Assembly: GCA_003194425.1 (NCBI GenBank)
Contig: PQXB01000001.1
Location: 1,082,728 to 1,114,727, forward strand
Origin: Candidatus Methanophagaceae archaeon
GTDB taxonomy: Archaea; Halobacteriota; Syntropharchaeia; Alkanophagales; Methanospirareceae
Length of the DNA: 32,000 nt
Direction of reading: 5' to 3'
Part shown: positions 1-32,000 of the stretch, piece after piece
How positions within the stretch are numbered: the first letter of the stretch is position 1
How the letters are laid out: each line of letters opens with the position of its first letter
Translations under genes and position numbers: made by a program
The notes under the pieces: model-generated
What the model was told of the DNA's origin: nothing
What the model saw: only the letters and a program-made list of their open reading frames with translations
Database searches by the model: none

Positions 1-500
1 ACCCCCCGCAGCCCGTACCGCGCGCAGAGAACAATCAGACTCAAGGGCAGCGGACCGCTGCCGAGAAAGAGGACGCGGTCGCCCGGTTTTAGTCCTGCTC
101 CCTGAAATTCAGTCCGAGCGAGTTGGACGTAGTTGGGGAAGTAGGCGAAATTTCTGAGCGTCCTCCACGGGTCTCTGCTCGCCAGCACGAGTTTTGCGTG
201 CTCGATTTCCAGTTTCGCAGTGTAGAGGCTTCTGAACCGAGTAAGAACCTCGAACGTGGAATTGTACCGCGAGCTTGAGAGAATCTCTTCTGCGCGTTTG
301 TCGCAAATGTCCAGCGCAATCAGACGGTCCAGTCGTCGAAAAACATTGTTAAGCCCGTTCGAGGGCGTGGAGTCCTGAAAGATTTCTTTCTTCCCACGAC
401 CTTTAATCGCGGAATAAATCTCCTTAATCTCCTCTGTTATCGCCCCCGCGCAATAGCACGTATTCTTACTCCTACATTCATTTTTATGAATCGCTCTCAT
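1..500 (-). CDS. Nicotianamine synthase-like protein (thermonicotianamine-synthase family); N-terminal ~166 aa, 3' end beyond window
   Basis: Absent from the ORF track because it is open to the window edge. Own translation from ATG (minus) at 500: MRAIHKNECRSKN...RFRSLYTAKLEIEHAKLVLASRDPWRTLRNFAYFPNYVQLARTEFQGAGLKPGDRVLFLGSGPLPLSLIVL... The DPW..LR.F.YFPNY..L...E and V.F.GSGPLPLS motifs match plant NAS and archaeal MTH675-type enzymes as I recall them. Confidence 0.75.
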   Translation of the reverse strand, partial: MRAIHKNECRSKNTCYCAGAITEEIKEIYSAIKGRGKKEIFQDSTPSNGLNNVFRRLDRLIALDICDKRAEEILSSSRYNSTFEVLTRFRSLYTAKLEIEHAKLVLASRDPWRTLRNFAYFPNYVQLARTEFQGAGLKPGDRVLFLGSGPLPLSLIVLCARYGLRG

Positions 501-716
501 AATTTACTCTAAATGAACCTCTCTATAAAAACCCTCAATTCTACGCAGGTAGATTTAAGAATAAAACCCAATTACAGCCTAAAACATCTAACAGACCCTT
601 TTAAAATGATATTTCTTATTATGCTTTTTTGATTCGTAACACCGCGAATATTTTGAGATAGAAGGGGGGGAGAGGGAGAAAGCAGGGGAAAAGTGAGGAG
701 GGGGAAAAAAGTCGTG

Positions 717-1721
717 TTAGTGGTGCTCGTACTTGCGCCGCCACCTCTCCACGCCCTCGTGCGTGTGCTCGTGAATGTGCAGGTGAATGTGTCCTCCCTC
801 GGTCTCAATCGTCCTCGTCAGCCCCGCCACCGCCTCGTCAAGTGAGAGCGGCAGGCTCTCGCAACTGAACCCGAAACACTGCAGCACCTCAAAAATCTTA
901 AACACATCCGGGACATCCAAATTGTTCTTTTTCAGCAACTCGCCGTCAAAAAAAATCTCCCACGGCGTCCCACTCTCAATCACCGTCCGGTTCAGCGCGT
1001 AAATCCGGTCCGCAAGCTCGGGAATCGCATTCACATCGTGCGTCGCAATCACCATCGTGATCCCCTCCCGCTCGTTCAGCCGGTTCAGAATTCCAATCAA
1101 CTCCGTCCTGCTTCGTGGGTCAAGGTTCGCAGTCGGCTCGTCAAGCACCAGAACCCGCGGCTCCATCGCCAAGACCGCCGCCAACGACGCCTTCTTCTTC
1201 TCCCCAAAGCTGAGGTGGTGCGGCGCCCGGTCCTCGTAGCCCGAAAGCCCGAGCAACGCCAACACCTTCCTCACACGCTCTCGCACCTCGCTCTCTTGCA
1301 GCCCTAAATTTATCGGACCAAACGCGACATCGTCAAAGAGCGTCGGCATAAACAACTGGTCGTCAGGGTCCTGAAAGACCATTCCCACCTCTTTCACCAC
1401 TTCTTCCCTTTTCATTTCGCCCAAAGTCCTACCGAACAATTTCACCTCGCCACCAGTCCCACGCAGCGTCCCGTTAAGGTGCAGCAAAAAAGTCGTCTTG
1501 CCCGCTCCGTTCGGTCCCACAATCACAACCCGCTCCCCCTCGTACACTTTCATATTTACCTTCTCCAACGCTTTCGAGCCGTCTGGGTAGGTGTAACTCA
1601 GGTCTCTTACAGTTACCGCTTCTGCTTTTCTTTTCTTCGCTTCTCTTTTCTTCACCTCTCTTTTCTTCACCTCTCTTTTCTTCGCCTCTCTTCTCTTCGC
1701 CTCTCTTTTCATTTTTCTCAA
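717..1721 (-). CDS. cbiO: ECF-type nickel/cobalt transporter ATPase (CbiO/NikO)
   Basis: Walker A GPNGAGKT, signature-like LSFGEKKK, Walker B VLVLDEPTANLD, H-loop ATHD. Lies directly downstream of CbiQ/CbiM genes. Has an N-terminal K-R-E-[AV]-K pentapeptide repeat and a C-terminal His-rich tail. Confidence 0.85.
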   Translation of the reverse strand: MRKMKREAKRREAKKREVKKREVKKREAKKRKAEAVTVRDLSYTYPDGSKALEKVNMKVYEGERVVIVGPNGAGKTTFLLHLNGTLRGTGGEVKLFGRTLGEMKREEVVKEVGMVFQDPDDQLFMPTLFDDVAFGPINLGLQESEVRERVRKVLALLGLSGYEDRAPHHLSFGEKKKASLAAVLAMEPRVLVLDEPTANLDPRSRTELIGILNRLNEREGITMVIATHDVNAIPELADRIYALNRTVIESGTPWEIFFDGELLKKNNLDVPDVFKIFEVLQCFGFSCESLPLSLDEAVAGLTRTIETEGGHIHLHIHEHTHEGVERWRRKYEHH

Positions 1722-1727
1722 ATCTTC

Positions 1728-2516
1728 TTAAACCCCCCTTGCAAAAACAAAAGAAACCGCGTGCAAAGCAACAGCGAAGCCGACGATGAGAACCGCGAGC
1801 GCGTAGTCCCTCGCCTGCATCTTGAACTCAACCAGCGTCTTAGGATTCCTGGTTCCTGTGTAGCCCCGCGACCGCAACGCCTGGTACACCCGCTCCCCGC
1901 GCTCGTAGCTCCTGACAAAGAGCGTTCCCAGTGCTTTTCCGACCGTTCTGAGCGCGTACAGGCTCGGGCTTGTCCGCAGTTTGAACCCCCTCGCTTCCAT
2001 CGCCCGCCAAGTCCGCTGAAACTCGACAACGAAGACGAAGATGTAGCGGTAGGAGAACATAAGCATTTGGACGAGCATATTCGGGACTTTCAGCCTGTCC
2101 AGTGCTTTTATCGTGAGGTCGAACCGCGTGGTCGCGACCACCGGCAGAACGAGGACGACCGCAGAGTAAGCCCGCAGAGCCACCAAAACCCCGTACTCCA
2201 ACCCCTCGTAAGTCATTTTTAGCGCGTAGAACCTGAAGATCTCGTCGCCCTTCACCGTGAAAGGCAGAATCAGGAGGAACGGGACGATGAAAAACGAGAC
2301 CCACTTAATGTGTTGTGAGACGAAGCGGAGTGGCAGTCTTGAGGCTGCGAGGAAGGCGAGAGAGCCGAGCAGACCCGCGAACGCCAACCTCAAGTCCTGA
2401 ACCAGAACGACCGAGAAGATGAGGCAGAGAAAAGCGACTATTTTCGCTCGTGGGTCGAACCTGTGAATTGGGGAGTCGAGCGACGAGAAAAGGTCGATTT
2501 CAGGGTACTCTACCAT
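1728..2516 (-). CDS. cbiQ: ECF transporter transmembrane T component (CbiQ/NikQ)
   Basis: Polytopic membrane protein starting MVEYPEIDLFSSLDSPIHRFDPRAKI (typical CbiQ N-terminus), with ER..RA..ARG-type cytoplasmic motifs (FQRTWRAMEARGF). Start moved to Met45 (2516). The 44-aa Arg-rich extension in the track overlaps the upstream gene and looks non-coding. Confidence 0.8.
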   Translation of the reverse strand: MVEYPEIDLFSSLDSPIHRFDPRAKIVAFLCLIFSVVLVQDLRLAFAGLLGSLAFLAASRLPLRFVSQHIKWVSFFIVPFLLILPFTVKGDEIFRFYALKMTYEGLEYGVLVALRAYSAVVLVLPVVATTRFDLTIKALDRLKVPNMLVQMLMFSYRYIFVFVVEFQRTWRAMEARGFKLRTSPSLYALRTVGKALGTLFVRSYERGERVYQALRSRGYTGTRNPKTLVEFKMQARDYALAVLIVGFAVALHAVSFVFARGV

Positions 2517-2574
2517 CGCACTTTTTCTTTTTGGAAAAGAAAACCAACCTGCACTAAAAGAAAAATTACAGATT

Positions 2575-3102
2575 TTATTTTTTCTCCTCCTCTTTTTTCT
2601 CGTGCCTCTTCTTCTTCTGCTTCCAGCCCGTGTACGCCGCCGCAGCACCTGCTAAGCCCACCAAATACCCAAATCCGGCAACGACCCTCGAGTACAACGG
2701 CATTTCCGCTTCTACACCCGCTCCTACGCCTCCTGCACCTGCACCCGCGACTGTCTGACTTAAGTTTATCGTTGTCTCTCCTCGGTGCCCTGGCATATGA
2801 ACCGCGTCAACAACCACCCTGTACTCTTTTACTCCGATTTTCGGCGGGAAACTGAACTTCCCCTCCTTGTCTGTCGTCCCTTCGAAATACAAATTCCCTG
2901 CCTCGTCGTAGACCCTCACCTCAGCGTCCCGAACAGGCGTTCCACCGCCGAAGTAAGCCTCAACCTCGATTTCGCTTATTTTATGAACCACGTGCATTCG
3001 GTGAGCACTCACCTCGCCTGTGCAGAAGCACGAAAGCACTAGCGCTAACCCTGACACCAGCAACACTACAACCGCAAAACCAAAAATATCTTCTCCTTTC
3101 AT
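2575..3102 (-). CDS. NikL-like accessory membrane protein: N-terminal TM anchor, carboxypeptidase-regulatory/transthyretin-like beta-sandwich, C-terminal TM
   Basis: N-terminal hydrophobic segment. EVRVYDEAGNLYFEGTTDKEGKFSF is a classic CarboxypepD_reg-like motif. C-terminal hydrophobic segment followed by a Lys-rich tail. Sits where CbiN/NikL lies, with a 4-nt overlap to the cbiM/nikM stop. Confidence 0.5.
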   Translation of the reverse strand: MKGEDIFGFAVVVLLVSGLALVLSCFCTGEVSAHRMHVVHKISEIEVEAYFGGGTPVRDAEVRVYDEAGNLYFEGTTDKEGKFSFPPKIGVKEYRVVVDAVHMPGHRGETTINLSQTVAGAGAGGVGAGVEAEMPLYSRVVAGFGYLVGLAGAAAAYTGWKQKKKRHEKKEEEKK

Positions 3103-3821
3103 CTTTTCCCTTCTCCTAAACTCCCTACCAATTCTGGCTTGACTTTCAGCAGAAAAACCACGACCGAGCCGACGACCACTGTCTCTACCAAAATTATCGG
3201 AACGTGCGCGACTGCGAGAGCGAGAGCAACAGCAGTAAAAGTCCCCTCCTCTCCGCCCGAGAGAATGAGCGAGACCGCGGTGAAGACCACAGCCAGAAAG
3301 ACCGCCAGCCCGCCTGCGAGAGCACCGAATATTCCCGCTACTCCTTTACTTCCTTCACTTCCTTTACTTCCTTCACTTCCTTCACTTCTTTCTCTCCCTT
3401 CTCTCCCCTCTCTTCGCCCCCGCGCCAACCTGCACCCGCCCTTGAAGACGGCAGAGGCGAGCAGTGCGGCGACGCCCATATTTGCTGTGTTTATTCCGAT
3501 TGTCGTGATTCCGCCATGCTGAAAGAGGACAGCCTGAAGCAGAACGCCGATAAAAATCGCAGGGTAGGCGAGAATTCCGAGCGTTACACCGAGCAGGCCG
3601 TTGAGCAGGAAATGCGCGCTCGTCGGTCCTACTGGGACGTGAACGAGGGAAGCGACGAAGAACGCCGCGGTCATCACCGACAACCGCGGAATCTCCTCCG
3701 CTTCCCACCCTTCCCCCTGCCGCTTGCTCCACCAGAGTGCTACTGCAAGCAGCACGCCGGTTACTGCCCACCCTGCCGCCAAAACAGGCAGGGACAAGAC
3801 CCCGTCCGAAATGTGCACCAT
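3099..3821 (-). CDS. cbiM: ECF substrate-capture component CbiM/NikM
   Basis: N-terminus M-V-HISDGVLS resembles the conserved MHIxEG/MHIPDG metal-binding N-terminus. Multi-TM protein. Initiation at the GTG at 3818 would give exactly MHISDG. Has a charged REG/SEG/SKG repeat insert in a loop. Confidence 0.85.
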   Translation of the reverse strand: MVHISDGVLSLPVLAAGWAVTGVLLAVALWWSKRQGEGWEAEEIPRLSVMTAAFFVASLVHVPVGPTSAHFLLNGLLGVTLGILAYPAIFIGVLLQAVLFQHGGITTIGINTANMGVAALLASAVFKGGCRLARGRREGREGRERSEGSEGSKGSEGSKGVAGIFGALAGGLAVFLAVVFTAVSLILSGGEEGTFTAVALALAVAHVPIILVETVVVGSVVVFLLKVKPELVGSLGEGKR

Positions 3822-3866
3822 TTTTGTTCCTGCTCTCCTACCCCTGCTTTCTCTTCTTTTCTTTCC

Positions 3867-3908
3867 CCTCTTTTCTTACCGCTCCCCCCTCTTTTCTTAC
3901 CGCTCCCT
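3867..3908. repeat. 21-nt tandem duplication (x2) containing the nikK-like stop codon
   Basis: cctcttttcttaccgctccc occurs at 3867-3886 and 3888-3907. The stop (tta on plus strand, 3897-3899) lies in one copy and its duplicate lies just downstream. Confidence 0.8.
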
Positions 3909-4982
3909 CCTTTTTACCAAGTACGCCACGACAAACAACAGCCCCGCAACCGCGGCTGCCGCGCCAAACCCGGGTGCTCCTTTTCCTTCGCTCGCGGTCG
4001 TTTTCGCCTTCTCTTCCAATTCTCTCACACGGCTCTTCAGTTCCTCTAGTCCCGCTGGTGACGCCGTTTCTGCTGCTTCCTCTGCTGTAGTCGGGAACTT
4101 GTCCAAAACCGGAATTATGAAGACGCTCCGCTGCGTCACCCCTTCCTCTTCCGGCCCGTACGCACCGACGAACCAAATTCCAGGCTCGTCAAGCGTGTAA
4201 GCGAACTCACCCGCTGCGTTCGTCTTCGTCACCCGCGTGAACATCATCGGCGGGTCGTAAGCGAACTTCTTTTTTGCTTCCTCGACTACCGCGTCGCCCA
4301 CTGCTTTTGTGTGGTACTTTTCTACCTCTACTTCCGCGTCCGCAAGAGCACTCCCGTCGTACAACGCCTTCCCTGTGAAGACAAAGCCTTCCTCCAGACC
4401 GTAGGGTCGTGTGAAAGGCACGATTTCCGCTTTCTGCCCGTGCTCTCCTCCGACCCCGAGTTCCGCGTCCCAGCCTTCCCACACTTCTTCACCGCAGTGA
4501 ATCACCGCCTTCACGTAGTCCGTCAATTTCTCGCCCTCGTCCTTGTACTTCGCAAACACTACCCAGTCGCCCTGCTTGTCCACCGTGAACGAAACCTCGT
4601 ACGCCTTCTTCTCTTCTCCTGGCTCTCCTACTGTTATTTCTGTCGGCGTTAGCACCGTAACCGCACCCTTTGGGTCTCTAACCGAAACCTCGGGAACCGA
4701 AGCCATATCAAAGAGAATGTGCTCGTAGGGGTGCCCCCAAATAACCCAGACGGTCTTTGTCTCGCTCCAATTTGCGATGTAGTCTTCTGGCGTCACTTCC
4801 ATGTCCCCTCCCGGGAAGAGCATCGTGAAGTGCGCACTCGCCACACCCACTGTTCCTGCCACTACCACCGCTACCACTGCTGCCACTGCTGCTCCCAAGA
4901 GTAGCCTTGGTAACGAATTCGTTGCCACTGTTCTCGCTTTTTTTCTACTTTTCAGTTCCTTACCCTCTCTTCTTATTCGCAT
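3897..4982 (-). CDS. NikK-like (DUF4198) extracytoplasmic nickel-uptake protein with PGF-CTERM anchor
   Basis: Signal/TM segment followed by SAHFTMLFPGG...VWVIWGHPYEH (DUF4198-like His-containing N-terminus). Internal beta-sandwich-like segment. C-terminus GAPGFGAAAAVAGLLFVVAYLVKRRER is a PGF-CTERM motif. Confidence 0.65.
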   Translation of the reverse strand: MRIRREGKELKSRKKARTVATNSLPRLLLGAAVAAVVAVVVAGTVGVASAHFTMLFPGGDMEVTPEDYIANWSETKTVWVIWGHPYEHILFDMASVPEVSVRDPKGAVTVLTPTEITVGEPGEEKKAYEVSFTVDKQGDWVVFAKYKDEGEKLTDYVKAVIHCGEEVWEGWDAELGVGGEHGQKAEIVPFTRPYGLEEGFVFTGKALYDGSALADAEVEVEKYHTKAVGDAVVEEAKKKFAYDPPMMFTRVTKTNAAGEFAYTLDEPGIWFVGAYGPEEEGVTQRSVFIIPVLDKFPTTAEEAAETASPAGLEELKSRVRELEEKAKTTASEGKGAPGFGAAAAVAGLLFVVAYLVKRRER

Positions 4983-5055
4983 ATTTTCTTACCTTTATTT
5001 CTTTTTAAAAATCTTCTTATTAAAACTATTTTATATTTCACAAATACCCTAAACC

Positions 5056-6126
5056 CTAAAAGTACCCTTTTCTCCGTCTCCAAAGCAGGTAAATAAAGAA
5101 CGGAGCGCCGAAGAACGCGGTAATTATTCCAACAGGCATTTCACCTAAAACCCGCGCCAACGCGTCGGTCCACGCCAAAAAAATCGCCCCTACCAACGCG
5201 GACGCCGGGAAAAGAATTCGGTGGTCGGGACCGACGAGAATTCGCGTGATGTGTGGAATTATGAGACCCACGAACCCGATTGTTCCCACGAACGCGACTG
5301 CGGAAGCGGTAATGAACGCCGAGAGAATTAACAAGATTTTTTTCACCCCCTCCACATTTATGCCGAGCGTCTGCGCCGACTCCTCGCCGAGCAGCAGCGC
5401 GTTCAGGTCCTTCGCAAAAATGTAAATCAAGCCGAAGCAGAGTAGCACCGGCAGTGCCGTTACTTCCACCTCCCGCCACCTCGCTTTCCAGAGCCCGCCC
5501 ATCAGCCAGAAGAAGATGTTGTGCAAGTCCTTTCCTGCAACAAACATTAGAAACGAGAGAACCGCACCAAAGAACATCGAGACCGCGATTCCAGTGAGCA
5601 ACAAAGAGTCAACAGGAATTCTGCCCCCTTCTCCCGCTCCCGCTCCCGCTCCCCCGCCAGTCCGTGCGATGCTGTAAACCAGAAAAGTGGTAAAGACGGC
5701 GCCCAAGAACGCCAAAAACGGCGTAGTGTAGCCTCCTAAGAACCGCGGGACTACAGTCAGCGAGAGAGCAGCGCCGACCGCAGCCCCAGACGCAATCCCA
5801 ATTATGTACGGGTCTGCCATCGGATTTTTGAAGAGCCCCTGCAGCGTTGTCCCCGCGGTCGCCAACGCAAAACCAACCAACAACCCCAAAAAAATCCGCG
5901 GCAGCCTGATTTGGAAAATTATCGTCTCGTACTTCTGCGGAACCAAAGCCGCAGCGGTCTCGCAGAGCTGCAGTTTGCCGCAGAACAAAGCGACAATTTC
6001 TGACGGCGGCACGTAGACAGGACCGACTGCCGTCGTCAGCACCACCGTAACGGCTAAAATCGCAACCAAGTAAAGCAGCACCAGTCGCCAGTGAAGGAAC
6101 TTCTTAAATTTCATTTCAACAGCCAA
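5056..6126 (-). CDS. FecCD/BtuC-family ABC transporter permease (iron-chelate/corrinoid type)
   Basis: IRLPRIFLGLLVGFALATAGTTLQGLFKNPMADPYIIGIASGAAVG is the FecCD family signature region. Polytopic membrane protein. Contains a GGGAGAGAGEGG insert. Confidence 0.85.
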   Translation of the reverse strand: MAVEMKFKKFLHWRLVLLYLVAILAVTVVLTTAVGPVYVPPSEIVALFCGKLQLCETAAALVPQKYETIIFQIRLPRIFLGLLVGFALATAGTTLQGLFKNPMADPYIIGIASGAAVGAALSLTVVPRFLGGYTTPFLAFLGAVFTTFLVYSIARTGGGAGAGAGEGGRIPVDSLLLTGIAVSMFFGAVLSFLMFVAGKDLHNIFFWLMGGLWKARWREVEVTALPVLLCFGLIYIFAKDLNALLLGEESAQTLGINVEGVKKILLILSAFITASAVAFVGTIGFVGLIIPHITRILVGPDHRILFPASALVGAIFLAWTDALARVLGEMPVGIITAFFGAPFFIYLLWRRRKGYF

Positions 6127-8153
6127 CCAAAGAAAAACCTGAAGATTTTTTCAAATATTGACGGCTTTGGCGGCGGCGCGGCGGCTGCTCTACTTGAATT
6201 TGTCTGCTTGGCTGTCTGCTTTTGAGAATGCGAGGTCGTAGCAGCCGTGCTAAAGTTCGTCTGCGAAGGCGTTGCTCTTGGCGTCGTCGTAACCGCTACT
6301 CTTGGCGTCGGCGTTACCGCTGCTGCGGACGGTGTTGGTGCCGGTGTCGGAGTCGGCGAGCCTTCGGTCTCGTTTCTCGTTTCTAACGCGGCGCAAATTG
6401 CGAAAGTTCCAAACGACGGGCTTCTCGCTGTGTAAAAAACTTTCTCACTGCTTTCTCCTCCTGTCCCTGTCTCGCTCGTGTTCAGCTCTGCCCAAGTTTC
6501 GTTCTCGTCGTCGTAGCGGAACAAGGAGACGGTTTTAGCAGCGGCTTGGGGGTTTAGCGGTTTAGCAGCCAACCACGACTTACTCACGCTGAAGTTCAGC
6601 CGCACCCACTCCACGCTGCCTTCTAAATCCTCTGCAGAGAGGGCGAAGCATTTGTAAGTCGCGAGAGCGAGAGAAGAAGTAGGAGCAGGAGCAGAAGTAG
6701 AAGCAGGACCAGAAGTAGAAGCAGAAGTAGGAGCAGGCTGCTGAGCCGGTTCTACAGAAATGCTCGTAAATTTCACCTCTCCTTCCTCCCCGGCTTTTAC
6801 TCTAATCTCGTCCAGGCAGTCGTAGTCGTCTTCTCCTTCTAATTTCACAACCGCTTCTTCACCTGCTTCAACCGTCTTGTAGTTGTCGTCGTCCTCAACG
6901 GCAGCGAAAAAATCACTGAAATTCTGATGAACAATTTCTACTGCCTCCACCACTCTCGGACCTGGTCTTGATATTATGTCTCCGTCGATTACATAAACCC
7001 GATTATTCTTCACGGCGTCCAGATTCTTCAGCCGCTCGTCGTTCATTATTTGCTCGTACGCAATACTCATCTCGCCCATTCCGCTGTCGCAGATGATAAC
7101 TTGCGGATTCTTTTCAATGAGCTCCTCAAGGCTCATTATAAAATATCCTGTCTTGCCGTCTGCAGCCGCGATGTTTTTGCCGCCTGCGATTTCAATTATC
7201 TCGTCTGCAAATGTCTCCTTGCCCGCGGTAAAGAAGTCGCCGATGTTGTAAAACACCCTCGGTCTTTGCTCTTCTTCCAAGAACTCTGTCTTTTGCTCTA
7301 CCGCTCCTAACCTCCTTCTCAAATCTTCTAAAAGAGACAAAGCCTCCGCCTTGCGTTTCTCAATCGTGCCTACGACTTTTATGTGCCTAAAAATCGCCTC
7401 GATATTCTTCGGATGCATTGCATAAACCTTATAGCCCGACTCCCGCAGGTAATAAATCACACCAGCAGGGTTGCCGTGAGCACCAACGACCAAATCCGGC
7501 TCCAAATCCACAATCTTCTCGAAACTCGGCGTTGAATACCCGCCAATCTTTTTTATCTCTTTCACTTCTGGCGGGTAGTCGCAGAACTCGGTAACGCCGA
7601 CAACGCTCTCGCCTGCACCCACCGCGAATAAAACCTCGGTGCAGCTCGGCGCCATCGAAACCAGCCGCTCGGGTCGCTTTAAAAACCGCAGCTGGTAGTT
7701 TTCAAGCCCCTCCAGTTCACAAGCGTCGTTCTCCTCTCCTACTACCAGCCAGACCGAGAGATTCCAAGTCGCAGACACAGTTTCATTTTCTGCCTCTCCT
7801 ACACCTACTCCCACGACGCTGACATTGTAAATCCCGTACTCTTCGTCCTCAAAGCCAAGAGTAAAATCTGCACTCTCTCCTTCCGATTTTTTCGTCTCCT
7901 CTCCGTTCACCGACCACGACCACTCGTAAACCGTGCCTGCGCTAGAGTCTGAGGAGACGCGGAACTCCACCTCCTTGCTCTCTTCTACTCCGACTTCAAC
8001 TGAAAAAATAGTGGCGTCGTCTTCGGTCACGCTGTTCCATTTCGTGAGGTCGCTGCTTCCAAACGCTGTCCCGAGGACTGTCCCGAAGAGGGTCAGCGGA
8101 ATTAAGAGAGAGAGCAGAAGAAAAGCGACGAAGACTTTAATTTTTGCACTCAT
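6111..8153 (-). CDS. Multidomain cluster-A (BtuF/FhuD-like) substrate-binding protein: N-terminal Ig/PKD-like domain, binding domain, PGF-pre-PGF-like domain, Thr/Pro-rich tail
   Basis: Core RLVSMAPSCTEVLFAVGAGESVVGVTEFCDYP...DLVVG...NPQVIICDSG...NNRVYVIDGDIISRPGPRVVEAVE is typical of PF01497-type binding proteins. Overlaps the permease start by 16 nt. Confidence 0.8.
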   Translation of the reverse strand: MSAKIKVFVAFLLLSLLIPLTLFGTVLGTAFGSSDLTKWNSVTEDDATIFSVEVGVEESKEVEFRVSSDSSAGTVYEWSWSVNGEETKKSEGESADFTLGFEDEEYGIYNVSVVGVGVGEAENETVSATWNLSVWLVVGEENDACELEGLENYQLRFLKRPERLVSMAPSCTEVLFAVGAGESVVGVTEFCDYPPEVKEIKKIGGYSTPSFEKIVDLEPDLVVGAHGNPAGVIYYLRESGYKVYAMHPKNIEAIFRHIKVVGTIEKRKAEALSLLEDLRRRLGAVEQKTEFLEEEQRPRVFYNIGDFFTAGKETFADEIIEIAGGKNIAAADGKTGYFIMSLEELIEKNPQVIICDSGMGEMSIAYEQIMNDERLKNLDAVKNNRVYVIDGDIISRPGPRVVEAVEIVHQNFSDFFAAVEDDDNYKTVEAGEEAVVKLEGEDDYDCLDEIRVKAGEEGEVKFTSISVEPAQQPAPTSASTSGPASTSAPAPTSSLALATYKCFALSAEDLEGSVEWVRLNFSVSKSWLAAKPLNPQAAAKTVSLFRYDDENETWAELNTSETGTGGESSEKVFYTARSPSFGTFAICAALETRNETEGSPTPTPAPTPSAAAVTPTPRVAVTTTPRATPSQTNFSTAATTSHSQKQTAKQTNSSRAAAAPPPKPSIFEKIFRFFFGWLLK

Positions 8154-8878
8154 TCCAACTCAGCCTCTTTTATGTCTAAAAACCAATTTTCTCCAACCTC
8201 CCGCCTCTCCGCGTCTCCCACTCCCAGTTTCACCCGCCGCTTAAAAATCGGCCCGTCCACTACAAAGGTGTGGTACTCGCCAGACTCGCCGCACAAGTGG
8301 AAATCAAACTGCCTCAACTCCTCGATAAAACTTTCGTCCACTCTCCTCCCGAGCCACTCCTCTCTAACCCTCGTTGCGACCACGACCGCCTCAAATCCCG
8401 CCTCTACGAACTCTCGCAACGCCGCTTCGGGCTTGAGCCCCCAGAGCGGCAGAATTGGTTCTATTTCAAGCTCGCTGCAGACCCGTTCCACCCACTCTCT
8501 GTGCTCCGCCAGGTCAATGTCCCCGAAGACGCCTGCTTCCACTCCCACGCCGCCTGCTTCCACTCCCACGCCCTCCTTTCCCTCTTTTCCCTCTTTTCCT
8601 CTTCCGTCCTTCTTCAATTCCGCTACTGCCTGCTTGAATTTACTCTCGTAGCCCTCCCACGAGGCGTTCACCTGAAAAATCGGAATTCCCACCGCCTCTG
8701 ACTGCAGTCGGAGTAAAGAACTGCGAAGCCCGTGAGCCCGTTCTCTCTTCCCGTCCTCTGCCAAGAAATTCAAGAGACGAGTGACCTCAAAACCAGATTT
8801 CAACGCTTTGTAGCACGCCAAACAGCTTTCCTTTCCTCCGCTCCAAGAAACAAAAACTCTCTTCTTCTTCTCTTTCAT
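8150..8878 (-). CDS. PP-loop ATPase of the MJ0570/Dph6 (diphthine-ammonia ligase-like) family
   Basis: VFVSWSGGKESCLACYKA is the SGGKDS-type PP-loop. Length and remainder are consistent with ATP_bind_4. ATGA overlap with the binding-protein start. Contains a GKEGKEGKE + GVGVEAG x2 insert. Confidence 0.7.
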   Translation of the reverse strand: MKEKKKRVFVSWSGGKESCLACYKALKSGFEVTRLLNFLAEDGKRERAHGLRSSLLRLQSEAVGIPIFQVNASWEGYESKFKQAVAELKKDGRGKEGKEGKEGVGVEAGGVGVEAGVFGDIDLAEHREWVERVCSELEIEPILPLWGLKPEAALREFVEAGFEAVVVATRVREEWLGRRVDESFIEELRQFDFHLCGESGEYHTFVVDGPIFKRRVKLGVGDAERREVGENWFLDIKEAELE

Positions 8879-9083
8879 CTCGCTTTTTTAAAAGAGTTAA
8901 AAAAATGAGTATAAAAAGGAGTTTTTTTTGGCAACAGTTGTAACCTAAACAGCTGACAAAGTGAAGGGTGTGCATATTGTCTCTCGCTGTTACACAGTCT
9001 ATTTTACGCGGAAAAGTGTATCTTTTTCGTAAAAGAAAGGAGTAAAAAGAGAGTGAAAAAAGGGGGGGGAAGAAGAAGAGTTT

Positions 9084-9974
9084 TTATTTATAATCATAAA
9101 AACCTTTCCCTACTTTCCGCCCTGTCCAACCTGCCCGCACCATTTGCGTCATCAGAACCGCGGGCTTGAACCGCTCCCAACCTGTCTCGTTGTAAATCGT
9201 GTTCAGCACCGCGACCACAATCTCAATCCCAATCAAGTCGAGGAGTTGAAAAGGACCGAGAGGCCAGTTAAAAGAGAGCCGCAAGATTTTGTCAATGTCC
9301 TCAACGGAAGCGAGTTCGTTCTCCCGCATCTTCACCGCCTCGTTCAAAATCAGACACATCATTCGGCTCGTAACGAAGCCCGGCGAGTCCTTGACCGTAA
9401 CCGTCTGCTTCCCTAGCGAGTGCACAAAATCCAGCGTCCTCCGCACCGTCTCCTCCGAAGTCATCAGCGATTTTATTATCTCTACACCAGGCATTAACGG
9501 CACGGGATTCATAAAATGAACGCCGATTACTTTCTCCGCTCTCTCGCCCTTCGTCGCCGCGGCTAAAGCGGTAATTGGAAATGTCGAGGTGTTGCTGCCG
9601 AGAACAGCGTGCTCCGGGCAGATCCGGTCCAACTCCCGGAATATCTCCTGCTTCAGCCCCAACTCCTCGTAAACCGCCTCAATCACAAAATCCGCACCCC
9701 TCGCACCCTCTTCCAGACTCGTCGTCGCATTTGCACTTACCGCGTCCACAATTCTGCCCGCTTCCTCCTGCTTCAGCAGACCCTTCTCGGCAAGCCGCGA
9801 AAGGCTGGATTTCAGCTTCCCCTGCTCCCTCTTCAGCGACTCTTCGCTCCTGCCGACGACCGAGACCTCGTAGCCAGCCTGAGTGCAGACCTGCACGATC
9901 CCGCTTCCCATCACGCCCATTCCCACTACACAAACCCTCTTCTCATTCCTTGATTTCATTTTATCCCTCCTCAA
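9084..9974 (-). CDS. hbd: 3-hydroxyacyl/3-hydroxybutyryl-CoA dehydrogenase
   Basis: Rossmann motif VCVVGMGVMGSGIVQV. GVHFMNPVPLMPGVEI and the C-terminal GRKVGKGFYDY are characteristic of the family. Confidence 0.85.
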   Translation of the reverse strand: MRRDKMKSRNEKRVCVVGMGVMGSGIVQVCTQAGYEVSVVGRSEESLKREQGKLKSSLSRLAEKGLLKQEEAGRIVDAVSANATTSLEEGARGADFVIEAVYEELGLKQEIFRELDRICPEHAVLGSNTSTFPITALAAATKGERAEKVIGVHFMNPVPLMPGVEIIKSLMTSEETVRRTLDFVHSLGKQTVTVKDSPGFVTSRMMCLILNEAVKMRENELASVEDIDKILRLSFNWPLGPFQLLDLIGIEIVVAVLNTIYNETGWERFKPAVLMTQMVRAGWTGRKVGKGFYDYK

Positions 9975-10001
9975 TCCCTCTCCTAATCAATTTATAACCC
10001 C

Positions 10002-10088
10002 TCTCTGGTTTGTCTAATAATCTCTGGTTTAGTCTAATAATTAACTAATCAGCATAGTTTGTCTAATAATTAACTAATCAGCATAGTT
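10002..10088. repeat. Nested tandem duplications in the hbd/ribH divergent spacer (19/20-nt unit x2, then 28-nt unit at 29-nt spacing x2, sharing the core gtctaataa)
   Basis: tctctggttt(g/ag)tctaataa at 10002-10020 and 10021-10040. gtctaataattaactaatcagcatagtt at 10032-10059 and 10061-10088. Confidence 0.85.
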
Positions 10089-10102
10089 AACACATTTTTA
10101 AA

Positions 10103-10552
10103 GTGGTTAAAATGCAAGAAGAGATAAAACTGGGCTTTGTCGTCTCGGAGTTTCACCGCGACATTACTTACCAAATGGAGATTCTGGGGCGGGAGCACGC
10201 GGAGTTTCTCGGTGCGAAGGTCGTTCGGACTTTGTACGTGCCGGGAACTTTTGACATTCCGCTGGCGGTGAAGAAGATGCTGAGCGAGGGCGACGAAGAC
10301 GGAAGCGAAGAGCGAGAAGTGGACGCGGTGGTTACGTTGGGCTGCATAATTAAAGGAGCGACCGGGCACGACGAAATGATAGCCGCGCAGATGACGAGGA
10401 AAATAATGGATCTTTCGCTGGAGTACGGGAAGCCGGTGACTTTGGGCGTCTCGGGACCGGGAATGACGAGGTTGGAGGCGCAGGAGCGGGTGGAGTACGC
10501 GAAGAGAGGGGTAGAAGCGGCGGTTAAAATGGTGAAGCGGTTGAGGGAATAG
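10103..10552 (+). CDS. ribH: 6,7-dimethyl-8-ribityllumazine synthase (archaeal type)
   Basis: LGFVVSEFHRDITYQM...HAEFLGA...VPGTFDIPLAVKKML...KPVTLGVSGPGMTRLEAQERVEYAKRGVEAAVKMVKRL closely resembles archaeal RibH as I recall it. The true start may be the ATG at 10112. Confidence 0.85.
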   Translation: MVKMQEEIKLGFVVSEFHRDITYQMEILGREHAEFLGAKVVRTLYVPGTFDIPLAVKKMLSEGDEDGSEEREVDAVVTLGCIIKGATGHDEMIAAQMTRKIMDLSLEYGKPVTLGVSGPGMTRLEAQERVEYAKRGVEAAVKMVKRLRE

Positions 10553-10564
10553 AAATTGGGTTTT

Positions 10565-12445
10565 TTATCCCCCTCGCTTGAAATGTTCAGTTACCGCCGC
10601 CTTGAGCAGCCGAAGAACACTTAAGCTTAAGCTCCTCCTCGCCGCGGGCCACTCCAGCCCCTCCTTCTCGTTGATGACCGAGTTCAGCAGCAGGTCGAGT
10701 TTGGGCTTCAGTCGCATCATTTTTTGGTGCTGTGTTTGTGCAGTGCCGTCAGTGCCGTCAGTGCCGTCAGTGCCGTCGTTTAGTTTTTTTATTTCGTCGA
10801 TTTCAGAGGTGAGCTCGACTGCGAGCCGTATTTTCTCCGCAGTCACCTCGGACGAAGCCCGGTCAACCAGCCCGCACTCCGCCTTCAACTCGTTCAGCCT
10901 TAACCCTGCCTTGTAAGTACAGTCCACGATTTCGCCCCGCGTCAGCCACTCGGTCTCGTAGTTCAGGGCGTACTTCCAACTCGGCGAGAGCATCGCCGCT
11001 CGGTACTGCTCGAGCGACTTAAAGAGGATTTTGTAGCCGAACTTCTCGGGGTTCTCGTAGGCGACGCAGCCGGGGTCAAGGAACGGCGAGTAAGCGAGAA
11101 TAAACGGAACCACCCGCTTCCCACTCCCGTACTTCTTCATTAAACGACCGCACCACTCAATGGTCTGCATAACAGATTCGCAGGTCTGAAAAGGCAAGCC
11201 AATCATAAAAAAAAGGTCGAACTTCTTGCAGCCCGCCTGCAGCGCCCATTTTAGGTTCTCCTCAATCTCGCGGTTCTTGTACCGCTTCCCGACCGCTGCT
11301 CGTATTTTCTCGTCGTGGCTGTCAGGGGAGATTTCAAAGTTGAAGTTCTTGACCGACCCTGCCACGAGTTCAAAATACTCTCTCGGGTTCGGAACAGTGT
11401 CAAAGAGTTCAAAGACGAGTTGGTTCTCGAAATTCGCTCTCTTCTTTTTCAACCGCGCCAAGACGGTACGGGCGTATTTTTCGCCGGCTTGGCGGAGGTC
11501 GCCGATTACGAAAATTGGGGCTCTCGTGTAGTTCGTGGTTCGGAGAATGTCCGCAGCGACTAACTCGGGGTCGCGAAACGCCGGCTTCCTGCGGTTGCAG
11601 TAGCCCGCGAGTGCGTTCCGAGACCCGCCGCAGAAGACGCAGTTGTGAACACAGCCGCGGCAGGTTAGCACGGGCGTGATCGGGTAGTCCAGCCACTCGT
11701 GCGACGACCAGCCGTGAAACGGGATTAAACTTTTGAGGTCTCGGTATTTCAGCGCCGACTTGAAGACTGGGAAGTAGTTGTTCACGGACTTGTTCAGGCG
11801 GGCAGGGACGTGCGTGAGTGGATTTACACGCACCTTAACCTCGCCACTGCTCACCTTAACCTCGCCACTGCTCACCTTAACCTCGCCACTGCTTTCGTCT
11901 TCCTCCTCCTTCCAAACGAGGTTCGGGATTTTAGCGAACTCGAAATCGTGCGGACGCCGACGCCGAACCTGTAAAAGCGTCTTCATAAGTTGCAGCAGTG
12001 GCTCTTCGGTAGAGTCGCCCCGCAGAATAAAATCCACCTCCGGACAGCGAATCAACTCCTCGTAGAAGTAGGACGCGGAGAAACCCCCGAAAATCACGGG
12101 CGTGCTCCCGTGGTACCTCTTGCAAATTTTCGCTACCTCGAGGCTACCCTGTGCGTGCGGCAGCCAGTGAAAGTCAATCCCAAACGCCCCTCTCGGCTTG
12201 AGTCGCCGCACCATTTTCTCAGCGTCAAACTCCTCGCTGCCGAGCATTCTCGCCGCTAAATTCACTATTCGCACCCTCACTCCGTTCCGCTCCAAATGCT
12301 CGAGCAAAGAGAAAAATCCGAGTGGGTACATCTCGAAGACGGGCGTTGAGGGGACGCCGTCTGCAATCGGGCCGTACAAAATCGCTCGCTTCCTGAAGTC
12401 GTAGACCGCGGGTGCGTGCAGCAGAATTAAATCCGGGTTGCTCAT
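10565..12445 (-). CDS. B12-binding-domain / radical SAM enzyme, substrate unknown
   Basis: N-terminal cobalamin-binding-like domain (LILLHAP...VRIVNL). Radical SAM cluster motif C-VHN-C-VF-C (CRGCVHNCVFCGG). Two perfect in-frame tandem inserts: SSGEVKV x3 and GTD x4. Confidence 0.75.
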   Translation of the reverse strand: MSNPDLILLHAPAVYDFRKRAILYGPIADGVPSTPVFEMYPLGFFSLLEHLERNGVRVRIVNLAARMLGSEEFDAEKMVRRLKPRGAFGIDFHWLPHAQGSLEVAKICKRYHGSTPVIFGGFSASYFYEELIRCPEVDFILRGDSTEEPLLQLMKTLLQVRRRRPHDFEFAKIPNLVWKEEEDESSGEVKVSSGEVKVSSGEVKVRVNPLTHVPARLNKSVNNYFPVFKSALKYRDLKSLIPFHGWSSHEWLDYPITPVLTCRGCVHNCVFCGGSRNALAGYCNRRKPAFRDPELVAADILRTTNYTRAPIFVIGDLRQAGEKYARTVLARLKKKRANFENQLVFELFDTVPNPREYFELVAGSVKNFNFEISPDSHDEKIRAAVGKRYKNREIEENLKWALQAGCKKFDLFFMIGLPFQTCESVMQTIEWCGRLMKKYGSGKRVVPFILAYSPFLDPGCVAYENPEKFGYKILFKSLEQYRAAMLSPSWKYALNYETEWLTRGEIVDCTYKAGLRLNELKAECGLVDRASSEVTAEKIRLAVELTSEIDEIKKLNDGTDGTDGTDGTAQTQHQKMMRLKPKLDLLLNSVINEKEGLEWPAARRSLSLSVLRLLKAAVTEHFKRGG

Positions 12446-12464
12446 CTTTTCCTCCTCTCTGCTT

Positions 12465-12511
12465 TACTCACGAAGCTCACTCACGAAGCTTACTCACGAA
12501 GCTCACGAACC
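12465..12511. repeat. 13-nt tandem repeat (~x3.5) built from the last codons plus stop of mobB
   Basis: Minus strand reads cttcgtgagtaag/cttcgtgagtgag/cttcgtgagtaaa. It fills most of the spacer between the mobB stop and the radical-SAM start. Coordinates approximate. Confidence 0.75.
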
Positions 12512-12960
12512 CGACTTTTTATCCAGTTCAGAATCTCGTCGAGATTGCCGTCATATTTTATCACTCCCTCCCCTCCCTCGATCTCGAGTTCAAGCCCGAG
12601 GTTACCGACCGAAATCTTTGGAATCGCTTCTCGCTTGTGCCCCTCCACAAGAATTAAATCCGGGGACGCAGTCGCGTTCAAAATCGCTGCAATCTCTTTT
12701 AATTCCATCCCTCGCTTAAAAACGAACGCGGTCTCGTTTGGCGACGCAGCGACGACCACACTTGCTCCTGCTTCCCCGTGCCTCCAGGTGTCTTTTCCCT
12801 CGGTCTCGATCGAGAACTGCTTTGGAATGTTCTTTACTGTCGCAACGCAGTATTTTCCGTTCTTCTCCTTCTTCTCTTTTTTCAGTCGCCGGATCAATTT
12901 CTCGACCAACGCCGTCTTTCCGCTGTTGTGGTAGCCACAAATCCCGATTAGATTGTTCAT
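12490..12960 (-). CDS. mobB: Molybdopterin-guanine dinucleotide biosynthesis adapter protein MobB
   Basis: P-loop GICGYHNSGKT, then GKDTWRHGEAGA and LILVEGHK, typical of MobB. About 155 aa. Confidence 0.8.
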   Translation of the reverse strand: MNNLIGICGYHNSGKTALVEKLIRRLKKEKKEKNGKYCVATVKNIPKQFSIETEGKDTWRHGEAGASVVVAASPNETAFVFKRGMELKEIAAILNATASPDLILVEGHKREAIPKISVGNLGLELEIEGGEGVIKYDGNLDEILNWIKSRVRELRE

Positions 12961-13017
12961 TGAGTTTCTTTGTTTTGTTTTTATTCTGTTTTGTCTTTTT
13001 TAAAAATAGAAAAGAAG

Positions 13018-13045
13018 AAGAGTAAAATAAAAAGAGTAAAATAAA
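13018..13045. repeat. 14-nt perfect tandem duplication immediately upstream of the guaA ATG
   Basis: aagagtaaaataaa at 13018-13031 and 13032-13045. Confidence 0.8.
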
Positions 13046-13047
13046 AA

Positions 13048-14646
13048 ATGAAGACAAGTAACAAGGTCGCGGTGCTCGACTTCGGGGGGCAGTACAGCCA
13101 CCTCATCGTTCGGCGGTGCAGAGAATTGGGCGTTTACACCGAACTTCACCCGTACGGAGTTTCAACAACAGAGCTTGGTCTTGGCGAGGTCAAAGGAATA
13201 ATCCTTTCAGGCGGTCCGTTCAGCGTGCACGAACCGGGTAGTCCAAAATGCAGTCCTGAGATTTTTGAATTAGGCGTCCCAGTTCTCGGAATTTGTTACG
13301 GGGCGCAGCTGATTGCGTTTCTGAAAGGCGGCGTGGTAGAAGAAGGGCGGAAGGGCGAGTTTGGAAGGGCAGAACTGCTCTTTAAAGATTCCGAGCTGTT
13401 TGCTGGGGTGAGGGGGGTGAGGGGGAGAGAGGGCGGGAAAATAAATGTCTGGATGTCACACGGAGATGTGATAAAGGAGTTTGCGGTTGCGGAAATAATC
13501 GGCTACACGAAGAACTCGCCGGTTGCTGCGTTTCGTGTTTCTGTCTCTGTTTCTAATTCTAATTCCAACTCAAGAATTTACGGCGTTCAGTTCCACCCCG
13601 AGGTTCGCCACACCGAGAAGGGCGACAAGATTTTGTGGAATTTCTTGTATAAAATCTGCGGCTGCGAGCGGAATTGGACGCTGGAATCGTTCGCTACGGA
13701 GGCAGTAGAAGAAATAAGGCGTACGGTGGGCAGCGAAGGCAGGGTGGTCTGCGGGCTCAGCGGCGGAATTGACTCTTCTACAACCGCGGTGCTGGTCAGC
13801 AAAGCCGTGGGCGAGCGGCTCACTTGCATTTTCGTTGACAACGGGCTGCTGCGGAAAGGCGAGAAGGAAACGGTTCTAAACACTTTCGAGAAGAATTTTA
13901 AAATGCGACTCGTGTTCGTGGACGCGAGGGAGCGGTTTCTGGAGGGCTTGCGGGGAGTCGCGGACGCCGAGGCGAAGCGAAAAATAATTGGAGAACTGTT
14001 CGTGAAAATCTTTGAGGAAGAGGCGAAGCGGCTGAGAGGGGGGGGAAATGTAGATTTCCTGGCTCAAGGCACGATTTACCCGGACAGAATTGAGAGTGCT
14101 GCGGGGAGAAGAGGCGGTGTTGCGTCGCTCATAAAATCGCACCACAACGTGGGCGGGCTGCCCGAGAAACTGGGGCTGCGGCTGTTAGAGCCGATCAAGG
14201 ACTTGTACAAGGACGAGGTGCGGGAAGTGGCGAGGGAACTCGGAATGCCGCCGGAGATTCTGAACCAGCACCCGTTCCCAGGTCCTGGTCTCGCGGCTCG
14301 CGTGATTGGAGAGGTTACGGAGGAGAAACTGCGAATTTGTCGTGAAGCGTCGAATGTGGTGGAGGAGGAATTAAAAAGGAGCGGGTGGTACGAGAAGGTC
14401 TGGCAGGCGTTTGCTGTCGTAGGCGACGACCTCGCCACGGGTGTGCTTGGCGACGCGAGAAGCCTGGGCAGAATCGTTACAATTCGCGTGGTTGAGTCAG
14501 AGGAGGCGATGACAGCGGATTTCGTGAAACTGCCCTACGAGGTGCTCGAGAGGATGAGCAGGCGAATAACGAACGAGGTTAAGGGCGTTACTTGGGTGAC
14601 TTACGCGGTCTCGTCCAAGCCGCCTGCGACGATCGAGCCGTGTTGA
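13048..14646 (+). CDS. guaA: GMP synthase (glutamine-hydrolysing), fused GATase + ATP-pyrophosphatase
   Basis: GATase GICYGAQL and HPE triad region. PP-loop GLSGGIDSS. C-terminal KPPATIE. Two low-complexity inserts (GVRGVRG; VSVSVSNSNSNS). Confidence 0.95.
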   Translation: MKTSNKVAVLDFGGQYSHLIVRRCRELGVYTELHPYGVSTTELGLGEVKGIILSGGPFSVHEPGSPKCSPEIFELGVPVLGICYGAQLIAFLKGGVVEEGRKGEFGRAELLFKDSELFAGVRGVRGREGGKINVWMSHGDVIKEFAVAEIIGYTKNSPVAAFRVSVSVSNSNSNSRIYGVQFHPEVRHTEKGDKILWNFLYKICGCERNWTLESFATEAVEEIRRTVGSEGRVVCGLSGGIDSSTTAVLVSKAVGERLTCIFVDNGLLRKGEKETVLNTFEKNFKMRLVFVDARERFLEGLRGVADAEAKRKIIGELFVKIFEEEAKRLRGGGNVDFLAQGTIYPDRIESAAGRRGGVASLIKSHHNVGGLPEKLGLRLLEPIKDLYKDEVREVARELGMPPEILNQHPFPGPGLAARVIGEVTEEKLRICREASNVVEEELKRSGWYEKVWQAFAVVGDDLATGVLGDARSLGRIVTIRVVESEEAMTADFVKLPYEVLERMSRRITNEVKGVTWVTYAVSSKPPATIEPC

Positions 14647-14683
14647 AAGCCGTGTTGAAAGCCGTGTTGAAAGCCGTGTTGAA
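14638..14683. repeat. 12-nt tandem repeat (~x4) starting in the last codons of guaA and carrying its stop codon
   Basis: ccgtgttgaaag x3 plus ccgtgttgaat. In the guaA frame it reads P-C-stop-K repeatedly. Confidence 0.9.
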
Positions 14684-14690
14684 TAAAGGG

Positions 14691-15932
14691 TTAGTTGTGC
14701 CTCTTGTGCCGCGTCCCCACTCTCTCGGGGTTCCTCGCAAAGACCTCAAAGCCCGGAATAACGACCCTCACGACAGGAACGCCGATTTCCTGCCTCGTTA
14801 AATCTACTACTACCACTCGCCTCGCCACTCGTCTCAACCTTTCAAGCGCAACCTCAATGTCGCCGTCTATTCTGTCTGTCGCCAAGTTTGGAAGTTCGCT
14901 CAACCTCACACACTCTCCCTCTCTCCCTCCCCCGTCTTCAAACCAGTGCCGATTCCTTCGCTTCATTTCCTCGTAACTCATTCTTCCCTCTCCCTCTCTT
15001 CTCGTCGCTCTTCCTCTTCTCGACGCAGCAGCACTCGCGATTTGCAAAACACGGGACTGTGCAGCCTCGGTTACCGCTCTAATCGTCGCTATTCTGGGGT
15101 CGCTGTGCGTTCCCGCGCCGTAAACGAGCAAGGACGCGTCCTTCGTTTCAGCGTCGTCCAACGCCAACGCAACCGTCGTAAACCCCGTGTCCGAGGGAAT
15201 GTACCAGAAATGAGGAACAATTCCCGCAGCCTCAAACCTCTCTCGCAGCTCAAACAGCCTGCCGTCGCTCTCGCTGATTTCTATTTGTTTTCCCGCATTC
15301 TGCTTCAACTCCACGCAGCTCAGTGCGTCCCGCTCAATCACTTCGGTAATGCCGTGAAAAATTGCTTCTTCGAGGTTGTTCCCCGAGGCGATTCCGTTGC
15401 TGTCGCTCCTGAACAGCCTCGCTCCTCGGTTCGAGACGAAGGGGTGAAAGACCGCGTTCGCAGGAACAAGCACCTCCTCGTCCCTCAAAATGTCGTAGCC
15501 CTCGCACCACTCCAATTTCGAACTCGGACCGACGGTGGAGAGTGTGCTCAAAATAAGCGACGCAGGCTCCACTTTCTCTTTCGCCCCGTAGGAGTCGTAG
15601 GGTTCAAACAGGAATTTCGCCCTGTCCCCCTGTTTTATCTCCGCAGAATACCGCTCGATCGCTTCCATAAGGACCGAGACTCTCGCCTGCTCTCTCGTAA
15701 GTCCTTTCCCTGCGTGAACAGACCTCGCACCTTCTTCAGCCCCCGGTCGGCTCGCGGAAAAGACAGGAAGCCCGAGTTTGTCAAGCCCTGTAAGGTCGTC
15801 TATTTTCTTTATTCCTACCTTCTCCTCAAGCCGTTCTACCTCGCCCCAAGTCTCGGTTGGGGTAAAAGCCCTGTGCGTGTCGAGGAAATATCTTTTGGGC
15901 GTTCGCTTGAGTTCTATTTTCATTTTACACAC
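14691..15932 (-). CDS. ycaO: YcaO-domain protein (archaeal, ~410 aa; ATP-dependent amide-backbone activating enzyme)
   Basis: Typical archaeal YcaO N-terminus (R.. TP.ET...V..L....GI.....T.LD.LG.PV) and GKGLTREQARVSVLMEAIERYSA motif. No TfuA-like ORF in the window. Confidence 0.85.
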   Translation of the reverse strand: MCKMKIELKRTPKRYFLDTHRAFTPTETWGEVERLEEKVGIKKIDDLTGLDKLGLPVFSASRPGAEEGARSVHAGKGLTREQARVSVLMEAIERYSAEIKQGDRAKFLFEPYDSYGAKEKVEPASLILSTLSTVGPSSKLEWCEGYDILRDEEVLVPANAVFHPFVSNRGARLFRSDSNGIASGNNLEEAIFHGITEVIERDALSCVELKQNAGKQIEISESDGRLFELRERFEAAGIVPHFWYIPSDTGFTTVALALDDAETKDASLLVYGAGTHSDPRIATIRAVTEAAQSRVLQIASAAASRRGRATRREGEGRMSYEEMKRRNRHWFEDGGGREGECVRLSELPNLATDRIDGDIEVALERLRRVARRVVVVDLTRQEIGVPVVRVVIPGFEVFARNPERVGTRHKRHN

Positions 15933-15954
15933 CCTCCTCTTTTATGCAAGCCTC

Positions 15955-17040
15955 CTATTTTATGCAAGCACCAACATAAATCCAAGCGTCGAGGTAACCG
16001 TCGCTCTCCTTGTTCTCTTTTATCTCGCCCTCAAACTCGCCGTTCAAAATCTCTTTCACCACCCCTGCCTCTTCTTCGCTTGAGACCGTAAAAAAGACTC
16101 GCCCACTGCCACTGCCACCGCCACTGCCACCGCCACTGCCACCGCCACCGCTCTTCAGCACCTTCGGAACTTCCCGCAGCACCTGTTCCCACTCAAGCCT
16201 GTTGAACGGCGTGAGTTTCCCGATCATAAATCCAAAGACAACCTCAAACTCCCTGCCAAAAAAGCCCGACAGCGTGGAGCAGTCCAAGACAACGCTCCTC
16301 TTCGGCTCCAAGACGCCCTCTTCCAAACCCTTGCAAACCTCGCACTCGTTTACGTCCGCGGTAACAGGAAAAATGTCCAACTCGTGCAGTGCAACCGTCC
16401 CGCCGCCCTCGCCGCACCCAATCTCAAGCGTCTTCGCATTTTTTAGGTCTGCACCGCTACCCTCCCCTAAAAATTCGGTTAGCGCCTTCTTTAACGCCTC
16501 TGTCCTCTCTCGTGGGTAGAATCCCGCGTCCACTGACTCTGACTCAAAACCCGAACCGCAGTCGCAGAACAGCCGGTTCACTAAACCAACCGAGTAAAAC
16601 TCAAGAACACCCTCACGAAATCTCTCCCACTCTACCTCTACTTCCCTTTCCTTCTCCTTTCCTTTCTCCTTTCCCTTCTCCTTTCCCTTCTCCTTTCCTT
16701 TCTCCTTTCCCTTCTCCTTTCCCTTCTCCCTTCCCTTCTCCCCTTCGCCCTCCGCACTTACCAAGCCCGCAAGCGCCTCAAAATCTCTCTTCCTCTCGCG
16801 GTCTGCGGTAAAATCTGTAAAGACGATCCAGAAGCCCAGGCTCTTGTCGTAAGTTGCAATTCCAATCAACTCCTTCTCAACCGAGTCCTTGCCGCCTGCA
16901 AAAATCCTAACCACCTCTGCTACGTCCTCTGCTTTGACTTTACGCAAATATTCAAGTGTTCTGCCGATTCCTTTTTGGTTTGCGTAACTCGGCTCTACCA
17001 GCATAAAATCGCCGATTCCCAACAGCTCGCTCAGTTCCAT
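15955..17040 (-). CDS. Class I SAM-dependent methyltransferase-like protein with unknown N-terminal domain
   Basis: Motif I-like TLEIGCGEGGGT followed by an acidic-loop segment. Two large low-complexity inserts ((GKEK)n, (GGGS)n). The N-terminal ~95 aa match nothing I recognise. Confidence 0.55.
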   Translation of the reverse strand: MELSELLGIGDFMLVEPSYANQKGIGRTLEYLRKVKAEDVAEVVRIFAGGKDSVEKELIGIATYDKSLGFWIVFTDFTADRERKRDFEALAGLVSAEGEGEKGREKGKEKGKEKGKEKGKEKGKEKGKEKEREVEVEWERFREGVLEFYSVGLVNRLFCDCGSGFESESVDAGFYPRERTEALKKALTEFLGEGSGADLKNAKTLEIGCGEGGGTVALHELDIFPVTADVNECEVCKGLEEGVLEPKRSVVLDCSTLSGFFGREFEVVFGFMIGKLTPFNRLEWEQVLREVPKVLKSGGGGSGGGSGGGSGSGRVFFTVSSEEEAGVVKEILNGEFEGEIKENKESDGYLDAWIYVGACIK

Positions 17041-17069
17041 TTCCTCTCTTCAACTCTTCTTCATTCTTC

Positions 17070-18197
17070 TCAATCACGACCGAAAGACGAAACTAACCTT
17101 CTCTGTCCAAAACGACACACCGGGTCTTCTGCCAAATAATCGCCCGAAACGGCGTAGGCTCTTGACCTGCAGCCGCCGCAGATTTGCTTGTATTTGCAGG
17201 CGGCACACTGCCCCTTCTCCACCCGCGCCCGCAGAGCCTTGAACATTTCCGAGTTGCGGACAATCTCCAAGAAACTCGCCTCTCGAATGTTCCCCGCTTT
17301 TGCGGGCAAGTAGGCACACGGCGTTACATCGCCGTTTGGAAATATGTGAAACCGCGTAATTCCTGCGGTGCAGCCCGTGAACCTCCGTCCCTGCTCACGA
17401 CTCACAAGCCCCTTGTCCCACAGAAACGCCCAGTACTGCGGGTTGCAAATTGGCTTTAGCCAGACCTTCGTCCCTTTCTGCCACTCTGTCACATCTTCAA
17501 AGAACCGCGTGTTCTCGTCGGTGCTCAAGCAAGCCTCCGAAATCTGCTTTCCGCGACCAACGGCGATTAAATAAATGAGGTAAATTCGCCAAACCCCCAA
17601 ATCGTCTGCAAGCCTGATTATTTTCGGAATCTCGCTGTAGTTGTCCCTCGTCACCATCGTGAAGAGTTGCACTCCAAGCCCCGCCGCCTTGCACGCGTTC
17701 ACCCCCCGCAGCACGCCTTCAAAAGCACCCTCAACACCGCGAAAATCGTCGTGTGCCTTCCCAATTCCGTCAATGCTTACCGCAGCACGCTCCAGTCCCG
17801 CCTTCTTCAACCGCTCTGCGACCGCCCTTGTTATCAGCGTCCCGTTCGTCGCCATCACGACCTGCATTTCAAAGGACGGCGAGGCTGCGTACTCGATGAG
17901 TTCGTAAATGTCGTCCCGCAGCAGCGGTTCGCCGCCTGTAAATGCGAACTTAACAGGTCCGAGTTTCGCGGCTTCCTCAATGAGTCCGAAGCCCTCCTCG
18001 GTCGTGAGTTCCGCAGGATCCTCTTCGCTGATTGAGCAGTGTTTGCACCGCAGGTTGCACCGCTTCGTTACCGCCCACACGACCTCGCCAGGCAGGTAGC
18101 TGAAGCAGCCTGTCCCCACCGCGTCGTTCGCAAAAATCCCTCCCTCTCCGTCCATTTTCTTTCTCCCGTCTGTCCCGTTTGTCCCGCTTTTAGCCAA
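17070..18197 (-). CDS. Radical SAM / SPASM-domain protein (AhbC/AhbD/NirJ/PqqE-like maturase fold)
   Basis: C-NLR-C-KH-C radical SAM motif with GGEPLL. C-terminal Cys-rich SPASM (GQCAACKYKQICGGCRSRAY...DPVC). The track start is TTG. The ATG at 18155 (MDGEGG...) is a plausible alternative. Confidence 0.8.
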   Translation of the reverse strand: MAKSGTNGTDGRKKMDGEGGIFANDAVGTGCFSYLPGEVVWAVTKRCNLRCKHCSISEEDPAELTTEEGFGLIEEAAKLGPVKFAFTGGEPLLRDDIYELIEYAASPSFEMQVVMATNGTLITRAVAERLKKAGLERAAVSIDGIGKAHDDFRGVEGAFEGVLRGVNACKAAGLGVQLFTMVTRDNYSEIPKIIRLADDLGVWRIYLIYLIAVGRGKQISEACLSTDENTRFFEDVTEWQKGTKVWLKPICNPQYWAFLWDKGLVSREQGRRFTGCTAGITRFHIFPNGDVTPCAYLPAKAGNIREASFLEIVRNSEMFKALRARVEKGQCAACKYKQICGGCRSRAYAVSGDYLAEDPVCRFGQRRLVSSFGRD

Positions 18198-18231
18198 CAG
18201 GTCTTATAAAGAGGTTTTATTAAATAATTTT

Positions 18232-19059
18232 ATGAAATTGGCGCCAGCGGAGGTAGTCGTGGTAATCCCAACCTACAACGAAAAGAGGAACATAAAAATC
18301 CTCGTCCCACAGGTGCTAAAAGTCCTCGAGCAGAGAGCCCTCGGGCAGAGAGCCCTCGGACAGAGAGCCCTCAAGCAGAGTGAGCAGAGCGGACTCTCGG
18401 GTGGCGGTAAAATCGTCGTAGTAGACGACAACAGCCCCGACGGAACCGCGGAAGCAGTCAAGGAGTGGACGAGGAGGTGCGAAAATGTGTTCTTGCTGAG
18501 CAGGAAAGAAAAAGGTGGTTTGGGGTCGGCGTACGTCGTGGGGTTCAAGTTCGCGATTGAGCGGCTGCGTGCGGGTGTTGTCTTTGAGATGGACGGGGAC
18601 TGCTCGCACGACCCAAAGGACATTCCTAGGTTCTTGGACGAGTTCAAGAGTGGCAGGAACGGCTACGACGTGGTTGTTGGCTCGCGGTACATTCGGGGCG
18701 GTGCAATTCCGAAATGGGGTCTTTACAGGAGACTGGTCAGCAGAGGCGGGAACTTCTTCGCAAGAACAGTCGCCGGCATTCCTGTGCACGACTGCACGAG
18801 CGGCTACAGAGCGATCCGGACTGCGAAGCTGAAGGAGGTCGAACTCGATGCGTTGAATGTGCAGGGCTACGCATTTCAGATTTGCCTTCTGCACGCTTTA
18901 ATCGAAAAGGGGGCGAAGGTAAAAGAGATTCCAATCGTGTTTAGCGAGCGGAGGAGCGGAGAGAGCAAACTCGGCAACGGCGACATAAAAGAGTTCTTCT
19001 TCAACTCTTTCAGGTTAAGACTGAAAAAGCATTCAAGAAAAATCAAAACAAAAAAATAA
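18232..19059 (+). CDS. GT2 family glycosyltransferase, dolichyl/polyprenyl-phosphate mannose (or glucose) synthase-like
   Basis: VVIPTYNE...VVDDNSPDGT...DGD.SHDP...GSRY...SG(Y/F)R is the Dpm1-type pattern. QRALG x3 insert. Confidence 0.8.
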   Translation: MKLAPAEVVVVIPTYNEKRNIKILVPQVLKVLEQRALGQRALGQRALKQSEQSGLSGGGKIVVVDDNSPDGTAEAVKEWTRRCENVFLLSRKEKGGLGSAYVVGFKFAIERLRAGVVFEMDGDCSHDPKDIPRFLDEFKSGRNGYDVVVGSRYIRGGAIPKWGLYRRLVSRGGNFFARTVAGIPVHDCTSGYRAIRTAKLKEVELDALNVQGYAFQICLLHALIEKGAKVKEIPIVFSERRSGESKLGNGDIKEFFFNSFRLRLKKHSRKIKTKK

Positions 19060-19148
19060 AAAAGGGAGGCAAAAAAGGCAACCCTCCCCCAATCTTTTTT
19101 CTGTCCTTTTGTCTTGCTCTTGCCCCTACTCTTCTCTACTGTCTCTGG

Positions 19149-20291
19149 CTACGGCAGCTCCAGTTCCAGCAGCCCACTGCTGCTGCCTCGCAACTTCTCC
19201 TCTCCCGTTTTTATCCAAGGGTTGTCGTCGATTTCAAAGCACGCCCGGTCACTCGCAATTTCTTCGCCCGTTGTCGGATCCCTCAGCGTTCCGATAAAGC
19301 AGTACTCCCCACTCGGAATCCAAAAAGTGTACGGAATCGGGAACGGCACCGTCGCATTCCACTTGAACTCCGCTGGCATTGTAAACGCCCCCGACTGGTA
19401 AAGCAAGTCCTCGTCGTCACACGGCTTCTTTAGCCCTAACTCCAACTGCATTACCCGTGGATATTCTTCCGAACGGTTTATCGCCAACGTCATTAACACC
19501 GTCTCCCCGATTGTGTAGTTCTCCCGGTCCGTTGAAACGCTTATCATTTCCGAAAGAACCCTGACATCGTCGAACCAGAACTCTTCATTATTCTGTCCAT
19601 ACTCTGTGCCGATTAAAATATGATTCCCGTAAATCGTTGCACCAGAGTAGGACAGCTGCCAGTCCGCTGGTTCTGCTTCTCCGACTTCCCAGACTCTTGT
19701 GTGAATGTCGCCGTTCGTTAGGTGTATTTTTACATTGTACCACACATTGTTACGCTGGACTACATCTTGGTTTTCTACTAACACTTCCTTACCAATCAAT
19801 GGATCTATATAGCGTATGTCGAGATGGTCTCCATATCCCAAACCTACAAAATAGAACTTGCTCGCGTTGGAATCCGCGTAGAACCCGATGCCCATATCAG
19901 CAACATCGCCTGTTGCGTCCCCTTTCACTTTCGCTGTTATCACGACACCGTCAGGAACGGTTGTCTTTGAGACCGCTCGCCTGTATTTCTCGGAAGACCG
20001 CGTCAAGTGTGCCACCTGATTTTCTCCCTCCGCAACCACTTCCCACTCGCCAGAGACAATATTCCAACTGCTCAAGTCCCCGCTCTCGAAATCGTCCTCG
20101 AAGACCGCACCGCCTCTAACTTCTTCTGCCACTGCTGTCCCTGCAAGCAGCACTGCAACCACTGCTACTACGAGCAGGGTCGCAACCGCGACTAAACCAT
20201 TAGATTTTAGTTTCTTTTTTGTGTTCATTTTTTTGTTTTCACCTCTTAATTTTTCTTTTACTTTAACCTTTACCTTTCCTTCTTCACTCAT
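19149..20291 (-). CDS. Secreted/membrane-anchored protein with concanavalin-like (LamG/DUF1080-like) domain, function unknown
   Basis: N-terminal TM/signal (LVAVATLLVVAVVAVLLAGTAVA). FEDDFESGDLSSWNIVSGEWEVV is typical of LamG/DUF1080 openings. The real start may be the internal MNTKKK. Confidence 0.45.
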   Translation of the reverse strand: MSEEGKVKVKVKEKLRGENKKMNTKKKLKSNGLVAVATLLVVAVVAVLLAGTAVAEEVRGGAVFEDDFESGDLSSWNIVSGEWEVVAEGENQVAHLTRSSEKYRRAVSKTTVPDGVVITAKVKGDATGDVADMGIGFYADSNASKFYFVGLGYGDHLDIRYIDPLIGKEVLVENQDVVQRNNVWYNVKIHLTNGDIHTRVWEVGEAEPADWQLSYSGATIYGNHILIGTEYGQNNEEFWFDDVRVLSEMISVSTDRENYTIGETVLMTLAINRSEEYPRVMQLELGLKKPCDDEDLLYQSGAFTMPAEFKWNATVPFPIPYTFWIPSGEYCFIGTLRDPTTGEEIASDRACFEIDDNPWIKTGEEKLRGSSSGLLELELP

Positions 20292-20339
20292 TTTTCCTCC
20301 GCCTTTTTCCCTCCTCTTCTCTTTTCTGCCTGCTCTTTT

Positions 20340-20420
20340 TTCTTCTTCTGCCCTCGCCCTTTTTTGACTTGTTCTTACCGAGGGCGTTTACTTCTTTCTA
20401 CCTTTCTCTATAAAAAAGTT
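20340..20420. repeat. Repeat A, left copy (81 nt, ~77/81 identical to 21331-21411); contains a 7-bp-stem hairpin and a TATA-like tataaaaa
   Basis: Hand alignment at offset 991. Inverted repeat gccctcg (20350-20356) / cgagggc (20379-20385). Confidence 0.85.
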
Positions 20421-20445
20421 AAACCTTACTCATTCCCGAATTTAA

Positions 20446-20494
20446 ATTTTGAGCGAGTTGAGTGGATAGATTTATATAAAGCATAAACAAAATT
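20446..20494. repeat. Repeat B, left copy (49 nt, 46/49 identical to 21284-21332): remnant of a vapC 3' end
   Basis: Would encode NFERVEWIDLYKA-stop, against the intact vapC C-terminus DFERVDWINLYKP-stop. Confidence 0.8.
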
Positions 20495-20504
20495 TTGAAG
20501 GAGT

Positions 20505-20537
20505 AGAACGCTATCCAGAAGCTTCAACATTCGTTCT
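20505..20537. promoter_or_regulatory. Nested palindrome upstream of vapB (possible antitoxin operator)
   Basis: agaacg-N7-gaagcttc-N6-cgttct, about 55 nt upstream of the vapB ATG. A ggagg Shine-Dalgarno-like element follows. Confidence 0.35.
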
Positions 20538-20591
20538 TTTAGCACTTGGTGTTAGCAGGATTAAATAGGAATAGGAGGAAGTGGAAGTAAA

Positions 20592-20822
20592 ATGGAAAAA
20601 GTAGTAGAGAAGATAAAATTAGGTAATGAGATAAAACTATCAAAAGAAGCTTTGGAAGCACTTGGAGTAAAAATCGGTGAGGAGATAATTTTAATGATTA
20701 AAGGCAGAGAAGTAGTGATAAAACCGGCTAAAAGTATCATTGACGAAGTTGCAGGTGCTGCTGAGTTAGAGGACACCGAGTTAATAGACAAAATAATAGA
20801 AGATACCGAATTTAAGAGGTAA
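20592..20822 (+). CDS. vapB: AbrB/SpoVT-fold antitoxin (VapB-like)
   Basis: 76 aa. KLGNEIKLSKEALEALGVKIGEEIILMIKGREVVIKP is a SpoVT/AbrB swapped-hairpin pattern. Lies 10 nt upstream of a PIN gene. Confidence 0.75.
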   Translation: MEKVVEKIKLGNEIKLSKEALEALGVKIGEEIILMIKGREVVIKPAKSIIDEVAGAAELEDTELIDKIIEDTEFKR

Positions 20823-20832
20823 AAACTGAAAA

Positions 20833-21324
20833 ATGAGATTAGAAGATGTTCATCGAGGAGAGCGAATATTCATAGACACGAATATATTTACATATTTACT
20901 CGTCAAGGATAAGAGATACATTAATTCTGTAAAATCCTTCTTGAAAAAGGTGGAAGGAGGTTTTTACACGGGTTTCTTCAACTTGACGGTCTTTGACGAG
21001 ACTTCGTTTAACTTTATTAAATTAAAAGTGATTAAGAAGTATGGAATAAAAAGGGGAGAGTTTAGCGACTTTTATAAGCAAAATCCGAATTTGGTGCGAG
21101 AAATAGACTTTGAACCGGTTTTAAAGCTTTTTTCAATTGATAATCTCAATCTTTTAACGCCTAAACTAATCCTGGAGCTGGTAACAGAGTTTTCGAGCGA
21201 ACACGCTTTACTACCTGCGGATGCAATCATTTTGGCGACGATGAAAGAGCACAGCATAGTAAATCTCGCCTCGAACGACCACGATTTTGAGCGAGTTGAT
21301 TGGATAAATTTATATAAACCATAA
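20833..21324 (+). CDS. vapC: PIN-domain ribonuclease toxin (VapC-like)
   Basis: IFIDTNIF near the N-terminus, DAIILATM and NDHDF near the C-terminus supply the PIN acidic residues. Confidence 0.8.
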   Translation: MRLEDVHRGERIFIDTNIFTYLLVKDKRYINSVKSFLKKVEGGFYTGFFNLTVFDETSFNFIKLKVIKKYGIKRGEFSDFYKQNPNLVREIDFEPVLKLFSIDNLNLLTPKLILELVTEFSSEHALLPADAIILATMKEHSIVNLASNDHDFERVDWINLYKP

Positions 21325-21332
21325 ACAAAATT
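21284..21332. repeat. Repeat B, right copy (intact vapC 3' end)
   Basis: See 20446-20494. Confidence 0.8.
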
Positions 21333-21411
21333 CTTCTTCTGCCCTCGCCCTTTTTTGACTTGTTCTTACCGAGGGCATTTACTTCTTACTACCTCTCTCT
21401 ATAAAAAGGTT
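21331..21411. repeat. Repeat A, right copy, abutting repeat B
   Basis: See 20340-20420. Same hairpin (gccctcg/cgagggc) and tataaaaa element. Confidence 0.85.
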
Positions 21412-21418
21412 CAATTTT

Positions 21419-21628
21419 TTATTTATTCGCCAACGGCTTTTGACTCAATATCGGCGTCAAGAACCCAATTACCGTCCTCGAAGCGTCCAATATCTCTATC
21501 TTCACCAACCGCCCCTCCCTCGTGTAATGCAAAATCATCTCCTCTCCCGCCGCCTCGCCGTAATCAGGCTTCTCTTCGCTTATTCTTATGTCCAACGCAT
21601 CCGCATCAGCGTAGTATTTTATCTTCAT
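21419..21628 (-). CDS. DUF2283-family antitoxin-like protein
   Basis: MKIKYYADADALDIRISEEKPDYGE...LVKIEILDAS is the DUF2283 pattern. ATG at 21628 preferred over the GTG at 21637. Preceded by aggtgg. Confidence 0.7.
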   Translation of the reverse strand: MKIKYYADADALDIRISEEKPDYGEAAGEEMILHYTREGRLVKIEILDASRTVIGFLTPILSQKPLANK

Positions 21629-21630
21629 AG

Positions 21631-21713
21631 ATTCCACCTCTAAAATATCTTATTCACCTGGGCGACATAAAAATTCCACCTCTGAAATATCTATTCACCT
21701 GGGCGACATAAAA
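21631..21713. repeat. 42/41-nt tandem duplication at the toxin-antitoxin junction
   Basis: attccacctct(a/g)aaatatct(t)attcacctgggcgacataaaa x2. The duplication contains the original toxin stop and the antitoxin ribosome-binding region. Confidence 0.85.
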
Positions 21714-22010
21714 AGTTATCACAACAACCGTCTCCCCCTCGTACTCATAAACTACTCTCGCCAAATGCCGATTCAGTCTTTTATGCGCGATGAAACGATT
21801 CCCGTGTCCTCTTACAACTTCTTCGGAGCAGAGAAGGAAATTCACGAGCTCGTCTACCGAGAAATTATAATCCTCTGCCCCGTCCAAAGCGTGCCAAGTC
21901 AGCACCACACGAAAAACGCCTCTCTCTGCTTTGACCTCTAATCGCTTGCCTCTTGGTGCGTCGGTGGAGTTGATAATTTTTATCCTCTCGCCTCCCACTC
22001 TTTCCACCAT
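21654..22010 (-). CDS. DUF4258-family toxin-like protein
   Basis: TWHALDGAEDYNFSVDELVNFLL...RVVYEYEGETVVVITFY matches the DUF4258 layout (H-A-L-x-R/G ... VITVY). Paired with DUF2283 downstream. Confidence 0.6.
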   Translation of the reverse strand: MVERVGGERIKIINSTDAPRGKRLEVKAERGVFRVVLTWHALDGAEDYNFSVDELVNFLLCSEEVVRGHGNRFIAHKRLNRHLARVVYEYEGETVVVITFYVAQVNRYFRGGIFMSPR

Positions 22011-22034
22011 CTCAAAACCCTTCTTTAAAACTTT

Positions 22035-22217
22035 TCATACATCTTCCTGTCGTCTGTCATCAGCCTTGCGCCCGCAACTTCCGCACAACTCCTTCTCCCT
22101 CATTTCTCTGACGACCTCCGTTGTGTCCTCATAATCAACCATTTTCTCACTTATTTTTCTAATCACCTCCTCAAGTCTCACTCGCACCCCTCCCTTCTCC
22201 GTCTTCCAGAATTTCAT
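22035..22217 (-). CDS. Small hypothetical protein (60 aa)
   Basis: ORF only. Same strand as the TA pair and immediately upstream of it. No family recognised. Confidence 0.3.
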   Translation of the reverse strand: MKFWKTEKGGVRVRLEEVIRKISEKMVDYEDTTEVVREMREKELCGSCGRKADDRRQEDV

Positions 22218-22301
22218 CGAATCGAAAGGAACAATTTAAAAGTTTCACACTGCCGTCTCTTATTCGGAGAGGAGACAACTCAAAATGGAAAGCCTAAAAA
22301 G

Positions 22302-22428
22302 AGGCACAGCAGCGATCCCCAGTTCCCAAGTGCTCGCGCAACTCAGTACCGTAGGGAACGCTGGCGGGCTTATCTGCCGGGTTCGGAATGAGACCGGGAG
22401 TTGCCCCGCCGCTGTGGCCGCTGTGCCC
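22302..22428 (-). rRNA. rrf: 5S ribosomal RNA (stand-alone gene)
   Basis: Minus strand reads GGGCACAGCGGCCACAGCGGCGGGGCAACUCCCGGUCUCAUUCCGAACCCGGCAGAUAAGCCCGCCAGCGUUCCCUACGGUACUG...GGGAUCGCUGCUGUGCCUC. It has the conserved CCGAACCCGG..A.AAGCC core and complementary termini (GGCACAGC/GCUGUGCC), and is followed by oligo-T. Ends are +/- 3 nt. Confidence 0.9.
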
Positions 22429-22450
22429 TTTTATGTGTTTTATTTTGCTA

Positions 22451-22460
22451 CTTAAAAAGG
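22451..22460 (-). promoter_or_regulatory. TATA box for the 5S rRNA gene
   Basis: Minus-strand tttttaag is centred ~26-27 nt upstream of the predicted 5S 5' end. Confidence 0.5.
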
Positions 22461-22530
22461 TAGTTGAAATTTCTTTAAAAATAGTTGAAATATTCCAAAA
22501 AAGAGGGAATAAAGGGAGAGAAAGAGGGAA

Positions 22531-23886
22531 ATGGAGGGGAGGAGGGGAAAATTGGAACGAAGAAAGATTTTCGCGTTGGGGTTGGCGATTGGAATTCTTG
22601 CGTTGTGCGTCTCGGTAACCGCGTTTTACACTGCCTCCGTGCCTGTAGCCGCGGAGGCGGACGGGGAAGCAGAGGGAGTAGAGGAAGGAGCAGAGGGAGG
22701 AGAAGGAGGAGCAGAGGGAGGAGAAGGAGAGGTTAGAGAAGGGCAAGAAGAAATCCAAACACACGCACCCCTCACACTCAAAATCTTCCACGCGGGCAGT
22801 TTAGCCGTGCCTTTAAAAGAGGCGGAGAAAGAATTTGAGGCGTTGAATCCGAACGTGGACGTGCGGCGCGAGTCGATGGGCAGCATCGCCGCGATTAGGC
22901 AGGTAACCGACGTGGGGAAGCAGGGAGACGTGGTCGTGTCCGCGGACTACACGCTTATTCCAGAAATGATGTACCCCGAGTACGCGGACTGGGTTGTGAG
23001 GTTCGCGACGAACGACCTCGTGCTCGCCTACAACCCAGAGCAGGGGAAGAGCAGGTTCGCGGACGAAATCACGGCTGACAACTGGTACGAAATTCTTCGC
23101 AGGGACGGCGTCGTCTTCGGGTTCTCAAATCCGAACCTCGACCCTTGCGGCTACCGGGCTGTGATGGTCTGTCAGCTCGCGGAACTGCACTACGGCGACG
23201 CCTGGATTTTTGACGACCTGATTCTCAACAACACCGCGATTACGGTGAGCGAGGAGAGGGAGGAGGACAAAAAAAAGGTGTTGGACGAAGAAAGGGTGTT
23301 TTTAATAAGGACGCCCGAAGACCTGCAGCCAAAGACCGAGAAGGTGTGCATTCGACCGAAGTCTGTTGAACTCGTGGCGTTGGTCGAGGCAGGCGGGCTT
23401 GACTACGCGTTTGAGTACCGCAGCGTCGCGGTTCAGCACAACTTGGCGTTCGTGGACTTGCCAGAGCCGGTAGATTTGAGCAGCGTTGAGTTCGCGGACG
23501 AGTACAAAAAAGTACGGCTAGAGACTGCGGACGGCAAGACGAAGACAGGGAAGCCGATTGTTTACGGGATTACGGTTCCGAAGGACGCATATTCTGAAAA
23601 TCCAGAGCTTGGACTGGAGTTCGTGAAGTTCCTCGTGGGCGAGGCGGGGCAGAGGATTTTTGAAGAGCAGGGTCAGCCGCCACTTGTGCCTGCTGTGGGT
23701 AGTGCTGTGGGTAGTAGTAACTTGCCGGAGGAGTTGAGGGATTTAGTCGTGCTTAAGACCGCGGAGCAGCAGTCGGCAACGCCGCCGACAACACCGACGC
23801 CGGCAACACCAGGCTTCGAGGCGGTCTTCGCAGTTGCTGGCTGGTTAGCAGTAGCAGAGGCTTACCTCTTGCTGCGGAAGAAGTAA
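22531..23886 (+). CDS. wtpA: Tungstate/molybdate ABC transporter substrate-binding protein WtpA, with PGF-CTERM anchor
   Basis: LKIFHAGSLAVPLKE...NPNVDV..ESMGSIAAIRQVTDVGKQGDVVVSADYTLIPEMMYPEYADW...FGFSNPNLDPCGYRAVMVCQLAE closely parallels archaeal WtpA as I recall it. C-terminus TPGFEAVFAVAGWLAVAEAYLLLRKK. Confidence 0.85.
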   Translation: MEGRRGKLERRKIFALGLAIGILALCVSVTAFYTASVPVAAEADGEAEGVEEGAEGGEGGAEGGEGEVREGQEEIQTHAPLTLKIFHAGSLAVPLKEAEKEFEALNPNVDVRRESMGSIAAIRQVTDVGKQGDVVVSADYTLIPEMMYPEYADWVVRFATNDLVLAYNPEQGKSRFADEITADNWYEILRRDGVVFGFSNPNLDPCGYRAVMVCQLAELHYGDAWIFDDLILNNTAITVSEEREEDKKKVLDEERVFLIRTPEDLQPKTEKVCIRPKSVELVALVEAGGLDYAFEYRSVAVQHNLAFVDLPEPVDLSSVEFADEYKKVRLETADGKTKTGKPIVYGITVPKDAYSENPELGLEFVKFLVGEAGQRIFEEQGQPPLVPAVGSAVGSSNLPEELRDLVVLKTAEQQSATPPTTPTPATPGFEAVFAVAGWLAVAEAYLLLRKK

Positions 23887-23890
23887 GATT

Positions 23891-24283
23891 TCAGACCCCC
23901 ACCGTCGGCTGCATTGGCGGTGCACCGCCACTACCACCACCTAACGCTTCTCGCAACTGCTGCTGTAGCTGTTGGTATTTCTTCTCTACTCGCTCCTCCT
24001 GCCGCTCAAGCGTCTTCAACCTCAAATCGTAGGTCTCCCGCCGCTCTGACAACTCGGTCTTCACATTTTCCTTCTCCGCTTTTATCATCAGTTCGCCGAC
24101 ATTCTTGTAGACGACCGAATTTTTATCGAGCTTCCCCAGTTCCTGCAGTGCGTTTTCAGCGTCCTTCAGCAGCGCCTCCACCTGCATCTTTTGGCTCCGC
24201 ACAGCGTCAATTTGAGCCTTGAGCTGTTGGAGTTGGGCAAGTTGGTTCTGCAACTGAGGCGGTATTTGTCCACTTCCGTTCAT
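23891..24283 (-). CDS. pfdB: Prefoldin beta subunit
   Basis: IPPQLQNQLAQLQQLKAQIDAV...VYKNVGELMIKAEKENVKTEL...coiled-coil. Start set to Met60 of the track ORF (cat at 24281-24283). The upstream 59 aa overlap the purD promoter/5' end and look non-coding. Confidence 0.85.
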   Translation of the reverse strand: MNGSGQIPPQLQNQLAQLQQLKAQIDAVRSQKMQVEALLKDAENALQELGKLDKNSVVYKNVGELMIKAEKENVKTELSERRETYDLRLKTLERQEERVEKKYQQLQQQLREALGGGSGGAPPMQPTVGV

Positions 24284-24338
24284 TTTTCTTCCCTTGTCTT
24301 TTAGGGCTTTCTCTTTAAATATAAAATAAGGAAACAAG

Positions 24339-25829
24339 ATGGCTGAAGAAGGGGAGAGAGTAGGGATTTTGGTCGTTTCGTACGGCTCGCGGGCGGCGGC
24401 GGTGCTCGAGGCGTTGAGCAGAAGCGAAGAGTACAACGCCCGTTTTTTCGTTGTCGACAAGCAGAGGAACCCGTTTAACCTGCGGCACGCAGTGGGAAAA
24501 GGGACGGCGGAGAAGGGGAATCACGTTGTCATTCCGGATTTAGACGCGGGGAAGATTTGCGAGTTCGTGGCTGCGAACAAGGACGAGATAGATTTTGGGA
24601 TTTGCTGCCCTGAGAAGCCGATAATTTCGGGCGTTCGGGATCTTGTTGAAAGCGAGACCGGCGTGCCGTTGCTCTGCCCTACGAGGCGGTTCGCGTTGGA
24701 GGGGAGCAAGGCGTGGCAGCGGCGGCTGCTTGCGGAGTGCTGCCCAGAGGCGAACCCGCGGTTTGAGGTTTTTCGCCGGTCAGACTACACAACGCGGGAA
24801 GAGGCGAAGAGAGCGGTCTGGCGGTTTTTAGACGAGGTTGGGGACGAAGTTGCGGTGAAGCCTGACAAGCCCGCAGCGGGCAAGGGCGTTGGCGTCTGGG
24901 GCGACCACTTCACGAGCAGAGGGCAGTTGTTCGAGCATTTCTGGTCAATCTTCGAGGGCGGGAGCGGGGTGGTGGTAGAGGAGAAATTGGAGGGCGAAGA
25001 GTCGAGTTTTCAGGCGTTCTGCGACGGAAAACGGCTCGCTGCTCTTCCAGACACGCGGGACTACAAACGCGCTTTCGACGGTGACCTGGGACAGAACACG
25101 GGTGGAATGGGCTCTTACAAGGACAGTAAGGACTGGCTGCCGTTCTTGGAGAAGCGGGACAGGGAGGAAGAGGAGCGACTGGTTCAGAAGATTTTCAAGA
25201 GGCTGCGCGGGAGCGAGGAGCAGAGCAGGGGAGAGTGGCAGAGCGAGCGGAGGAACGACGGGGCGGGGCTGAGGGGGGTGCCGTTTTATGTCGCTTTTAT
25301 GCACACTGCCGAGGGTGCGAAGATTTTAGAAATAAACAGCCGACCTGGCGACCCGGAGCTGCAGACTGTGCTGCCGGTGCTGAAGAGCGATTTCGTGGAT
25401 CTCTGCTTTCGAATGCTTGAGGGGCGGCTCACGAGGGTAGAGTGCGAGGCGAAGGCAACGGTGGTTACTTACGCGGTGCCGCTGGACTACGGCGGGTGCA
25501 GGGCGAAATACAGCGGTGACAGGCGGGTGGATTTGAGTGCGGCGTACGCACTGCAGGCTAAGGAGAAGTACGGGGACAGGTTGAGGGTTTACCCGGGGTC
25601 GTTGGAGTTGCGTGAAGACGGGCAGACCTACGCACTCGGCTCAAGAACGGTTTGCACAGTGGGCGTCGGCGAGACGGTTGAGGAGGCGCGGGAAATTTCG
25701 CTGGACGGCGTCAGAAATATCGACGGTGCGTTGTGGAACAGGTGGGACATCGGCTCGGAGCAGCATTTACGGCGGAGTGTGAGGAGAATGAGGGCATTGA
25801 GAGCGAAGAAGAGGGAGATAAATGCTTAA
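24339..25829 (+). CDS. purD: Phosphoribosylamine-glycine ligase
   Basis: ATP-grasp. VAVKPDKPAAGKGVGVW. DYKRAFDGDLGQNTGGMGSY corresponds to the PurD DHKR..DGD.GPNTGGMG.Y signature. EINSRPGDPE. Confidence 0.85.
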   Translation: MAEEGERVGILVVSYGSRAAAVLEALSRSEEYNARFFVVDKQRNPFNLRHAVGKGTAEKGNHVVIPDLDAGKICEFVAANKDEIDFGICCPEKPIISGVRDLVESETGVPLLCPTRRFALEGSKAWQRRLLAECCPEANPRFEVFRRSDYTTREEAKRAVWRFLDEVGDEVAVKPDKPAAGKGVGVWGDHFTSRGQLFEHFWSIFEGGSGVVVEEKLEGEESSFQAFCDGKRLAALPDTRDYKRAFDGDLGQNTGGMGSYKDSKDWLPFLEKRDREEEERLVQKIFKRLRGSEEQSRGEWQSERRNDGAGLRGVPFYVAFMHTAEGAKILEINSRPGDPELQTVLPVLKSDFVDLCFRMLEGRLTRVECEAKATVVTYAVPLDYGGCRAKYSGDRRVDLSAAYALQAKEKYGDRLRVYPGSLELREDGQTYALGSRTVCTVGVGETVEEAREISLDGVRNIDGALWNRWDIGSEQHLRRSVRRMRALRAKKREINA

Positions 25830-25877
25830 ATATGAGACAAAAGAATGAATTGTAGTAAATATTTATTGTTATTTATT

Positions 25878-26849
25878 ATGAATCTCATCTCGATTTTTGA
25901 CCTCTCGGGTGCGGAAATAGAAGCGCTAGTAGAGAAAGCGGAAGAACTGAAGGCTGAGCGGAAGAAGGGCGTAGAGGGCGTAGAGGGCGTAGAGGGCGTA
26001 GAGGGTGTAAGCGGAAGAGCGAGAAAGGACTTGGAAGGCAGGACGTTGGCACTGATTTTCGAGAAGCCGTCTACTCGCACCCGCGTCTCGTTTGAGGTTG
26101 CGGGGCTGGAGTTGGGCGGGAATGTGTTGAGTCTGAATTGGAACGAACTGCAGTTGGGCAGGGGCGAGCGGGTGCAGGAGACCGCGAAAGTGCTTTCGGC
26201 TTACGTGGACGCTGTTGTGCTGCGGGCATTTCGGCACAGCACGGTGCAGGAGTTCGCGAGACACGCTTCGGCTTCGGTGCCTGTAGTGAACGGGCTGACG
26301 GATTTGGAGCACCCGTGTCAGACGTTGGCGGATTTGATGACGATAAAAGAACGGAAGGGAAGGCTGGCGGGCGTTAAAGTGGCGTGGGTCGGAGATGGGA
26401 ACAATGTCTGCAATTCGCTAATCGGCGGTGCAGCACTTACGGGAATGGAGATTCGCGTGGCGTGCCCGAGAGGCTACGAGCCTGACGAGGGCGTGGTAGA
26501 GAAAGCGAAGGCGTGTGGTTGTGAAGTTCTCGTAACCGATGATGCGGAGGAGGCTGTTGCTGGCGCCGATGTTTTGTACACCGATGTGTGGGTCTCGATG
26601 GGCGACGAGGAGGCGAGCGAGCAGAGGAAAAGGGATTTACAAGACTTTCAAATAAACGCGGATTTGGTGCGGGCTGCGAAGGAGGACGCGATTGTGCTGC
26701 ACTGTATGCCTGTGCACTTGGGCGAGGAGATTACGGAGGCGGTGCTGAACAGCGACCGAGCGGTGATTTTTGAGCAGGCGGAGAACAGGCTGCACGCACA
26801 GAAGGCGCTACTGCACAAACTTTTTAGAAAAAAACAGAAATCTTTTTAA
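25878..26849 (+). CDS. argF: Ornithine carbamoyltransferase
   Basis: FEKPSTRTRVSFE, HPCQ.LAD, TDVWVSMG, HCMP. Start set to MNLISIFDLSG (25878). GVE x4 insert. Confidence 0.9.
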   Translation: MNLISIFDLSGAEIEALVEKAEELKAERKKGVEGVEGVEGVEGVSGRARKDLEGRTLALIFEKPSTRTRVSFEVAGLELGGNVLSLNWNELQLGRGERVQETAKVLSAYVDAVVLRAFRHSTVQEFARHASASVPVVNGLTDLEHPCQTLADLMTIKERKGRLAGVKVAWVGDGNNVCNSLIGGAALTGMEIRVACPRGYEPDEGVVEKAKACGCEVLVTDDAEEAVAGADVLYTDVWVSMGDEEASEQRKRDLQDFQINADLVRAAKEDAIVLHCMPVHLGEEITEAVLNSDRAVIFEQAENRLHAQKALLHKLFRKKQKSF

Positions 26850-26866
26850 AGCCCTTCTCTTCAGAG

Positions 26867-26910
26867 ATATTTAAAGACCTGAAAATATTTAAAGACCTGA
26901 AAACCTGAAA
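26867..26910. promoter_or_regulatory. 18-nt tandem duplication (x2 plus a partial copy) carrying a TATA-like atatttaaag upstream of cdhC
   Basis: atatttaaagacctgaaa at 26867-26884 and 26885-26902, then acctgaaa. Confidence 0.55.
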
Positions 26911-26941
26911 TCGAGAGAACAGATAAAATAAAAAGAGTAAA

Positions 26942-28468
26942 ATGGCAGCGGCAGAAGGAGAGGAGAAGTTCCCGTTTGAGATAAACCCGATGTACGAGGG
27001 CGAGCGGGTGCGGAAGGCGGGAATGTTTGTGGAGCTGGCCGGGCAGAGCAAGCCGGGGTTTGAGCTGGTTCTCTTTGAGCCCGACCCTGCGAAGATAAAA
27101 GACGGCGAGGTTAGTTTAGTGGGGCCGGACTTGGAGGAGATGCAGGAGGGCGGGAACTACGCTTACGCAATGATTTACAGGGTCACGGGCGAGCAGCTCG
27201 AGAAGGACCTTGAGGCGGTTATTGAACGGCGGAACCACGAGTACCAGTCCTACATTCAGGGCTACATGCACCTGAACCAGCGTGCTGAGATTTGGGTGCG
27301 GATAAGCAAGGACGCGGTGAGGAAGGGGTTGAAGTCGCTGAAGCAGATTGGACGGGCGACGATTCAGCTCTTCAAGTCCGAACTGCCGTTCATCGAGAAA
27401 ATGGCAGTGGAGTTCGTTACCGACGAGGCGGAGGTGGAGAAGCGGTTAGAGGAGGCGAGCCGGATTTACGAGGCGCGGGACGCGAAGGCACGGGGGCTGC
27501 ACGACGAGGATGTGGACGAGTTTTACCAGTGCACGCTTTGTCAGTCGTTTGCACCGACGAACGTCTGCGTTGTCTCGCCGGACAGGTTTGCGTTGTGCGG
27601 TGCAATGAGTTGGTTCGACTCGCGGGCGGCGGCTCGGGTTGACCCCGAGGGACCGAACGCACCAATTCCAAAAGGCGAGTGTCTTGACCCTGTCGGTGGG
27701 GAGTACACGGGCGTTAACGAGGCTGCGGTTCGGCTCTCGAGCGGGGAGTACGACTCGATAAAACTGCACTCGTTCTTTGAGAAGCCGCACACGAGTTGCG
27801 GCTGTTTCGAGGTTGCGGGGTTCTACATTCCCGAAGTCGACGGCGTCGGCTGGGTGCACCGGGGCTCGAGGGTTTCTGACACGCCGATTGGACTGCCTTT
27901 TTCGACGATCGCAGGCTCGGTCGGCGGCGGTAAGCAGGTGCAGGGTTTCCTCGGAATCGGAATTCAATATTTTTACAGCTCAAAATTTATCCAAGCAGAC
28001 GGCAGCTGGCGACGCGTTGTCTGGATGGCTTCGGACTTGAAGGAGCGTGTTGCGGAGGCTATTCCCGCGGAGATGCGAGACCGGATCGCGACCGAGAAGG
28101 ATGTGAAGGATGTAGGAGAGCTGCGGGAATTCTTGCAAAAAGTGGGGCACCCAGTCGTGGAAGGCGTTGTCCGCGCTGTTGACGGCGTACGTGTGACCGA
28201 GGGCTGGGCAGTGGAGGAAGAGGAAGAGGAAGAGGAAGAGGTAGAAGAAGCAGCAAAGGTAGAGGAGGGACCTGTTGAAGTGCCGCAGGCACAGGCAGCG
28301 GCTCAAGTTCCGCTTGCGTCTGCGTCCGCGTTTGTGCCGCCACTGGCGGGGGCAGGTGCGTTCGGCGTTGCGGGTGGAGTGGCTGGTTCTGCACCGATAA
28401 AAATAATTTTGAAGGACGCGGAAATCAAAATCGGGAAAATAATCGTGAAGCGGAAAGAGGGGAAGTAG
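26942..28468 (+). CDS. cdhC: Acetyl-CoA decarbonylase/synthase complex subunit beta (A-cluster, acetyl-CoA synthase)
   Basis: FPFEINPMYEGERVRK... and CTLCQSFAPTNVCVVSPDR..LCGA.SW.D.RAA (A-cluster Cys ligands). Has a C-terminal poly-Glu / Ala-rich extension. Confidence 0.9.
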   Translation: MAAAEGEEKFPFEINPMYEGERVRKAGMFVELAGQSKPGFELVLFEPDPAKIKDGEVSLVGPDLEEMQEGGNYAYAMIYRVTGEQLEKDLEAVIERRNHEYQSYIQGYMHLNQRAEIWVRISKDAVRKGLKSLKQIGRATIQLFKSELPFIEKMAVEFVTDEAEVEKRLEEASRIYEARDAKARGLHDEDVDEFYQCTLCQSFAPTNVCVVSPDRFALCGAMSWFDSRAAARVDPEGPNAPIPKGECLDPVGGEYTGVNEAAVRLSSGEYDSIKLHSFFEKPHTSCGCFEVAGFYIPEVDGVGWVHRGSRVSDTPIGLPFSTIAGSVGGGKQVQGFLGIGIQYFYSSKFIQADGSWRRVVWMASDLKERVAEAIPAEMRDRIATEKDVKDVGELREFLQKVGHPVVEGVVRAVDGVRVTEGWAVEEEEEEEEEVEEAAKVEEGPVEVPQAQAAAQVPLASASAFVPPLAGAGAFGVAGGVAGSAPIKIILKDAEIKIGKIIVKRKEGK

Positions 28469-28496
28469 AGAAACGGAAAGAGGGGAAGTAGAGAAA
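28451..28496. repeat. 23-nt perfect tandem duplication containing the cdhC stop codon
   Basis: cggaaagaggggaagtagagaaa at 28451-28473 and 28474-28496. Stop tag at 28466-28468. Confidence 0.9.
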
Positions 28497-28525
28497 TTTT
28501 GGAGAAAATAGAAGGAACAATTAAA

Positions 28526-29060
28526 ATGAGTGAAATAAGGCACAAAGTGTTTATCTCGTATCATCACGAGGACCAAGATGAAGTAGAGGATTTTATTGAG
28601 ACCTTCGACTACGAGCGTAATGTCTTTATCTCGCGCGCTTGGCATCGCGGACGATATTATCAACAGCACTGACACAGACTATGTAATGCGACGCATTAGA
28701 GAATCGTATCTGAAAGATTCCACCGTAACCATCGTGTTGATCGGTAAATGCACTTGGGCTCGTCGCTATGTCGACTGGGAGATACAAGCGTCGCTCCGAC
28801 ATGGTGAGACGGTCACACCTAACGGATTGTTGGGGATTAAATTACCAAGTTACAATAAGACTAGCTACCCCGACAGGTTTAATAAAAACCTTAAGCAAAA
28901 CGACCAACAAAAAGATTGCTATGCAAGAGTAATTGATTATCCCACACGCAAGGATACTTTAACTAATTGGCTTGAGGACGCTTTCCAAGCCCGCACTAGT
29001 AGATCACATTTCATCGTAAATCCACGAGATAGGTTCAAGTACAACAGGACATGTCCATAA
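28526..29060 (+). pseudogene. ThsB-like / DUF1863 TIR-like domain protein, interrupted by a +1 frame change
   Basis: Own translation from ATG 28526: MSEIRHKVFISYHHEDQDEVEDFIETFDYERNVFISRA..., with a stop at 28670. It continues in the +1 frame (track ORF 28596..29060): ...ALGIADDIINSTDTDYVMRRIRESYLKDSTVTIVLIGKCTWARRYVDWEIQASL...GLLGIKLP. Together these give the TIR-like beta-A (FISYhhxD) and VTxVLIGxxTxxRxWVxYEI pattern seen in Thoeris ThsB. Confidence 0.7.
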
Positions 29061-29066
29061 AAAACT

Positions 29067-29621
29067 ATGCCAAAAAAGCTAACCAGTGTGAAAGTCAGCC
29101 TTAAGTTGCCTTACATTGGCGGAGTCGAAGGAACCTGGGAACCCGACAAGAGCGAGCGAAACGCAGCGTGGGAGATGTACGTTGAACTGATCACTCGCAT
29201 TTCGGTAGCGGAACTAAAGCCTGACGAGGGCTTGCTCCGAGAGGCTCTTTCTTCGCTTCACACTCTCTTTGACACAACCAGGAAAATCCTACGGAAATAC
29301 GGCCCTTCCATCGCGCAGCCGAAGGGCAAAGGCAACGGCAACGGCAATCTCTCGTTTGGCTACCTCGCTGTGGCTGTCCTAAATGTTGTGCTGCGTCCAG
29401 TCTTAGCGAAGTGGCATCCACTACTTCTTGACTACGAAACCACCAAAAAAAGTTCCGTTTCGCGGTTGGAGCACGAGAAACAATGGGATAAAAATGAAGA
29501 ATTACGGCGAGTTCTAAACGAAATCCGCACCGTGCTTATCGAATACGCGAACTTACTTGCACAGGTTGCAGGTGTGCCTCCACTCATCGTTCAAAGAAAA
29601 AATGAAACAAGAGCAGATTGA
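29067..29621 (+). CDS. Hypothetical 184-aa protein, probably helical, no recognisable family; partner of the TIR-like gene
   Basis: ORF begins 6 nt after the TIR-like stop. Its 3' end overlaps the next gene by 20 nt. Has a GKGNGNGN loop. No catalytic motif or clear TM segment recognised. Confidence 0.6.
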   Translation: MPKKLTSVKVSLKLPYIGGVEGTWEPDKSERNAAWEMYVELITRISVAELKPDEGLLREALSSLHTLFDTTRKILRKYGPSIAQPKGKGNGNGNLSFGYLAVAVLNVVLRPVLAKWHPLLLDYETTKKSSVSRLEHEKQWDKNEELRRVLNEIRTVLIEYANLLAQVAGVPPLIVQRKNETRAD

Positions 29622-29892
29622 AAAAATAAAGAAAACGCTCATTGAAGTGTTGAGGAAATATGGAGTGAAAAAGGCTGCTCTTTTTGGCTCTGTCGCAAGG
29701 GGGGAAGCTACTGAAGAGAGCGACATTGACCTGCTGATTGAATTTGAAGGAAGAAAGAGTTTGTTGGATCTTGCGGGTTTAAAATTAGAACTTCAGGAAT
29801 TGCTGAGAAGGCGGGTTGATCTTCTCACTTACAAATCCCTTCACCCGCTCCTCAAGGAGAGGATATTGAGCGAGCAAGAGGAGATTTTATAA
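29602..29892 (+). CDS. mntA: Minimal nucleotidyltransferase (MNT/MntA-type antitoxin)
   Basis: LFGSVARGEATEESDIDLLIEF is the GS-x10-DxD pol-beta NTase motif. Start set to MKQEQIEKIKK (29602). Confidence 0.8.
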   Translation: MKQEQIEKIKKTLIEVLRKYGVKKAALFGSVARGEATEESDIDLLIEFEGRKSLLDLAGLKLELQELLRRRVDLLTYKSLHPLLKERILSEQEEIL

Positions 29893-29893
29893 G

Positions 29894-29971
29894 ATGAAGA
29901 AAGACGCCGAGACATTCATCGAGCATATTTTAGAGTGCGTTGAGTTGATTGAAAAAAATTGTAAAGATTAA
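29894..29971 (+). pseudogene. Truncated HEPN/DUF86 (HepT-like) toxin remnant, 25 codons
   Basis: Own translation: MKKDAETFIEHILECVELIEKNCKD-stop. This resembles the first helix of DUF86 proteins (normally ~110-140 aa). It begins 1 nt after the MNT stop. Confidence 0.5.
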
Positions 29972-30038
29972 AAAGGGAACTAAACATAAACAAAATAGAG
30001 AGGAAAAAGAGAAAAGGAGAGTGAGTTAGGATGGAGAA

Positions 30039-30542
30039 TGAGTCAAGACAACGGACAGAGTGGGCAACCCCCCGCTTGGGTGCCATAGGCAAAGGTGGGA
30101 GCGTGCTACAAGAAAGGGTGGCACCAACTGTGGAACTACCCTTTAGAACTGCTGCTCATAACAATTGTAGGCTTCGTCATTTCTCCCCCCTCTCACGGCT
30201 TCTCTGCTGCTAAAGAGGTGGAGGGAGCGGGGGCTTATTTTCTCTCCATTTTTGCTTTAGCCTACACGCTTCTGCTTGTCTGGCCCGTTGGCTACGGCAT
30301 TTCGTTCGCCTACCTCAAAGCAGCCAGAGGCGAGCAGCCGAGTGTCAAAGATGTGTTTGACGCGCTTTGACTGTCTTTTTCATCGGCTTGCTGGGAATTC
30401 CTGTTATCTTGGCAGGACTGCTCTGCTTCGTTGTCGGAGTTGTTGTGGCACTTGTGTGGATTCAAATCGCCTCCGCTTCGCTCTACCTCGCAGTAAGCGA
30501 AGAAAAAAGTAAAGATTTAAAAAGGCAGCCAGACAAAGAGTA
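30039..30542 (+). pseudogene. Decayed integral-membrane protein gene (pieces in three frames)
   Basis: Frame a: MSQDNGQSGQPPAWVP-stop, ending just after a C-homopolymer. Frame b: track ORF 30095..30370 (..KKGWHQLWNYPLELLLITIVGFVI...ISFAYLKAARGEQPSVKDVFDAL-stop). Frame c: FIGLLGIPVILAGLLCFVVGVVVALVWIQIASASLYLAVSEEKSKDLKRQPDKE-stop at 30542. Confidence 0.45.
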
Positions 30543-30548
30543 AGCGAA

Positions 30549-31895
30549 ATGGCGAAGAAAATAACCTCAGCGGACCTGGAGGAGCGGCTGGAGAAGCACG
30601 AAGTGGTGGAGTTGGATGGGGTAGAGATAAAGGGCGATTTGGAGTTTGAATTGTCCGCGGCGGGCGGTGTGGCTGTTCCTCCTTCAGTGCTTCAGCAGGC
30701 ACTGCAGTCCGTCTTGGGCGTGCAGTCGTTGGCGCAGGTGGCTCAGGCAGCACTGCAGTCCGTCTTGGGCGGCGGCGTGCAGGCAGGTACAGGCGAGACA
30801 GAGACAGCGAGGAAAATAGAGGCGCAGGAGTTAGCGACGGCGAGGTTTGAAGTTGCGAAGGCGAAGTGGGTGGGGAAGGTAGAAGAGGTTACACTTGGTG
30901 CTACTTCGTCGGACGGTGGCACGAGGGAGAAAGTGGTGAAAATAGGGGGCGAGAAATCGCTGCCGTTCTACAACTTCGACCACAAAATGCCGCACGCACC
31001 AGTGATTTCGGTGGACTGCTTTGACATCCCAATTCCGCTTGCGAAGGCGGTGCGGGGGCACTACGAGGATGTGATGCAGGACCCGGGGGAGTGGGCGAAG
31101 AAGAATGTGCGTGAGTTCGGCGCGGATATGGTCACGATTCACCTAATCAGCACCGACCCGCTGATAAACGACACGCCGGCGCGGGAGGCGGCGAAGACTG
31201 TTGAAGAGGTGCTGCAGGCTGTAAAAGTTCCGATTGTCATCGGCGGGTCGGGGAACCCAGAGAAAGACCCCGCGGTCTTGGAGGCTGCTGCGGAGGCTGC
31301 CGAAGGCGAGCGGTGTCTAATCGCGTCTGCGAACTTGAATATGGACTACAAGCGAATAGCGAACGCGGCAAAGGAGCACGGACACACAATTCTCTCGTGG
31401 ACGCAGCTCGACATAAACGCGCAGAAGACGCTGAACCGCTACCTCTTCAAACTCGGCGTGCCACGGGAAGACATCGTGATTGACCCGACGACCGCGGCAC
31501 TGGGCTACGGTCTGGACTACGCGTTCACTAACATCGAGCGGATGCGAATCTCGGCGCTGAAAGGGGACACTGATTTGGCGTTCCCGATTTCCTGCGGCAT
31601 TACGAACGCGTGGGGTGCGAGGGAGGCGTGGATGAAGAATTCGCCGATTGCCGAAGACTCAGACTGGGGACCGGCGGCTTACAGGGGTCCTTTGTACGAA
31701 ATTATGACTGGGCTGACTCTGGGGGTTGCGGGCGGGGACTTGTTTATGATGATGCATCCCAAGGCTGCGGCTGCGGTCAAGCGCGTGACGCAGATGCTGT
31801 TTGGTGCTGCTGCGAAGGAGGGGGCGGAGGCGGGGGCGGAAGAAGAGGGAAGGAAGATAAAAGTAGAGGATTGGGTAAGTTGGGGCGGTCGGTGA
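30549..31895 (+). CDS. cdhD: Acetyl-CoA decarbonylase/synthase complex subunit delta (corrinoid/Fe-S protein small subunit)
   Basis: WVGKVEEVTLGA...VKIGGEKSLPFYNFD...ADMVTIHLISTDP...PIVIGGSGNPEKDP..LE.AAE...DPTTAALGYG.. is typical CdhD/AcsD. The N-terminal region carries a 51-nt imperfect in-frame duplication. Confidence 0.9.
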   Translation: MAKKITSADLEERLEKHEVVELDGVEIKGDLEFELSAAGGVAVPPSVLQQALQSVLGVQSLAQVAQAALQSVLGGGVQAGTGETETARKIEAQELATARFEVAKAKWVGKVEEVTLGATSSDGGTREKVVKIGGEKSLPFYNFDHKMPHAPVISVDCFDIPIPLAKAVRGHYEDVMQDPGEWAKKNVREFGADMVTIHLISTDPLINDTPAREAAKTVEEVLQAVKVPIVIGGSGNPEKDPAVLEAAAEAAEGERCLIASANLNMDYKRIANAAKEHGHTILSWTQLDINAQKTLNRYLFKLGVPREDIVIDPTTAALGYGLDYAFTNIERMRISALKGDTDLAFPISCGITNAWGAREAWMKNSPIAEDSDWGPAAYRGPLYEIMTGLTLGVAGGDLFMMMHPKAAAAVKRVTQMLFGAAAKEGAEAGAEEEGRKIKVEDWVSWGGR

Positions 31896-31945
31896 ATGAA
31901 AAGGTCTTTTAATTCTTGGCGTGAACGGGCAGAGAGAGGTAGAAA

Positions 31946-32000
31946 ATGAGAAGAATTAGAGCCCCGAAAATCGTGCTGACCGCGGACGAGACAATGATGA
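31946..32000 (+). CDS. 5' end of an unidentified CDS (MRRIRAPKIVLTADETMM...)
   Basis: ATG preceded by gagaggt. Open to the window end. Too short to assign. Confidence 0.3.
   Translation, partial: MRRIRAPKIVLTADETMM

Follow-up and report, generated by a model that had tools for sequence, protein, structure and literature searches.

The window, the whole 32,000-nucleotide stretch analysed here from a Candidatus Methanophagaceae archaeon (contig PQXB01000001.1), begins with nine genes that all lie on the minus strand. Read along that strand, they encode a PP-loop ATPase, a large binding protein, a FecCD permease, NikK, NikM, a NikL-like protein, NikQ and NikO, followed after a spacer by a nicotianamine synthase (NAS)-like gene (Table 1). 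This order and the 216-nt length of the spacer agree with the original prediction. An independent JGI contig of ~99% identity, L095, has the same gene order, and the juxtaposition is thus not an assembly artefact. The window holds the N-terminal 166 codons of the NAS-like gene, from the ATG at 500 to the window edge. The remainder, including the C-terminal PPANNTVVFL motif, is found in L095, where a second NAS paralog follows, just past the window edge. Among the ORFs of at least 120 aa in the window, NikO is the only ABC ATPase, and the FecCD system is therefore ATPase-less there, as was noted originally; likewise, neither a CntK-like nor a CntM-like gene is present in the window. The ACDS genes CdhC (26942-28468) and CdhD (30549-31895) are indeed in the window, but they lie at least 18 kb from the array, on the opposite strand and beyond unrelated genes, and their co-presence carries no weight for the nickel link once drawn from it.

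Table 1. Features of the gene array, with their positions in the window.
Feature	Position	Strand	Evidence or remark
NAS-like gene, partial	3-500	-	PF03059, E 4.9e-24
Spacer nikO/NAS	501-716	-	exactly 216 nt
NikO (ECF-type ATPase, A component), 331 aa	717-1712	-	TIGR01166, 223.7 vs cutoff 211.8
NikQ (ECF T component), 262 aa	1728-2516	-	CbiQ PF02361, E 1.7e-40
NikL-like protein, 175 aa	2575-3102	-	NF058648, E 2.3e-21, below family cutoff
NikM (ECF S component), 240 aa	3099-3821	-	CbiM PF01891, E 7.6e-51
NikK, 361 aa	3897-4982	-	DUF4198 PF10670, E 7e-30
AT-rich spacer FecCD/NikK, 73 nt	4983-5055	-	likely nik operon promoter
FecCD/BtuC-type permease	5056-6126	-	PF01032, E 3.4e-90
BtuF-type class III substrate-binding protein, 680 aa	6111-8153	-	Peripla_BP_2 PF01497, E 8.6e-38
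PP-loop ATPase	8150-8878	-	Diphthami_syn_2 PF01902, E 3.1e-52

The nik genes have the five components and the order K, M, L, Q, O in common with bacterial NikKMLQO systems (PMC2667541; Brucella ure2, PMC2868824), and in both NikK and NikL stand in for NikN or CbiN. NikK/NikL-type accessory subunits are the nickel-type set, and the archaea in the 2009 survey had NikMNQO types only (PMC2667541). The present system differs from the bacterial ones in its archaeal host, the PGF-CTERM anchor of NikK, a NikM that starts M-V-H instead of M-H, and the linkage to NAS genes. NikK is extracytoplasmic, with a signal peptide and the anchor (PF18204), and the sequence A|HFTM(L/I/V)FP at its predicted cleavage site is invariant in 19 sequences. 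The NikL-like protein, an extracytoplasmic subunit anchored in the membrane, scores 76.6 bits against the NikL family model (cutoff 100), and its gene overlaps the nikM stop by 4 nt. The SA|HR at its predicted signal-peptide cleavage site is invariant in 20 copies within nik clusters, whereas divergent second copies and a bacterial copy deviate. ANME-1 and ANME-2 conserve the NikM N-terminus, MVHISDG; since relatives encode the Val by GTA or GTT, the protein truly begins M-V-H. NikQ also matches TIGR02454 (138.7 against a cutoff of 111.8), and the 262-aa gene called at this place in L095 is consistent with its start at 2516. NikO starts at the ATG at 1712 rather than the listed TTG at 1721, matches PRK13652 (E 2.8e-80), and is 80-82% identical to NikO of Methanophagales nik-NAS loci. 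Repeats are found in nikO (an in-frame 15-nt repeat at 1629-1710 that lengthens the N-terminal KREA motif), in nikM (a 9-nt repeat insertion at 3342-3415), and, in L095, in the spacer before NikK (an 18-nt tandem duplication).

The NAS-like gene keeps the catalytic Glu (KLEIE), the Tyr (PNYVQL), and the SAM motif LGSGPLP. Both residues and the GxGPLP motif are kept in the family, whose profile matches thermonicotianamine synthase (3FPE) with an E of 4.8e-45 and CntL with 4e-12. The gene belongs to a distinct subfamily, group 1, orthologous to neither MtNAS nor CntL. MtNAS (MTH675; PDB 3FPE, 3FPF, 3O31) is likewise archaeal and has the fold and the catalytic Glu/Tyr in common with group 1; the group 1 motifs PNYLQLA and FLGSGPLPLS contrast with YPRYLEL and FIGGGPLPLT in MtNAS. 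In Methanosarcina, MtNAS-like genes (group 2) immediately precede group 1 genes; in three of four long-contig Methanobacteriales loci, a CbiM gene is ~2 kb or less from MtNAS-like genes. On a 2.4-kb contig, the neighbour of a 99%-identical MtNAS homologue is a divergent GNAT acetyltransferase gene, not a nik operon.

The linkage of NAS to a NikKMLQO-type ECF transporter, predicted from this one genome, is conserved well beyond it: an ECF-specific M or Q gene (CbiM or CbiQ) recurs in 38 of 69 archaeal NAS loci. Among the 27 loci in which NAS is flanked by 5 kb or more on either side, 19 have such a gene within 5 kb; the other eight count against the interpretation preferred below. Two loci, L009 and L039, have the ANME-1 flanks without the nik operon. 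Five gene arrangements of the pair occur: NikKMLQO and then NAS, co-directional (ANME-1); NAS and nik divergent (ANME-2); NAS and nik tightly spaced at ~50 nt (Methanococcoides); NAS preceding NikK (Methanolobus and L042); and NAS genes between cbiM-PDGLE and cbiQO (Methanosarcina). The same partners in differing arrangements suggest that selection, not inherited synteny, keeps the genes linked. No earlier report of the linkage was found in the searchable literature, and the pairing across methane-cycling archaea suggests how nickel is handled there. Additional NAS paralogs and, in about 28 loci, a SAM methyltransferase are further recurrent partners. The F430 nickel chelatase CfbA (equivalog model NF033198, 132 bits vs cutoff 120) also recurs, adjoining NAS in eight ANME-1 and ANME-2 loci, and eight ANME-2 loci have a tetrapyrrole-modifying, AhbD/NirJ-like type of radical SAM gene. 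In Desulfobacteraceae, a PLP enzyme that recalls CntK follows a NAS pair.

Right behind the nikO stop, the spacer between nikO and NAS has an oligo-T tract (705-710). Its conserved NAS promoter block comprises GTGTTACGAA, an invariant box at 633-642 (position -142); TCTTAAATC, a box at 552-560; and the TATA-like TTTTTATA at 524-531 (position -31). Aligned spacers of eight ANME-1 loci, 216 to ~520 nt long, have a mean column identity of 78% over 170 nt. Each locus has a single GTGTTACGAA box, which precedes the first NAS gene by 100-142 nt as counted to its called start, the distance being 142 nt where that start agrees with the aligned ATG. An Rfam search of the 216-nt spacer gave no match, and no RNA structure was supported in it. 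From the oligo-T tract and the conserved TATA/promoter block, the NAS gene appears to be transcribed on its own. A motif common to the NAS and nik promoters was looked for and not found; with a separate NAS promoter, co-regulation of nik and NAS is thus unproven.

The PP-loop ATPase, binding protein, and FecCD permease form a module independent of the NAS and nik genes. The PP-loop ATP pyrophosphatase is a paralog in the diphthamide-synthase family (119 against the Dph6 equivalog TIGR03679, cutoff 197), and the last 4 nt of its gene overlap the start of the binding-protein gene. The same pairing is seen in L087, and in L079 and L080 a FecCD gene and an ABC ATPase lie no more than 4-5 kb from the PP-loop gene. 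The best NCBIfam match of the permease is BtuC (NF007081, 350.9 bits, below the cutoff of 461). In the binding protein, the Peripla_BP_2 core (~residues 160-410) is preceded by an extra domain and followed by a PGF-pre-PGF domain, and the protein matches TIGR04281 (E 3.5e-50, below cutoff) and TIGR04213. Its best PDB matches are 4m7o, the B12-binding 5ysc, the heme-binding 2r7a, and E. coli BtuF. E values are 1e-33 to 1e-20 for B12 and heme binders, ~1e-5 for siderophore binders, and 1.8e-7 for the Ni-binding 4ino; a corrinoid- or heme-type affinity had been named beforehand as evidence against a metallophore role. The protein belongs to a large, strongly expanded ANME-1 (Methanophagales) paralog family, whose members are often fused to PQQ beta-propeller/DUF4430 proteins or encoded beside them. 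Type II importers of corrinoids or heme, such as BtuCDF and HmuTUV, likewise combine a class III binding protein with a FecCD/BtuC permease. Unlike these, the window module has no ATPase gene in the window, and its binding protein carries additional domains at both termini, shows translational coupling to a PP-loop ATPase paralog, and comes from an expanded family.

The single supercluster of the original prediction would have the FecCD permease and the giant binding protein import a nickel chelate, powered by NikO or an unlinked ATPase, with the PP-loop protein in the pathway. The common strand, the overlaps of PP-loop with binding protein and of binding protein with FecCD, and the gap of only 73 nt before NikK suit this arrangement, as does Yersinia CntPQR, a FhuD/FecCD-like importer of yersinopine complexes. 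It is nevertheless highly improbable. Across 78 NAS loci, no clear FecCD, Peripla_BP_2 or PP-loop gene lies nearby; the sole trace is in L006, at whose edge there is a weak binding-protein match of 24%. Homologs of the module occur in NAS-free contexts, those of the binding protein also without nik genes; their neighbours include a radical SAM gene, PQQ beta-propeller/DUF4430 proteins, and sometimes an ATPase of their own. The binding protein is also nearest to B12/heme binders and not to siderophore or Ni binders. In L095, the binding-protein gene (a 230-nt deletion and a 64-nt insertion) and the FecCD gene (an 81-nt deletion) are damaged, whereas the nik genes are intact. L084 has DMRL synthase and MobB in common with the window and lacks nik and NAS genes, and its context suggests that the binding protein and FecCD are ancestral here and that nik-NAS was juxtaposed later. 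The conserved pairing is that of NAS with the nickel/cobalt ECF transporter only, and the region probably consists of three separately transcribed modules that lie head to tail by chance. The PP-loop/BtuF-like/FecCD module would serve an unrelated tetrapyrrole- or corrinoid-type ABC uptake and would be a neighbour of nik only in this lineage.

The preferred interpretation, with a probability of about 0.45, is that of three modules in which a NAS-dependent chelator pathway is the partner of the Ni/Co ECF importer, its product stays cytoplasmic, and the FecCD module is unrelated. The product, its metal, and its role are here inferred from gene context. NikKMLQO would be an ECF-type importer of Ni(II), possibly also of Co(II). 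The surface-anchored NikK and membrane-anchored NikL, each with an N-terminal His exposed after cleavage, probably capture the metal ion; NikM would start with Val-His after loss of the initiator Met and is the probable site of bare-ion binding, and NikQ and NikO would couple ATP hydrolysis to transport. These N-terminal residues fit free-ion capture. The NAS enzymes would build a nicotianamine-type polyaminocarboxylate from SAM aminobutyrate moieties, with the SAM methyltransferase of relatives possibly also in the pathway. Most likely, the product remains in the cytoplasm, accepts and buffers imported Ni(II), and may pass it to CfbA, ACDS/CODH, and hydrogenases. A cytoplasmic product is favoured by the lack of an exporter near NAS in ANME, the free-ion capture residues, and CfbA, which is a cytoplasmic enzyme.

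The chelator most likely serves Ni(II)/Co(II) supply, and it could also do so outside the cell. Here, the NAS product would be exported, solubilise nickel from the sulfidic environment, and hand the metal or complex to NikK/NikL for uptake by NikMQO. This amounts to the original prediction without the FecCD permease and the binding protein. The conserved NAS-ECF linkage and the extracytoplasmic NikK are compatible with it. MATE/MOP-type exporters flank NAS in four Methanosarcina loci (L051, L054, L058, L067) and a Methanothermobacter locus (L090) has an MFS gene close to NAS, which would fit secretion and argue against a cytoplasmic role. The sulfidic habitats of these organisms offer very little free nickel, which also counts in its favour. 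Secretion is nonetheless rather unlikely: none of the ANME-1 and ANME-2 loci has a polytopic exporter close to NAS, the adjacency of CfbA fits an internal role, and the N-terminal X-His site of NikM suits a bare ion, for which it is reportedly built. To our knowledge, no ECF system accepts a metal-chelate complex. Of the nicotianamine-like metallophore pathway first proposed, such a molecule in Ni/Co handling is favoured, and its secreted role, with no exporter gene close to NAS in the ANME loci, is unproven.

Bacterial cnt operons, which place chelator synthesis beside an importer (PMC13518427), lend the secreted role further support. Those for staphylopine, pseudopaline and yersinopine combine CntL and CntM, sometimes CntK, with an importer and an exporter. 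They resemble the window in clustered biosynthetic genes and a NAS-fold aminobutyryl transferase beside a metal importer. The window differs in lacking the opine dehydrogenase CntM, in scoring 15 bits against the CntL equivalog model (cutoff 350), and in an ECF Ni/Co importer for the free ion instead of an Opp/NikA-type or Fhu-type ABC importer for the complex. Archaeal NAS loci also have no conserved exporter, and their extra partners are NAS paralogs, SAM methyltransferase, and CfbA.

It is improbable, though less so than the supercluster, that the product is no metal chelator, the NAS-fold enzymes instead aminocarboxypropylating a cofactor, tetrapyrrole or solute and lying beside ECF genes through shared regulation or hitch-hiking. 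The distinctness of group 1 from MtNAS and CntL would allow this, and NAS travels with a SAM methyltransferase, the ANME-2 radical SAM gene, CfbA, and CobQ. However, the linkage is specifically to a metal importer and in five arrangements. All characterised NAS-fold enzymes that we know of yield a metal-binding aminocarboxylate (PMC10248798), and we know of no F430 or corrinoid variant with an aminocarboxypropyl group.

The favoured cytoplasmic chelator has its functional model in the nicotianamine of plants and fungi, an intracellular Fe/Zn/Ni ligand that keeps metals soluble and harmless. That compound is a SAM-derived aminocarboxylate made by a NAS-fold enzyme, as proposed here for the putative archaeal one; in plants, nothing corresponds to the proposed transfer from an ECF importer to a tetrapyrrole nickel chelatase. 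Cobalt instead of nickel could be the metal, as cobyric acid synthase (CobQ) lies near NAS in four ANME-1 loci and NCBIfam gives the Methanosarcina PDGLE protein the name CbiN. This possibility is supported by the prediction of cobalt import for some bacterial NikKMLQO systems.

The window holds a minus-strand array that runs from a PP-loop ATP pyrophosphatase gene through a large binding protein, a FecCD permease, and nikKMLQO to a gene of the nicotianamine synthase (NAS) family. The original prediction had read this order from the sequence alone. It was borne out when the genes were identified by listing ORFs, translating all six frames, and scanning against Pfam and NCBIfam. The closest matches of the array genes are from Methanophagales (ANME-1) throughout. 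Between the binding protein and NAS, the gene order is identical on a JGI contig (L095) that is about 99% identical to the window, and the juxtaposition is therefore genuine. Independent gene calls on that contig also concur with the starts of NikO (ATG 1712) and NikQ (2516), and the MKREA N-terminus of NikO is lengthened by a 15-nt in-frame repeat. The acetyl-CoA decarbonylase/synthase (ACDS) genes, whose Ni demand had been linked to the array, are present as CdhC and CdhD; they lie at least 18 kb off on the opposite strand, with unrelated genes between.

Features of the array and of its surroundings, with positions in the window
Feature	Position	Strand	Evidence or remark
PP-loop ATP pyrophosphatase	8150-8878	minus	PF01902, E 3e-52
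Peripla_BP_2 binding protein	6111-8153	minus	680 aa
FecCD permease	5056-6126	minus	
NikK	3897-4982	minus	DUF4198 and PGF-CTERM anchor
NikM	3099-3821	minus	PF01891, E 7.6e-51
NikL-family protein	2575-3102	minus	NF058648, E 2.3e-21
NikQ	1728-2516	minus	TIGR02454
NikO	717-1712	minus	TIGR01166
NikO-NAS spacer	501-716		exactly 216 nt
Oligo-T tract after nikO	705-710		
Invariant GTGTTACGAA of the NAS upstream block	633-642		at -142
NAS-family gene	start at 500	minus	only its first 166 codons are inside the window; PF03059 at residues 20-162, E 4.9e-24
Genes beside the array	10565-18197		B12-binding radical SAM protein (626 aa), MobB, GMP synthase, YcaO protein (14691-15932), 361-aa ORF without Pfam match, radical SAM/SPASM protein
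PIN-domain gene	20833-21324		within a low-GC stretch (20-22 kb, GC 0.39-0.43)
ThsB-like TIR-domain ORF	28596-29060		between cdhC and cdhD
Tandem repeats (examples)	1629-1710, 3342-3415, 5631-5653, 6671-6736, 8530-8603, 10741-10777, 11831-11893, 16641-16741		

The linkage between NAS and the nik genes is widely conserved. Using a profile of 25 NAS homologues, 78 loci (69 archaeal) were retrieved from contigs, with one genome per species, and their neighbours were identified by tblastn with the proteins of the window and by ORF clustering. An ECF-specific M or Q gene occurs in 38 of the 69 archaeal loci, and it lies within 5 kb of NAS in 19 of the 27 loci with flanks of 5 kb or more to either side. 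We estimate that chance alone would account for such adjacency in about 1% of cases, taking a few of these loci for each genome of 3-5 Mb, and none of 11 control loci, which had been retrieved for other purposes, contains an ECF-specific M or Q gene. The original prediction had proposed to check this co-occurrence across archaeal genomes; it takes several arrangements. Four Methanophagales loci (L001, L002, L006, and L007) have NikK-M-L-Q-O followed by NAS as in the window, the truncated loci L004, L005, L008, and L037 of the same order share this arrangement, and NikO is 80-82% identical between the window and the Methanophagales nik-NAS loci. The same five nik genes are divergent from NAS in 12 ANME-2 loci and co-directional with it in Methanococcoides, at a gap of only ~50 nt. 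NikK is downstream of NAS in Methanolobus and L042, and two to four NAS-family genes sit inside cbiM-PDGLE ... cbiQ-cbiO in Methanosarcina.

Methanobacteriales is the lineage of MtNAS, the sole characterised archaeal NAS enzyme. CbiM is found within ~2 kb of NAS in three of the four long-contig loci of this lineage (L090, L091, and L093; not L092), and a complete CbiM-PDGLE-CbiQ set follows 3.3 kb further on in L090. The fifth locus, L094, comprises only 2.4 kb, in which a GNAT gene is visible, and its wider context lies beyond the contig. In L091, L093, and L094, the MtNAS-type gene is divergently paired with the GNAT acetyltransferase, and a lone CbiM and an FmdE-domain giant protein are encoded just upstream in L091 and L093. 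Among the NAS loci, L009 and L039 share their flanks with L007 (GyrA, CTP synthase, DUF7524 protein, and NAS) and are devoid of nikKMLQO; the operon therefore behaves like a cassette that can be inserted or deleted upstream of NAS.

The importer of the window belongs to a known class. NikQ scores 138.7 against TIGR02454 (cutoff 111.8), NikO of the same operon scores 223.7 against TIGR01166 (cutoff 211.8), and NikK reaches 105 bits for DUF4198 (cutoff 34). NikL, at 76.6 bits, falls under the NF058648 cutoff of 100, which marks the predicted protein as a divergent member of the NikL family. The components of a NikKMLQO-type system, including the accessory set NikK and NikL, are thus all found, and neither CbiN nor PDGLE is encoded beside the nik genes of the window. 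A 2009 survey reported the NikKMLQO class solely in bacteria (PMC2667541), and its occurrence in ANME and Methanosarcinales widens that picture. The N-terminus of NikM, MVHISDG, is conserved and M-V-H is truly encoded; a GTG start giving the canonical MHISDG was ruled out since the codon is GTA or GTT in relatives. The presumed excision of Met would leave Val-His as the X-His metal site. An Ala-His junction is invariant at the predicted signal-peptide cleavage site of NikK and of the NikL copies within nik clusters. These features of NikM, NikK, and NikL would fit the direct capture of a metal ion better than the uptake of a metal bound to its chelator.

The NAS of the window belongs to PF03059, and its catalytic Glu and Tyr are conserved, as is GxGPLP, the motif for SAM binding. 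Its C-terminal half is seen only in L095, where a second paralog of the same subfamily (group 1) directly follows the window-type gene; loci with at least two true NAS paralogs are common. The NAS profile matches thermonicotianamine synthase 3FPE at E 4.8e-45 versus 4e-12 for CntL. Group 1 clusters away from the MtNAS-like subfamily (group 2), yet the two co-occur, and in Methanosarcina and Desulfobacteraceae the group 2 gene immediately precedes the group 1 gene. MtNAS (MTH675) makes thermonicotianamine (tNA) from Glu and two SAM. In L095 (7640-7810, compared with window 1-160), the first NAS is frameshifted by a 19-nt tandem duplication (CAACTCGCTCGGACTGAAT x2) that is absent from the intact gene of the window; the L095 gene is either a true pseudogene of that strain or a product of faulty assembly. 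The bacterial loci L069, L071-L076, and L078 (Desulfobacteraceae and other MAGs, including Eth-SRB2) carry a pair of group 2 and group 1 genes that are 50-52% identical to the archaeal ones, and the hosts are sulfate-reducing bacteria, some of them from ANME-type habitats. A PLP enzyme (alanine-racemase fold, BhcC-like) follows the pair in L069, L072-L074, L076, and L078, and an ABC ATPase gene lies shortly upstream in L072, L073, and L078. Gene transfer of NAS between archaea and those bacteria is possible.

Several neighbours of NAS are recurrent. On re-clustering, the initial "NAS" cluster resolved into group 1, group 2, and a class I SAM methyltransferase, and an initial figure of 165 NAS copies was an overcount, as ~26-29 of them are such methyltransferases drawn in by single-linkage clustering. 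The methyltransferase (Methyltransf_11, ~250 aa) adjoins NAS in ~28 loci of ANME-1, ANME-2, Methanococcoides, and Methanosarcina (L002, L007-L009, L014, L017-L019, L023, L025, L034-L036, L045-L047, L049-L051, L053, L056, L059, L060, L062, L063, and L068), which hints at a methylated nicotianamine-like product. A small CbiX protein encoded directly beside NAS passes the NCBIfam equivalog cutoff for CfbA, the F430 nickel chelatase, with 132 versus 120 bits. It is found in eight ANME-1 and ANME-2 loci (L001, L003, L005, L010, L013, L015, L030, and L038). An AhbD/NirJ-like radical SAM gene is near NAS in eight ANME-2 loci, and cobyric acid synthase (CobQ) and NadE are near it in four ANME-1 loci. 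The adjacency of CfbA in the eight loci favours Ni(II) as the metal. Cobalt could be imported instead, given the CobQ neighbours, the CbiN naming, and the prediction that some bacterial NikKMLQO systems are of the Co type.

Methyl-coenzyme M reductase with its F430, ACDS/CODH, and hydrogenases impose an exceptional Ni demand on methanogens and ANME. Their habitats are sulfidic, free Ni is vanishingly low, and little is understood of how they acquire and route Ni. What the archaeal nicotianamine-like compound does has likewise been a question since the MtNAS structures. In the explanation that we favour, at least one of the NAS paralogs would make a nicotianamine-type ligand from SAM, and the ligand, possibly methylated, would be a conserved partner of Ni/Co ECF import, serving in the preferred version as a cytoplasmic acceptor or buffer that supplies F430 synthesis and other Ni enzymes. 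We give a chance of roughly one in four to the more specific reading that methanogens and ANME make a nicotianamine-type Ni chaperone, possibly methylated, that takes Ni(II) from the ECF importer to CfbA and other Ni enzymes. A serious rival is a secreted nickelophore that passes Ni to NikK, to which the MATE and MFS neighbours of NAS in some methanogens point. Polytopic exporters near NAS are rare (MATE/MOP in four Methanosarcina loci and MFS in one Methanothermobacter locus), and no exporter was found near NAS in the ANME loci. The cytoplasmic role is preferred because the ANME loci are without exporters and NAS lies beside the cytoplasmic CfbA. A further exporter candidate, cluster c9, was ruled out as a soluble HExxH protein. 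If true, the chaperone reading would give archaeal thermonicotianamine-like compounds a physiological role and would be the first metabolite-based hand-over of a metal into a tetrapyrrole pathway; we know of no earlier one. The conserved NAS-ECF linkage, which in places includes CfbA, opens the question of this role to experiment in the genetically tractable Methanosarcina and would supply candidate genes for a point at which the making and oxidation of methane are controlled.

The presence of a chelator synthase beside an importer resembles the bacterial cnt operons, and the importer of the Yersinia cnt is even Fhu/FecCD-like (PMC13518427). In contrast to these operons, the system of the window lacks a CntL equivalog (NF033601 gives 15.3 bits on its NAS against a cutoff of 350), CntM, and a conserved exporter, and it imports through an ECF-type transporter. 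As the original prediction had noted for the window, no CntM-like gene is present there, nor is one found among those recurrent neighbours of NAS that were annotated. No full text in the literature was found to tie archaeal NAS to nik, ECF transport, F430, or ANME, although the review of Laffont & Arnoux 2020, which reportedly treats the genomic surroundings in which cntL and NAS genes lie, might mention it.

The array probably comprises more than one transcription unit. The PP-loop and binding-protein genes overlap by 4 nt, the latter and FecCD by 16 nt, and FecCD is separated from NikK by an AT-rich spacer of 73 nt. The oligo-T tract after nikO has comparable counterparts after nikO in other ANME-1 loci. 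A block of ~150 nt upstream of NAS is conserved in eight ANME-1 loci, with spacers of 216 to ~520 nt; its sites are at 501-716 in the window and before the first NAS of L001-L008 and L037. The invariant GTGTTACGAA of the block lies 100-142 nt before the called NAS start across loci, accompanied by a TCTTAAATC box, a TATA-like element ~31 nt ahead of the ATG, and the imperfect inverted repeat TGTTAC-N13-GT(G/C)ACA, whose right half is degenerate in the window. The block is probably a binding site for a regulator. No motif shared between it and the nik promoter was found. Since nikO is followed by oligo-T and NAS has its own conserved promoter block with no motif in common with nik, NAS in ANME-1 is probably transcribed separately. 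An operator common to both promoters was rejected because GTGTTACGAA occurs only upstream of NAS, and a TGTTA-N-TAACA palindrome upstream of NikK is confined to L002 and L007. That the NikO-NAS spacer holds a riboswitch or a structured 5' UTR was also rejected, as Rfam gave no match and the consensus fold (-1.45 kcal/mol) has no real covariation.

The original prediction had joined all nine genes into one metallophore supercluster. This was not borne out, as the trio of PP-loop, binding-protein, and FecCD genes has no clear homologue at any of the 78 NAS loci, the sole trace being a weak 24% match to the binding protein at the edge of L006. Judged from gene context, the trio is a separate module and the chelate-type transporter genes are bystanders. 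The binding protein is a member of a large Methanophagales family of 560-1040 aa. Its nearest solved relatives (E 3e-33 to 1e-20) are 4m7o, the B12-binding 5ysc, the heme-binding 2r7a, and BtuF of E. coli, versus ~1e-5 for siderophore binders and 2e-7 for the Ni-binding 4ino. B12 and heme binders are thus closest, which is the relationship that the prediction itself had named as refuting its reading. Around the closest homologues lie genes for PQQ beta-propeller/DUF4430 proteins, FecCD, a further binding protein, and a small radical SAM protein, joined at some loci by a 423-aa ABC ATPase, and none of these contexts contains nik or NAS. DUF4430 is presumably a transcobalamin-like C-terminal domain, which would suit corrinoids. 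Across L083-L089, a diversified ANME-1 family of BtuF-like binding proteins is seen, and PQQ beta-propeller and DUF4430 domains are fused to many of them or encoded alongside. An exosortase/archaeosortase-like gene comes after one BtuF-like gene, and giant surface proteins of the CARDB/NosD kind are the partners of some others.

The PP-loop gene is part of the trio because it shares the 4-nt overlap with the binding-protein gene in L087, and an FecCD gene and an ABC ATPase lie within 4-5 kb of it in L079 and L080. Its protein scores 119.2 against the Dph6_archaeal equivalog TIGR03679 (cutoff 197.3), so that it is not assigned to Dph6 itself; it is a predicted Dph6 paralog recurrently encoded beside BtuF-like genes. 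The absence of an ATPase for FecCD, as first noted, holds within the window: NikO is the only ABC ATPase among its ORFs of at least 120 aa, and of a BtuCDF/FecBCDE system only the binding protein and the permease are present in the 32 kb. Such a pair without ATPase also occurs in L084 and L085, and an ATPase is present in L086 and L079. L084 and the window have DMRL synthase and MobB in common; therefore, the pair looks ancestral at this locus and nik-NAS appears to have been juxtaposed later. In L095, the nik genes have lengths identical to those of the window, the binding-protein gene has lost a stretch of 230 nt and gained one of 64 nt, and FecCD has an 81-nt deletion. Such damage would be expected of an orphaned pair under relaxed selection, although it may also stem from mistakes in an older assembly.

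Indels between the window and L095 are mostly tandem duplications or changes in repeat copy number. Tandem repeats are frequent in the window, with 49 TRF rows in 32 kb, and their periods are mostly multiples of 3, in frame within genes. Examples include KREA x5.5 at the N-terminus of NikO, SEG/SKG in a loop of NikM, and GEVKVSS x3 in a radical SAM protein. The YcaO and radical SAM genes beside the array could encode enzymes of post-translational or cofactor modification. The TIR-domain and PIN-domain genes are possibly defence genes or mobile insertions.

Follow-up and report, generated by a model that had tools for sequence, protein, structure and literature searches.

Short, strain-variable tandem arrays inside and outside the genes of an ANME-1a archaeon

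We found an excess of short tandem arrays in a 32,000-nt stretch of the genome of a methane-oxidising ANME-1a archaeon (contig PQXB01000001.1; hereafter the window). The arrays were of local origin, were filtered by period (modulo 3) and by placement within genes, differed among strains and were absent from relatives. Short local tandem duplication, filtered by selection, is very likely ongoing in this one species and throughout its genome, the genome-wide extent being an extrapolation from ~48 kb of contiguous sequence.

Array excess in the window

Tandem arrays were called with TRF at a stringent (score >=50) and a lenient (score >=30) threshold (Table 1). The window, which is 87% coding, contained 27 stringent arrays, whereas 100 triplet-shuffled windows averaged 0.14 and never exceeded 2; at the lenient threshold it had 54, and the shuffles 6.2 +/- 2.5. 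Array density (score >=50) was 0.84 per kb in the window. It was 0.052 per kb across the 80 loci used for comparison (1.19 Mb, including other ANME-1 genomes) and 0.043 per kb across 29 loci from ANME-1 and its close relatives. The density was ~15-20 times above that of relatives' loci, and the unusual abundance of repeats proposed in a preliminary description of this DNA was borne out by a uniform TRF measure. Also, the flank beyond the window in a sister strain had 8 arrays in 15.7 kb. We found no published report of such rampant in-frame duplication in the literature.

Every array in the preliminary description was recovered by TRF and in the peptides, at or a few bases from where it had been placed. 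The main arrays of nikO (15 nt x5.5), cbiM (9 nt x6.7) and the binding protein (18 nt x3) lay at 1629-1710, 3342-3401 and 6671-6724, respectively. However, its statement that most proteins carry inserts was somewhat generous: 11 of 28 genes had a stringent array, and the 20 of 28 reached at the lenient threshold include some chance matches. The duplication reported in cdhD as 51 nt long was present but proved older and diverged. About 11 arrays, intergenic or spanning stop codons, had been overlooked.

Table 1. Tandem arrays in the window, with differences seen in other assemblies (non-3, period not divisible by 3)
Positions	Strand	Location	Array	Other assemblies	Basis
1619..1710	-	NikO/CbiO N-terminus MKREAKRREAKKREVKKREVKKREAKKRKAEA	15 nt x5.5	see text	TRF
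2578..2610	-	C-terminal K/E tail of 175-aa CbiN-like protein	15 nt x2.1		TRF, translation
3342..3415	-	CbiM REG/SEG/SKG	9 nt x6.7 + 9 nt x2.6	copy number differs in L086, L087	TRF
3865..3915	.	across DUF4198 gene stop codon	21 nt x2.5	L086, L087 16 nt shorter	TRF
5631..5653	-	FecCD permease GAGAGAG	6 nt x3.8 perfect	L086, L087 one unit fewer	TRF
6275..6321	-	binding-protein C-terminal P/T-rich region	24 nt x2.0		TRF
6671..6736	-	binding-protein P/T/S linker	18 nt x3.0	L086, L087 one 18-nt unit more	TRF
8530..8603	-	PP-loop ATPase GKEGKEGKEGVGVEAGGVGVEAG	21 nt x2.0 perfect + 9 nt x3.8	L087 18 nt fewer	TRF
10002..10088	.	intergenic, upstream of ribH	29 nt x2.1 (+ 19 nt x2), non-3	L087 18-nt difference	TRF
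10741..10777	-	B12-rSAM near C-terminus (DGT)n, outside Pfam domains	9 nt x4.1 perfect	L087 one unit fewer	TRF
11831..11893	-	B12-rSAM (SSGEVKV)3	21 nt x3.0 perfect		TRF
12466..12506	.	across mobB stop codon	13 nt x3.2, non-3		TRF
13001..13047	.	intergenic, directly upstream of guaA	14 nt x3.4, non-3		TRF
13405..13425	+	GuaA GVRGVRG	9 nt x2.3 perfect		TRF
13534..13575	+	GuaA VSVSVSNSNSNS	6-nt repeats		TRF, translation
14636..14683	+	guaA stop codon repeated four times (EPC*KPC*KPC*KPC*)	12 nt x4.0 perfect	L081, L082 three copies	TRF
15933..15969	.	across methyltransferase-like gene stop codon	18 nt x2.1		TRF
16103..16148	-	361-aa protein beside ycaO, (GGGS)n	12 nt x3.8	L082, L085 one unit more	TRF
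16641..16741	-	361-aa protein beside ycaO, (GKEK)n, largest in window	12 nt x8.6	L085 one unit more	TRF
18324..18380	+	GT2 dolichol-phosphate mannose synthase-like protein (QRALG)n	15 nt x3.8	L082 +1 unit, L085 +9 nt	TRF
20313..20365	.	intergenic	24 nt x2.3		TRF
21631..21714	.	across hypothetical gene stop codon	41 nt x2.0, non-3		TRF
22461..22502	.	intergenic, upstream of wtpA	21 nt x2.0		TRF
22668..22729	+	WtpA, after membrane anchor, G/E/A-rich	21 nt x3.0		TRF
23265..23300	+	WtpA, weakest of set (83% match)	18 nt x2.0		TRF
23691..23715	+	WtpA AVGSAVGS	12 nt x2.1 perfect		TRF
25966..26009	+	ArgF (GVE)n	9 nt x4.9	see text	TRF
26867..26903	.	intergenic, argF-cdhC	18 nt x2.1 perfect		TRF
28214..28266	+	CdhC C-terminal region	poly-Glu / 18 nt x2.9	L085 6 nt longer	TRF
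28447..28496	.	across cdhC stop codon	23 nt x2.2, non-3		TRF
30687..30771	+	CdhD older duplication	34-nt copies, 85% identity, 51 nt apart		copy comparison

Strain polymorphism and local origin of the arrays

Same-species assemblies (98-99% identical) were drawn from NCBI, JGI, ENA and Logan, among them two JGI metagenome contigs (L081 and L082) and an NCBI sister strain (L085). Nearly all indels between strains were gains or losses of tandem copies, mostly within these arrays. When the window was compared with the two JGI contigs (independently assembled and 98.7-99.4% identical), every indel was a whole-unit copy change in an array; relative to the NCBI sister strain, 13 of 15 indels added or removed tandem copies, by 1-19 nt. 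For example, NikO carried 3-7 repeat copies among 15 assemblies and was 316, 321, 326, 331 or 336 aa long, i.e., it varied in 5-aa steps in a protein otherwise at least 98% identical; ArgF copy number differed in 6 cluster members (319-331 aa). The recent, ongoing duplication that had been suggested from the near-identity of the copies was thus supported by tandem-copy differences between near-identical strains.

The genome was derived from a metagenome, and assembly errors are known to arise at tandem repeats (PMC6868369). However, every array was at most 101 nt, shorter than a typical short read, and the differences between assemblies were clean whole-unit changes in sequence otherwise 98-99% identical. 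An artefact of metagenome assembly or sequencing was excluded because the same arrays recurred in independent JGI, NCBI, ENA and Logan assemblies; its probability is negligible.

Unit sequences were unrelated between loci and derived from local ancestral sequence, as in NikO, ArgF and GuaA. NikO orthologues begin with MKREAITV and lack the insert, and the NikO unit (MKREA) is therefore an amplified local sequence. The ArgF insert was absent from the orthologues compared, and the repeat arose from an ancestral KEGV. GuaA GVRGVRG, which was not found in 17 orthologues, is likewise local, and the VSVSVSNSNSNS repeats of GuaA are an insertion relative to orthologues. In orthologues at 73-82% protein identity the inserts were not found, and their loci had ~20 times fewer arrays, in agreement with the lineage-specific process proposed earlier.

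Period, placement and selection

All 16 arrays inside CDSs had periods divisible by 3 (probability ~2e-8 under the assumption that one third of periods are divisible by 3), and frame-shifting arrays in CDSs numbered zero. In contrast, only 6 of 11 arrays outside CDSs or across stop codons had such periods, the other five being 13, 14, 23, 29 and 41 nt; this tabulation for the window upheld the earlier remark on unit lengths inside genes. Besides, arrays were ~4.5 times denser in non-coding than in coding DNA (~2.6 vs 0.58 per kb). Since arrays are denser outside CDSs, include periods there that 3 does not divide and run across stop codons, the pattern fits a mutational origin and not protein-level adaptation.

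Within genes, the inserts were G/E/K-rich and sat at loops, linkers and termini. Repeat peptides were 87% G/E/K/V/R/A/S and 2.5% FILMWYC, as compared with ~25% FILMWYC in the window proteins overall. Surface-loop placement was supported by the PP-loop ATPase and GT2 inserts, which aligned to gaps in PDB 3rjz and 5mlz, respectively; by ArgF residues 34-46, a loop with pLDDT <50 (AlphaFold2) between helix 11-33 and strand 56-61; and by (SSGEVKV)3 of B12-rSAM (residues 185-205), located between the B12-binding (35-147) and Radical_SAM (261-432) domains.

Alternatively, charged or flexible low-complexity linkers might be favoured proteome-wide, for solubility, temperature or pressure, condensates or evolvability. 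The inserts are alike in composition, the NikO and ArgF sites are kept in all sampled strains, and the proteome is thermophile-like (IVYWREL estimate ~71 C). However, a tolerance filter alone would yield the same composition, stop codons are duplicated where no protein is affected, units were taken from whatever sequence stood there, and copy number is free to drift between strains that are nearly identical. Together with the non-coding density and periods, these observations make such adaptation highly unlikely.

A further possibility is that duplication occurs at an ordinary rate and that slippage products build up in a reduced 1.4-Mb genome because selection is weak or the effective population small. 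Among the ANME genomes listed in PMC5947290, the published one that matches is the smallest (1.40 Mb), and in Ehrlichia ruminantium, which also has a small genome, tandem repeats actively expand and contract (PMC10710844). We consider this explanation quite unlikely. pN/pS between strains was 0.11-0.14 (about 0.12), hence purifying selection is strong and efficient, and CDSs contained no frame-shifting arrays. Arrays in spacers and after stop codons should be near-neutral anywhere, yet they are ~20 times fewer in other ANME-1 loci, which argues for a higher input rate and not for weaker removal.

Proposed mechanism and comparison with known systems

We propose that units of ~6-51 nt, mostly 9-24 nt, would first be duplicated, and that whole units would then be gained or lost via replication slippage. 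Any DNA could be affected, whether within a gene, over a stop codon, in an intergenic spacer or in a recently acquired island. Selection would then purge frame-shifting or fold-damaging events, so that the arrays left inside genes would be in-frame, hydrophilic and confined to loops, linkers and termini. The raised duplication rate may reflect a change in replication or repair that is specific to this lineage, for which lagging-strand (Okazaki-fragment/FEN1-type) maturation or slippage control would be the likeliest target. No replication or repair gene was found in the window or the flanks analysed. Homopurine-homopyrimidine tracts may duplicate more readily; such tracts accounted for 3-4 of 11 non-CDS arrays but 5.4% of non-coding 20-mers. 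Selection for E/K/G codons, and not mutational bias, could account for some of the purine richness seen in CDS arrays.

Junction microhomology in 15 clean two-copy duplications was 0 nt in 6, 1 nt in 4, 2 nt in 1 and 3-4 nt in 4. In paired-nickase and end-joining studies, fill-in of staggered ends gives tandem duplications. The arrays could be repair scars of this kind, in which the ends left by staggered double-strand breaks or by paired nicks undergo fill-in and end joining, so that the overhang is duplicated with little or no microhomology; the 10 of 15 junctions with 0-1 nt and the broad range of unit sizes (7-41 nt) agree with this. However, microhomology of at least 3 nt in 4 of 15 exceeds the ~0.8 expected by chance, no end-joining gene was seen in the sequence analysed, and HELQ/BRCA-type repair duplications, at 100 bp to 10 kb, form a different size class (PMC8654963). 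Overall, we regard repair scars as unlikely. In typical microhomology-mediated duplications, arms of >=3 nt occur in 50-70% (bioRxiv 10.64898/2026.02.28.708716), well above the 4 of 15 observed here (9 of 23 among clean perfect arrays). A second, microhomology-free route may contribute to local duplication.

Several known systems resemble the window in part. Microhomology-mediated tandem duplication in S. pombe and E. coli, which is enhanced in yeast rad27/FEN1 mutants, also yields short local duplications of tens of nucleotides. Such duplications can be reversed, give rise to multi-copy repeats and are tied to Okazaki-fragment maturation (bioRxiv 10.64898/2026.02.28.708716). Besides the scarcity of >=3 nt arms, the window differs in a fixed array density far above that of related genomes, and the FEN1 link is an analogy. 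Prokaryotic coding VNTRs or minisatellites share head-to-tail near-perfect copies, whole-unit strain polymorphism and frame-preserving units in genes. However, known bacterial coding VNTRs are few per genome and concentrated in surface, virulence or repeat-domain proteins, whereas the window has unrelated units in CODH/ACS subunits, GuaA, ArgF, and ECF and ABC transporters, at ~0.8 arrays per kb.

The preliminary description had called the expansion Plasmodium-like. The likeness held for placement: in Plasmodium falciparum, too, the inserts in housekeeping proteins are hydrophilic, polymorphic and lineage-specific and lie in the surface loops of conserved enzymes. It did not extend to the type of sequence. 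Inserts in Plasmodium, a eukaryote, are A/T-driven Asn/Lys-rich runs, whereas units in this 53% GC archaeon are 9-24 nt, purine-rich and G/E/K-encoding. The highest STR density is reported for P. falciparum (PMC12699852). Ehrlichia ruminantium, with its small genome, shows active, lineage-specific repeat expansion and contraction between strains, but there the process targets non-coding DNA, in which intergenic spacers are long (PMC10710844); the genome studied here is compact, with many arrays inside housekeeping genes.

It has been reported that most prokaryotes have 0-3 satellites per Mb, under a different definition, and that the richest archaeon, Methanosarcina vacuolata, has 89 per Mb (PMC6749651). 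Methanosarcina is likewise an archaeal lineage rich in short tandem arrays, which were attributed to replication anomalies; however, it belongs to another order and has a large genome, and the survey reports no in-frame inserts across core enzymes (PMC6749651). Arrays with ~4 or more copies would number roughly 250-300 per Mb if the window is extrapolated, about three times the Methanosarcina value, although definitions differ. If duplication is indeed ongoing throughout the genome of this one species, many ordinary enzymes and transporters would carry repeat inserts that are harmless, strain-variable and located in surface loops and tails.

Tandem arrays in the window and in comparison loci

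Every array listed in the preliminary description was recovered by TRF at or near its reported position. At a score of at least 50, and after overlapping rows were merged, 27 arrays were present, which accounted for 4.65% of the window; copies within these stringent arrays matched at 78–100%, and several arrays were perfect. When triplets were shuffled inside 1-kb bins, which served as the null model, the same threshold yielded a mean of 0.14 arrays (maximum 2), and at a score of at least 30 there were 54 real arrays versus 6.2 ± 2.5 shuffled ones. We also applied identical measurements to 80 loci fetched via guaA (1.19 Mb). The density was 0.84 arrays per kb in the window, 0.052 in the 80 comparison loci and 0.043 in the 29 loci from ANME-1 or close relatives; thus, the suspected rise in repeat density was also seen relative to these loci under uniform TRF measurement. 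The repeat load was approximately 46 bp per kb in the window's lineage. It has been reported that archaea have the lowest short-tandem-repeat density among domains, 1.02 STR bp per kb (PMC12699852). High GC content was considered as a cause and found to be insufficient, because comparison loci with 53–55% GC (L018, L019, L022 and L024) held only 0–2 arrays each.

Some lenient TRF matches inside coding sequences (period 7–8, two copies) were not real duplications, for example the match at 13342 in guaA. Coding matches with a period of 7, 8 or 10 numbered approximately 11 versus 2.3 expected from triplet shuffles, and the exact 8-nt ones are listed in the table. Since at least the guaA match encodes a GRK motif that is kept in most orthologues, the excess of 8-nt matches is probably due to codon-composition effects and not to frame-shifting duplications.

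The window is derived from an ANME-1 (Methanophagales) archaeon and is 87% coding. It includes the genes for an ECF-type Ni/Co transporter (nikO/cbiO, cbiQ, a CbiN-like protein and cbiM), a DUF4198 protein, an ABC permease and binding protein, a PP-loop ATPase, 3-hydroxyacyl-CoA dehydrogenase, ribH, a B12-radical-SAM enzyme, mobB, guaA, ycaO, an uncharacterised 361-aa protein, a SPASM radical-SAM enzyme, a GT2 glycosyltransferase, wtpA, prefoldin beta, purD, argF, cdhC and cdhD. NikO was identical to PXF51787.1 (“Methanophagales archaeon”) and approximately 99% identical to OYT65467.1 (“ANME-1 cluster archaeon ...”), and the longest ORF of ArgF began 5' of the annotated start. The GC content of the window was 53% versus 40–47% across other ANME-1 loci, its coding strand was strongly purine-loaded (58% purine), and GC skew tracked gene orientation. 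The 361-aa protein beside ycaO had no Pfam match and bore the two largest coding arrays; ycaO, this protein and the SPASM radical-SAM enzyme may form a peptide- or McrA-modification cluster.

The arrays reported in coding sequences had been described as having unit lengths divisible by three, and we tabulated this property inside and outside coding sequences of the window. All 16 arrays located wholly within a coding sequence had such a period (9, 12, 15, 18, 21 or 24 nt), versus 6 of 11 arrays in spacers or straddling stop codons (12, 13, 14, 18, 18, 21, 21, 23, 24, 29 and 41 nt). As non-coding DNA makes up just 13% of the window, non-coding array density was approximately 4.5 times the genic density. 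The clearest example is the array at the guaA stop codon, where the copies after the first stop leave the protein unaffected; stop codons were also crossed by arrays in the DUF4198 gene, mobB, the gene for the 361-aa protein, cdhC and a hypothetical gene. The pattern agrees with duplication of DNA regardless of type, with frame-shifting events then removed by selection, and is at odds with a process driven by what the proteins do.

Features of the window with their positions
Feature	Position (nt)	Description
Exact 8-nt matches, two copies, in coding sequences	6170, 6540, 8197, 13342, 14913, 18946, 20884, 22533	
guaA stop array	14636–14683	12 nt x 4, perfect; repeats last three codons and stop, EPC*KPC*KPC*KPC*
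Indel relative to L081/L082	14636	12 nt
Indel relative to L081/L082	16107	12 nt
Indel relative to L081/L082	18329	15 nt
ycaO gene group	14691–18197	ycaO, then same-strand gene for 361-aa protein, then SPASM radical-SAM enzyme gene
Variable region	19046–22500	Low GC (~41%); secreted protein, PIN-domain protein, small hypothetical genes
Tandem array in variable region	20313–20365	
Tandem array in variable region	21631–21714	
Block between cdhC and cdhD	28469–30291	Low GC, ~1.8 kb
ThsB-like TIR-domain protein	28596–29060	Pfam PF08937, 6.6e-15; PADLOC ThsB, 7e-11
184-aa protein	within 28469–30291	No family match

Copy-number variation among strains

Identity to the window was 99.4% and 98.7% for two JGI metagenome contigs (L081 and L082, respectively) and approximately 98% for two loci of NCBI MAG GCA_026133975.1 (L085 and L087), and an ENA contig (L086) belonged to the same species. 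Additional proteins from JGI, ENA and Logan shared 90% clusters with window proteins. All same-species assemblies recovered contained the arrays, at 0.89–0.97 per kb. Such arrays might be thought to be artefacts of assembly; this objection was rejected, because they were present, and not collapsed, in independent JGI, NCBI, ENA and Logan assemblies.

All four indels relative to L081 and L082 were whole-unit changes within arrays. Relative to L085, 13 of 15 indels were tandem copies of neighbouring sequence (1–19 nt); those in coding sequences were multiples of 3, the exception being a 1-nt change among the final codons of the GT2 gene, and those in spacers measured 1, 3, 3, 16 and 19 nt. The left half of the window showed the same indel behaviour against L086 and L087. 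Similarly, NikO from 15 assemblies had a length of 316, 321, 326, 331 or 336 aa, with 3–7 repeat copies and at least 98% identity in the rest of the protein. The only differences among members of the ArgF cluster were the number of (GVE)n copies and a strain-specific LLHKL duplication of 15 nt. Thus, the proposal that duplication is recent and ongoing was supported by copy-number differences among near-identical strains. In the sister strain, 8 further arrays were found in 15.7 kb flanking the window, both sides combined.

Two low-GC regions also distinguished the strains. The region at 19046–22500 aligned only piecemeal to the sister strain L085, which has extra PIN and DUF2283 genes; it contained two tandem arrays, and therefore duplication acts on variable or acquired DNA too. 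The block between cdhC and cdhD breaks the CODH/ACS operon, and L085 has just 259 nt in its place. No ThsA partner was seen for the ThsB-like protein encoded there, and the block is likely a strain-specific defence islet.

Local origin and placement of the repeat units

Comparison with orthologues showed where the units came from. NikO orthologues start with MKREAITV, and the window copy amplifies MKREA to MKREAKRREAKKREVKKREVKKREAKKRKAEAVTV; ArgF orthologues have KEGV-KARKD where the window protein reads KKGVEGVEGVEGVEGVSGRARKD; and GuaA of the window contains GVRGVRG and VSVSVSNSNSNS at places that are short loops in 17 orthologues. Judging from these alignments, the repeat units are derived from sequence already present at each site and were not inserted from elsewhere. 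In guaA of other ANME-1 MAGs from cold seeps (L004, L005, L006 and L026), we observed a common odd peptide, ISxYRA(C/R)G..GQSPT. The point of insertion differed between genomes, and two such points were seen. The peptide resembles the product of a short piece of mobile DNA within a gene and has no connection with the tandem duplications.

Mapping on structures supported the expected surface-loop placement. In an AlphaFold2 model of ArgF (mean pLDDT 83), the insert (residues 34–46, pLDDT <50) formed a loop between helix 11–33 and strand 56–61. The inserts of the PP-loop ATPase and GT2 aligned opposite gaps in PDB 3rjz and 5mlz, respectively, (SSGEVKV)3 of the B12-radical-SAM enzyme fell between its two Pfam domains, and other arrays were N- or C-terminal or fell in P/T/S-rich linkers. 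The inserts therefore occupy places where the fold tolerates them. Among 317 repeat-encoded residues, 87% were G, E, K, V, R, A or S (G 20%, E 19%, K 13%), and F, I, L, M, W, Y and C together accounted for 2.5% versus approximately 25% in window proteins overall. The likeness to Plasmodium drawn in the preliminary description was thus correct in part: hydrophilic inserts lie in loops of conserved housekeeping proteins, but the sequence type differs, as Plasmodium inserts are A/T-driven homopolymeric Asn/Lys runs, whereas here Asn made up 0.3% of repeat residues and the units were of 9–24 nt in DNA of 53% GC.

The birth of tandem repeats through short duplication and slippage is well known, and prokaryotic coding repeats are normally limited to surface or repeat-domain proteins. 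The arrays belong to this duplication-plus-slippage class (VNTRs, minisatellites), because they consist of head-to-tail copies, vary in copy number among strains, have a unit of local origin and keep an in-frame length. They differ from the usual prokaryotic VNTRs in density, in the heterogeneity of units and in that core enzymes, instead of surface or contingency genes, carry them. Contingency loci have 1–8-nt units that switch frame or promoter and cluster in surface, restriction-modification and virulence genes. In contrast, the stringent coding arrays here had frame-preserving units of 9–24 nt, and arrays were found in ArgF, GuaA, CdhC/D, radical-SAM enzymes, the PP-loop ATPase and transporters. 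Phase variation was rejected because the frame is kept, and strain variants also stayed in frame. Lineage-specific repeat proliferation has two prokaryotic precedents: Ehrlichia ruminantium, in which it acts in non-coding DNA (PMC10710844), and Methanosarcina, which is satellite-rich with up to 89 per Mb (PMC6749651).

Input of duplications and its possible cause

The process had been proposed to be lineage-specific, and this was borne out by the nearest other lineages, which lacked the inserts at an identity of at most 79% for ArgF, 81% for NikO, 73–80% for YcaO and 74–82% for GuaA (ANME-1 MAG proteins), and whose loci had essentially no arrays. Apart from guaA itself, the guaA-anchored loci of other ANME-1 gave just a few matches to window genes, namely those for the PP-loop ATPase, ycaO and cdhC. 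Longer ArgF homologues in other ANME-1 (P0024, P0030, P0105 and P0002) were rejected as counterparts, being start-codon misannotations or large assembly-type duplications. P0024 and P0002, which are from other metagenomes, had internal duplications of 28 aa (N-terminal) and approximately 160 aa (mid-protein) and look like assembly artefacts or pseudogenes of other organisms. Literature searches for the trait in ANME-1 gave no report.

A relaxation of selection could also let arrays accumulate. Nevertheless, pN/pS between strains was 0.11–0.14, and ordinary purifying selection is therefore efficient. Moreover, arrays in spacers and beyond stop codons, which should be nearly neutral in any lineage, were in approximately 20-fold excess over other lineages, and this argues for a higher input rate and not weaker removal. 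Thermophily was rejected as a driver. IVYWREL gave approximately 71°C, yet the probable match of the window, the Guaymas Basin draft genome of G37 ANME-1a (1.40 Mb in 5 scaffolds, 52% GC), came from a 37°C enrichment (PMC5947290), and loci of thermophilic Alkanophaga (L022 and L024) were almost array-free.

We consider it highly probable that a mutational process, filtered by selection, explains the arrays. A short local duplication would arise at a site, and whole units would then be gained and lost. This two-step picture is directly supported by the evidence; what we infer is the cause of the raised duplication rate. Units measured 6–51 nt, mostly 9–24 nt. Retained target-site duplications left by transposons have a fixed length for each transposase; here the length was not fixed, with periods of 9, 11, 12, 14, 15, 16, 18, 19, 21 and 23 nt in clean perfect arrays (period at least 9) and TRF arrays also reaching 24, 29 and 41 nt, and transposon footprints were thus rejected. 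Similarly, the analogy with loss of HELQ/Hel308 (HELQ/BRCA1-type) failed, since units here did not exceed 51 nt, whereas HELQ-type duplications span 100 bp to 10 kb (PMC8654963).

Microhomology-mediated tandem duplication, which becomes stronger in yeast rad27/FEN1 mutants and is the proposed seed of most tandem repeats, typically has microhomology arms of at least 3 bp in 50–70% of events (bioRxiv 10.64898/2026.02.28.708716), and its segment of approximately 5–100 bp covers the units observed here. In 23 clean perfect arrays (period at least 9), 8 had no junction microhomology, 5 had 1 nt, 1 had 2 nt and 9 had at least 3 nt, versus 12.9, 6.5, 2.4 and 1.2 expected by chance. The corresponding numbers in 15 clean two-copy events, a small sample, were 6, 4, 1 and 4. 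Microhomology of at least 3 nt thus occurred in 4 of 15 events and 9 of 23 arrays versus approximately 5% by chance, in what are small samples, and the stricter clean-array count overturned a reading of the junctions as free of microhomology. Given these counts, microhomology use is above chance yet below the typical share, and the signature is mixed. A second route that uses hardly any microhomology or none, for example staggered-break fill-in and re-joining, may contribute. In addition, homopurine/homopyrimidine tracts were found in 3–4 of 11 arrays outside coding sequences versus 5.4% of non-coding 20-mers, which hints at an intrinsic sequence bias.

That a specific, identifiable change in replication or repair lies behind the arrays is, in our estimate, less likely than not. 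No replication or repair genes occurred within the window or the fetched flanks, and a motif scan of fetched ANME-1 loci found none of Fen1, PCNA, NucS, RadA, Hel308, MutS/L, PolB, PolD and Mre11. We tentatively suggest, while regarding it as doubtful, that this ANME-1a species is a natural “duplication mutator”, in which a heritable lineage-specific replication or repair change seeds 7–41-nt duplications genome-wide. Flap processing, the hand-off between polymerase, PCNA and ligase, and an unusual end-joining route with fill-in would be candidates, and the same change may underlie the approximately 9-point higher GC content and the smallest genome among ANME-1.

Here, one uncultured methane-oxidising lineage carries polymorphic in-frame inserts in central enzymes while its sisters have nearly none. 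Repeat copy number alters protein lengths and cluster assignments in the ANME-1a species, which calls for caution in annotation, and the arrays are ready, highly variable strain markers for an environmentally important ANME-1 population of Guaymas-type hydrothermal sediments. The lineage is also a natural experiment, offering a proteome-wide map of insertion-tolerant sites in conserved folds and a route to what sets the archaeal tandem-duplication rate. If the species is indeed a mutator, comparison with its repeat-poor relatives could reveal which factor ordinarily keeps tandem duplication in check in archaea.

Follow-up and report, generated by a model that had tools for sequence, protein, structure and literature searches.

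Three adjacent genes encoding a radical SAM/SPASM enzyme (rSAM1), a methyltransferase (MT), and a YcaO protein are best explained as a species-specific operon that unites an MCR-maturation pair, MT-ycaO, with an rSAM1 gene from a quinone-linked context, a reading that we regard as moderately probable. MT and ycaO would be an inherited pair from the ANME-1 MCR-maturation cluster, and rSAM1, which in relatives accompanies rSAM2, a paralogue, and naphthoquinone genes of the futalosine or MenA-like prenyltransferase kind, would have moved beside MT in the source lineage.

Translation of the window, i.e., the whole 32-kb stretch of DNA analyzed, placed the three co-directional open reading frames (ORFs) on the minus strand at positions 14691 to 18197, separated by 29 nt and then 22 nt (31 nt if YcaO starts at its ATG). 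Coordinates and spacing agreed with an earlier sequence-only reading, which had also noted the lack of a small precursor ORF nearby: gaps of this size cannot accommodate a peptide ORF, and none fits into the 44-nt spacer beyond ycaO. The coordinates of all features are given in Table 1. The gene order, in which the flanking GT2 and GuaA genes point in the opposite direction to the trio, was found on contigs of three separate JGI metagenomes, ruling out an assembly chimera. The window derives from an archaeon of the methane-oxidizing ANME-1 group (Methanophagales), as the names carried by the closest homologs of both MT and rSAM1 show. Neither mcr genes nor quinone genes were detected within the 32-kb window.

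Table 1. Features of the rSAM1-MT-ycaO locus, with positions counted from the first nucleotide of the window
Feature	Position	Strand	Remarks
Promoter-like element: AT-rich stretch and TATA-like box (cTTTATAAg)	18202..18232	-	Upstream of rSAM1; sequence reading
rSAM1 (radical SAM/SPASM enzyme)	17070..18155	-	Likely gene, 361 aa; mechanical ORF 17070-18197, 375 aa, TTG start
Spacer rSAM1/MT	17041..17069	-	29 nt; contains GAGAGGAA ribosome-binding site
12-nt tandem repeat, 8.6 copies	16641..16741	-	TRF; inside MT gene, in frame, encodes (GKEK)n
12-nt tandem repeat, 3.8 copies	16103..16148	-	TRF; inside MT gene, in frame, encodes (GGGS)n
MT (methyltransferase)	15955..17040	-	361 aa; two-domain, SAM dependent
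18-nt direct duplication (cttgcataaaa-aggagg, two copies)	15933..15969	-	Spans MT stop codon and spacer before ycaO
YcaO, "methanogenesis marker 1"	14691..15923	-	Mechanical ORF 14691-15932, GTG start
12-nt perfect tandem repeat, 4 copies	14636..14683	.	In 44-nt convergent spacer between ycaO stop and guaA stop

Two of the gene starts were revised. Homologs span just 91 to 95% of the mechanical ORF of rSAM1, and upstream of the ATG at position 18155 lie the ribosome-binding site GGGAGA and a TTTATAAG box; homolog coverage and ribosome-binding site thus make this ATG the probable start. For ycaO, the ATG at position 15923 with its GGAGG site is more likely than the GTG at position 15932, and the protein is called with 410 aa in an independent assembly. 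This GGAGG site is provided by the second copy of the 18-nt duplication. The TATA-like box lies in the divergent intergenic region common to rSAM1 and the GT2 gene and appears to be the sole obvious promoter-like element serving the trio, which, judged from spacers of 29 nt and 22 to 31 nt, is probably co-transcribed.

The YcaO domain is complete (Pfam PF02624, 1.3e-83, profile positions 1 to 325 of 325), and the protein matched TIGR03266 (methanogenesis marker 1) over profile positions 1 to 375 of 376 with 397.3 bits, above the NCBI curated cut-off of 365. Family membership predicts that it is the enzyme for thioamidation of the McrA glycine, and thioglycine has been reported in the MCR of ANME-1. 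A YcaO of this type explains the missing precursor peptide, the target protein being encoded elsewhere, as the sequence-only reading had proposed. At the McrA active-site glycine, the backbone amide oxygen would be activated with ATP and then exchanged for sulfide to give thioglycine; this reaction is established in homologs and is predicted here for a YcaO that has no adjacent TfuA. A RiPP-type YcaO, i.e., an azoline or thioamide peptide maturase, was considered and rejected, as there is neither a precursor peptide nor an E1-like or Ocin-ThiF partner nearby; the score against the SagD-type model was 164 bits, below the cut-off of 219. The absence of TfuA from the trio, also part of the earlier reading, held for the entire 32-kb window, in which tblastn with a Methanolapillus TfuA query (E <= 1e-3) gave no match. 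The YcaO-TfuA system of Methanosarcina acetivorans (ycaO-tfuA) has a YcaO of the same family, above the TIGR03266 cut-off, and likewise a target encoded elsewhere and no precursor peptide. It differs from the present locus, which has no tfuA adjacent or in the window and in which MT rather than sulfur metabolism genes precedes ycaO. YcaO without TfuA is already known from Methanopyrus and Methanocaldococcus (PMC5589413). In the genome scan for MT, one locus (L053) contained a second YcaO type, 44% identical and followed by TfuA.

MT has two domains. The N-terminal domain, of about 135 to 155 aa, matches nothing known, and the only Pfam match of the protein is a weak one to Methyltransf_25 (residues 205 to 299). 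The C-terminal domain is that of a class I methyltransferase with the motif I LEIGCGEGG; the pattern E-x-G-C-G-x-G-G is conserved among 140 sequences, in which E206, G210, and G212 are invariant. A profile search against the PDB retrieved PH0226 (1ve3, E 2e-8), and an AF2 model (pLDDT 86, pTM 0.85) was matched by Foldseek, in its C-terminal half only, to the class I methyltransferases UbiG, PMT, PH0226, and ChlM (E about 1e-7). We are confident that MT adopts the predicted class I SAM fold, Rossmann-like with a glycine-rich motif I, and the model and Foldseek matches bear out the earlier description of a methyltransferase-like protein with an N-terminal domain of no match. Both in-frame repeats encode insertions: (GKEK)n corresponds to a gap in all 13 homologs aligned and lies within residues 101 to 130, modeled with a pLDDT of about 51 to 60, and (GGGS)n is missing from the aligned homologs. 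The MT gene product has 365 aa in another assembly.

Several observations on the distribution and gene context of MT link it to MCR in ANME-1. (i) A search of 1.84 billion representative proteins found the family in ANME and methanogens only. The 61 loci in GTDB species representatives are nearly all labeled ANME-1 or Methanophagales, the others carrying a broader or likely mis-binned taxon. The close clade (47 to 74% identity) comprises ANME-1 sequences only, full-length relatives at a greater distance are restricted to ANME-2, Methanosarcina, Methanimicrococcus, and Methanolapillus, and remote relatives exist in Methanospirillum and Methanomassiliicoccus. (ii) McrC (TIGR03264, 250 bits) lies directly upstream of MT in 21 of the 46 informative ANME-1 loci, and in most cases component A2 (TIGR03269, 622 bits) comes before McrC. 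(iii) Of 35 ANME-1 loci, 13 have a co-directional YcaO gene downstream of MT, and this pairing persists where the upstream context changes. (iv) The commonest MCR-maturation cluster of ANME-1 reads U32-U32-DUF5402-A2-McrC-(188-aa gene)-MT-ycaO, and ANME-1 MT retains McrC or YcaO as a neighbor across several rearrangements. By gene order, MT is embedded among the MCR-maturation genes of ANME-1, and MT and ycaO appear to be old neighbors.

Synteny inside one order can mirror common descent rather than common function, and MT relatives from beyond ANME-1 have no MCR genes in their vicinity. The Methanosarcina ortholog lies between RFC/histone genes and pyc (pycB), and on ANME-2 and Methanoperedens-like contigs the relative follows DUF2150 beside an FtsJ-TRAM rRNA methyltransferase gene. 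These contexts, together with the generic nature of the Foldseek matches, would fit a housekeeping RNA or protein methyltransferase, with the mcrC/ycaO adjacency reflecting inherited order and the three genes of the trio having unrelated functions. We judge this unlikely, given the restriction of the family to ANME and methanogens and the retention of McrC or YcaO next to MT through the ANME-1 rearrangements.

In the preferred reading, MT would use SAM to methylate a nucleophile, and its N-terminal domain would probably hold the substrate. The methyl groups reported in ANME-1 MCR are only that of N1-methylhistidine and the S-methyl of methylthio-F430, which would make N1 of the McrA active-site histidine the likeliest substrate. 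That MT by itself is the N1-methylhistidine methyltransferase of McrA is nevertheless a tentative proposal, somewhat doubtful in our estimation. McmA (MA4545), as described in the literature, has the same layout, its SAM-binding domain being C-terminal and its N-terminal domain unannotated. McmA is the SAM-dependent McrA S-methylcysteine methyltransferase, and its gene adjoins MCR-related genes (PMC7058361). In contrast, the Methanosarcina ortholog of MT is not beside mcr genes but between a histone gene and pycB, so that the MT family is not at the McmA locus. S-Methylcysteine has been reported to be absent from the McrA of Black Sea ANME-1 MCR.

rSAM1 contains Radical_SAM (2e-27), SPASM (8.5e-11), and Fer4_12 matches. 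Its translation shows the motif CNLRCKHC, i.e., the radical SAM CxxxCxxC motif, and the seven-Cys SPASM pattern C-x12-G-x4-C ... CxxCx5CxxC ... C, so that the auxiliary-cluster cysteines expected of an AhbD are present. AhbD and NirJ2 resemble it in combining a radical SAM core with a SPASM domain at similar length, and rSAM1 is about 40 to 45% identical to bacterial AhbD-like proteins. It was nonetheless rejected as a member of either family: it scored 304 bits against AhbD (heme b synthase, TIGR04545) and 292 bits against NirJ2 (TIGR04055), both with a cut-off of 500, and its orthologs formed a clade that excluded P0199/P0213 and P0220 in a distance-based neighbor-joining tree without support values. 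The JGI-named heme b synthase P0199 reached 496 on AhbD and the JGI-named NirJ2 P0220 498 on NirJ2.

These results bear on the fallback of the sequence-only reading, that an AhbC/AhbD-type enzyme had been placed here by chance. It was close in spirit and failed on scores and clade. In its full form, with rSAM1 as AhbD, rSAM2 as AhbC, and an accidental position, it draws on AhbD being the top-scoring named family, on rSAM1 and rSAM2 forming a conserved adjacent pair as AhbC and AhbD do, on the lack of a better AhbD candidate among those seen, and on the need of heme for ANME-1 multiheme cytochromes (PMC9012536). We consider it quite improbable in view of the gap between 304 bits and the 496 of P0199 and the position outside the clades of P0199 and P0220. 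The gene contexts point the same way: none of the nine rSAM1-ortholog contexts examined contained ahbA/B/C or hem genes, and the UbiA proteins encoded next to rSAM1 orthologs correspond to MenA models rather than to heme O synthase.

The neighbors of rSAM1 orthologs are instead futalosine, MenA-like UbiA, polyprenyl synthase, U32, and rSAM2 genes. On two ANME-1 contigs the order is MqnE, PF02621, MqnC, PF02621, rSAM1 ortholog, and rSAM2. In Syntrophoarchaeum and on contig L005, translational coupling joins the ortholog to a MenA-like UbiA gene, and at another locus (L072) it has a U32 pair on one side and a MenA-like UbiA gene on the other, with a polyprenyl synthase gene adjacent. Most ANME-1 copies examined stand with futalosine genes or rSAM2, not with MCR genes, and orthologs at 46 to 60% identity occur on contigs with coupling to MenA-like prenyltransferases and in Desulfurobacterium, which is not known to have MCR. 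The late steps of the futalosine pathway involve the MqnP prenyltransferase, the MqnL/MqnM decarboxylase, and the MqnG methyltransferase; we know of no SPASM radical SAM enzyme in the pathway as described, and a full-text literature search for "futalosine" and "SPASM" returned nothing relevant. rSAM1 would cleave SAM reductively to a 5'-deoxyadenosyl radical, which would abstract hydrogen from the substrate with assistance from the two SPASM auxiliary clusters; the substrate would probably be a prenyl-naphthoquinone intermediate.

The contiguous trio was seen in one species only, in three assemblies. rSAM1 was directly upstream of MT at none of the 49 other species-level loci and within about 10 kb of it at 1 of 19, in the G60 genome, indicating a lineage-specific junction rather than a conserved cassette. 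The dedicated cassette of the sequence-only reading hence does not stand: the three genes do not keep together in relatives, an outcome that this reading had itself named as refuting it, and the usual neighbors of rSAM1, namely, futalosine, MenA-like, and polyprenyl genes plus rSAM2, speak against a radical SAM component acting on McrA. What survives of that interpretation is the McrA-type YcaO, the SAM fold, and the place of MT among MCR-maturation genes. A three-enzyme cassette for McrA alone, performing thioamidation, methylation, and a radical step (e.g., didehydroaspartate formation), would be consistent with the tight spacing and single promoter-like element, the YcaO type, the MCR linkage of MT in ANME-1, and reports that some MCR modifications have no assigned enzyme. 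It is most improbable, since the arrangement is found in a single species, the conserved partners of rSAM1 are quinone-type genes and rSAM2, and the reported ANME-1 McrA modifications (thioglycine, N1-methylhistidine, 7-hydroxytryptophan, and methionine sulfoxide) do not obviously call for a SPASM radical enzyme.

In G60, rSAM1 heads a 12-kb co-directional cluster of rSAM1, DUF92, U32, U32, DUF5402, A2, A2, McrC, MT, and YcaO. The proximity of rSAM1 to MT-ycaO in two separate ANME-1 lineages, the source genome and G60, exceeds what chance would easily produce and hints at a functional link. One such link would be the 17²-methylthio group of F430: rSAM1 would take a hydrogen at C17² and form the C-S bond, MT would methylate the thiol, and YcaO would stand alongside since all three serve MCR. 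Thioether bond formation is common among SPASM enzymes, the nearest named families of rSAM1 (AhbD and NirJ2) act on tetrapyrroles, and the close MT clade is limited to ANME-1. G60 cultures contain methylthio-F430 (PMC10702137), the biosynthesis of which has been termed "elusive" (PMC9118554). MiaB/MtaB/RimO methylthiotransferases, radical SAM enzymes that install -SCH3, were earlier candidates for this step, but the sole MiaB-type methylthiotransferase of ANME-1, when tested, made no methylthio-F430 and acts on tRNA (PMC10702137); rSAM1 differs from them in having Radical_SAM plus SPASM instead of a UPF0004 or TRAM domain. Against this link stand the rSAM1 orthologs in Desulfurobacterium and on contigs with MenA-like coupling, the futalosine or rSAM2 neighbors of most ANME-1 copies examined, the lack of conservation of the trio, and the MT relatives in Methanosarcina and in ANME-2, which has been reported to be without methylthio-F430 (PMC9081873). 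We rate a role in methylthio-F430 synthesis as improbable; if it were true, rSAM1 and MT would be the missing enzymes for an ANME-1-specific cofactor, and the occurrence of rSAM1 beside MT-ycaO in two lineages would be explained.

The radical SAM/SPASM gene (rSAM1), the gene for a two-domain SAM-dependent methyltransferase (MT), and ycaO are separated by only 29 nt (rSAM1/MT) and 22 nt (MT/ycaO) in the ORF listing. The sequence-only reading had described this tight three-gene arrangement, and it was confirmed. The identical gene order recurs on contigs of three different JGI metagenomes, with a radical SAM protein that is 99% identical, which indicates that the arrangement is real. The absence of a nearby precursor ORF and of TfuA also stands, since the two spacers hold no small ORF and a TfuA query gave no match within the window. 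Rfam and tRNA scans likewise returned no match within the trio. Reading of the strand suggests that the rSAM1 and ycaO genes are slightly shorter than their ORFs: (i) rSAM1 has an alternative start, the ATG at 18155, preceded by a GGGAGA site and a TTTATAAG box, and homologs span only 91 to 95% of the long ORF; (ii) ycaO has an alternative start, the ATG at 15923, preceded by GGAGG, and its product is called with 410 aa in an independent assembly. MT and ycaO each have their own ribosome-binding site. The spacers are too short for a promoter, and the trio is thus likely to be co-transcribed; a scan for sigma-70 promoters and terminators is not meaningful in an archaeon.

Coordinates of the features discussed (window positions unless a compared locus is named)
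Feature	Position	Strand	Source
Radical SAM gene (rSAM1) ORF	17070-18197	minus	ORF listing
MT gene ORF	15955-17040	minus	ORF listing
ycaO ORF	14691-15932	minus	ORF listing
12-nt repeat, four perfect copies	14636-14683		
18-nt duplication	15933-15969		
Tandem repeats (examples)	1629-1710, 3342-3415, 6671-6736, 10741-10777, 11831-11893, 16103-16148, 16641-16741, 18324-18380, 22668-22729, 25966-26009, 28214-28266		
Cobalt/nickel uptake genes	717-8153	minus	
TIGR04190 gene	10565-12445	minus	
Low-GC stretch	20001-22000		
Antitoxin-like and PIN-type toxin-like ORFs	20592-20822, 20833-21324	plus	by eye
5S rRNA gene	22304-22425	minus	Rfam, 97 bits
rSAM1-rSAM2 pair	L067:3953-12160, L068:6129-14129, L069:10001-12163, L005:7046-10134, L070:8001-10225		
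Second YcaO type	L053:11133-12255, L058:18030-19214, L059:16565-17740		
U32 pair and DUF5402 (cluster c1)	L032:3510-5532		

The coding regions of the window contain dozens of short tandem repeats whose period is a multiple of 3; these insert peptide repeats, such as (GKEK)n, (GGGS)n, SSGEVKV x3, ALGQR x3, and GTD x4, into otherwise conserved proteins. MT carries the first two in frame; neither insertion is present in any homolog, both are modelled as disorder by AlphaFold, and the copy number varies by assembly (361 versus 365 aa). The 44-nt spacer between the convergent ycaO and guaA genes consists largely of the perfect 12-nt repeat; the 18-nt duplication extends across the stop codon of MT and regenerates the ycaO ribosome-binding site.

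The YcaO protein is a known enzyme type. Its score on TIGR03266 ("YcaO-related McrA-glycine thioamidation protein") is 397 bits, above the cut-off of 365, and its Pfam YcaO domain is complete. Proteins of this family make the McrA thioglycine, as established by genetics and in vitro (PMC5589413; PMC11796369), and family membership explains the absence of a precursor peptide; methanogens without TfuA have already been described (PMC5589413). The window's YcaO would thus catalyze the ATP-driven thioamidation of the McrA glycine, a chemistry established elsewhere for the family. A second YcaO type, 41 to 44% identical to that of the window, was observed at three of the loci retrieved with MT (one labelled Methanospirareceae), on the opposite strand and a few kilobases from MT. 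At one of them (L053) it is followed by TfuA, so ANME-1 may hold both TfuA-dependent and TfuA-less thioglycine YcaOs.

Pfam gave only a weak methyltransferase match for MT, confined to residues 205 to 299, and NCBIfam has no model for it, the sole match being a spurious one of FliH to the GKEK repeat. A profile of 14 family members matches class I methyltransferases in the PDB (1ve3 at 2e-8). AlphaFold2 with a 14-sequence alignment was unusable (pLDDT 61), and an alignment of 140 sequences was used instead, yielding a confident model (pLDDT 86, pTM 0.85), of which Foldseek matched the C-terminal half only (UbiG, phosphoethanolamine methyltransferases, PH0226, and ChlM; E of ~1e-7). Profile, AlphaFold, and Foldseek therefore agree on a SAM-binding fold, on which the sequence-only reading had made its proposal depend. 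The N-terminal domain, of about 135 to 155 aa, gave no match, and Pfam has no family for it. Foldseek and PDB sequence searches offered no clue to the substrate, as their matches were generic: class I methyltransferases in the case of MT and SPASM enzymes (PqqE, BlsE, SkfB) in that of rSAM1.

The MT family is small: when 1.84 billion representative proteins were searched by profile, 40 clusters reached an E of ≤1e-10. It comprises (i) close members (47 to 74% identity) in ANME-1, with "Ca. Methanoxibalbensis" grouped here at 35%; (ii) distant full-length members (25 to 38%) in ANME-2, Methanosarcina, Methanimicrococcus, and Methanolapillus; and (iii) remote proteins of ~277 aa in Methanospirillum and Methanomassiliicoccus. 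A four-Cys site (CxC...CxxC) is conserved in ANME-1, ANME-2, and Methanosarcina; because Methanolapillus and Methanimicrococcus have lost it, it was rejected as a family-wide catalytic feature.

To analyze the context of MT, we clustered the ORFs across 61 loci of GTDB species representatives. Metagenome contigs are the source of these neighborhoods, and mis-binning probably affects some of the record labels. The commonest same-strand run before MT consists of a U32-peptidase-like pair, DUF5402, one or two copies of MCR component A2 (TIGR03269, 622 bits), McrC (TIGR03264, 250 bits), and a 188-aa protein without a Pfam family in ANME-1. McrC lies immediately upstream of MT in 21 of the 46 informative loci, and in 13 of 35 MT is followed, within 5 kb and on its own strand, by a YcaO of the window type, although synteny inside one order is weak evidence for a common function. 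YcaO stays the neighbor of MT also where the upstream genes differ. A full-text literature search found no mention of this pairing of MT with mcrC, A2, and ycaO in ANME-1. The link to MCR genes is absent outside ANME-1: in Methanosarcina, an ortholog of 318 to 319 aa, such as MSMTP_2749, is flanked by a histone gene and pycB; in Methanolapillus, unrelated genes fill the 6 kb that separate the relative from ycaO-tfuA; and none of 80 ANME-2 and Methanosarcinales metagenome loci showed an MCR-linked context, the MT relatives there being found after DUF2150 and beside an FtsJ-TRAM gene. On ANME-2/Methanoperedens-like contigs (L080 to L136), DUF2150 almost always precedes the MT-family gene and an FtsJ-TRAM rRNA methyltransferase gene flanks it; on the ANME-2-like L080 to L100, a rhomboid/AN1 zinc-finger gene is also present.

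Nearly all biological methane is made or consumed by MCR. Expression of ANME-1 MCR in foreign hosts is limited, as there is no way to provide its modifications or its cofactor in the native form. The only methyl groups reported for this enzyme are N1-methylhistidine and the S-methyl of methylthio-F430. The gene context of MT in ANME-1 suggests that it may act on MCR. Since ANME-2 and Methanosarcina, both of which have N1-methylhistidine, also have MT relatives, and ANME-2 at least is reported without methylthio-F430, the data favor the McrA histidine as the target over methylthio-F430. Full-text searches returned no named enzyme for the universal McrA N1-methylhistidine or for the methylthio group of ANME-1 F430. 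Orthology of MT to McmA was considered and rejected. The two-domain layout described for McmA is found in MT too; however, MA4545 (McmA) adjoins the mcr genes (PMC7058361), whereas the Methanosarcina MT ortholog does not, which places the MT family away from the McmA locus.

The U32-peptidase-like pair and DUF5402 directly precede A2 and McrC at L032 and ~25 other ANME-1 loci. Some U32 proteins (UbiU/V, TrhP) are hydroxylases that work without oxygen, and the pair could either hydroxylate a quinone or be the 7-hydroxytryptophan enzyme for ANME-1 McrA. A U32 pair with 30 to 35% identity occurs at L072 together with a polyprenyl synthase, rSAM1, and UbiA.

rSAM1 contains the Pfam domains Radical_SAM and SPASM. 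The sequence-only reading had considered an AhbC/AhbD-type enzyme, and the data argue against AhbD. The best NCBIfam models are indeed AhbD (304 bits) and NirJ2 (292 bits), but both scores are below the cut-off of 500, and proteins named heme b synthase and NirJ2 by JGI reach 496 and 498 bits, respectively, on their own models. Homolog scores decrease stepwise, from 583 to 864 bits in ANME-1 to 478 to 547 in Methanoxibalbensis, Syntropharchaeia, and Syntrophoarchaeum, 398 to 449 in a few unnamed contigs, 340 to 360 in Desulfurobacterium, and at most 286 for bacterial AhbD-like proteins. In a neighbor-joining tree, which is distance based and has no support values, the orthologs form one clade apart from AhbD/NirJ2 and from rSAM2, a second AhbD-like paralogue found in relatives.

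The neighbors of rSAM1 are of the quinone type. Two ANME-1 loci (L067 and L068) have the order MqnE, PF02621, MqnC (TIGR03699, 489 bits), PF02621, and rSAM1, with rSAM2 adjacent in the former and three genes downstream in the latter; a third ANME-1 contig has rSAM1-rSAM2 without mqn genes. In Syntrophoarchaeum, an MqnC/E-like gene precedes a MenA-like UbiA gene and rSAM1, the stop and start codons of the last two overlapping. L005 has the order MenA-like UbiA, rSAM1, and rSAM2, and L072 respiratory-complex subunits, polyprenyl synthase, U32, U32, rSAM1, and MenA-like UbiA. rSAM2 also accompanies the rSAM1-like gene of Desulfurobacterium. The conserved pair is preceded by futalosine genes (MqnE, MqnC, and two PF02621 proteins) or by a MenA-like prenyltransferase. 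It may be a marker for a late, as yet undescribed step in the synthesis of menaquinone by archaea; in L005 and Desulfurobacterium, it is also accompanied by a PALP enzyme and by a TPP enzyme. A futalosine-derived quinone has already been predicted for ANME-1 (PMC9012536). Together with the neighbors, this gives the best support to a role of rSAM1 in naphthoquinone synthesis, at a step not yet assigned, where it would act on a quinone intermediate. Full-text searches found no literature tying futalosine to SPASM enzymes and no mention of the rSAM1/rSAM2 clade beside futalosine genes. Methionaquinone, the methylthio-naphthoquinone of Aquificae, was dropped as a target of the Desulfurobacterium gene because taxonomy was the sole support.

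The proposal that the trio is a dedicated protein-modification cassette fails on synteny. Among the other species-level MT loci, 49 offered 1.3 kb or more of sequence before MT, and in none of these was rSAM1 the gene immediately upstream; 19 offered 9 kb or more, and rSAM1 was within reach in 1 of them. The exception is an ANME-1 genome (G60) in which rSAM1, preceded by unrelated genes, opens a 12-kb co-directional cluster of rSAM1, a TIGR00297/DUF92 membrane protein, U32, U32, DUF5402, A2, A2, McrC, MT, YcaO, and a zinc-ribbon protein. In the neighbor-joining tree, the window's rSAM1 clusters with the copies at mqn/rSAM2 loci and that of G60 branches outside, so rSAM1 seems to have come to MT-ycaO twice. 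Two arrivals exceed our expectation by chance, and on a minority reading a functional link of rSAM1 with MT-ycaO has been retained.

The best homologs of MT and the radical SAM protein are named ANME-1, Methanophagales, or "Methanospirareceae." The rest of the window fits such an archaeon, as it encodes subunits of acetyl-CoA decarbonylase/synthase, transporters for cobalt and B12, tungstate uptake, and PGF-CTERM proteins. Upstream of the trio region, cbiM, a NikL-family ECF subunit, cbiQ, and cbiO are near the genes for a BtuC permease and a BtuF-like binding protein of 680 aa with a PGF-CTERM anchor, forming a metal and corrinoid uptake island. Arg and Gln methylation in McrA is done by B12-dependent radical SAM enzymes. 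A B12-binding radical SAM protein containing the SSGEVKV x3 insertion is encoded three genes away from ycaO; it belongs to TIGR04190 (589 bits, above the cut-off), a family named for a Thermoplasma protein, and is thus probably unrelated to MCR. The 5S rRNA gene stands alone, with no 16S rRNA, 23S rRNA, or tRNA genes within the window. The low-GC stretch (0.39 to 0.43 versus ~0.53 elsewhere) contains the toxin-antitoxin-like ORFs, and another assembly of the same species (L078) has a PIN-domain gene just past the GT2 gene, which suggests strain-to-strain variation in this region.

We rate the trio locus as an MCR-tailoring gene cluster. If none of the readings holds, it is an ordinary McrA YcaO with two neighbors of unknown function. 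The rSAM1 clade, AhbD-like and tied to futalosine and MenA-like genes, may mark an undescribed archaeal quinone-synthesis step. Taken together, the trio locus and the ANME-1 mcrC/A2 cluster make the MT family, which was found only in ANME and methanogens and has an ortholog in the genetically tractable host Methanosarcina, a concrete candidate for the enzyme behind McrA N1-methylhistidine or the methylthio group of ANME-1 F430.

Follow-up and report, generated by a model that had tools for sequence, protein, structure and literature searches.

Gene content and composition of the cdhC-cdhD interval

The window analysed here, 32 kb of a contig from a methane-oxidising ANME-1 archaeon, carries the genes for two subunits of the acetyl-CoA decarbonylase/synthase (ACDS) complex, which form the anchors of a variable site: cdhC on the left (beta subunit, 26942..28468, + strand; Pfam CdhC 1.8e-56 and ACS_CODH_B_C 3.1e-78) and cdhD on the right (delta subunit, 30549..31895, + strand; Pfam CdhD 4.3e-80). 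The CdhD protein is 100% identical to P0001, from 'ANME-1 cluster archaeon ex4572_4'. A full ACDS operon is not present at this locus in the species: upstream there are a purD-like gene and argF, and downstream a B12/radical-SAM gene in place of cdhE. The spacing of the two genes, given as about 2 kb when the DNA was read without database searches (the sequence-only reading), measures 2,080 bp (28469-30548).

Five genes occupy this interval, all on the + strand and therefore co-oriented with cdhC and cdhD. Briefly, a pseudogene of a ThsB-type TIR protein (28526..29060, +) is split by a frameshift into two frames (28526-~28631 and ~28632-29060) and is followed by an intact gene for a 184-aa partner without family match, or 'domain X' (29067..29621, +). 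An intact MntA-type nucleotidyltransferase antitoxin gene, MNT (29602..29892, +; Pfam NTP_transf_2 5e-20), begins 20 nt before the end of the 184-aa gene, and next to it stands a 25-codon stub of HepT, a HEPN RNase toxin with an intact orthologue in locus L007 (29894..29971, +). The last gene (30038..30543, +) is the remnant of a membrane-protein gene in two pieces (30038-30370 and 30367-30543), which gave no family match in profile searches and was found by tblastn in conspecific loci only. Family matches and open reading frame positions thus bear out the inventory that had been proposed by eye. An Rfam search returned no match within the island.

The island was also held to be richer in A/T than its flanks, and the computed windowed GC agrees, since the GC content of 28497-30548 is 0.459 against 0.583 in cdhC and 0.589 in cdhD. 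Across the 32 kb, 7.4% of windows of equal size have a GC as low as this, and every other such window falls in a second toxin-antitoxin (TA) island at ~20.2-22.2 kb. Codon usage departs in the same way: GC3 of the TIR, 184-aa and MNT genes taken together is 0.49, compared with 0.53-0.74 (mostly >0.6) in 16 long ORFs, and their synonymous-codon log-likelihood is 3.5 SD lower than that of these ORFs. Among the codons named as over-used in the sequence-only reading, AAA (52 vs 26 per 1000) and TTA (18 vs 8) are indeed enriched, but ATT is not (24.7 vs 24.4 per 1000). The island therefore lacks the native composition that would have spoken against its being accessory.

Three of the five genes had been called disrupted, and comparison with L007, a fully intact copy of the island, confirms this for the TIR, HepT and membrane-protein genes. 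The TIR gene is frameshifted by the loss of 2 bp at 28631, a 268-bp deletion at 29953, found also in L008, removes most of HepT, and a GAG>TAG nonsense change stands at 30086-30088 in the membrane-protein gene, which is further split at 30368-30370 by a stop and a change of frame in every strain. Across MNT there is no substitution between the window and L007, and the L007 protein used as tblastn query found 100% amino acid identity in L008 and L010. In the window, the presumed toxic or catalytic genes (TIR and HepT) are inactivated while their partners (the 184-aa protein and MNT) are intact.

Strain alleles and the same site in other lineages

Related loci were gathered by exact-protein look-ups and one metagenome scan with CdhD, and blastn was used to compare L005-L014 and L026 with the window. 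In the mafft alignment L010 seems to be placed unreliably, and its position there was set aside. Three forms were distinguished among strains with identical CdhD, namely the intact island, a decayed HicB-HicA cassette and a deletion derivative of this cassette. The TIR-184-MNT-HepT-membrane cargo is carried by L007, L008, L010 and the window, the HicB-HicA' cargo by L005, L009, L011 and L026, and the deleted HicBA cargo by L006 and L012. Despite these differences in cargo, the flanks of conspecific strains are 97.8-99.5% identical. Two borders are common to all three forms, 28469/28470 and 30290/30291, so that strain homology stops one base past the cdhC stop codon, the strain-variable part is 28470-30290 and the right-hand segment (30291..30548, +) is shared by every strain. 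Metagenome contigs L003, L013 and L014 break exactly at these borders, as expected of a polymorphic site. Upstream of the membrane-protein gene, strains thus have one of two cargoes, hicB-hicA or a mosaic of [ThsB-TIR + 184-aa] and [MNT-HepT], and the window has the mosaic allele in degraded form.

The alternative allele has the layout of a HicAB type II TA system, with HicB and HicA domains in adjacent genes. HicB is recognised directly (HicB_lk_antitox, 1.5e-11), and HicA (HicA_toxin, 6e-11) only after manual joining of two frames across a T-run frameshift; its 3' end is moreover truncated at the 30291 junction. The idea of a foreign insertion is supported, with qualifications: the DNA is accessory and strain-variable, but it is a stepwise mosaic and not one insertion, and its rightmost 258 bp are invariant. 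Related genomes do not show the same genes in native composition at this place, as seen in the conspecific HicBA alleles and in the abutting cdhC and cdhD genes found elsewhere.

Indeed, cdhC and cdhD abut, 4-40 nt apart, in seven loci of other ANME-1 species (L030, L031, L033, L040, L045, L074 and L075), which represent the empty site. Other cargo lies at the same site in further loci, as isoprenoid genes (L043, L049, L055, L057 and L066) or PAS/VIT1 genes (L016). The CooC/AcsF-type accessory gene said to separate cdhC and cdhD often was found between them, as a CooC-type gene, in more distant relatives used as outgroups (L072, L077 and L089). The window locus resembles this canonical archaeal arrangement, where a single co-oriented gene fills the gap, and differs from it in having no CooC; the ANME-1 relatives nearest to the window have lost CooC and their cdhC and cdhD abut. 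The ancestral ANME-1 arrangement is cdhC adjoining cdhD. Finally, an MNT-HepT pair is present at the cdhC-cdhD junction of another ANME-1 species cluster (L015, L032 and L028), and in L015 its GC is ~11-12 points lower than that of its flanks.

The TIR and MNT-HepT modules

The intact L007 orthologue of the TIR gene encodes 178 aa and matches Pfam ThsB_TIR (1.8e-20), PADLOC ThsB (7e-12) and PDC-M50B (1.4e-10); a literature search for PDC-M50 gave no match. This ThsB-type protein has the conserved W-x-E segment (VDWEI). Its 184-aa partner has no match in Pfam (including EAD, Death-like and other adaptor families), NCBIfam or PADLOC, no sequence match in the PDB (best E 0.37) and no fold match (best Foldseek E 0.35 in PDB and 0.03 in BFVD). 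The family is nevertheless large, with 1,385 homologues (the best 120 at 72-99% identity) forming 1,124 clusters at 50% identity. An AF2 model (pLDDT 83) has a beta-hairpin and a helical bundle, and the conserved polar set comprises R44, R58, E59, S63, R72, N106, R110, H117 and E124, with an R-x6-H spacing. A HEPN-like reading of the protein was set aside, as it had in its favour only this spacing and non-significant Foldseek matches to AbiV/HepT-MNT (E 1.4-1.9).

In all of loci L019-L025 a ThsB_TIR gene stands immediately upstream of the 184-aa gene, and the neighbours are other TIR/AAA, SNF2-helicase, HicAB and TIR-TPR genes; the association in defence contexts was seen in a small sample, three independent contexts and the window locus. 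In Clostridia, Halobacteriota and other MAGs the pair is found with no MNT-HepT (65-79% identity for the TIR, 76-78% for the 184-aa protein). Gene order and sequence indicate that TIR and the 184-aa protein are a two-gene unit conserved across bacteria and archaea. Other proteins combine the partner domain with a TIR_2, SLOG cluster 2 or calcineurin-like phosphoesterase domain and, according to the annotation of a plasmid record, with a patatin-like phospholipase. A viral contig scan found no member of the family, and a plasmid search gave distant homologues only (30-49%), annotated as hypothetical.

Thoeris-type TIR signalling comprises 29 putative types (Yirmiya et al. 2025 preprint, 10.64898/2025.12.03.692087). 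The resemblance to Thoeris lies in a ThsB-family TIR gene, as seen in the L007 orthologue, followed in the operon by a conserved second gene, in neighbourhoods resembling defence islands. It differs in its partner, which is no recognised effector, lying outside the effector Pfam families SIR2-SLOG, Macro, DUF2270, DUF6650 and DUF2188 and matching no PADLOC model, and in the frameshift of the window's TIR gene. The partner domain may thus be an undescribed Thoeris-like component, and the intact L007 genes should work as a putative Thoeris-like pair. We offer as a tentative proposal, less likely to be right than wrong, the wider combination in which the pair would be an undescribed Thoeris-like system, its partner a new sensor or effector fold, and the cdhC-cdhD junction a preferred capture site that couples cassettes to expression of the ANME-1 central carbon enzyme.

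In type VII TA systems, the MNT neutralises the HEPN RNase toxin by AMPylation. The intact L007 allele is like MntA-HepT in its antitoxin-first order and abutting or overlapping coding sequences, MNT at 1272-1562 and HepT at 1564-1902 (96 and 112 aa, as expected), and in its domains, Pfam NTP_transf_2 and HepT-like (1.4e-31 for HepT). It differs in that the NCBIfam scores for MntA_antitoxin (7e-16, 58.0 bits) and HepT_toxin (54.6 bits) fall just short of, and below, the 60-bit equivalog cut-offs, whereas Pfam domain thresholds are easily passed. The L007 pair is predicted to act as a type VII TA; in the window, where the toxin is cut to 25 codons, only an orphan antitoxin is left.

Origin of the island and its significance

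We consider it likely that the cdhC-cdhD junction is a permissive, strain-variable hotspot where small addiction and defence cassettes have accumulated and are now decaying. Judging by the sequences compared, the island is pieced together from promiscuous modules and is not one element; MNT-HepT, for its part, is found with no TIR in L015 and, at 81-88% identity, in non-cdh contexts. In this species a small membrane-protein gene adjoining cdhD was the first occupant of the gap, and the order in which the modules entered is partly resolved. The cassettes would have arrived by horizontal transfer as separate modules, each with near-identical copies in unrelated bacteria and archaea. Cassettes may persist because TA modules are addictive and the intergenic site tolerates insertions, and within the species alleles could be swapped by homologous recombination in the conserved flanks, cdhC on one side and cdhD with the membrane remnant on the other. 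After loss of the toxin genes, the remaining island would drift.

A different history for part of the island would make MNT-HepT an old vertical resident of the spacer, predating the split of the window and L015 lineages, cleanly lost in places and domesticated as an ACDS regulator. The presence of the pair at the same junction in L015, L032 and L028 (86-88% amino acid identity) agrees with this, as does its GC3, which follows that of the host in each of the two lineages (0.46-0.50 vs 0.33-0.38) and suggests some amelioration, and a rough NJ tree makes one gain and one clean loss as parsimonious as two gains. A dN/dS of ~0.08, which implies purifying selection on the intact copies, fits as well. 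However, pS between L007 and L015 is 0.46-0.48 for MNT-HepT and 0.69-0.79 for argF, cdhC and cdhD, a contrast that may be inflated by the large host GC3 shift between the two lineages. The adjoining cdh sequence shows no raised identity, and together these observations point to later transfer and not co-descent. The clade with adjacent cdhC and cdhD nests between the two lineages that bear the TA pair, and equally close HepT homologues exist in unrelated contexts and phyla. Repeated deletion or truncation of the toxin (in the window, L008 and, independently, L032 and L028) is not what is expected of a domesticated regulator, and we regard vertical residence as improbable.

Still less credible is a single mobile element, a mini-integrative element or transposon remnant that entered in one event and duplicated the cdhC-stop/cdhD-start junction as its target site. 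The sharp borders common to the strains would suit such an event, and several repeats invite it. A tandem duplication of 23 bp spanning the cdhC stop codon (28447..28496, +; repeat family D8) was rejected as an att site, since it is tandem and strain-specific, being missing from L007 and all HicBA-type strains (in some of the latter an 11-bp duplication occupies the same spot), and does not flank the island. The left end of the island weakly resembles the cdhD start (D16), but for the three alleles this similarity is at chance level (p ~0.3 in dinucleotide shuffles), and no border repeat rises above chance, in line with the failure to find att-like repeats by eye. An imperfect 37-nt direct repeat (29950..29986, +; partner 30498-30535) brackets the membrane-gene remnant; it is the sole match of at least 20/27 in 32 kb and its local alignment score of 20 exceeds that of dinucleotide shuffles (13.7 +/- 2.1, p ~0.014). 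The cdhC-cdhD gap holds no integrase, transposase or other recombinase gene and the window no tRNA; the pairing of a recombinase gene with flanking direct repeats that marks a mobile element is absent, and the modules also occur separately elsewhere. Assembly artefacts, whether a chimeric join of strains or sequencing-error frameshifts, are the least probable source of the island or its lesions. The sequence does come from a MAG, and the region is polymorphic in the population with contigs often breaking at its borders, but two independent Logan assemblies (L002 and L004) match the window base for base throughout 28306-30320, with the same duplication, frameshift and HepT deletion, so that the TIR, HepT and membrane lesions are not errors of a single data set. 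The HepT deletion is independently present in L008. Sequence runs unbroken across the cdhC-island join in L002 and L007, and across that of the island with cdhD in L007, L008 and L010.

The closest precedent for a decaying hotspot of this kind is the description of ANME-1 hypervariable hotspots with TA and defence genes (Zhou et al., Nat Commun 2026, PMC13385816), where structural variants between strains bring in hicAB along with further type II TA and R-M genes and the TA operons show insertions and partial deletions. The clade is the same and the alternative allele here is likewise a partly deleted hicBA cassette. The present site differs in its place, between the genes for two subunits of an enzyme of central metabolism, and in having a TIR/MNT-HepT mosaic as second allele; the main text of that article has no mention of cdh, HEPN, TIR or nucleotidyltransferase. 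The locus is a clear but fairly ordinary instance of a variable genomic hotspot, with the merit that one ANME-1 hypervariable hotspot is fixed to base-pair borders inside the ACDS gene cluster. It provides a strain marker and a natural series of intact, decayed and alternative alleles, useful for following the turnover of TA and defence cargo in an uncultured methane oxidiser. As a consistent partner of ThsB-type TIR proteins, the large unannotated family is a candidate for screens of defence systems; if the Thoeris-like reading is true, its domain, spread over >1,000 bacterial and archaeal protein clusters, would be one that has been combined in turn with TIR, SLOG, phosphoesterase and patatin modules.

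The window copy being largely dead, it probably has little physiological effect, and the island there is probably functionless cargo, save any effect on transcription. How cdhD is expressed with 0.5-2.3 kb of foreign DNA between it and cdhC is a testable question. The gene would need read-through of 2 kb or a promoter of its own, for which a TATA-like TTTAAAAA is a candidate. Oligo-T runs, as a terminator signal, are not in excess in the island, and the TATA-like element TTTAAAAA stands at 30516-30523, 33 nt upstream of the cdhD ATG, within the segment common to all strains.

Gene content and composition of the cdhC-cdhD gap

The ACDS genes cdhC (26942-28468, + strand) and cdhD (30549-31895, + strand) follow a purD-like gene and argF and are separated by a gap of 2,080 bp (28469-30548). 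NCBI lists a protein 100% identical to the encoded CdhD under 'ANME-1 cluster archaeon ex4572_4', which belongs to a MAG lineage of the Guaymas Basin (PMC5569505). The sequence-only reading described the gap as an A/T-richer island of conflict genes, and both its observation and its interpretation were essentially right. Composition is foreign: windowed GC is 0.459 over 28497-30548 versus 0.583 in cdhC and 0.589 in cdhD, and the 7.4% of equal-sized windows within the 32 kb that are as A/T-rich all fall in a second TA island (about 20.2-22.2 kb). Codon choice deviates as well, with AAA and TTA enriched but not ATT, which had also been proposed; the pooled codons of the TIR, 184-aa and MNT genes have a GC3 of 0.49 and a synonymous-codon likelihood 3.5 SD under that of 16 long window ORFs. 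The gene content matches the list initially read: a ThsB_TIR gene (Pfam) split across two frames (28526-29060), a 184-aa ORF without family match (29067-29621), an MNT nucleotidyltransferase gene (29602-29892), a HepT N-terminal stub of 25 codons (29894-29971) and two pieces of a membrane-protein gene (30038-30370 and 30367-30543).

The second island (20560-22220) shows a stronger GC drop (0.35-0.40) and encodes a MazE/AbrB-like antitoxin (20592-20822, weak Pfam match), a PIN-domain toxin (20833-21324) and a minus-strand pair formed by a DUF2283 protein (21419-21637) and a DUF4258-like one (21654-22010, weak match). It lies beside a lone 5S rRNA gene (22304-22425, minus strand; Rfam RF00001, 97 bits), the 32-kb window containing no 16S or 23S rRNA gene.

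The sequence-only reading took cdhC and cdhD as genes that normally belong to a single ACDS operon; in this species the operon is not complete. In conspecific contigs, the genes after cdhD encode a B12-binding radical-SAM protein and an HTH protein, with no cdhE in that place; the locus therefore comprises only part of the ACDS cluster, a cdhC-cdhD fragment. Every other ANME-1 locus examined has cdhE directly 3' of cdhD. The radical-SAM protein (525 aa; 3900-5477 in the conspecific contig L007, seen in L005-L014, the window stopping within the spacer) matches NCBIfam TIGR04013 at 4e-23, far under its cut-off, and is similar to the MCR glutamine C-methyltransferase family as well. The 3' region of cdhC (28200-28260) encodes an acidic low-complexity run (EEEEEEEEVEE), and the CdhC C-terminal tail is rich in Ala and Gly.

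Alternative alleles and lesions among conspecific strains

An exact-sequence CdhD look-up gave 21 contigs, which were compared with the window by blastn. This comparison with related genomes, suggested by the sequence-only reading, located fixed borders: the flanks are common to all conspecific contigs (97.8-99.5% identity), homology ends at 28469, one base past the cdhC stop codon, and restarts at 30291. The strain-variable part thus ends at 30290 and not, as first read, at 30548. Three kinds of cargo occupy it. L007 carries the complete intact island (TIR, 178 aa; 184-aa gene; MNT, 96 aa; HepT, 112 aa; membrane ORF, 110 aa), and the partial contigs L008 and L010 are of the same type. L005, L009, L011 and L026 have instead a stretch of about 400 bp with genes for HicB (Pfam, 1.5e-11) and a dead HicA, frameshifted within a T-run, truncated at the 30291 junction and matching HicA_toxin (6e-11) only with frames joined by hand. 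L006 and L012 carry a derivative of this HicBA cassette, about 258 bp long, with an internal hicB deletion. Since the membrane ORF reads through 30291 in the TIR-type allele and HicA is cut at that same point, the HicBA allele descends from an ancestor already carrying the membrane gene, via deletion of the 3' end of hicA and the 5' half of the membrane gene.

Four changes distinguish the window from L007: a 23-bp tandem duplication spanning the stop of cdhC; loss of 2 bp at 28631, which shifts the TIR frame; loss of 268 bp at 29953, shared with L008, which leaves the HepT stub; and a GAG>TAG change within the membrane gene (30086-30088). The last three bear out the claim that three of five genes are disrupted; TIR and HepT are dead, whereas the 184-aa and MNT genes remain intact. 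Two Logan assemblies obtained from different runs (L002 and L004) match the window base for base from 28306 to 30320, so the lesions upstream of 30320 are genuine. In every strain the membrane gene is interrupted by a stop and frame change (30368-30370); a further tandem duplication, of 16 bp at 30469, occurs in most strains but is missing from the window. Different strains repeatedly show tandem duplications of 11, 16 or 23 bp at and near the borders (window positions 28447-28496 and 30469; cdhC stop in L005, L006 and L011; hicA in L009 and L012), which suggests slippage-prone, purine-rich sequence.

Occupation of the junction across ANME-1 and origin of the island

Other ANME-1 loci, from a metagenome CdhD scan (80 loci) and three further look-ups, were screened by tblastn and ORF calls. 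The site is empty in several relatives, the two genes abutting (4-40 nt, at times merely a stop, AGGAGG and ATG) in L030, L031, L033, L040, L045, L074 and L075. The gap is about 80-150 nt in L044, L063, L064 and L067 and about 230 nt, with no recognised ORF, in L029. Elsewhere it contains intact MNT-HepT (L015), MNT with a partial HepT (L032), an internally deleted HepT alone (L028), or PAS, VIT1 and a 403-aa gene (L016). The CooC-type ATPase gene expected from the classical arrangement does occur, in the more distant L072, L077 and L089. As a rough NJ tree of CdhD has the abutting-gene loci lying between the lineage of the window and the group of L015, the junction has been invaded repeatedly. 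It tolerates non-conflict insertions too, since about 2.8 kb of near-native GC encoding a polyprenyl synthase, a UbiX-type flavoprotein and an amino-acid-kinase-fold protein occupy it in L043, L049, L055, L057 and L066; housekeeping as well as conflict genes have entered it.

MNT-HepT and HicBA are textbook modules. Between L007 and L015, amino-acid identity is 86-88% for MNT and HepT versus 76-83% for ArgF, CdhC and CdhD, third-position identity is 0.69 in the TA genes versus 0.47-0.50 in cdhC and cdhD, and synonymous differences amount to a proportion of 0.46-0.48 versus 0.69-0.79 in host genes, the latter distance being inflated by GC3 drift between the two hosts. The cdhC 3' and cdhD 5' ends showed no such raised identity. 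HepT homologues (72-88% identity) are distributed independently of this locus, in WS2, WOR-3, Nitrospinae, Methanofastidiosia and other groups; the two at 88% and 81% lie in unrelated contexts, one after frhB beside an IS66 transposase, the other beside a pseudouridine synthase gene. We conclude from these comparisons that MNT-HepT is probably a promiscuous module and was captured repeatedly. Its dN/dS of about 0.08 indicates that intact copies are under selection.

The island is therefore a mosaic rather than the single insertion first proposed. Its modules would have arrived one by one through horizontal transfer, alleles being swapped within the species by recombination via the conserved flanks; TA addiction may favour keeping the cassette until the toxin mutates, after which the remainder would decay. 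No recombinase or tRNA was found, and the search for att-like repeats at the island borders, where none had been seen by eye, gave none above chance; a likeness of the left border to the cdhD start was at chance level (p ~0.3). An imperfect 37-nt repeat (29950-29986 and 30498-30535; p ~0.014) brackets the membrane remnant and may mark an older membrane-gene insertion or represent two copies of a BRE/TATA-like element. Abutting-gene species have an SD-like spacer before cdhD, suited to translational coupling. The window has no SD-like motif before cdhD; TTTAAAAA, 33 nt before the ATG, is compatible with a putative own cdhD promoter and an mRNA whose leader is short or absent.

The general phenomenon was described in 2026 (PMC13385816), when strains of ANME-1 were shown to vary at hypervariable hotspots with many hicAB and other TA and defence genes. 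The main text of that report mentions neither cdh nor HEPN nor TIR, so that the cdhC-cdhD locus is a new, well-resolved case of a known phenomenon.

The TIR gene and its 184-aa partner

Of all the island components, only this pair, inactivated in the window, has real potential to be novel. A 90%-clustered database contains 1,385 homologues of the 184-aa protein (1,124 clusters at 50% identity), the best 120 of which are 72-99% identical and belong to Armatimonadetes, Clostridia and Halobacteriota MAGs. A ThsB_TIR gene lies directly 5' in every context examined, next to other TIR/AAA proteins, an SNF2 helicase, HicAB or a TIR-TPR giant. Fusions place the domain after TIR_2 or at the N-terminus of proteins of 750-1,400 aa that end in SLOG cluster 2 or contain a calcineurin-like phosphoesterase; a plasmid gene annotated as patatin-like phospholipase has it too. 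The confident AlphaFold2 model of the 184-aa protein (pLDDT 83, pTM 0.80) comprises a beta-hairpin and four or five helices, without significant structure match in PDB or BFVD or sequence match in PDB. The residues conserved most strongly among 172 diverse hits to the domain are polar (W35, E40, R44, R58, E59, S63, R72, N106, R110, W116, H117 and E124, numbered as in the window protein), a pattern that fits a ligand pocket or an active site better than a passive adaptor.

The TIR protein matches the PADLOC ThsB models and the candidate PDC-M50B; its partner matched nothing in PADLOC or in family searches. A 2025 survey, in the text available, proposes 29 Thoeris types on a 'ThsB + variable effector' plan, which the pair fits, the 184-aa protein lying outside the Pfam families named there. 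The ANME-1 copy carries a loop insertion, GNGNGN (KGKGNGNGNLS; 29331-29348), missing from 29/29 aligned homologues, and the L008 gene has one GN unit fewer, so that this short coding repeat differs between strains.

What the first reader, a model, noticed from the sequence alone, without database searches (positions are those of the whole stretch)
28526..29621. ThsB-like TIR gene paired with an unrecognisable 184-aa partner: candidate non-canonical Thoeris-like module
The reconstructed TIR-like protein has the ThsB/DUF1863 pattern (KVFISYHHED...; VTIVLIGKCTWARRYVDWEIQASL...GLLGIKLP). Known Thoeris systems pair ThsB with ThsA, which is SIR2-SLOG or TM-Macro. Here the gene starting 6 nt downstream encodes a 184-aa, apparently helical protein (AAWEMYVELITRISVAELKPDEG...LRPVLAKWHPLLLDYE...). 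I can see no SIR2, SLOG, Macro, nuclease or clear TM features in it. Its 3' end overlaps the next gene, which suggests one transcription unit. It could be a new effector or sensor for a TIR-generated signal. Caveat: the TIR gene is frame-disrupted in this sequence, so the module may be dead here.
Basis: partly seen in the sequence, partly recalled or inferred. Interest (0 to 1): 0.8.

Follow-up and report, generated by a model that had tools for sequence, protein, structure and literature searches.

The report
Type VI Thoeris locus, thsB frameshifted
The "unrecognisable" 184-aa protein is ThsG, the effector of the recently described type VI Thoeris antiviral system, so this is a new archaeal copy of a known TIR-signalling defence module whose TIR gene is broken in this sequence.

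Summary
A ThsB-type TIR gene (28526-29060) is split by a 2-bp deletion in a short (CG)n run. A 184-aa ORF starts 6 nt downstream (29067-29621) and overlaps an MNT gene by 20 nt.

The partner gave no match in Pfam, NCBIfam, PADLOC, PHROGs, PDB sequences or Foldseek. It is nevertheless not unknown. It is 58% and 54% identical, over its full length, to the effector genes of two metagenomic Bacillus scaffolds. Yirmiya et al. (bioRxiv, Dec 2025) validated those scaffolds experimentally as type VI Thoeris (TIR + ThsG, signal 2'cADPR).

The window's TIR is 36-48% identical to the validated type VI TIRs of a Gammaproteobacteria scaffold and of E. coli ACN001. Linkage of the family to TIR genes is strong. 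Of 80 species-level loci, 54 have a candidate TIR ORF in the locus, and Pfam confirms at least 44. Fusions occur in both orders.

What remains is an archaeal instance inserted between cdhC and cdhD. It is probably inactive here, although six sister contigs carry an intact thsB. A side result is that the ThsG domain is also fused to patatin, metallophosphatase-SLOG, HTH, TIR and STAND modules.

The parts
28526..29060 (+). thsB (ThsB-type TIR gene), a pseudogene in this sequence. The 5' part is in frame to the stop at 28670-28672. The 3' part is in a shifted frame.
   Evidence: Pfam ThsB_TIR 6.6e-15 and PADLOC ThsB 7e-11. 97% identical to the intact 178-180 aa genes of sister contigs. 36% and 48% identical to validated type VI TIRs.
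28632..28638 (+). Frameshift site: a (CG)3C run that is (CG)4C in all four sister contigs aligned, giving a 2-bp deletion.
   Evidence: DNA alignment A2.
28779..28781 (+). Codon of the catalytic Glu (the E of VDWEI). It is out of frame with the start codon because of the deletion.
   Evidence: Read directly from the sequence. The Glu is invariant in the alignment of 54 TIR segments next to X genes.
29067..29621 (+). thsG-like effector gene (called 'X' in the report), 184 aa, intact. It is TM-less, with a beta-hairpin followed by a helical bundle.
   Evidence: 58% identity (E 2e-75) and 54% identity (E 2e-64), over the full length, to the effectors of validated type VI Thoeris scaffolds Ga0102589_1001697 and Ga0268252_1000056. 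AF2 pLDDT 82.8. All family-conserved residues are present.
29331..29348 (+). GNGNGN-coding repeat. It adds about 5 residues in the loop between helices 2 and 3 and is specific to this lineage.
   Evidence: Alignments A1 and A4 and BLASTP. The loop has low pLDDT.
29602..29892 (+). MNT (MntA-like nucleotidyltransferase antitoxin) gene, overlapping thsG by 20 nt. It belongs to a neighbouring toxin-antitoxin module and is not part of Thoeris.
   Evidence: Pfam NTP_transf_2 4.9e-20, NCBIfam MntA 6.9e-16, PADLOC PDC-S09 3e-31.
29894..29971 (+). 25-codon stub of the HepT toxin gene. About 265 bp are deleted relative to sister contig L007.
   Evidence: L007 has a 112-aa HepT-like gene. blastn shows the gap at L007 6890-7156.
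28451..28496 (+). Exact 23-bp tandem duplication spanning the cdhC stop codon, directly upstream of the defence insert.
   Evidence: 2 exact copies found against 0 expected by chance.
26942..28468 (+). cdhC (acetyl-CoA decarbonylase/synthase beta subunit). Left flank of the insert.
   Evidence: PDB 9c0s_E, E 1.3e-179.
30549..31895 (+). cdhD (ACDS delta subunit, corrinoid Fe-S protein small subunit). Right flank of the insert.
   Evidence: PDB 4djd_D, E 4e-69, and 9fzy_E.

Best explanation
The locus is a type VI Thoeris system (thsB + thsG), acquired horizontally and inserted between cdhC and cdhD of a probable archaeon.

In its intact form, as seen in six sister contigs, the proposed mechanism is as follows. 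The ThsB TIR protein senses viral infection and converts NAD+ into a cyclic ADP-ribose isomer. That isomer is most likely 2'cADPR, as in the tested type VI systems. The signal binds the ThsG protein, which is modelled in the literature as a homo-hexameric tube with basic pockets between protomers. Binding causes growth arrest, so the virus cannot complete its cycle.

Shown here: homology of both genes to validated type VI components, the operon arrangement, the catalytic Glu, and strong family-wide linkage to TIR genes.

Inferred: the identity of the signal for this TIR clade, and how a TM-less ThsG stops growth. The authors of the system say the second point is unknown.

In this particular sequence a 2-bp deletion truncates ThsB after 48 residues, ahead of the catalytic Glu. 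If the deletion is real the system cannot signal, and thsG is an orphan.
For: Homology
- X is 58% and 54% identical, end to end, to the genes adjacent to the TIRs of Ga0102589_1001697 and Ga0268252_1000056.
- Table S2 of 10.64898/2025.12.03.692087 lists these scaffolds as defending B. subtilis, type VI, effector 'DUF6650'.
- The paper shows phage-induced 2'cADPR and 2'cADPR-induced growth arrest. A June 2026 preprint reproduces this.
- The window's TIR is 36% identical (E 2e-22) to the validated Gammaproteobacteria type VI TIR and 48% identical (E 5e-21) to that of E. coli ACN001.

Bridge locus L106
- It carries a TIR 68% identical to the validated Gammaproteobacteria TIR, followed by a TM + X-domain protein. 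hhalign places that protein in the X family at 97.9%, E 5e-13.
- It also carries a second ThsB + X pair like the window's.

Linkage
- 23 of 80 GTDB species loci have a same-strand TIR gene within 130 nt.
- 54 of 80 have a TIR-like ORF in the locus. Pfam confirms TIR_2 in 44, ThsB_TIR in 23, TIR in 25 and SEFIR in 4.
- 20 of 42 loci fetched with the Bacillus-type TIR also carry an X-family ORF.

Thoeris-like pattern
- Several loci have 2-3 TIR genes and a single X (L049, L059, L068, L070, L073, L097).
- X is more conserved than its TIR partner: mean pairwise identity 58% against 45%. The two sets of identities are correlated, r = 0.72.

Acquisition
- GC is 46% in the module against 58% in cdhC.
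- The module alone is shared at 81% nucleotide identity with a Methanophagales MAG.
Against: - The paper labels the effector Pfam DUF6650 (PF20355). A Pfam-A scan of X at E <= 1, and of 96 diverse relatives at E <= 0.01, gave no DUF6650 hit. Precomputed Pfam annotation is empty for every X gene seen. So either the published label comes from a cluster representative or the model differs. Membership rests on direct identity to the tested proteins, not on the Pfam family.
- The window's TIR belongs to a different clade from the TIRs that partner the TM-less ThsG proteins actually tested; there is no BLAST similarity.
- A TIR 73% identical to the window's sits in Clostridium beijerinckii with SLOG-cluster-2 proteins and no X.
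- thsB is frameshifted here.
Confidence: 0.85

Rival explanations
1. The roles are reversed. The TIR protein is the NAD+-depleting effector, and X is its sensor, adaptor or regulator rather than a receptor of a TIR-made signal.
For: - The preprint concedes that in unverified configurations TIR might act as the effector.
- X occurs at the C terminus of a BTAD-STAND protein, where sensor domains usually sit.
- X is fused to HTH domains.
- It is not known how TM-less ThsG could be toxic.
Against: - In type VI systems the TIR alone produces 2'cADPR on infection.
- Exogenous 2'cADPR arrests growth of system-bearing cells.
- The sponges Tad1 and MoTad2, and the 2'cADPR hydrolase XopQ, abolish defence.
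- One X serves 2-3 TIR genes in several loci.
- X is more conserved than its TIR partner, the reverse of what is expected for a virus sensor.
- X is fused N-terminally to enzymatic effectors: patatin and metallophosphatase.
Confidence: 0.07
2. The frameshift is a sequencing or assembly error at the CG run, and the module is fully functional in the organism.
For: - The deletion lies in a dinucleotide repeat.
- Six of six sister contigs from other samples have an intact gene.
- Elsewhere the window's gene shows only a handful of substitutions relative to them.
Against: - A 2-bp loss in a (CG)4 run is also a typical real slippage mutation.
- The neighbouring HepT gene is decayed in this lineage, so gene loss in this insert is under way.
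- No read data are available to decide.
Confidence: 0.4
3. X is a HEPN-like RNase or some other enzyme, and is toxic through catalysis rather than through signal-triggered assembly.
For: - There is a conserved R110-x6-H117 on one face of helix 3, together with N106 and E124.
- Tandem X-X proteins exist, reminiscent of HEPN dimers.
Against: - Foldseek against the PDB and BFVD returned only generic helical bundles, with best E 0.5 and 0.016 and no E <= 0.001.
- No HEPN Pfam family hit in X or in 96 members.
- No profile hit to PDB sequences.
Confidence: 0.05

Closest known systems
Type VI Thoeris, TM-less form (TIR + ThsG 'DUF6650'; Bacillus scaffolds Ga0102589_1001697 and Ga0268252_1000056; Yirmiya et al., bioRxiv 2025)
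   Same: The effector is the same protein family: 54-58% identity over the full length, the same size (171-173 against 184 aa), and no TM segment. It lies immediately downstream of a TIR gene with a spacer of a few nucleotides.
   Different: The TIR partner is a ThsB_TIR-clade protein with no BLAST similarity to the TIR_2-type TIRs of those scaffolds. The host is a probable archaeon. thsB is frameshifted. There is a 5-residue GNGNG loop insertion.
Type VI Thoeris, TM form (E. coli ACN001, E. coli S1, Gammaproteobacteria scaffold Ga0209396_1000232)
   Same: The TIR is of the same clade (36-48% identity). The effector core domain is homologous: a TM-X protein next to a TIR 68% identical to the validated one aligns with the X family at 97.9% hhalign probability.
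   Different: Those effectors carry N-terminal transmembrane helices and presumably act on the membrane. The window's ThsG has none.
Type I and type II Thoeris (ThsA SIR2-SLOG; TM-Macro)
   Same: The logic is the same: a ThsB TIR signal generator, a single downstream effector, and often several thsB genes per effector.
   Different: There is no SIR2, SLOG or Macro domain. The signals differ: 3'cADPR or His-ADPR, against 2'cADPR.
Type III-like Thoeris with SLOG-cluster-2 proteins (Clostridium beijerinckii locus L093)
   Same: It contains a ThsB 73% identical to the window's.
   Different: The effector candidates there are SLOG/TIR proteins. No ThsG is present.

Membership tests
Type VI Thoeris (ThsB + ThsG) | A TIR-domain ThsB gene with the catalytic glutamate | tested here: met
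   Pfam ThsB_TIR 6.6e-15. The Glu of VDWEI is at 28779-28781 and is invariant in 54 aligned TIRs. The gene is frameshifted in this window but intact in 6 sister contigs.
Type VI Thoeris (ThsB + ThsG) | An adjacent effector homologous to an experimentally validated ThsG | tested here: met
   58% identity (E 2e-75) and 54% identity (E 2e-64), over the full length, to the effectors of Ga0102589_1001697 and Ga0268252_1000056. Both are listed as defending in Table S2.
Type VI Thoeris (ThsB + ThsG) | A two-gene operon arrangement conserved across taxa | tested here: met
   The spacer is 6 nt here and 6-14 nt in 11 other ThsB-X pairs. 23 of 80 loci have a same-strand TIR within 130 nt. Pfam confirms TIR_2 in 44 of 54 candidate TIR ORFs.
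Type VI Thoeris (ThsB + ThsG) | The effector carries Pfam DUF6650 (PF20355), as annotated in the paper | tested here: not met
   No DUF6650 hit for X at E <= 1 or for 96 relatives at E <= 0.01. Precomputed Pfam annotation is '-' for all X genes. The paper warns that its labels come from cluster representatives.
Type VI Thoeris (ThsB + ThsG) | The TIR makes 2'cADPR on infection, and 2'cADPR triggers ThsG-dependent growth arrest | not testable with these tools
   Reported for related systems only. Two of five tested TIRs gave no detectable 2'cADPR.
Type I Thoeris | A ThsA effector with SIR2 and SLOG domains | tested here: not met
   No SIR2 or SLOG hit in X.
Type II Thoeris | An effector with TM helices and a Macro domain | tested here: not met
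   No Macro hit. The best 19-residue hydropathy window scores 1.8. It contains the conserved N106 and R110 and is not consistently hydrophobic across the family.
HEPN superfamily | A four-helix HEPN fold with a catalytic Rx4-6H motif | tested here: inconclusive
   A conserved R110-x6-H117 is present. There was no HEPN structure or family among the Foldseek, Pfam or PDB hits.

The most novel reading that the evidence does not exclude
The ThsG domain is not in itself a toxin. It is a portable receptor and oligomerisation module for a TIR-made nucleotide, comparable to SLOG, SAVED, CARF or STING.

The domain architectures support this. It occurs alone, with N-terminal TM helices, in 2-3 tandem copies, and fused to patatin, to calcineurin-like phosphoesterase plus SLOG cluster 2, to XRE or GntR HTH domains, to TIR in both orders, and to a BTAD-STAND NTPase.

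Under this reading, TM-less ThsG proteins such as the one in this window would act by signal-induced assembly, either recruiting or sequestering a host factor. The fused forms would be further, untested Thoeris-like effector classes that respond to the same signal. The family would also be more widespread in archaea than the two systems reported, with Methanophagales, Methanobacteriaceae, Heimdallarchaeota and Halobacteriota loci found here.
Probability: 0.4. Interest if true: 0.55.

Novelty: new member of a known kind. Interest (0 to 1): 0.3.

Why it matters
- It shows that a gene with no match in any of the family libraries searched can still be assigned, by fetching the actual validated loci.
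- It adds an archaeal instance of type VI Thoeris, lodged inside the core acetyl-CoA decarbonylase/synthase gene cluster of a probable ANME-like organism (Methanophagales is the nearest named relative of the module). The original study found only two archaeal cases.
- It combines the E. coli-type ThsB clade with the TM-less ThsG, a pairing the paper did not test.
- The domain-fusion survey gives concrete handles on an open question the authors state themselves: how a TM-less ThsG stops growth.
- The conserved polar stripe gives obvious residues to mutate: R44, R72, N106, R110, H117 and E124.

Tried and rejected
Searches that found nothing for X
- Pfam, NCBIfam, PADLOC and PHROGs scans of X gave nothing, as did Pfam, PADLOC and PHROGs scans of diverse relatives.
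- PDB sequence searches with two profiles gave nothing.
- Foldseek of a good AF2 model against the PDB and BFVD returned only generic helical bundles.

Routes to a DUF6650 sequence
- tblastn of the E. coli ACN001 TIR against plasmids found a decayed locus and a Listeria TM protein next to a similar TIR. That family (A6) aligns with X only weakly: hhalign 3%, E 0.014. It aligns with the bridging TM-X protein at 89.7%.
- tblastn with a Bacillus-type TIR against plasmids gave no ThsG locus.
- The first metagenome scan, with a single TIR, found nothing. The second, with a 4-sequence alignment, found the validated scaffolds.

Other dead ends
- The stored Table S1 of the preprint is truncated at 'DUF2270', so the list of effector classes could not be read.
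- The AF2 model of a natural TIR-X fusion (P0122) gave a confident X domain, a poor TIR domain and a disordered 45-residue linker. It therefore says nothing about TIR-X contacts.

Readings rejected
- X as an antitoxin of a TIR toxin. The HTH fusions fit this, but the patatin and metallophosphatase fusions and the loci with several TIR genes and one X do not.
- X as an Aravind-type effector-associated adaptor domain. Only 3 of 80 loci carry two X-containing genes.

Full report
**What is in the sequence**

Between cdhC (26942-28468; PDB 9c0s_E, E 1e-179) and cdhD (30549-31895; PDB 4djd_D, E 4e-69) lies an insert of about 2 kb. Its G+C is lower than its surroundings: 46% in the module against 58% in cdhC. 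Its contents are:

- a TIR gene (28526-29060);
- a 184-aa ORF, called X below (29067-29621);
- an MNT antitoxin gene (29602-29892);
- a 25-codon stub of its HepT toxin partner (29894-29971);
- two small hydrophobic ORFs.

The TIR matches Pfam ThsB_TIR at 6.6e-15 and PADLOC ThsB models at 7e-11. It is split between two frames.

Six near-identical metagenome contigs carry the same cdhC-TIR-X-MNT arrangement with an intact TIR gene of 178-189 aa. Alignment of four of them shows that the window lacks 2 bp in a CG run at about 28632-28638. The catalytic Glu (VDWEI, codon 28779-28781) is present but lies downstream of the shift. The spacer between TIR and X is 6 nt, and X overlaps MNT by 20 nt.

**First characterisation of X**

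X gave no hit in Pfam, NCBIfam, PADLOC or PHROGs. It gave none to PDB sequences.

AlphaFold2 produced a confident model (pLDDT 82.8, pTM 0.79). It shows a beta-hairpin (residues 8-24) followed by four long helices and one short helix. Foldseek against the PDB and BFVD found only generic helical bundles, none with E <= 0.001.

The family is nevertheless large and strikingly conserved.
- The 5.8-billion-protein set holds 1301 relatives, and the best 120 are 72-99% identical across bacteria and archaea.
- There are 1454 cluster representatives at 50% identity.
- Nearly invariant residues are W35, E40, T43, R44, E59, S63, R72, N106, R110, P111, W116, H117, E124, E137 and W140.
- N106, R110, H117 and E124 lie on one face of helix 3.

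**Linkage to TIR**

Neighbourhoods annotated with Pfam showed a ThsB_TIR gene directly upstream of X in every case with enough flanking sequence. These include a bacterial MAG, a Clostridia MAG, a Halobacteriota archaeon and a mobile element.

A scan of one genome per GTDB species returned 80 loci from many phyla.
- 23 have a same-strand TIR gene within 130 nt of X, in either order.
- 54 have a TIR-like ORF within the locus. Pfam confirms TIR_2 in 44, ThsB_TIR in 23, TIR in 25 and SEFIR in 4 of these.
- The alignment of these 54 TIR segments has one invariant Glu.
- Archaeal cases include Methanophagales, Methanobacteriaceae and Heimdallarchaeota MAGs (L014, L042, L076).

Direct fusions exist in both orders: TIR-X in P0122, P0125 and P0200, and X-TIR in P0213.

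Several loci hold two or three TIR genes and a single X (L049, L059, L068, L070, L073, L097). This is the known Thoeris pattern of several thsB genes per effector.

Across 14 ThsB-X pairs the pairwise identities of the two proteins are correlated (r = 0.72). X is the more conserved partner, with mean identity 58% against 45%. That is expected for a conserved effector paired with a diversifying sensor.

**Identification**

The literature search found Yirmiya et al. (bioRxiv 10.64898/2025.12.03.692087). That paper defines Thoeris types V-XI.

Its type VI pairs a TIR with an effector annotated 'DUF6650', with or without N-terminal TM helices, and names the effector ThsG. The paper reports:
- the TIRs make 2'cADPR on infection;
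- exogenous 2'cADPR arrests growth of cells carrying the system;
- the sponges Tad1 and MoTad2 abolish defence;
- AF3 models ThsG as a hexameric tube with basic pockets between protomers;
- how TM-less ThsG is toxic is unknown.

Table S1 showed that type VI TIRs from E. coli and from a Gammaproteobacteria scaffold resemble the window's TIR. BLASTP gives 48% and 36% identity.

Pfam does not match X to DUF6650, so I fetched the validated loci themselves. A metagenome scan with an alignment of the four Bacillus-type type VI TIRs recovered Ga0102589_1001697 (100% match) and Ga0268252_1000056.

In both scaffolds the gene adjacent to the TIR is an X-family protein of 173 and 171 aa. By gene number it is the effector listed in Table S2. 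These proteins are 58% (E 2e-75) and 54% (E 2e-64) identical to the window's X over the full length. X is therefore ThsG.

A bridging locus, L106, holds two pairs side by side.
- One is a ThsB + X pair like the window's.
- The other is a TIR 68% identical to the validated Gammaproteobacteria TIR, followed by a TM + X-domain protein. hhalign places that protein in the X family at 97.9%, E 5e-13.

Six of 32 N-terminally extended X-family representatives have a predicted TM helix. This mirrors the 'with or without TM' dichotomy of ThsG.

Of 42 loci fetched with the Bacillus-type TIR, 20 also carry an X-family ORF. ThsG therefore partners at least two unrelated TIR clades.

**How it most likely works**

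In the intact alleles, ThsB senses infection and produces a cyclic ADPR isomer. By analogy this is most likely 2'cADPR. ThsG binds it, probably in inter-protomer pockets lined by the conserved Arg and His residues, and arrests growth.

- Shown here: homology, gene arrangement, the catalytic residue, and linkage.
- Taken from the papers: the chemistry and the phenotype.
- Inferred: that this ThsB clade, when paired with a TM-less ThsG, uses the same signal. [quoted passage not shown]

In this window the 2-bp deletion removes everything after residue 48 from the reading frame, so the system is probably inactive and thsG is orphaned. No other TIR is encoded in the 32 kb. The deletion could still be an assembly error at the repeat. 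The decay of the neighbouring HepT gene shows that this insert is eroding in the lineage.

**Loose ends**

- The published 'DUF6650 (PF20355)' label does not reproduce. There is no Pfam hit for X at E <= 1 or for 96 relatives at E <= 0.01. Precomputed Pfam annotations are empty everywhere. DefensePredictor (Science 2026) also lists DUF6650 as newly implicated in defence.
- A ThsB 73% identical to the window's sits in Clostridium beijerinckii with SLOG-cluster-2 and TIR proteins and no ThsG. This TIR clade therefore serves more than one effector type.
- The ThsG domain is promiscuous. It is fused to patatin (Mesorhizobium plasmid), to calcineurin-like phosphoesterase with or without SLOG cluster 2, to XRE or GntR HTH domains (8 of 96 scanned, plus others), and to a BTAD-STAND NTPase. 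It also occurs in 2-3 tandem copies. This is the architecture pattern of a signal-receptor module rather than of a toxin. It is the most novel reading left open.

**Verdict**

The system type was described and tested in a December 2025 preprint, so this is a new, probably defective, archaeal member of a known kind. It has moderate side interest for the question of how ThsG works.

Noticed in passing
window 28451-28496: An exact 23-bp tandem duplication (CGGAAAGAGGGGAAGTAGAGAAA x2) spans the cdhC stop codon, directly upstream of the defence insert. It may be a scar of the insertion event or a slippage product.
   Followed up: partly
window 29894-29971 (compare L007 6828-7166): The HepT toxin gene of the MNT/HepT pair is reduced to a 25-codon stub by a deletion of about 265 bp. 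The MNT antitoxin is left alone. Gene calls show no HepT gene in the other five sister contigs (L008-L012); only L007 is intact.
   Followed up: partly
window 29331-29348: A GGC-AAC repeat encodes GNGNGN in the loop between helices 2 and 3 of ThsG. This insertion of about 5 residues was seen only in this lineage.
   Followed up: partly
P0176, P0255, P0261, P0171, P0193, P0229; L101 2896-5472; P0148; P0141, P0185, P0250; P0157, P0170, P0189: The ThsG domain occurs fused to metallophosphatase (with or without SLOG cluster 2), patatin, a BTAD-STAND NTPase and XRE-type HTH domains. It also occurs as 2-3 tandem copies. The preprint text read here does not mention any of these.
   Followed up: partly
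L093 (Clostridium beijerinckii, GCA_013294405.1) 3945-7626: A ThsB 73% identical to the window's is flanked by a 678-aa TIR_2 + SLOG-cluster-2 protein and a 345-aa TIR-domain protein (Pfam TIR/TIR_2), with a TPR-S protein downstream and no ThsG. The same TIR clade is therefore wired to a different effector set.
   Followed up: partly
all X genes (window 29067-29621, L001-L012, L105-L109): The effector family that the literature calls 'DUF6650 (PF20355)' gets no Pfam hit, either in my scans or in the precomputed annotations. This is a discrepancy between the published label and the profile library.
   Followed up: partly
window 30095-30543: Two small overlapping hydrophobic ORFs (91 and 58 aa) lie between the defence insert and cdhD. 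Sister contigs have a 110-aa gene called in the same place. Their function is unknown.
   Followed up: no
window 25845-26849: An ornithine/aspartate carbamoyltransferase-like ORF has a VEGVEGVEGVEGV repeat near its N terminus.
   Followed up: no
L100 1711-2499 (Listeria monocytogenes NCTC7974) and L099 814-1086 (E. coli plasmid p13TMH22-1): TM proteins encoded immediately upstream of type-VI-like TIRs form a family of their own, with no Pfam hit. The family aligns with the TM-X bridge protein at 89.7% hhalign probability but with the X family at only 3%. It is probably a divergent ThsG branch. The E. coli copy is decayed.
   Followed up: partly
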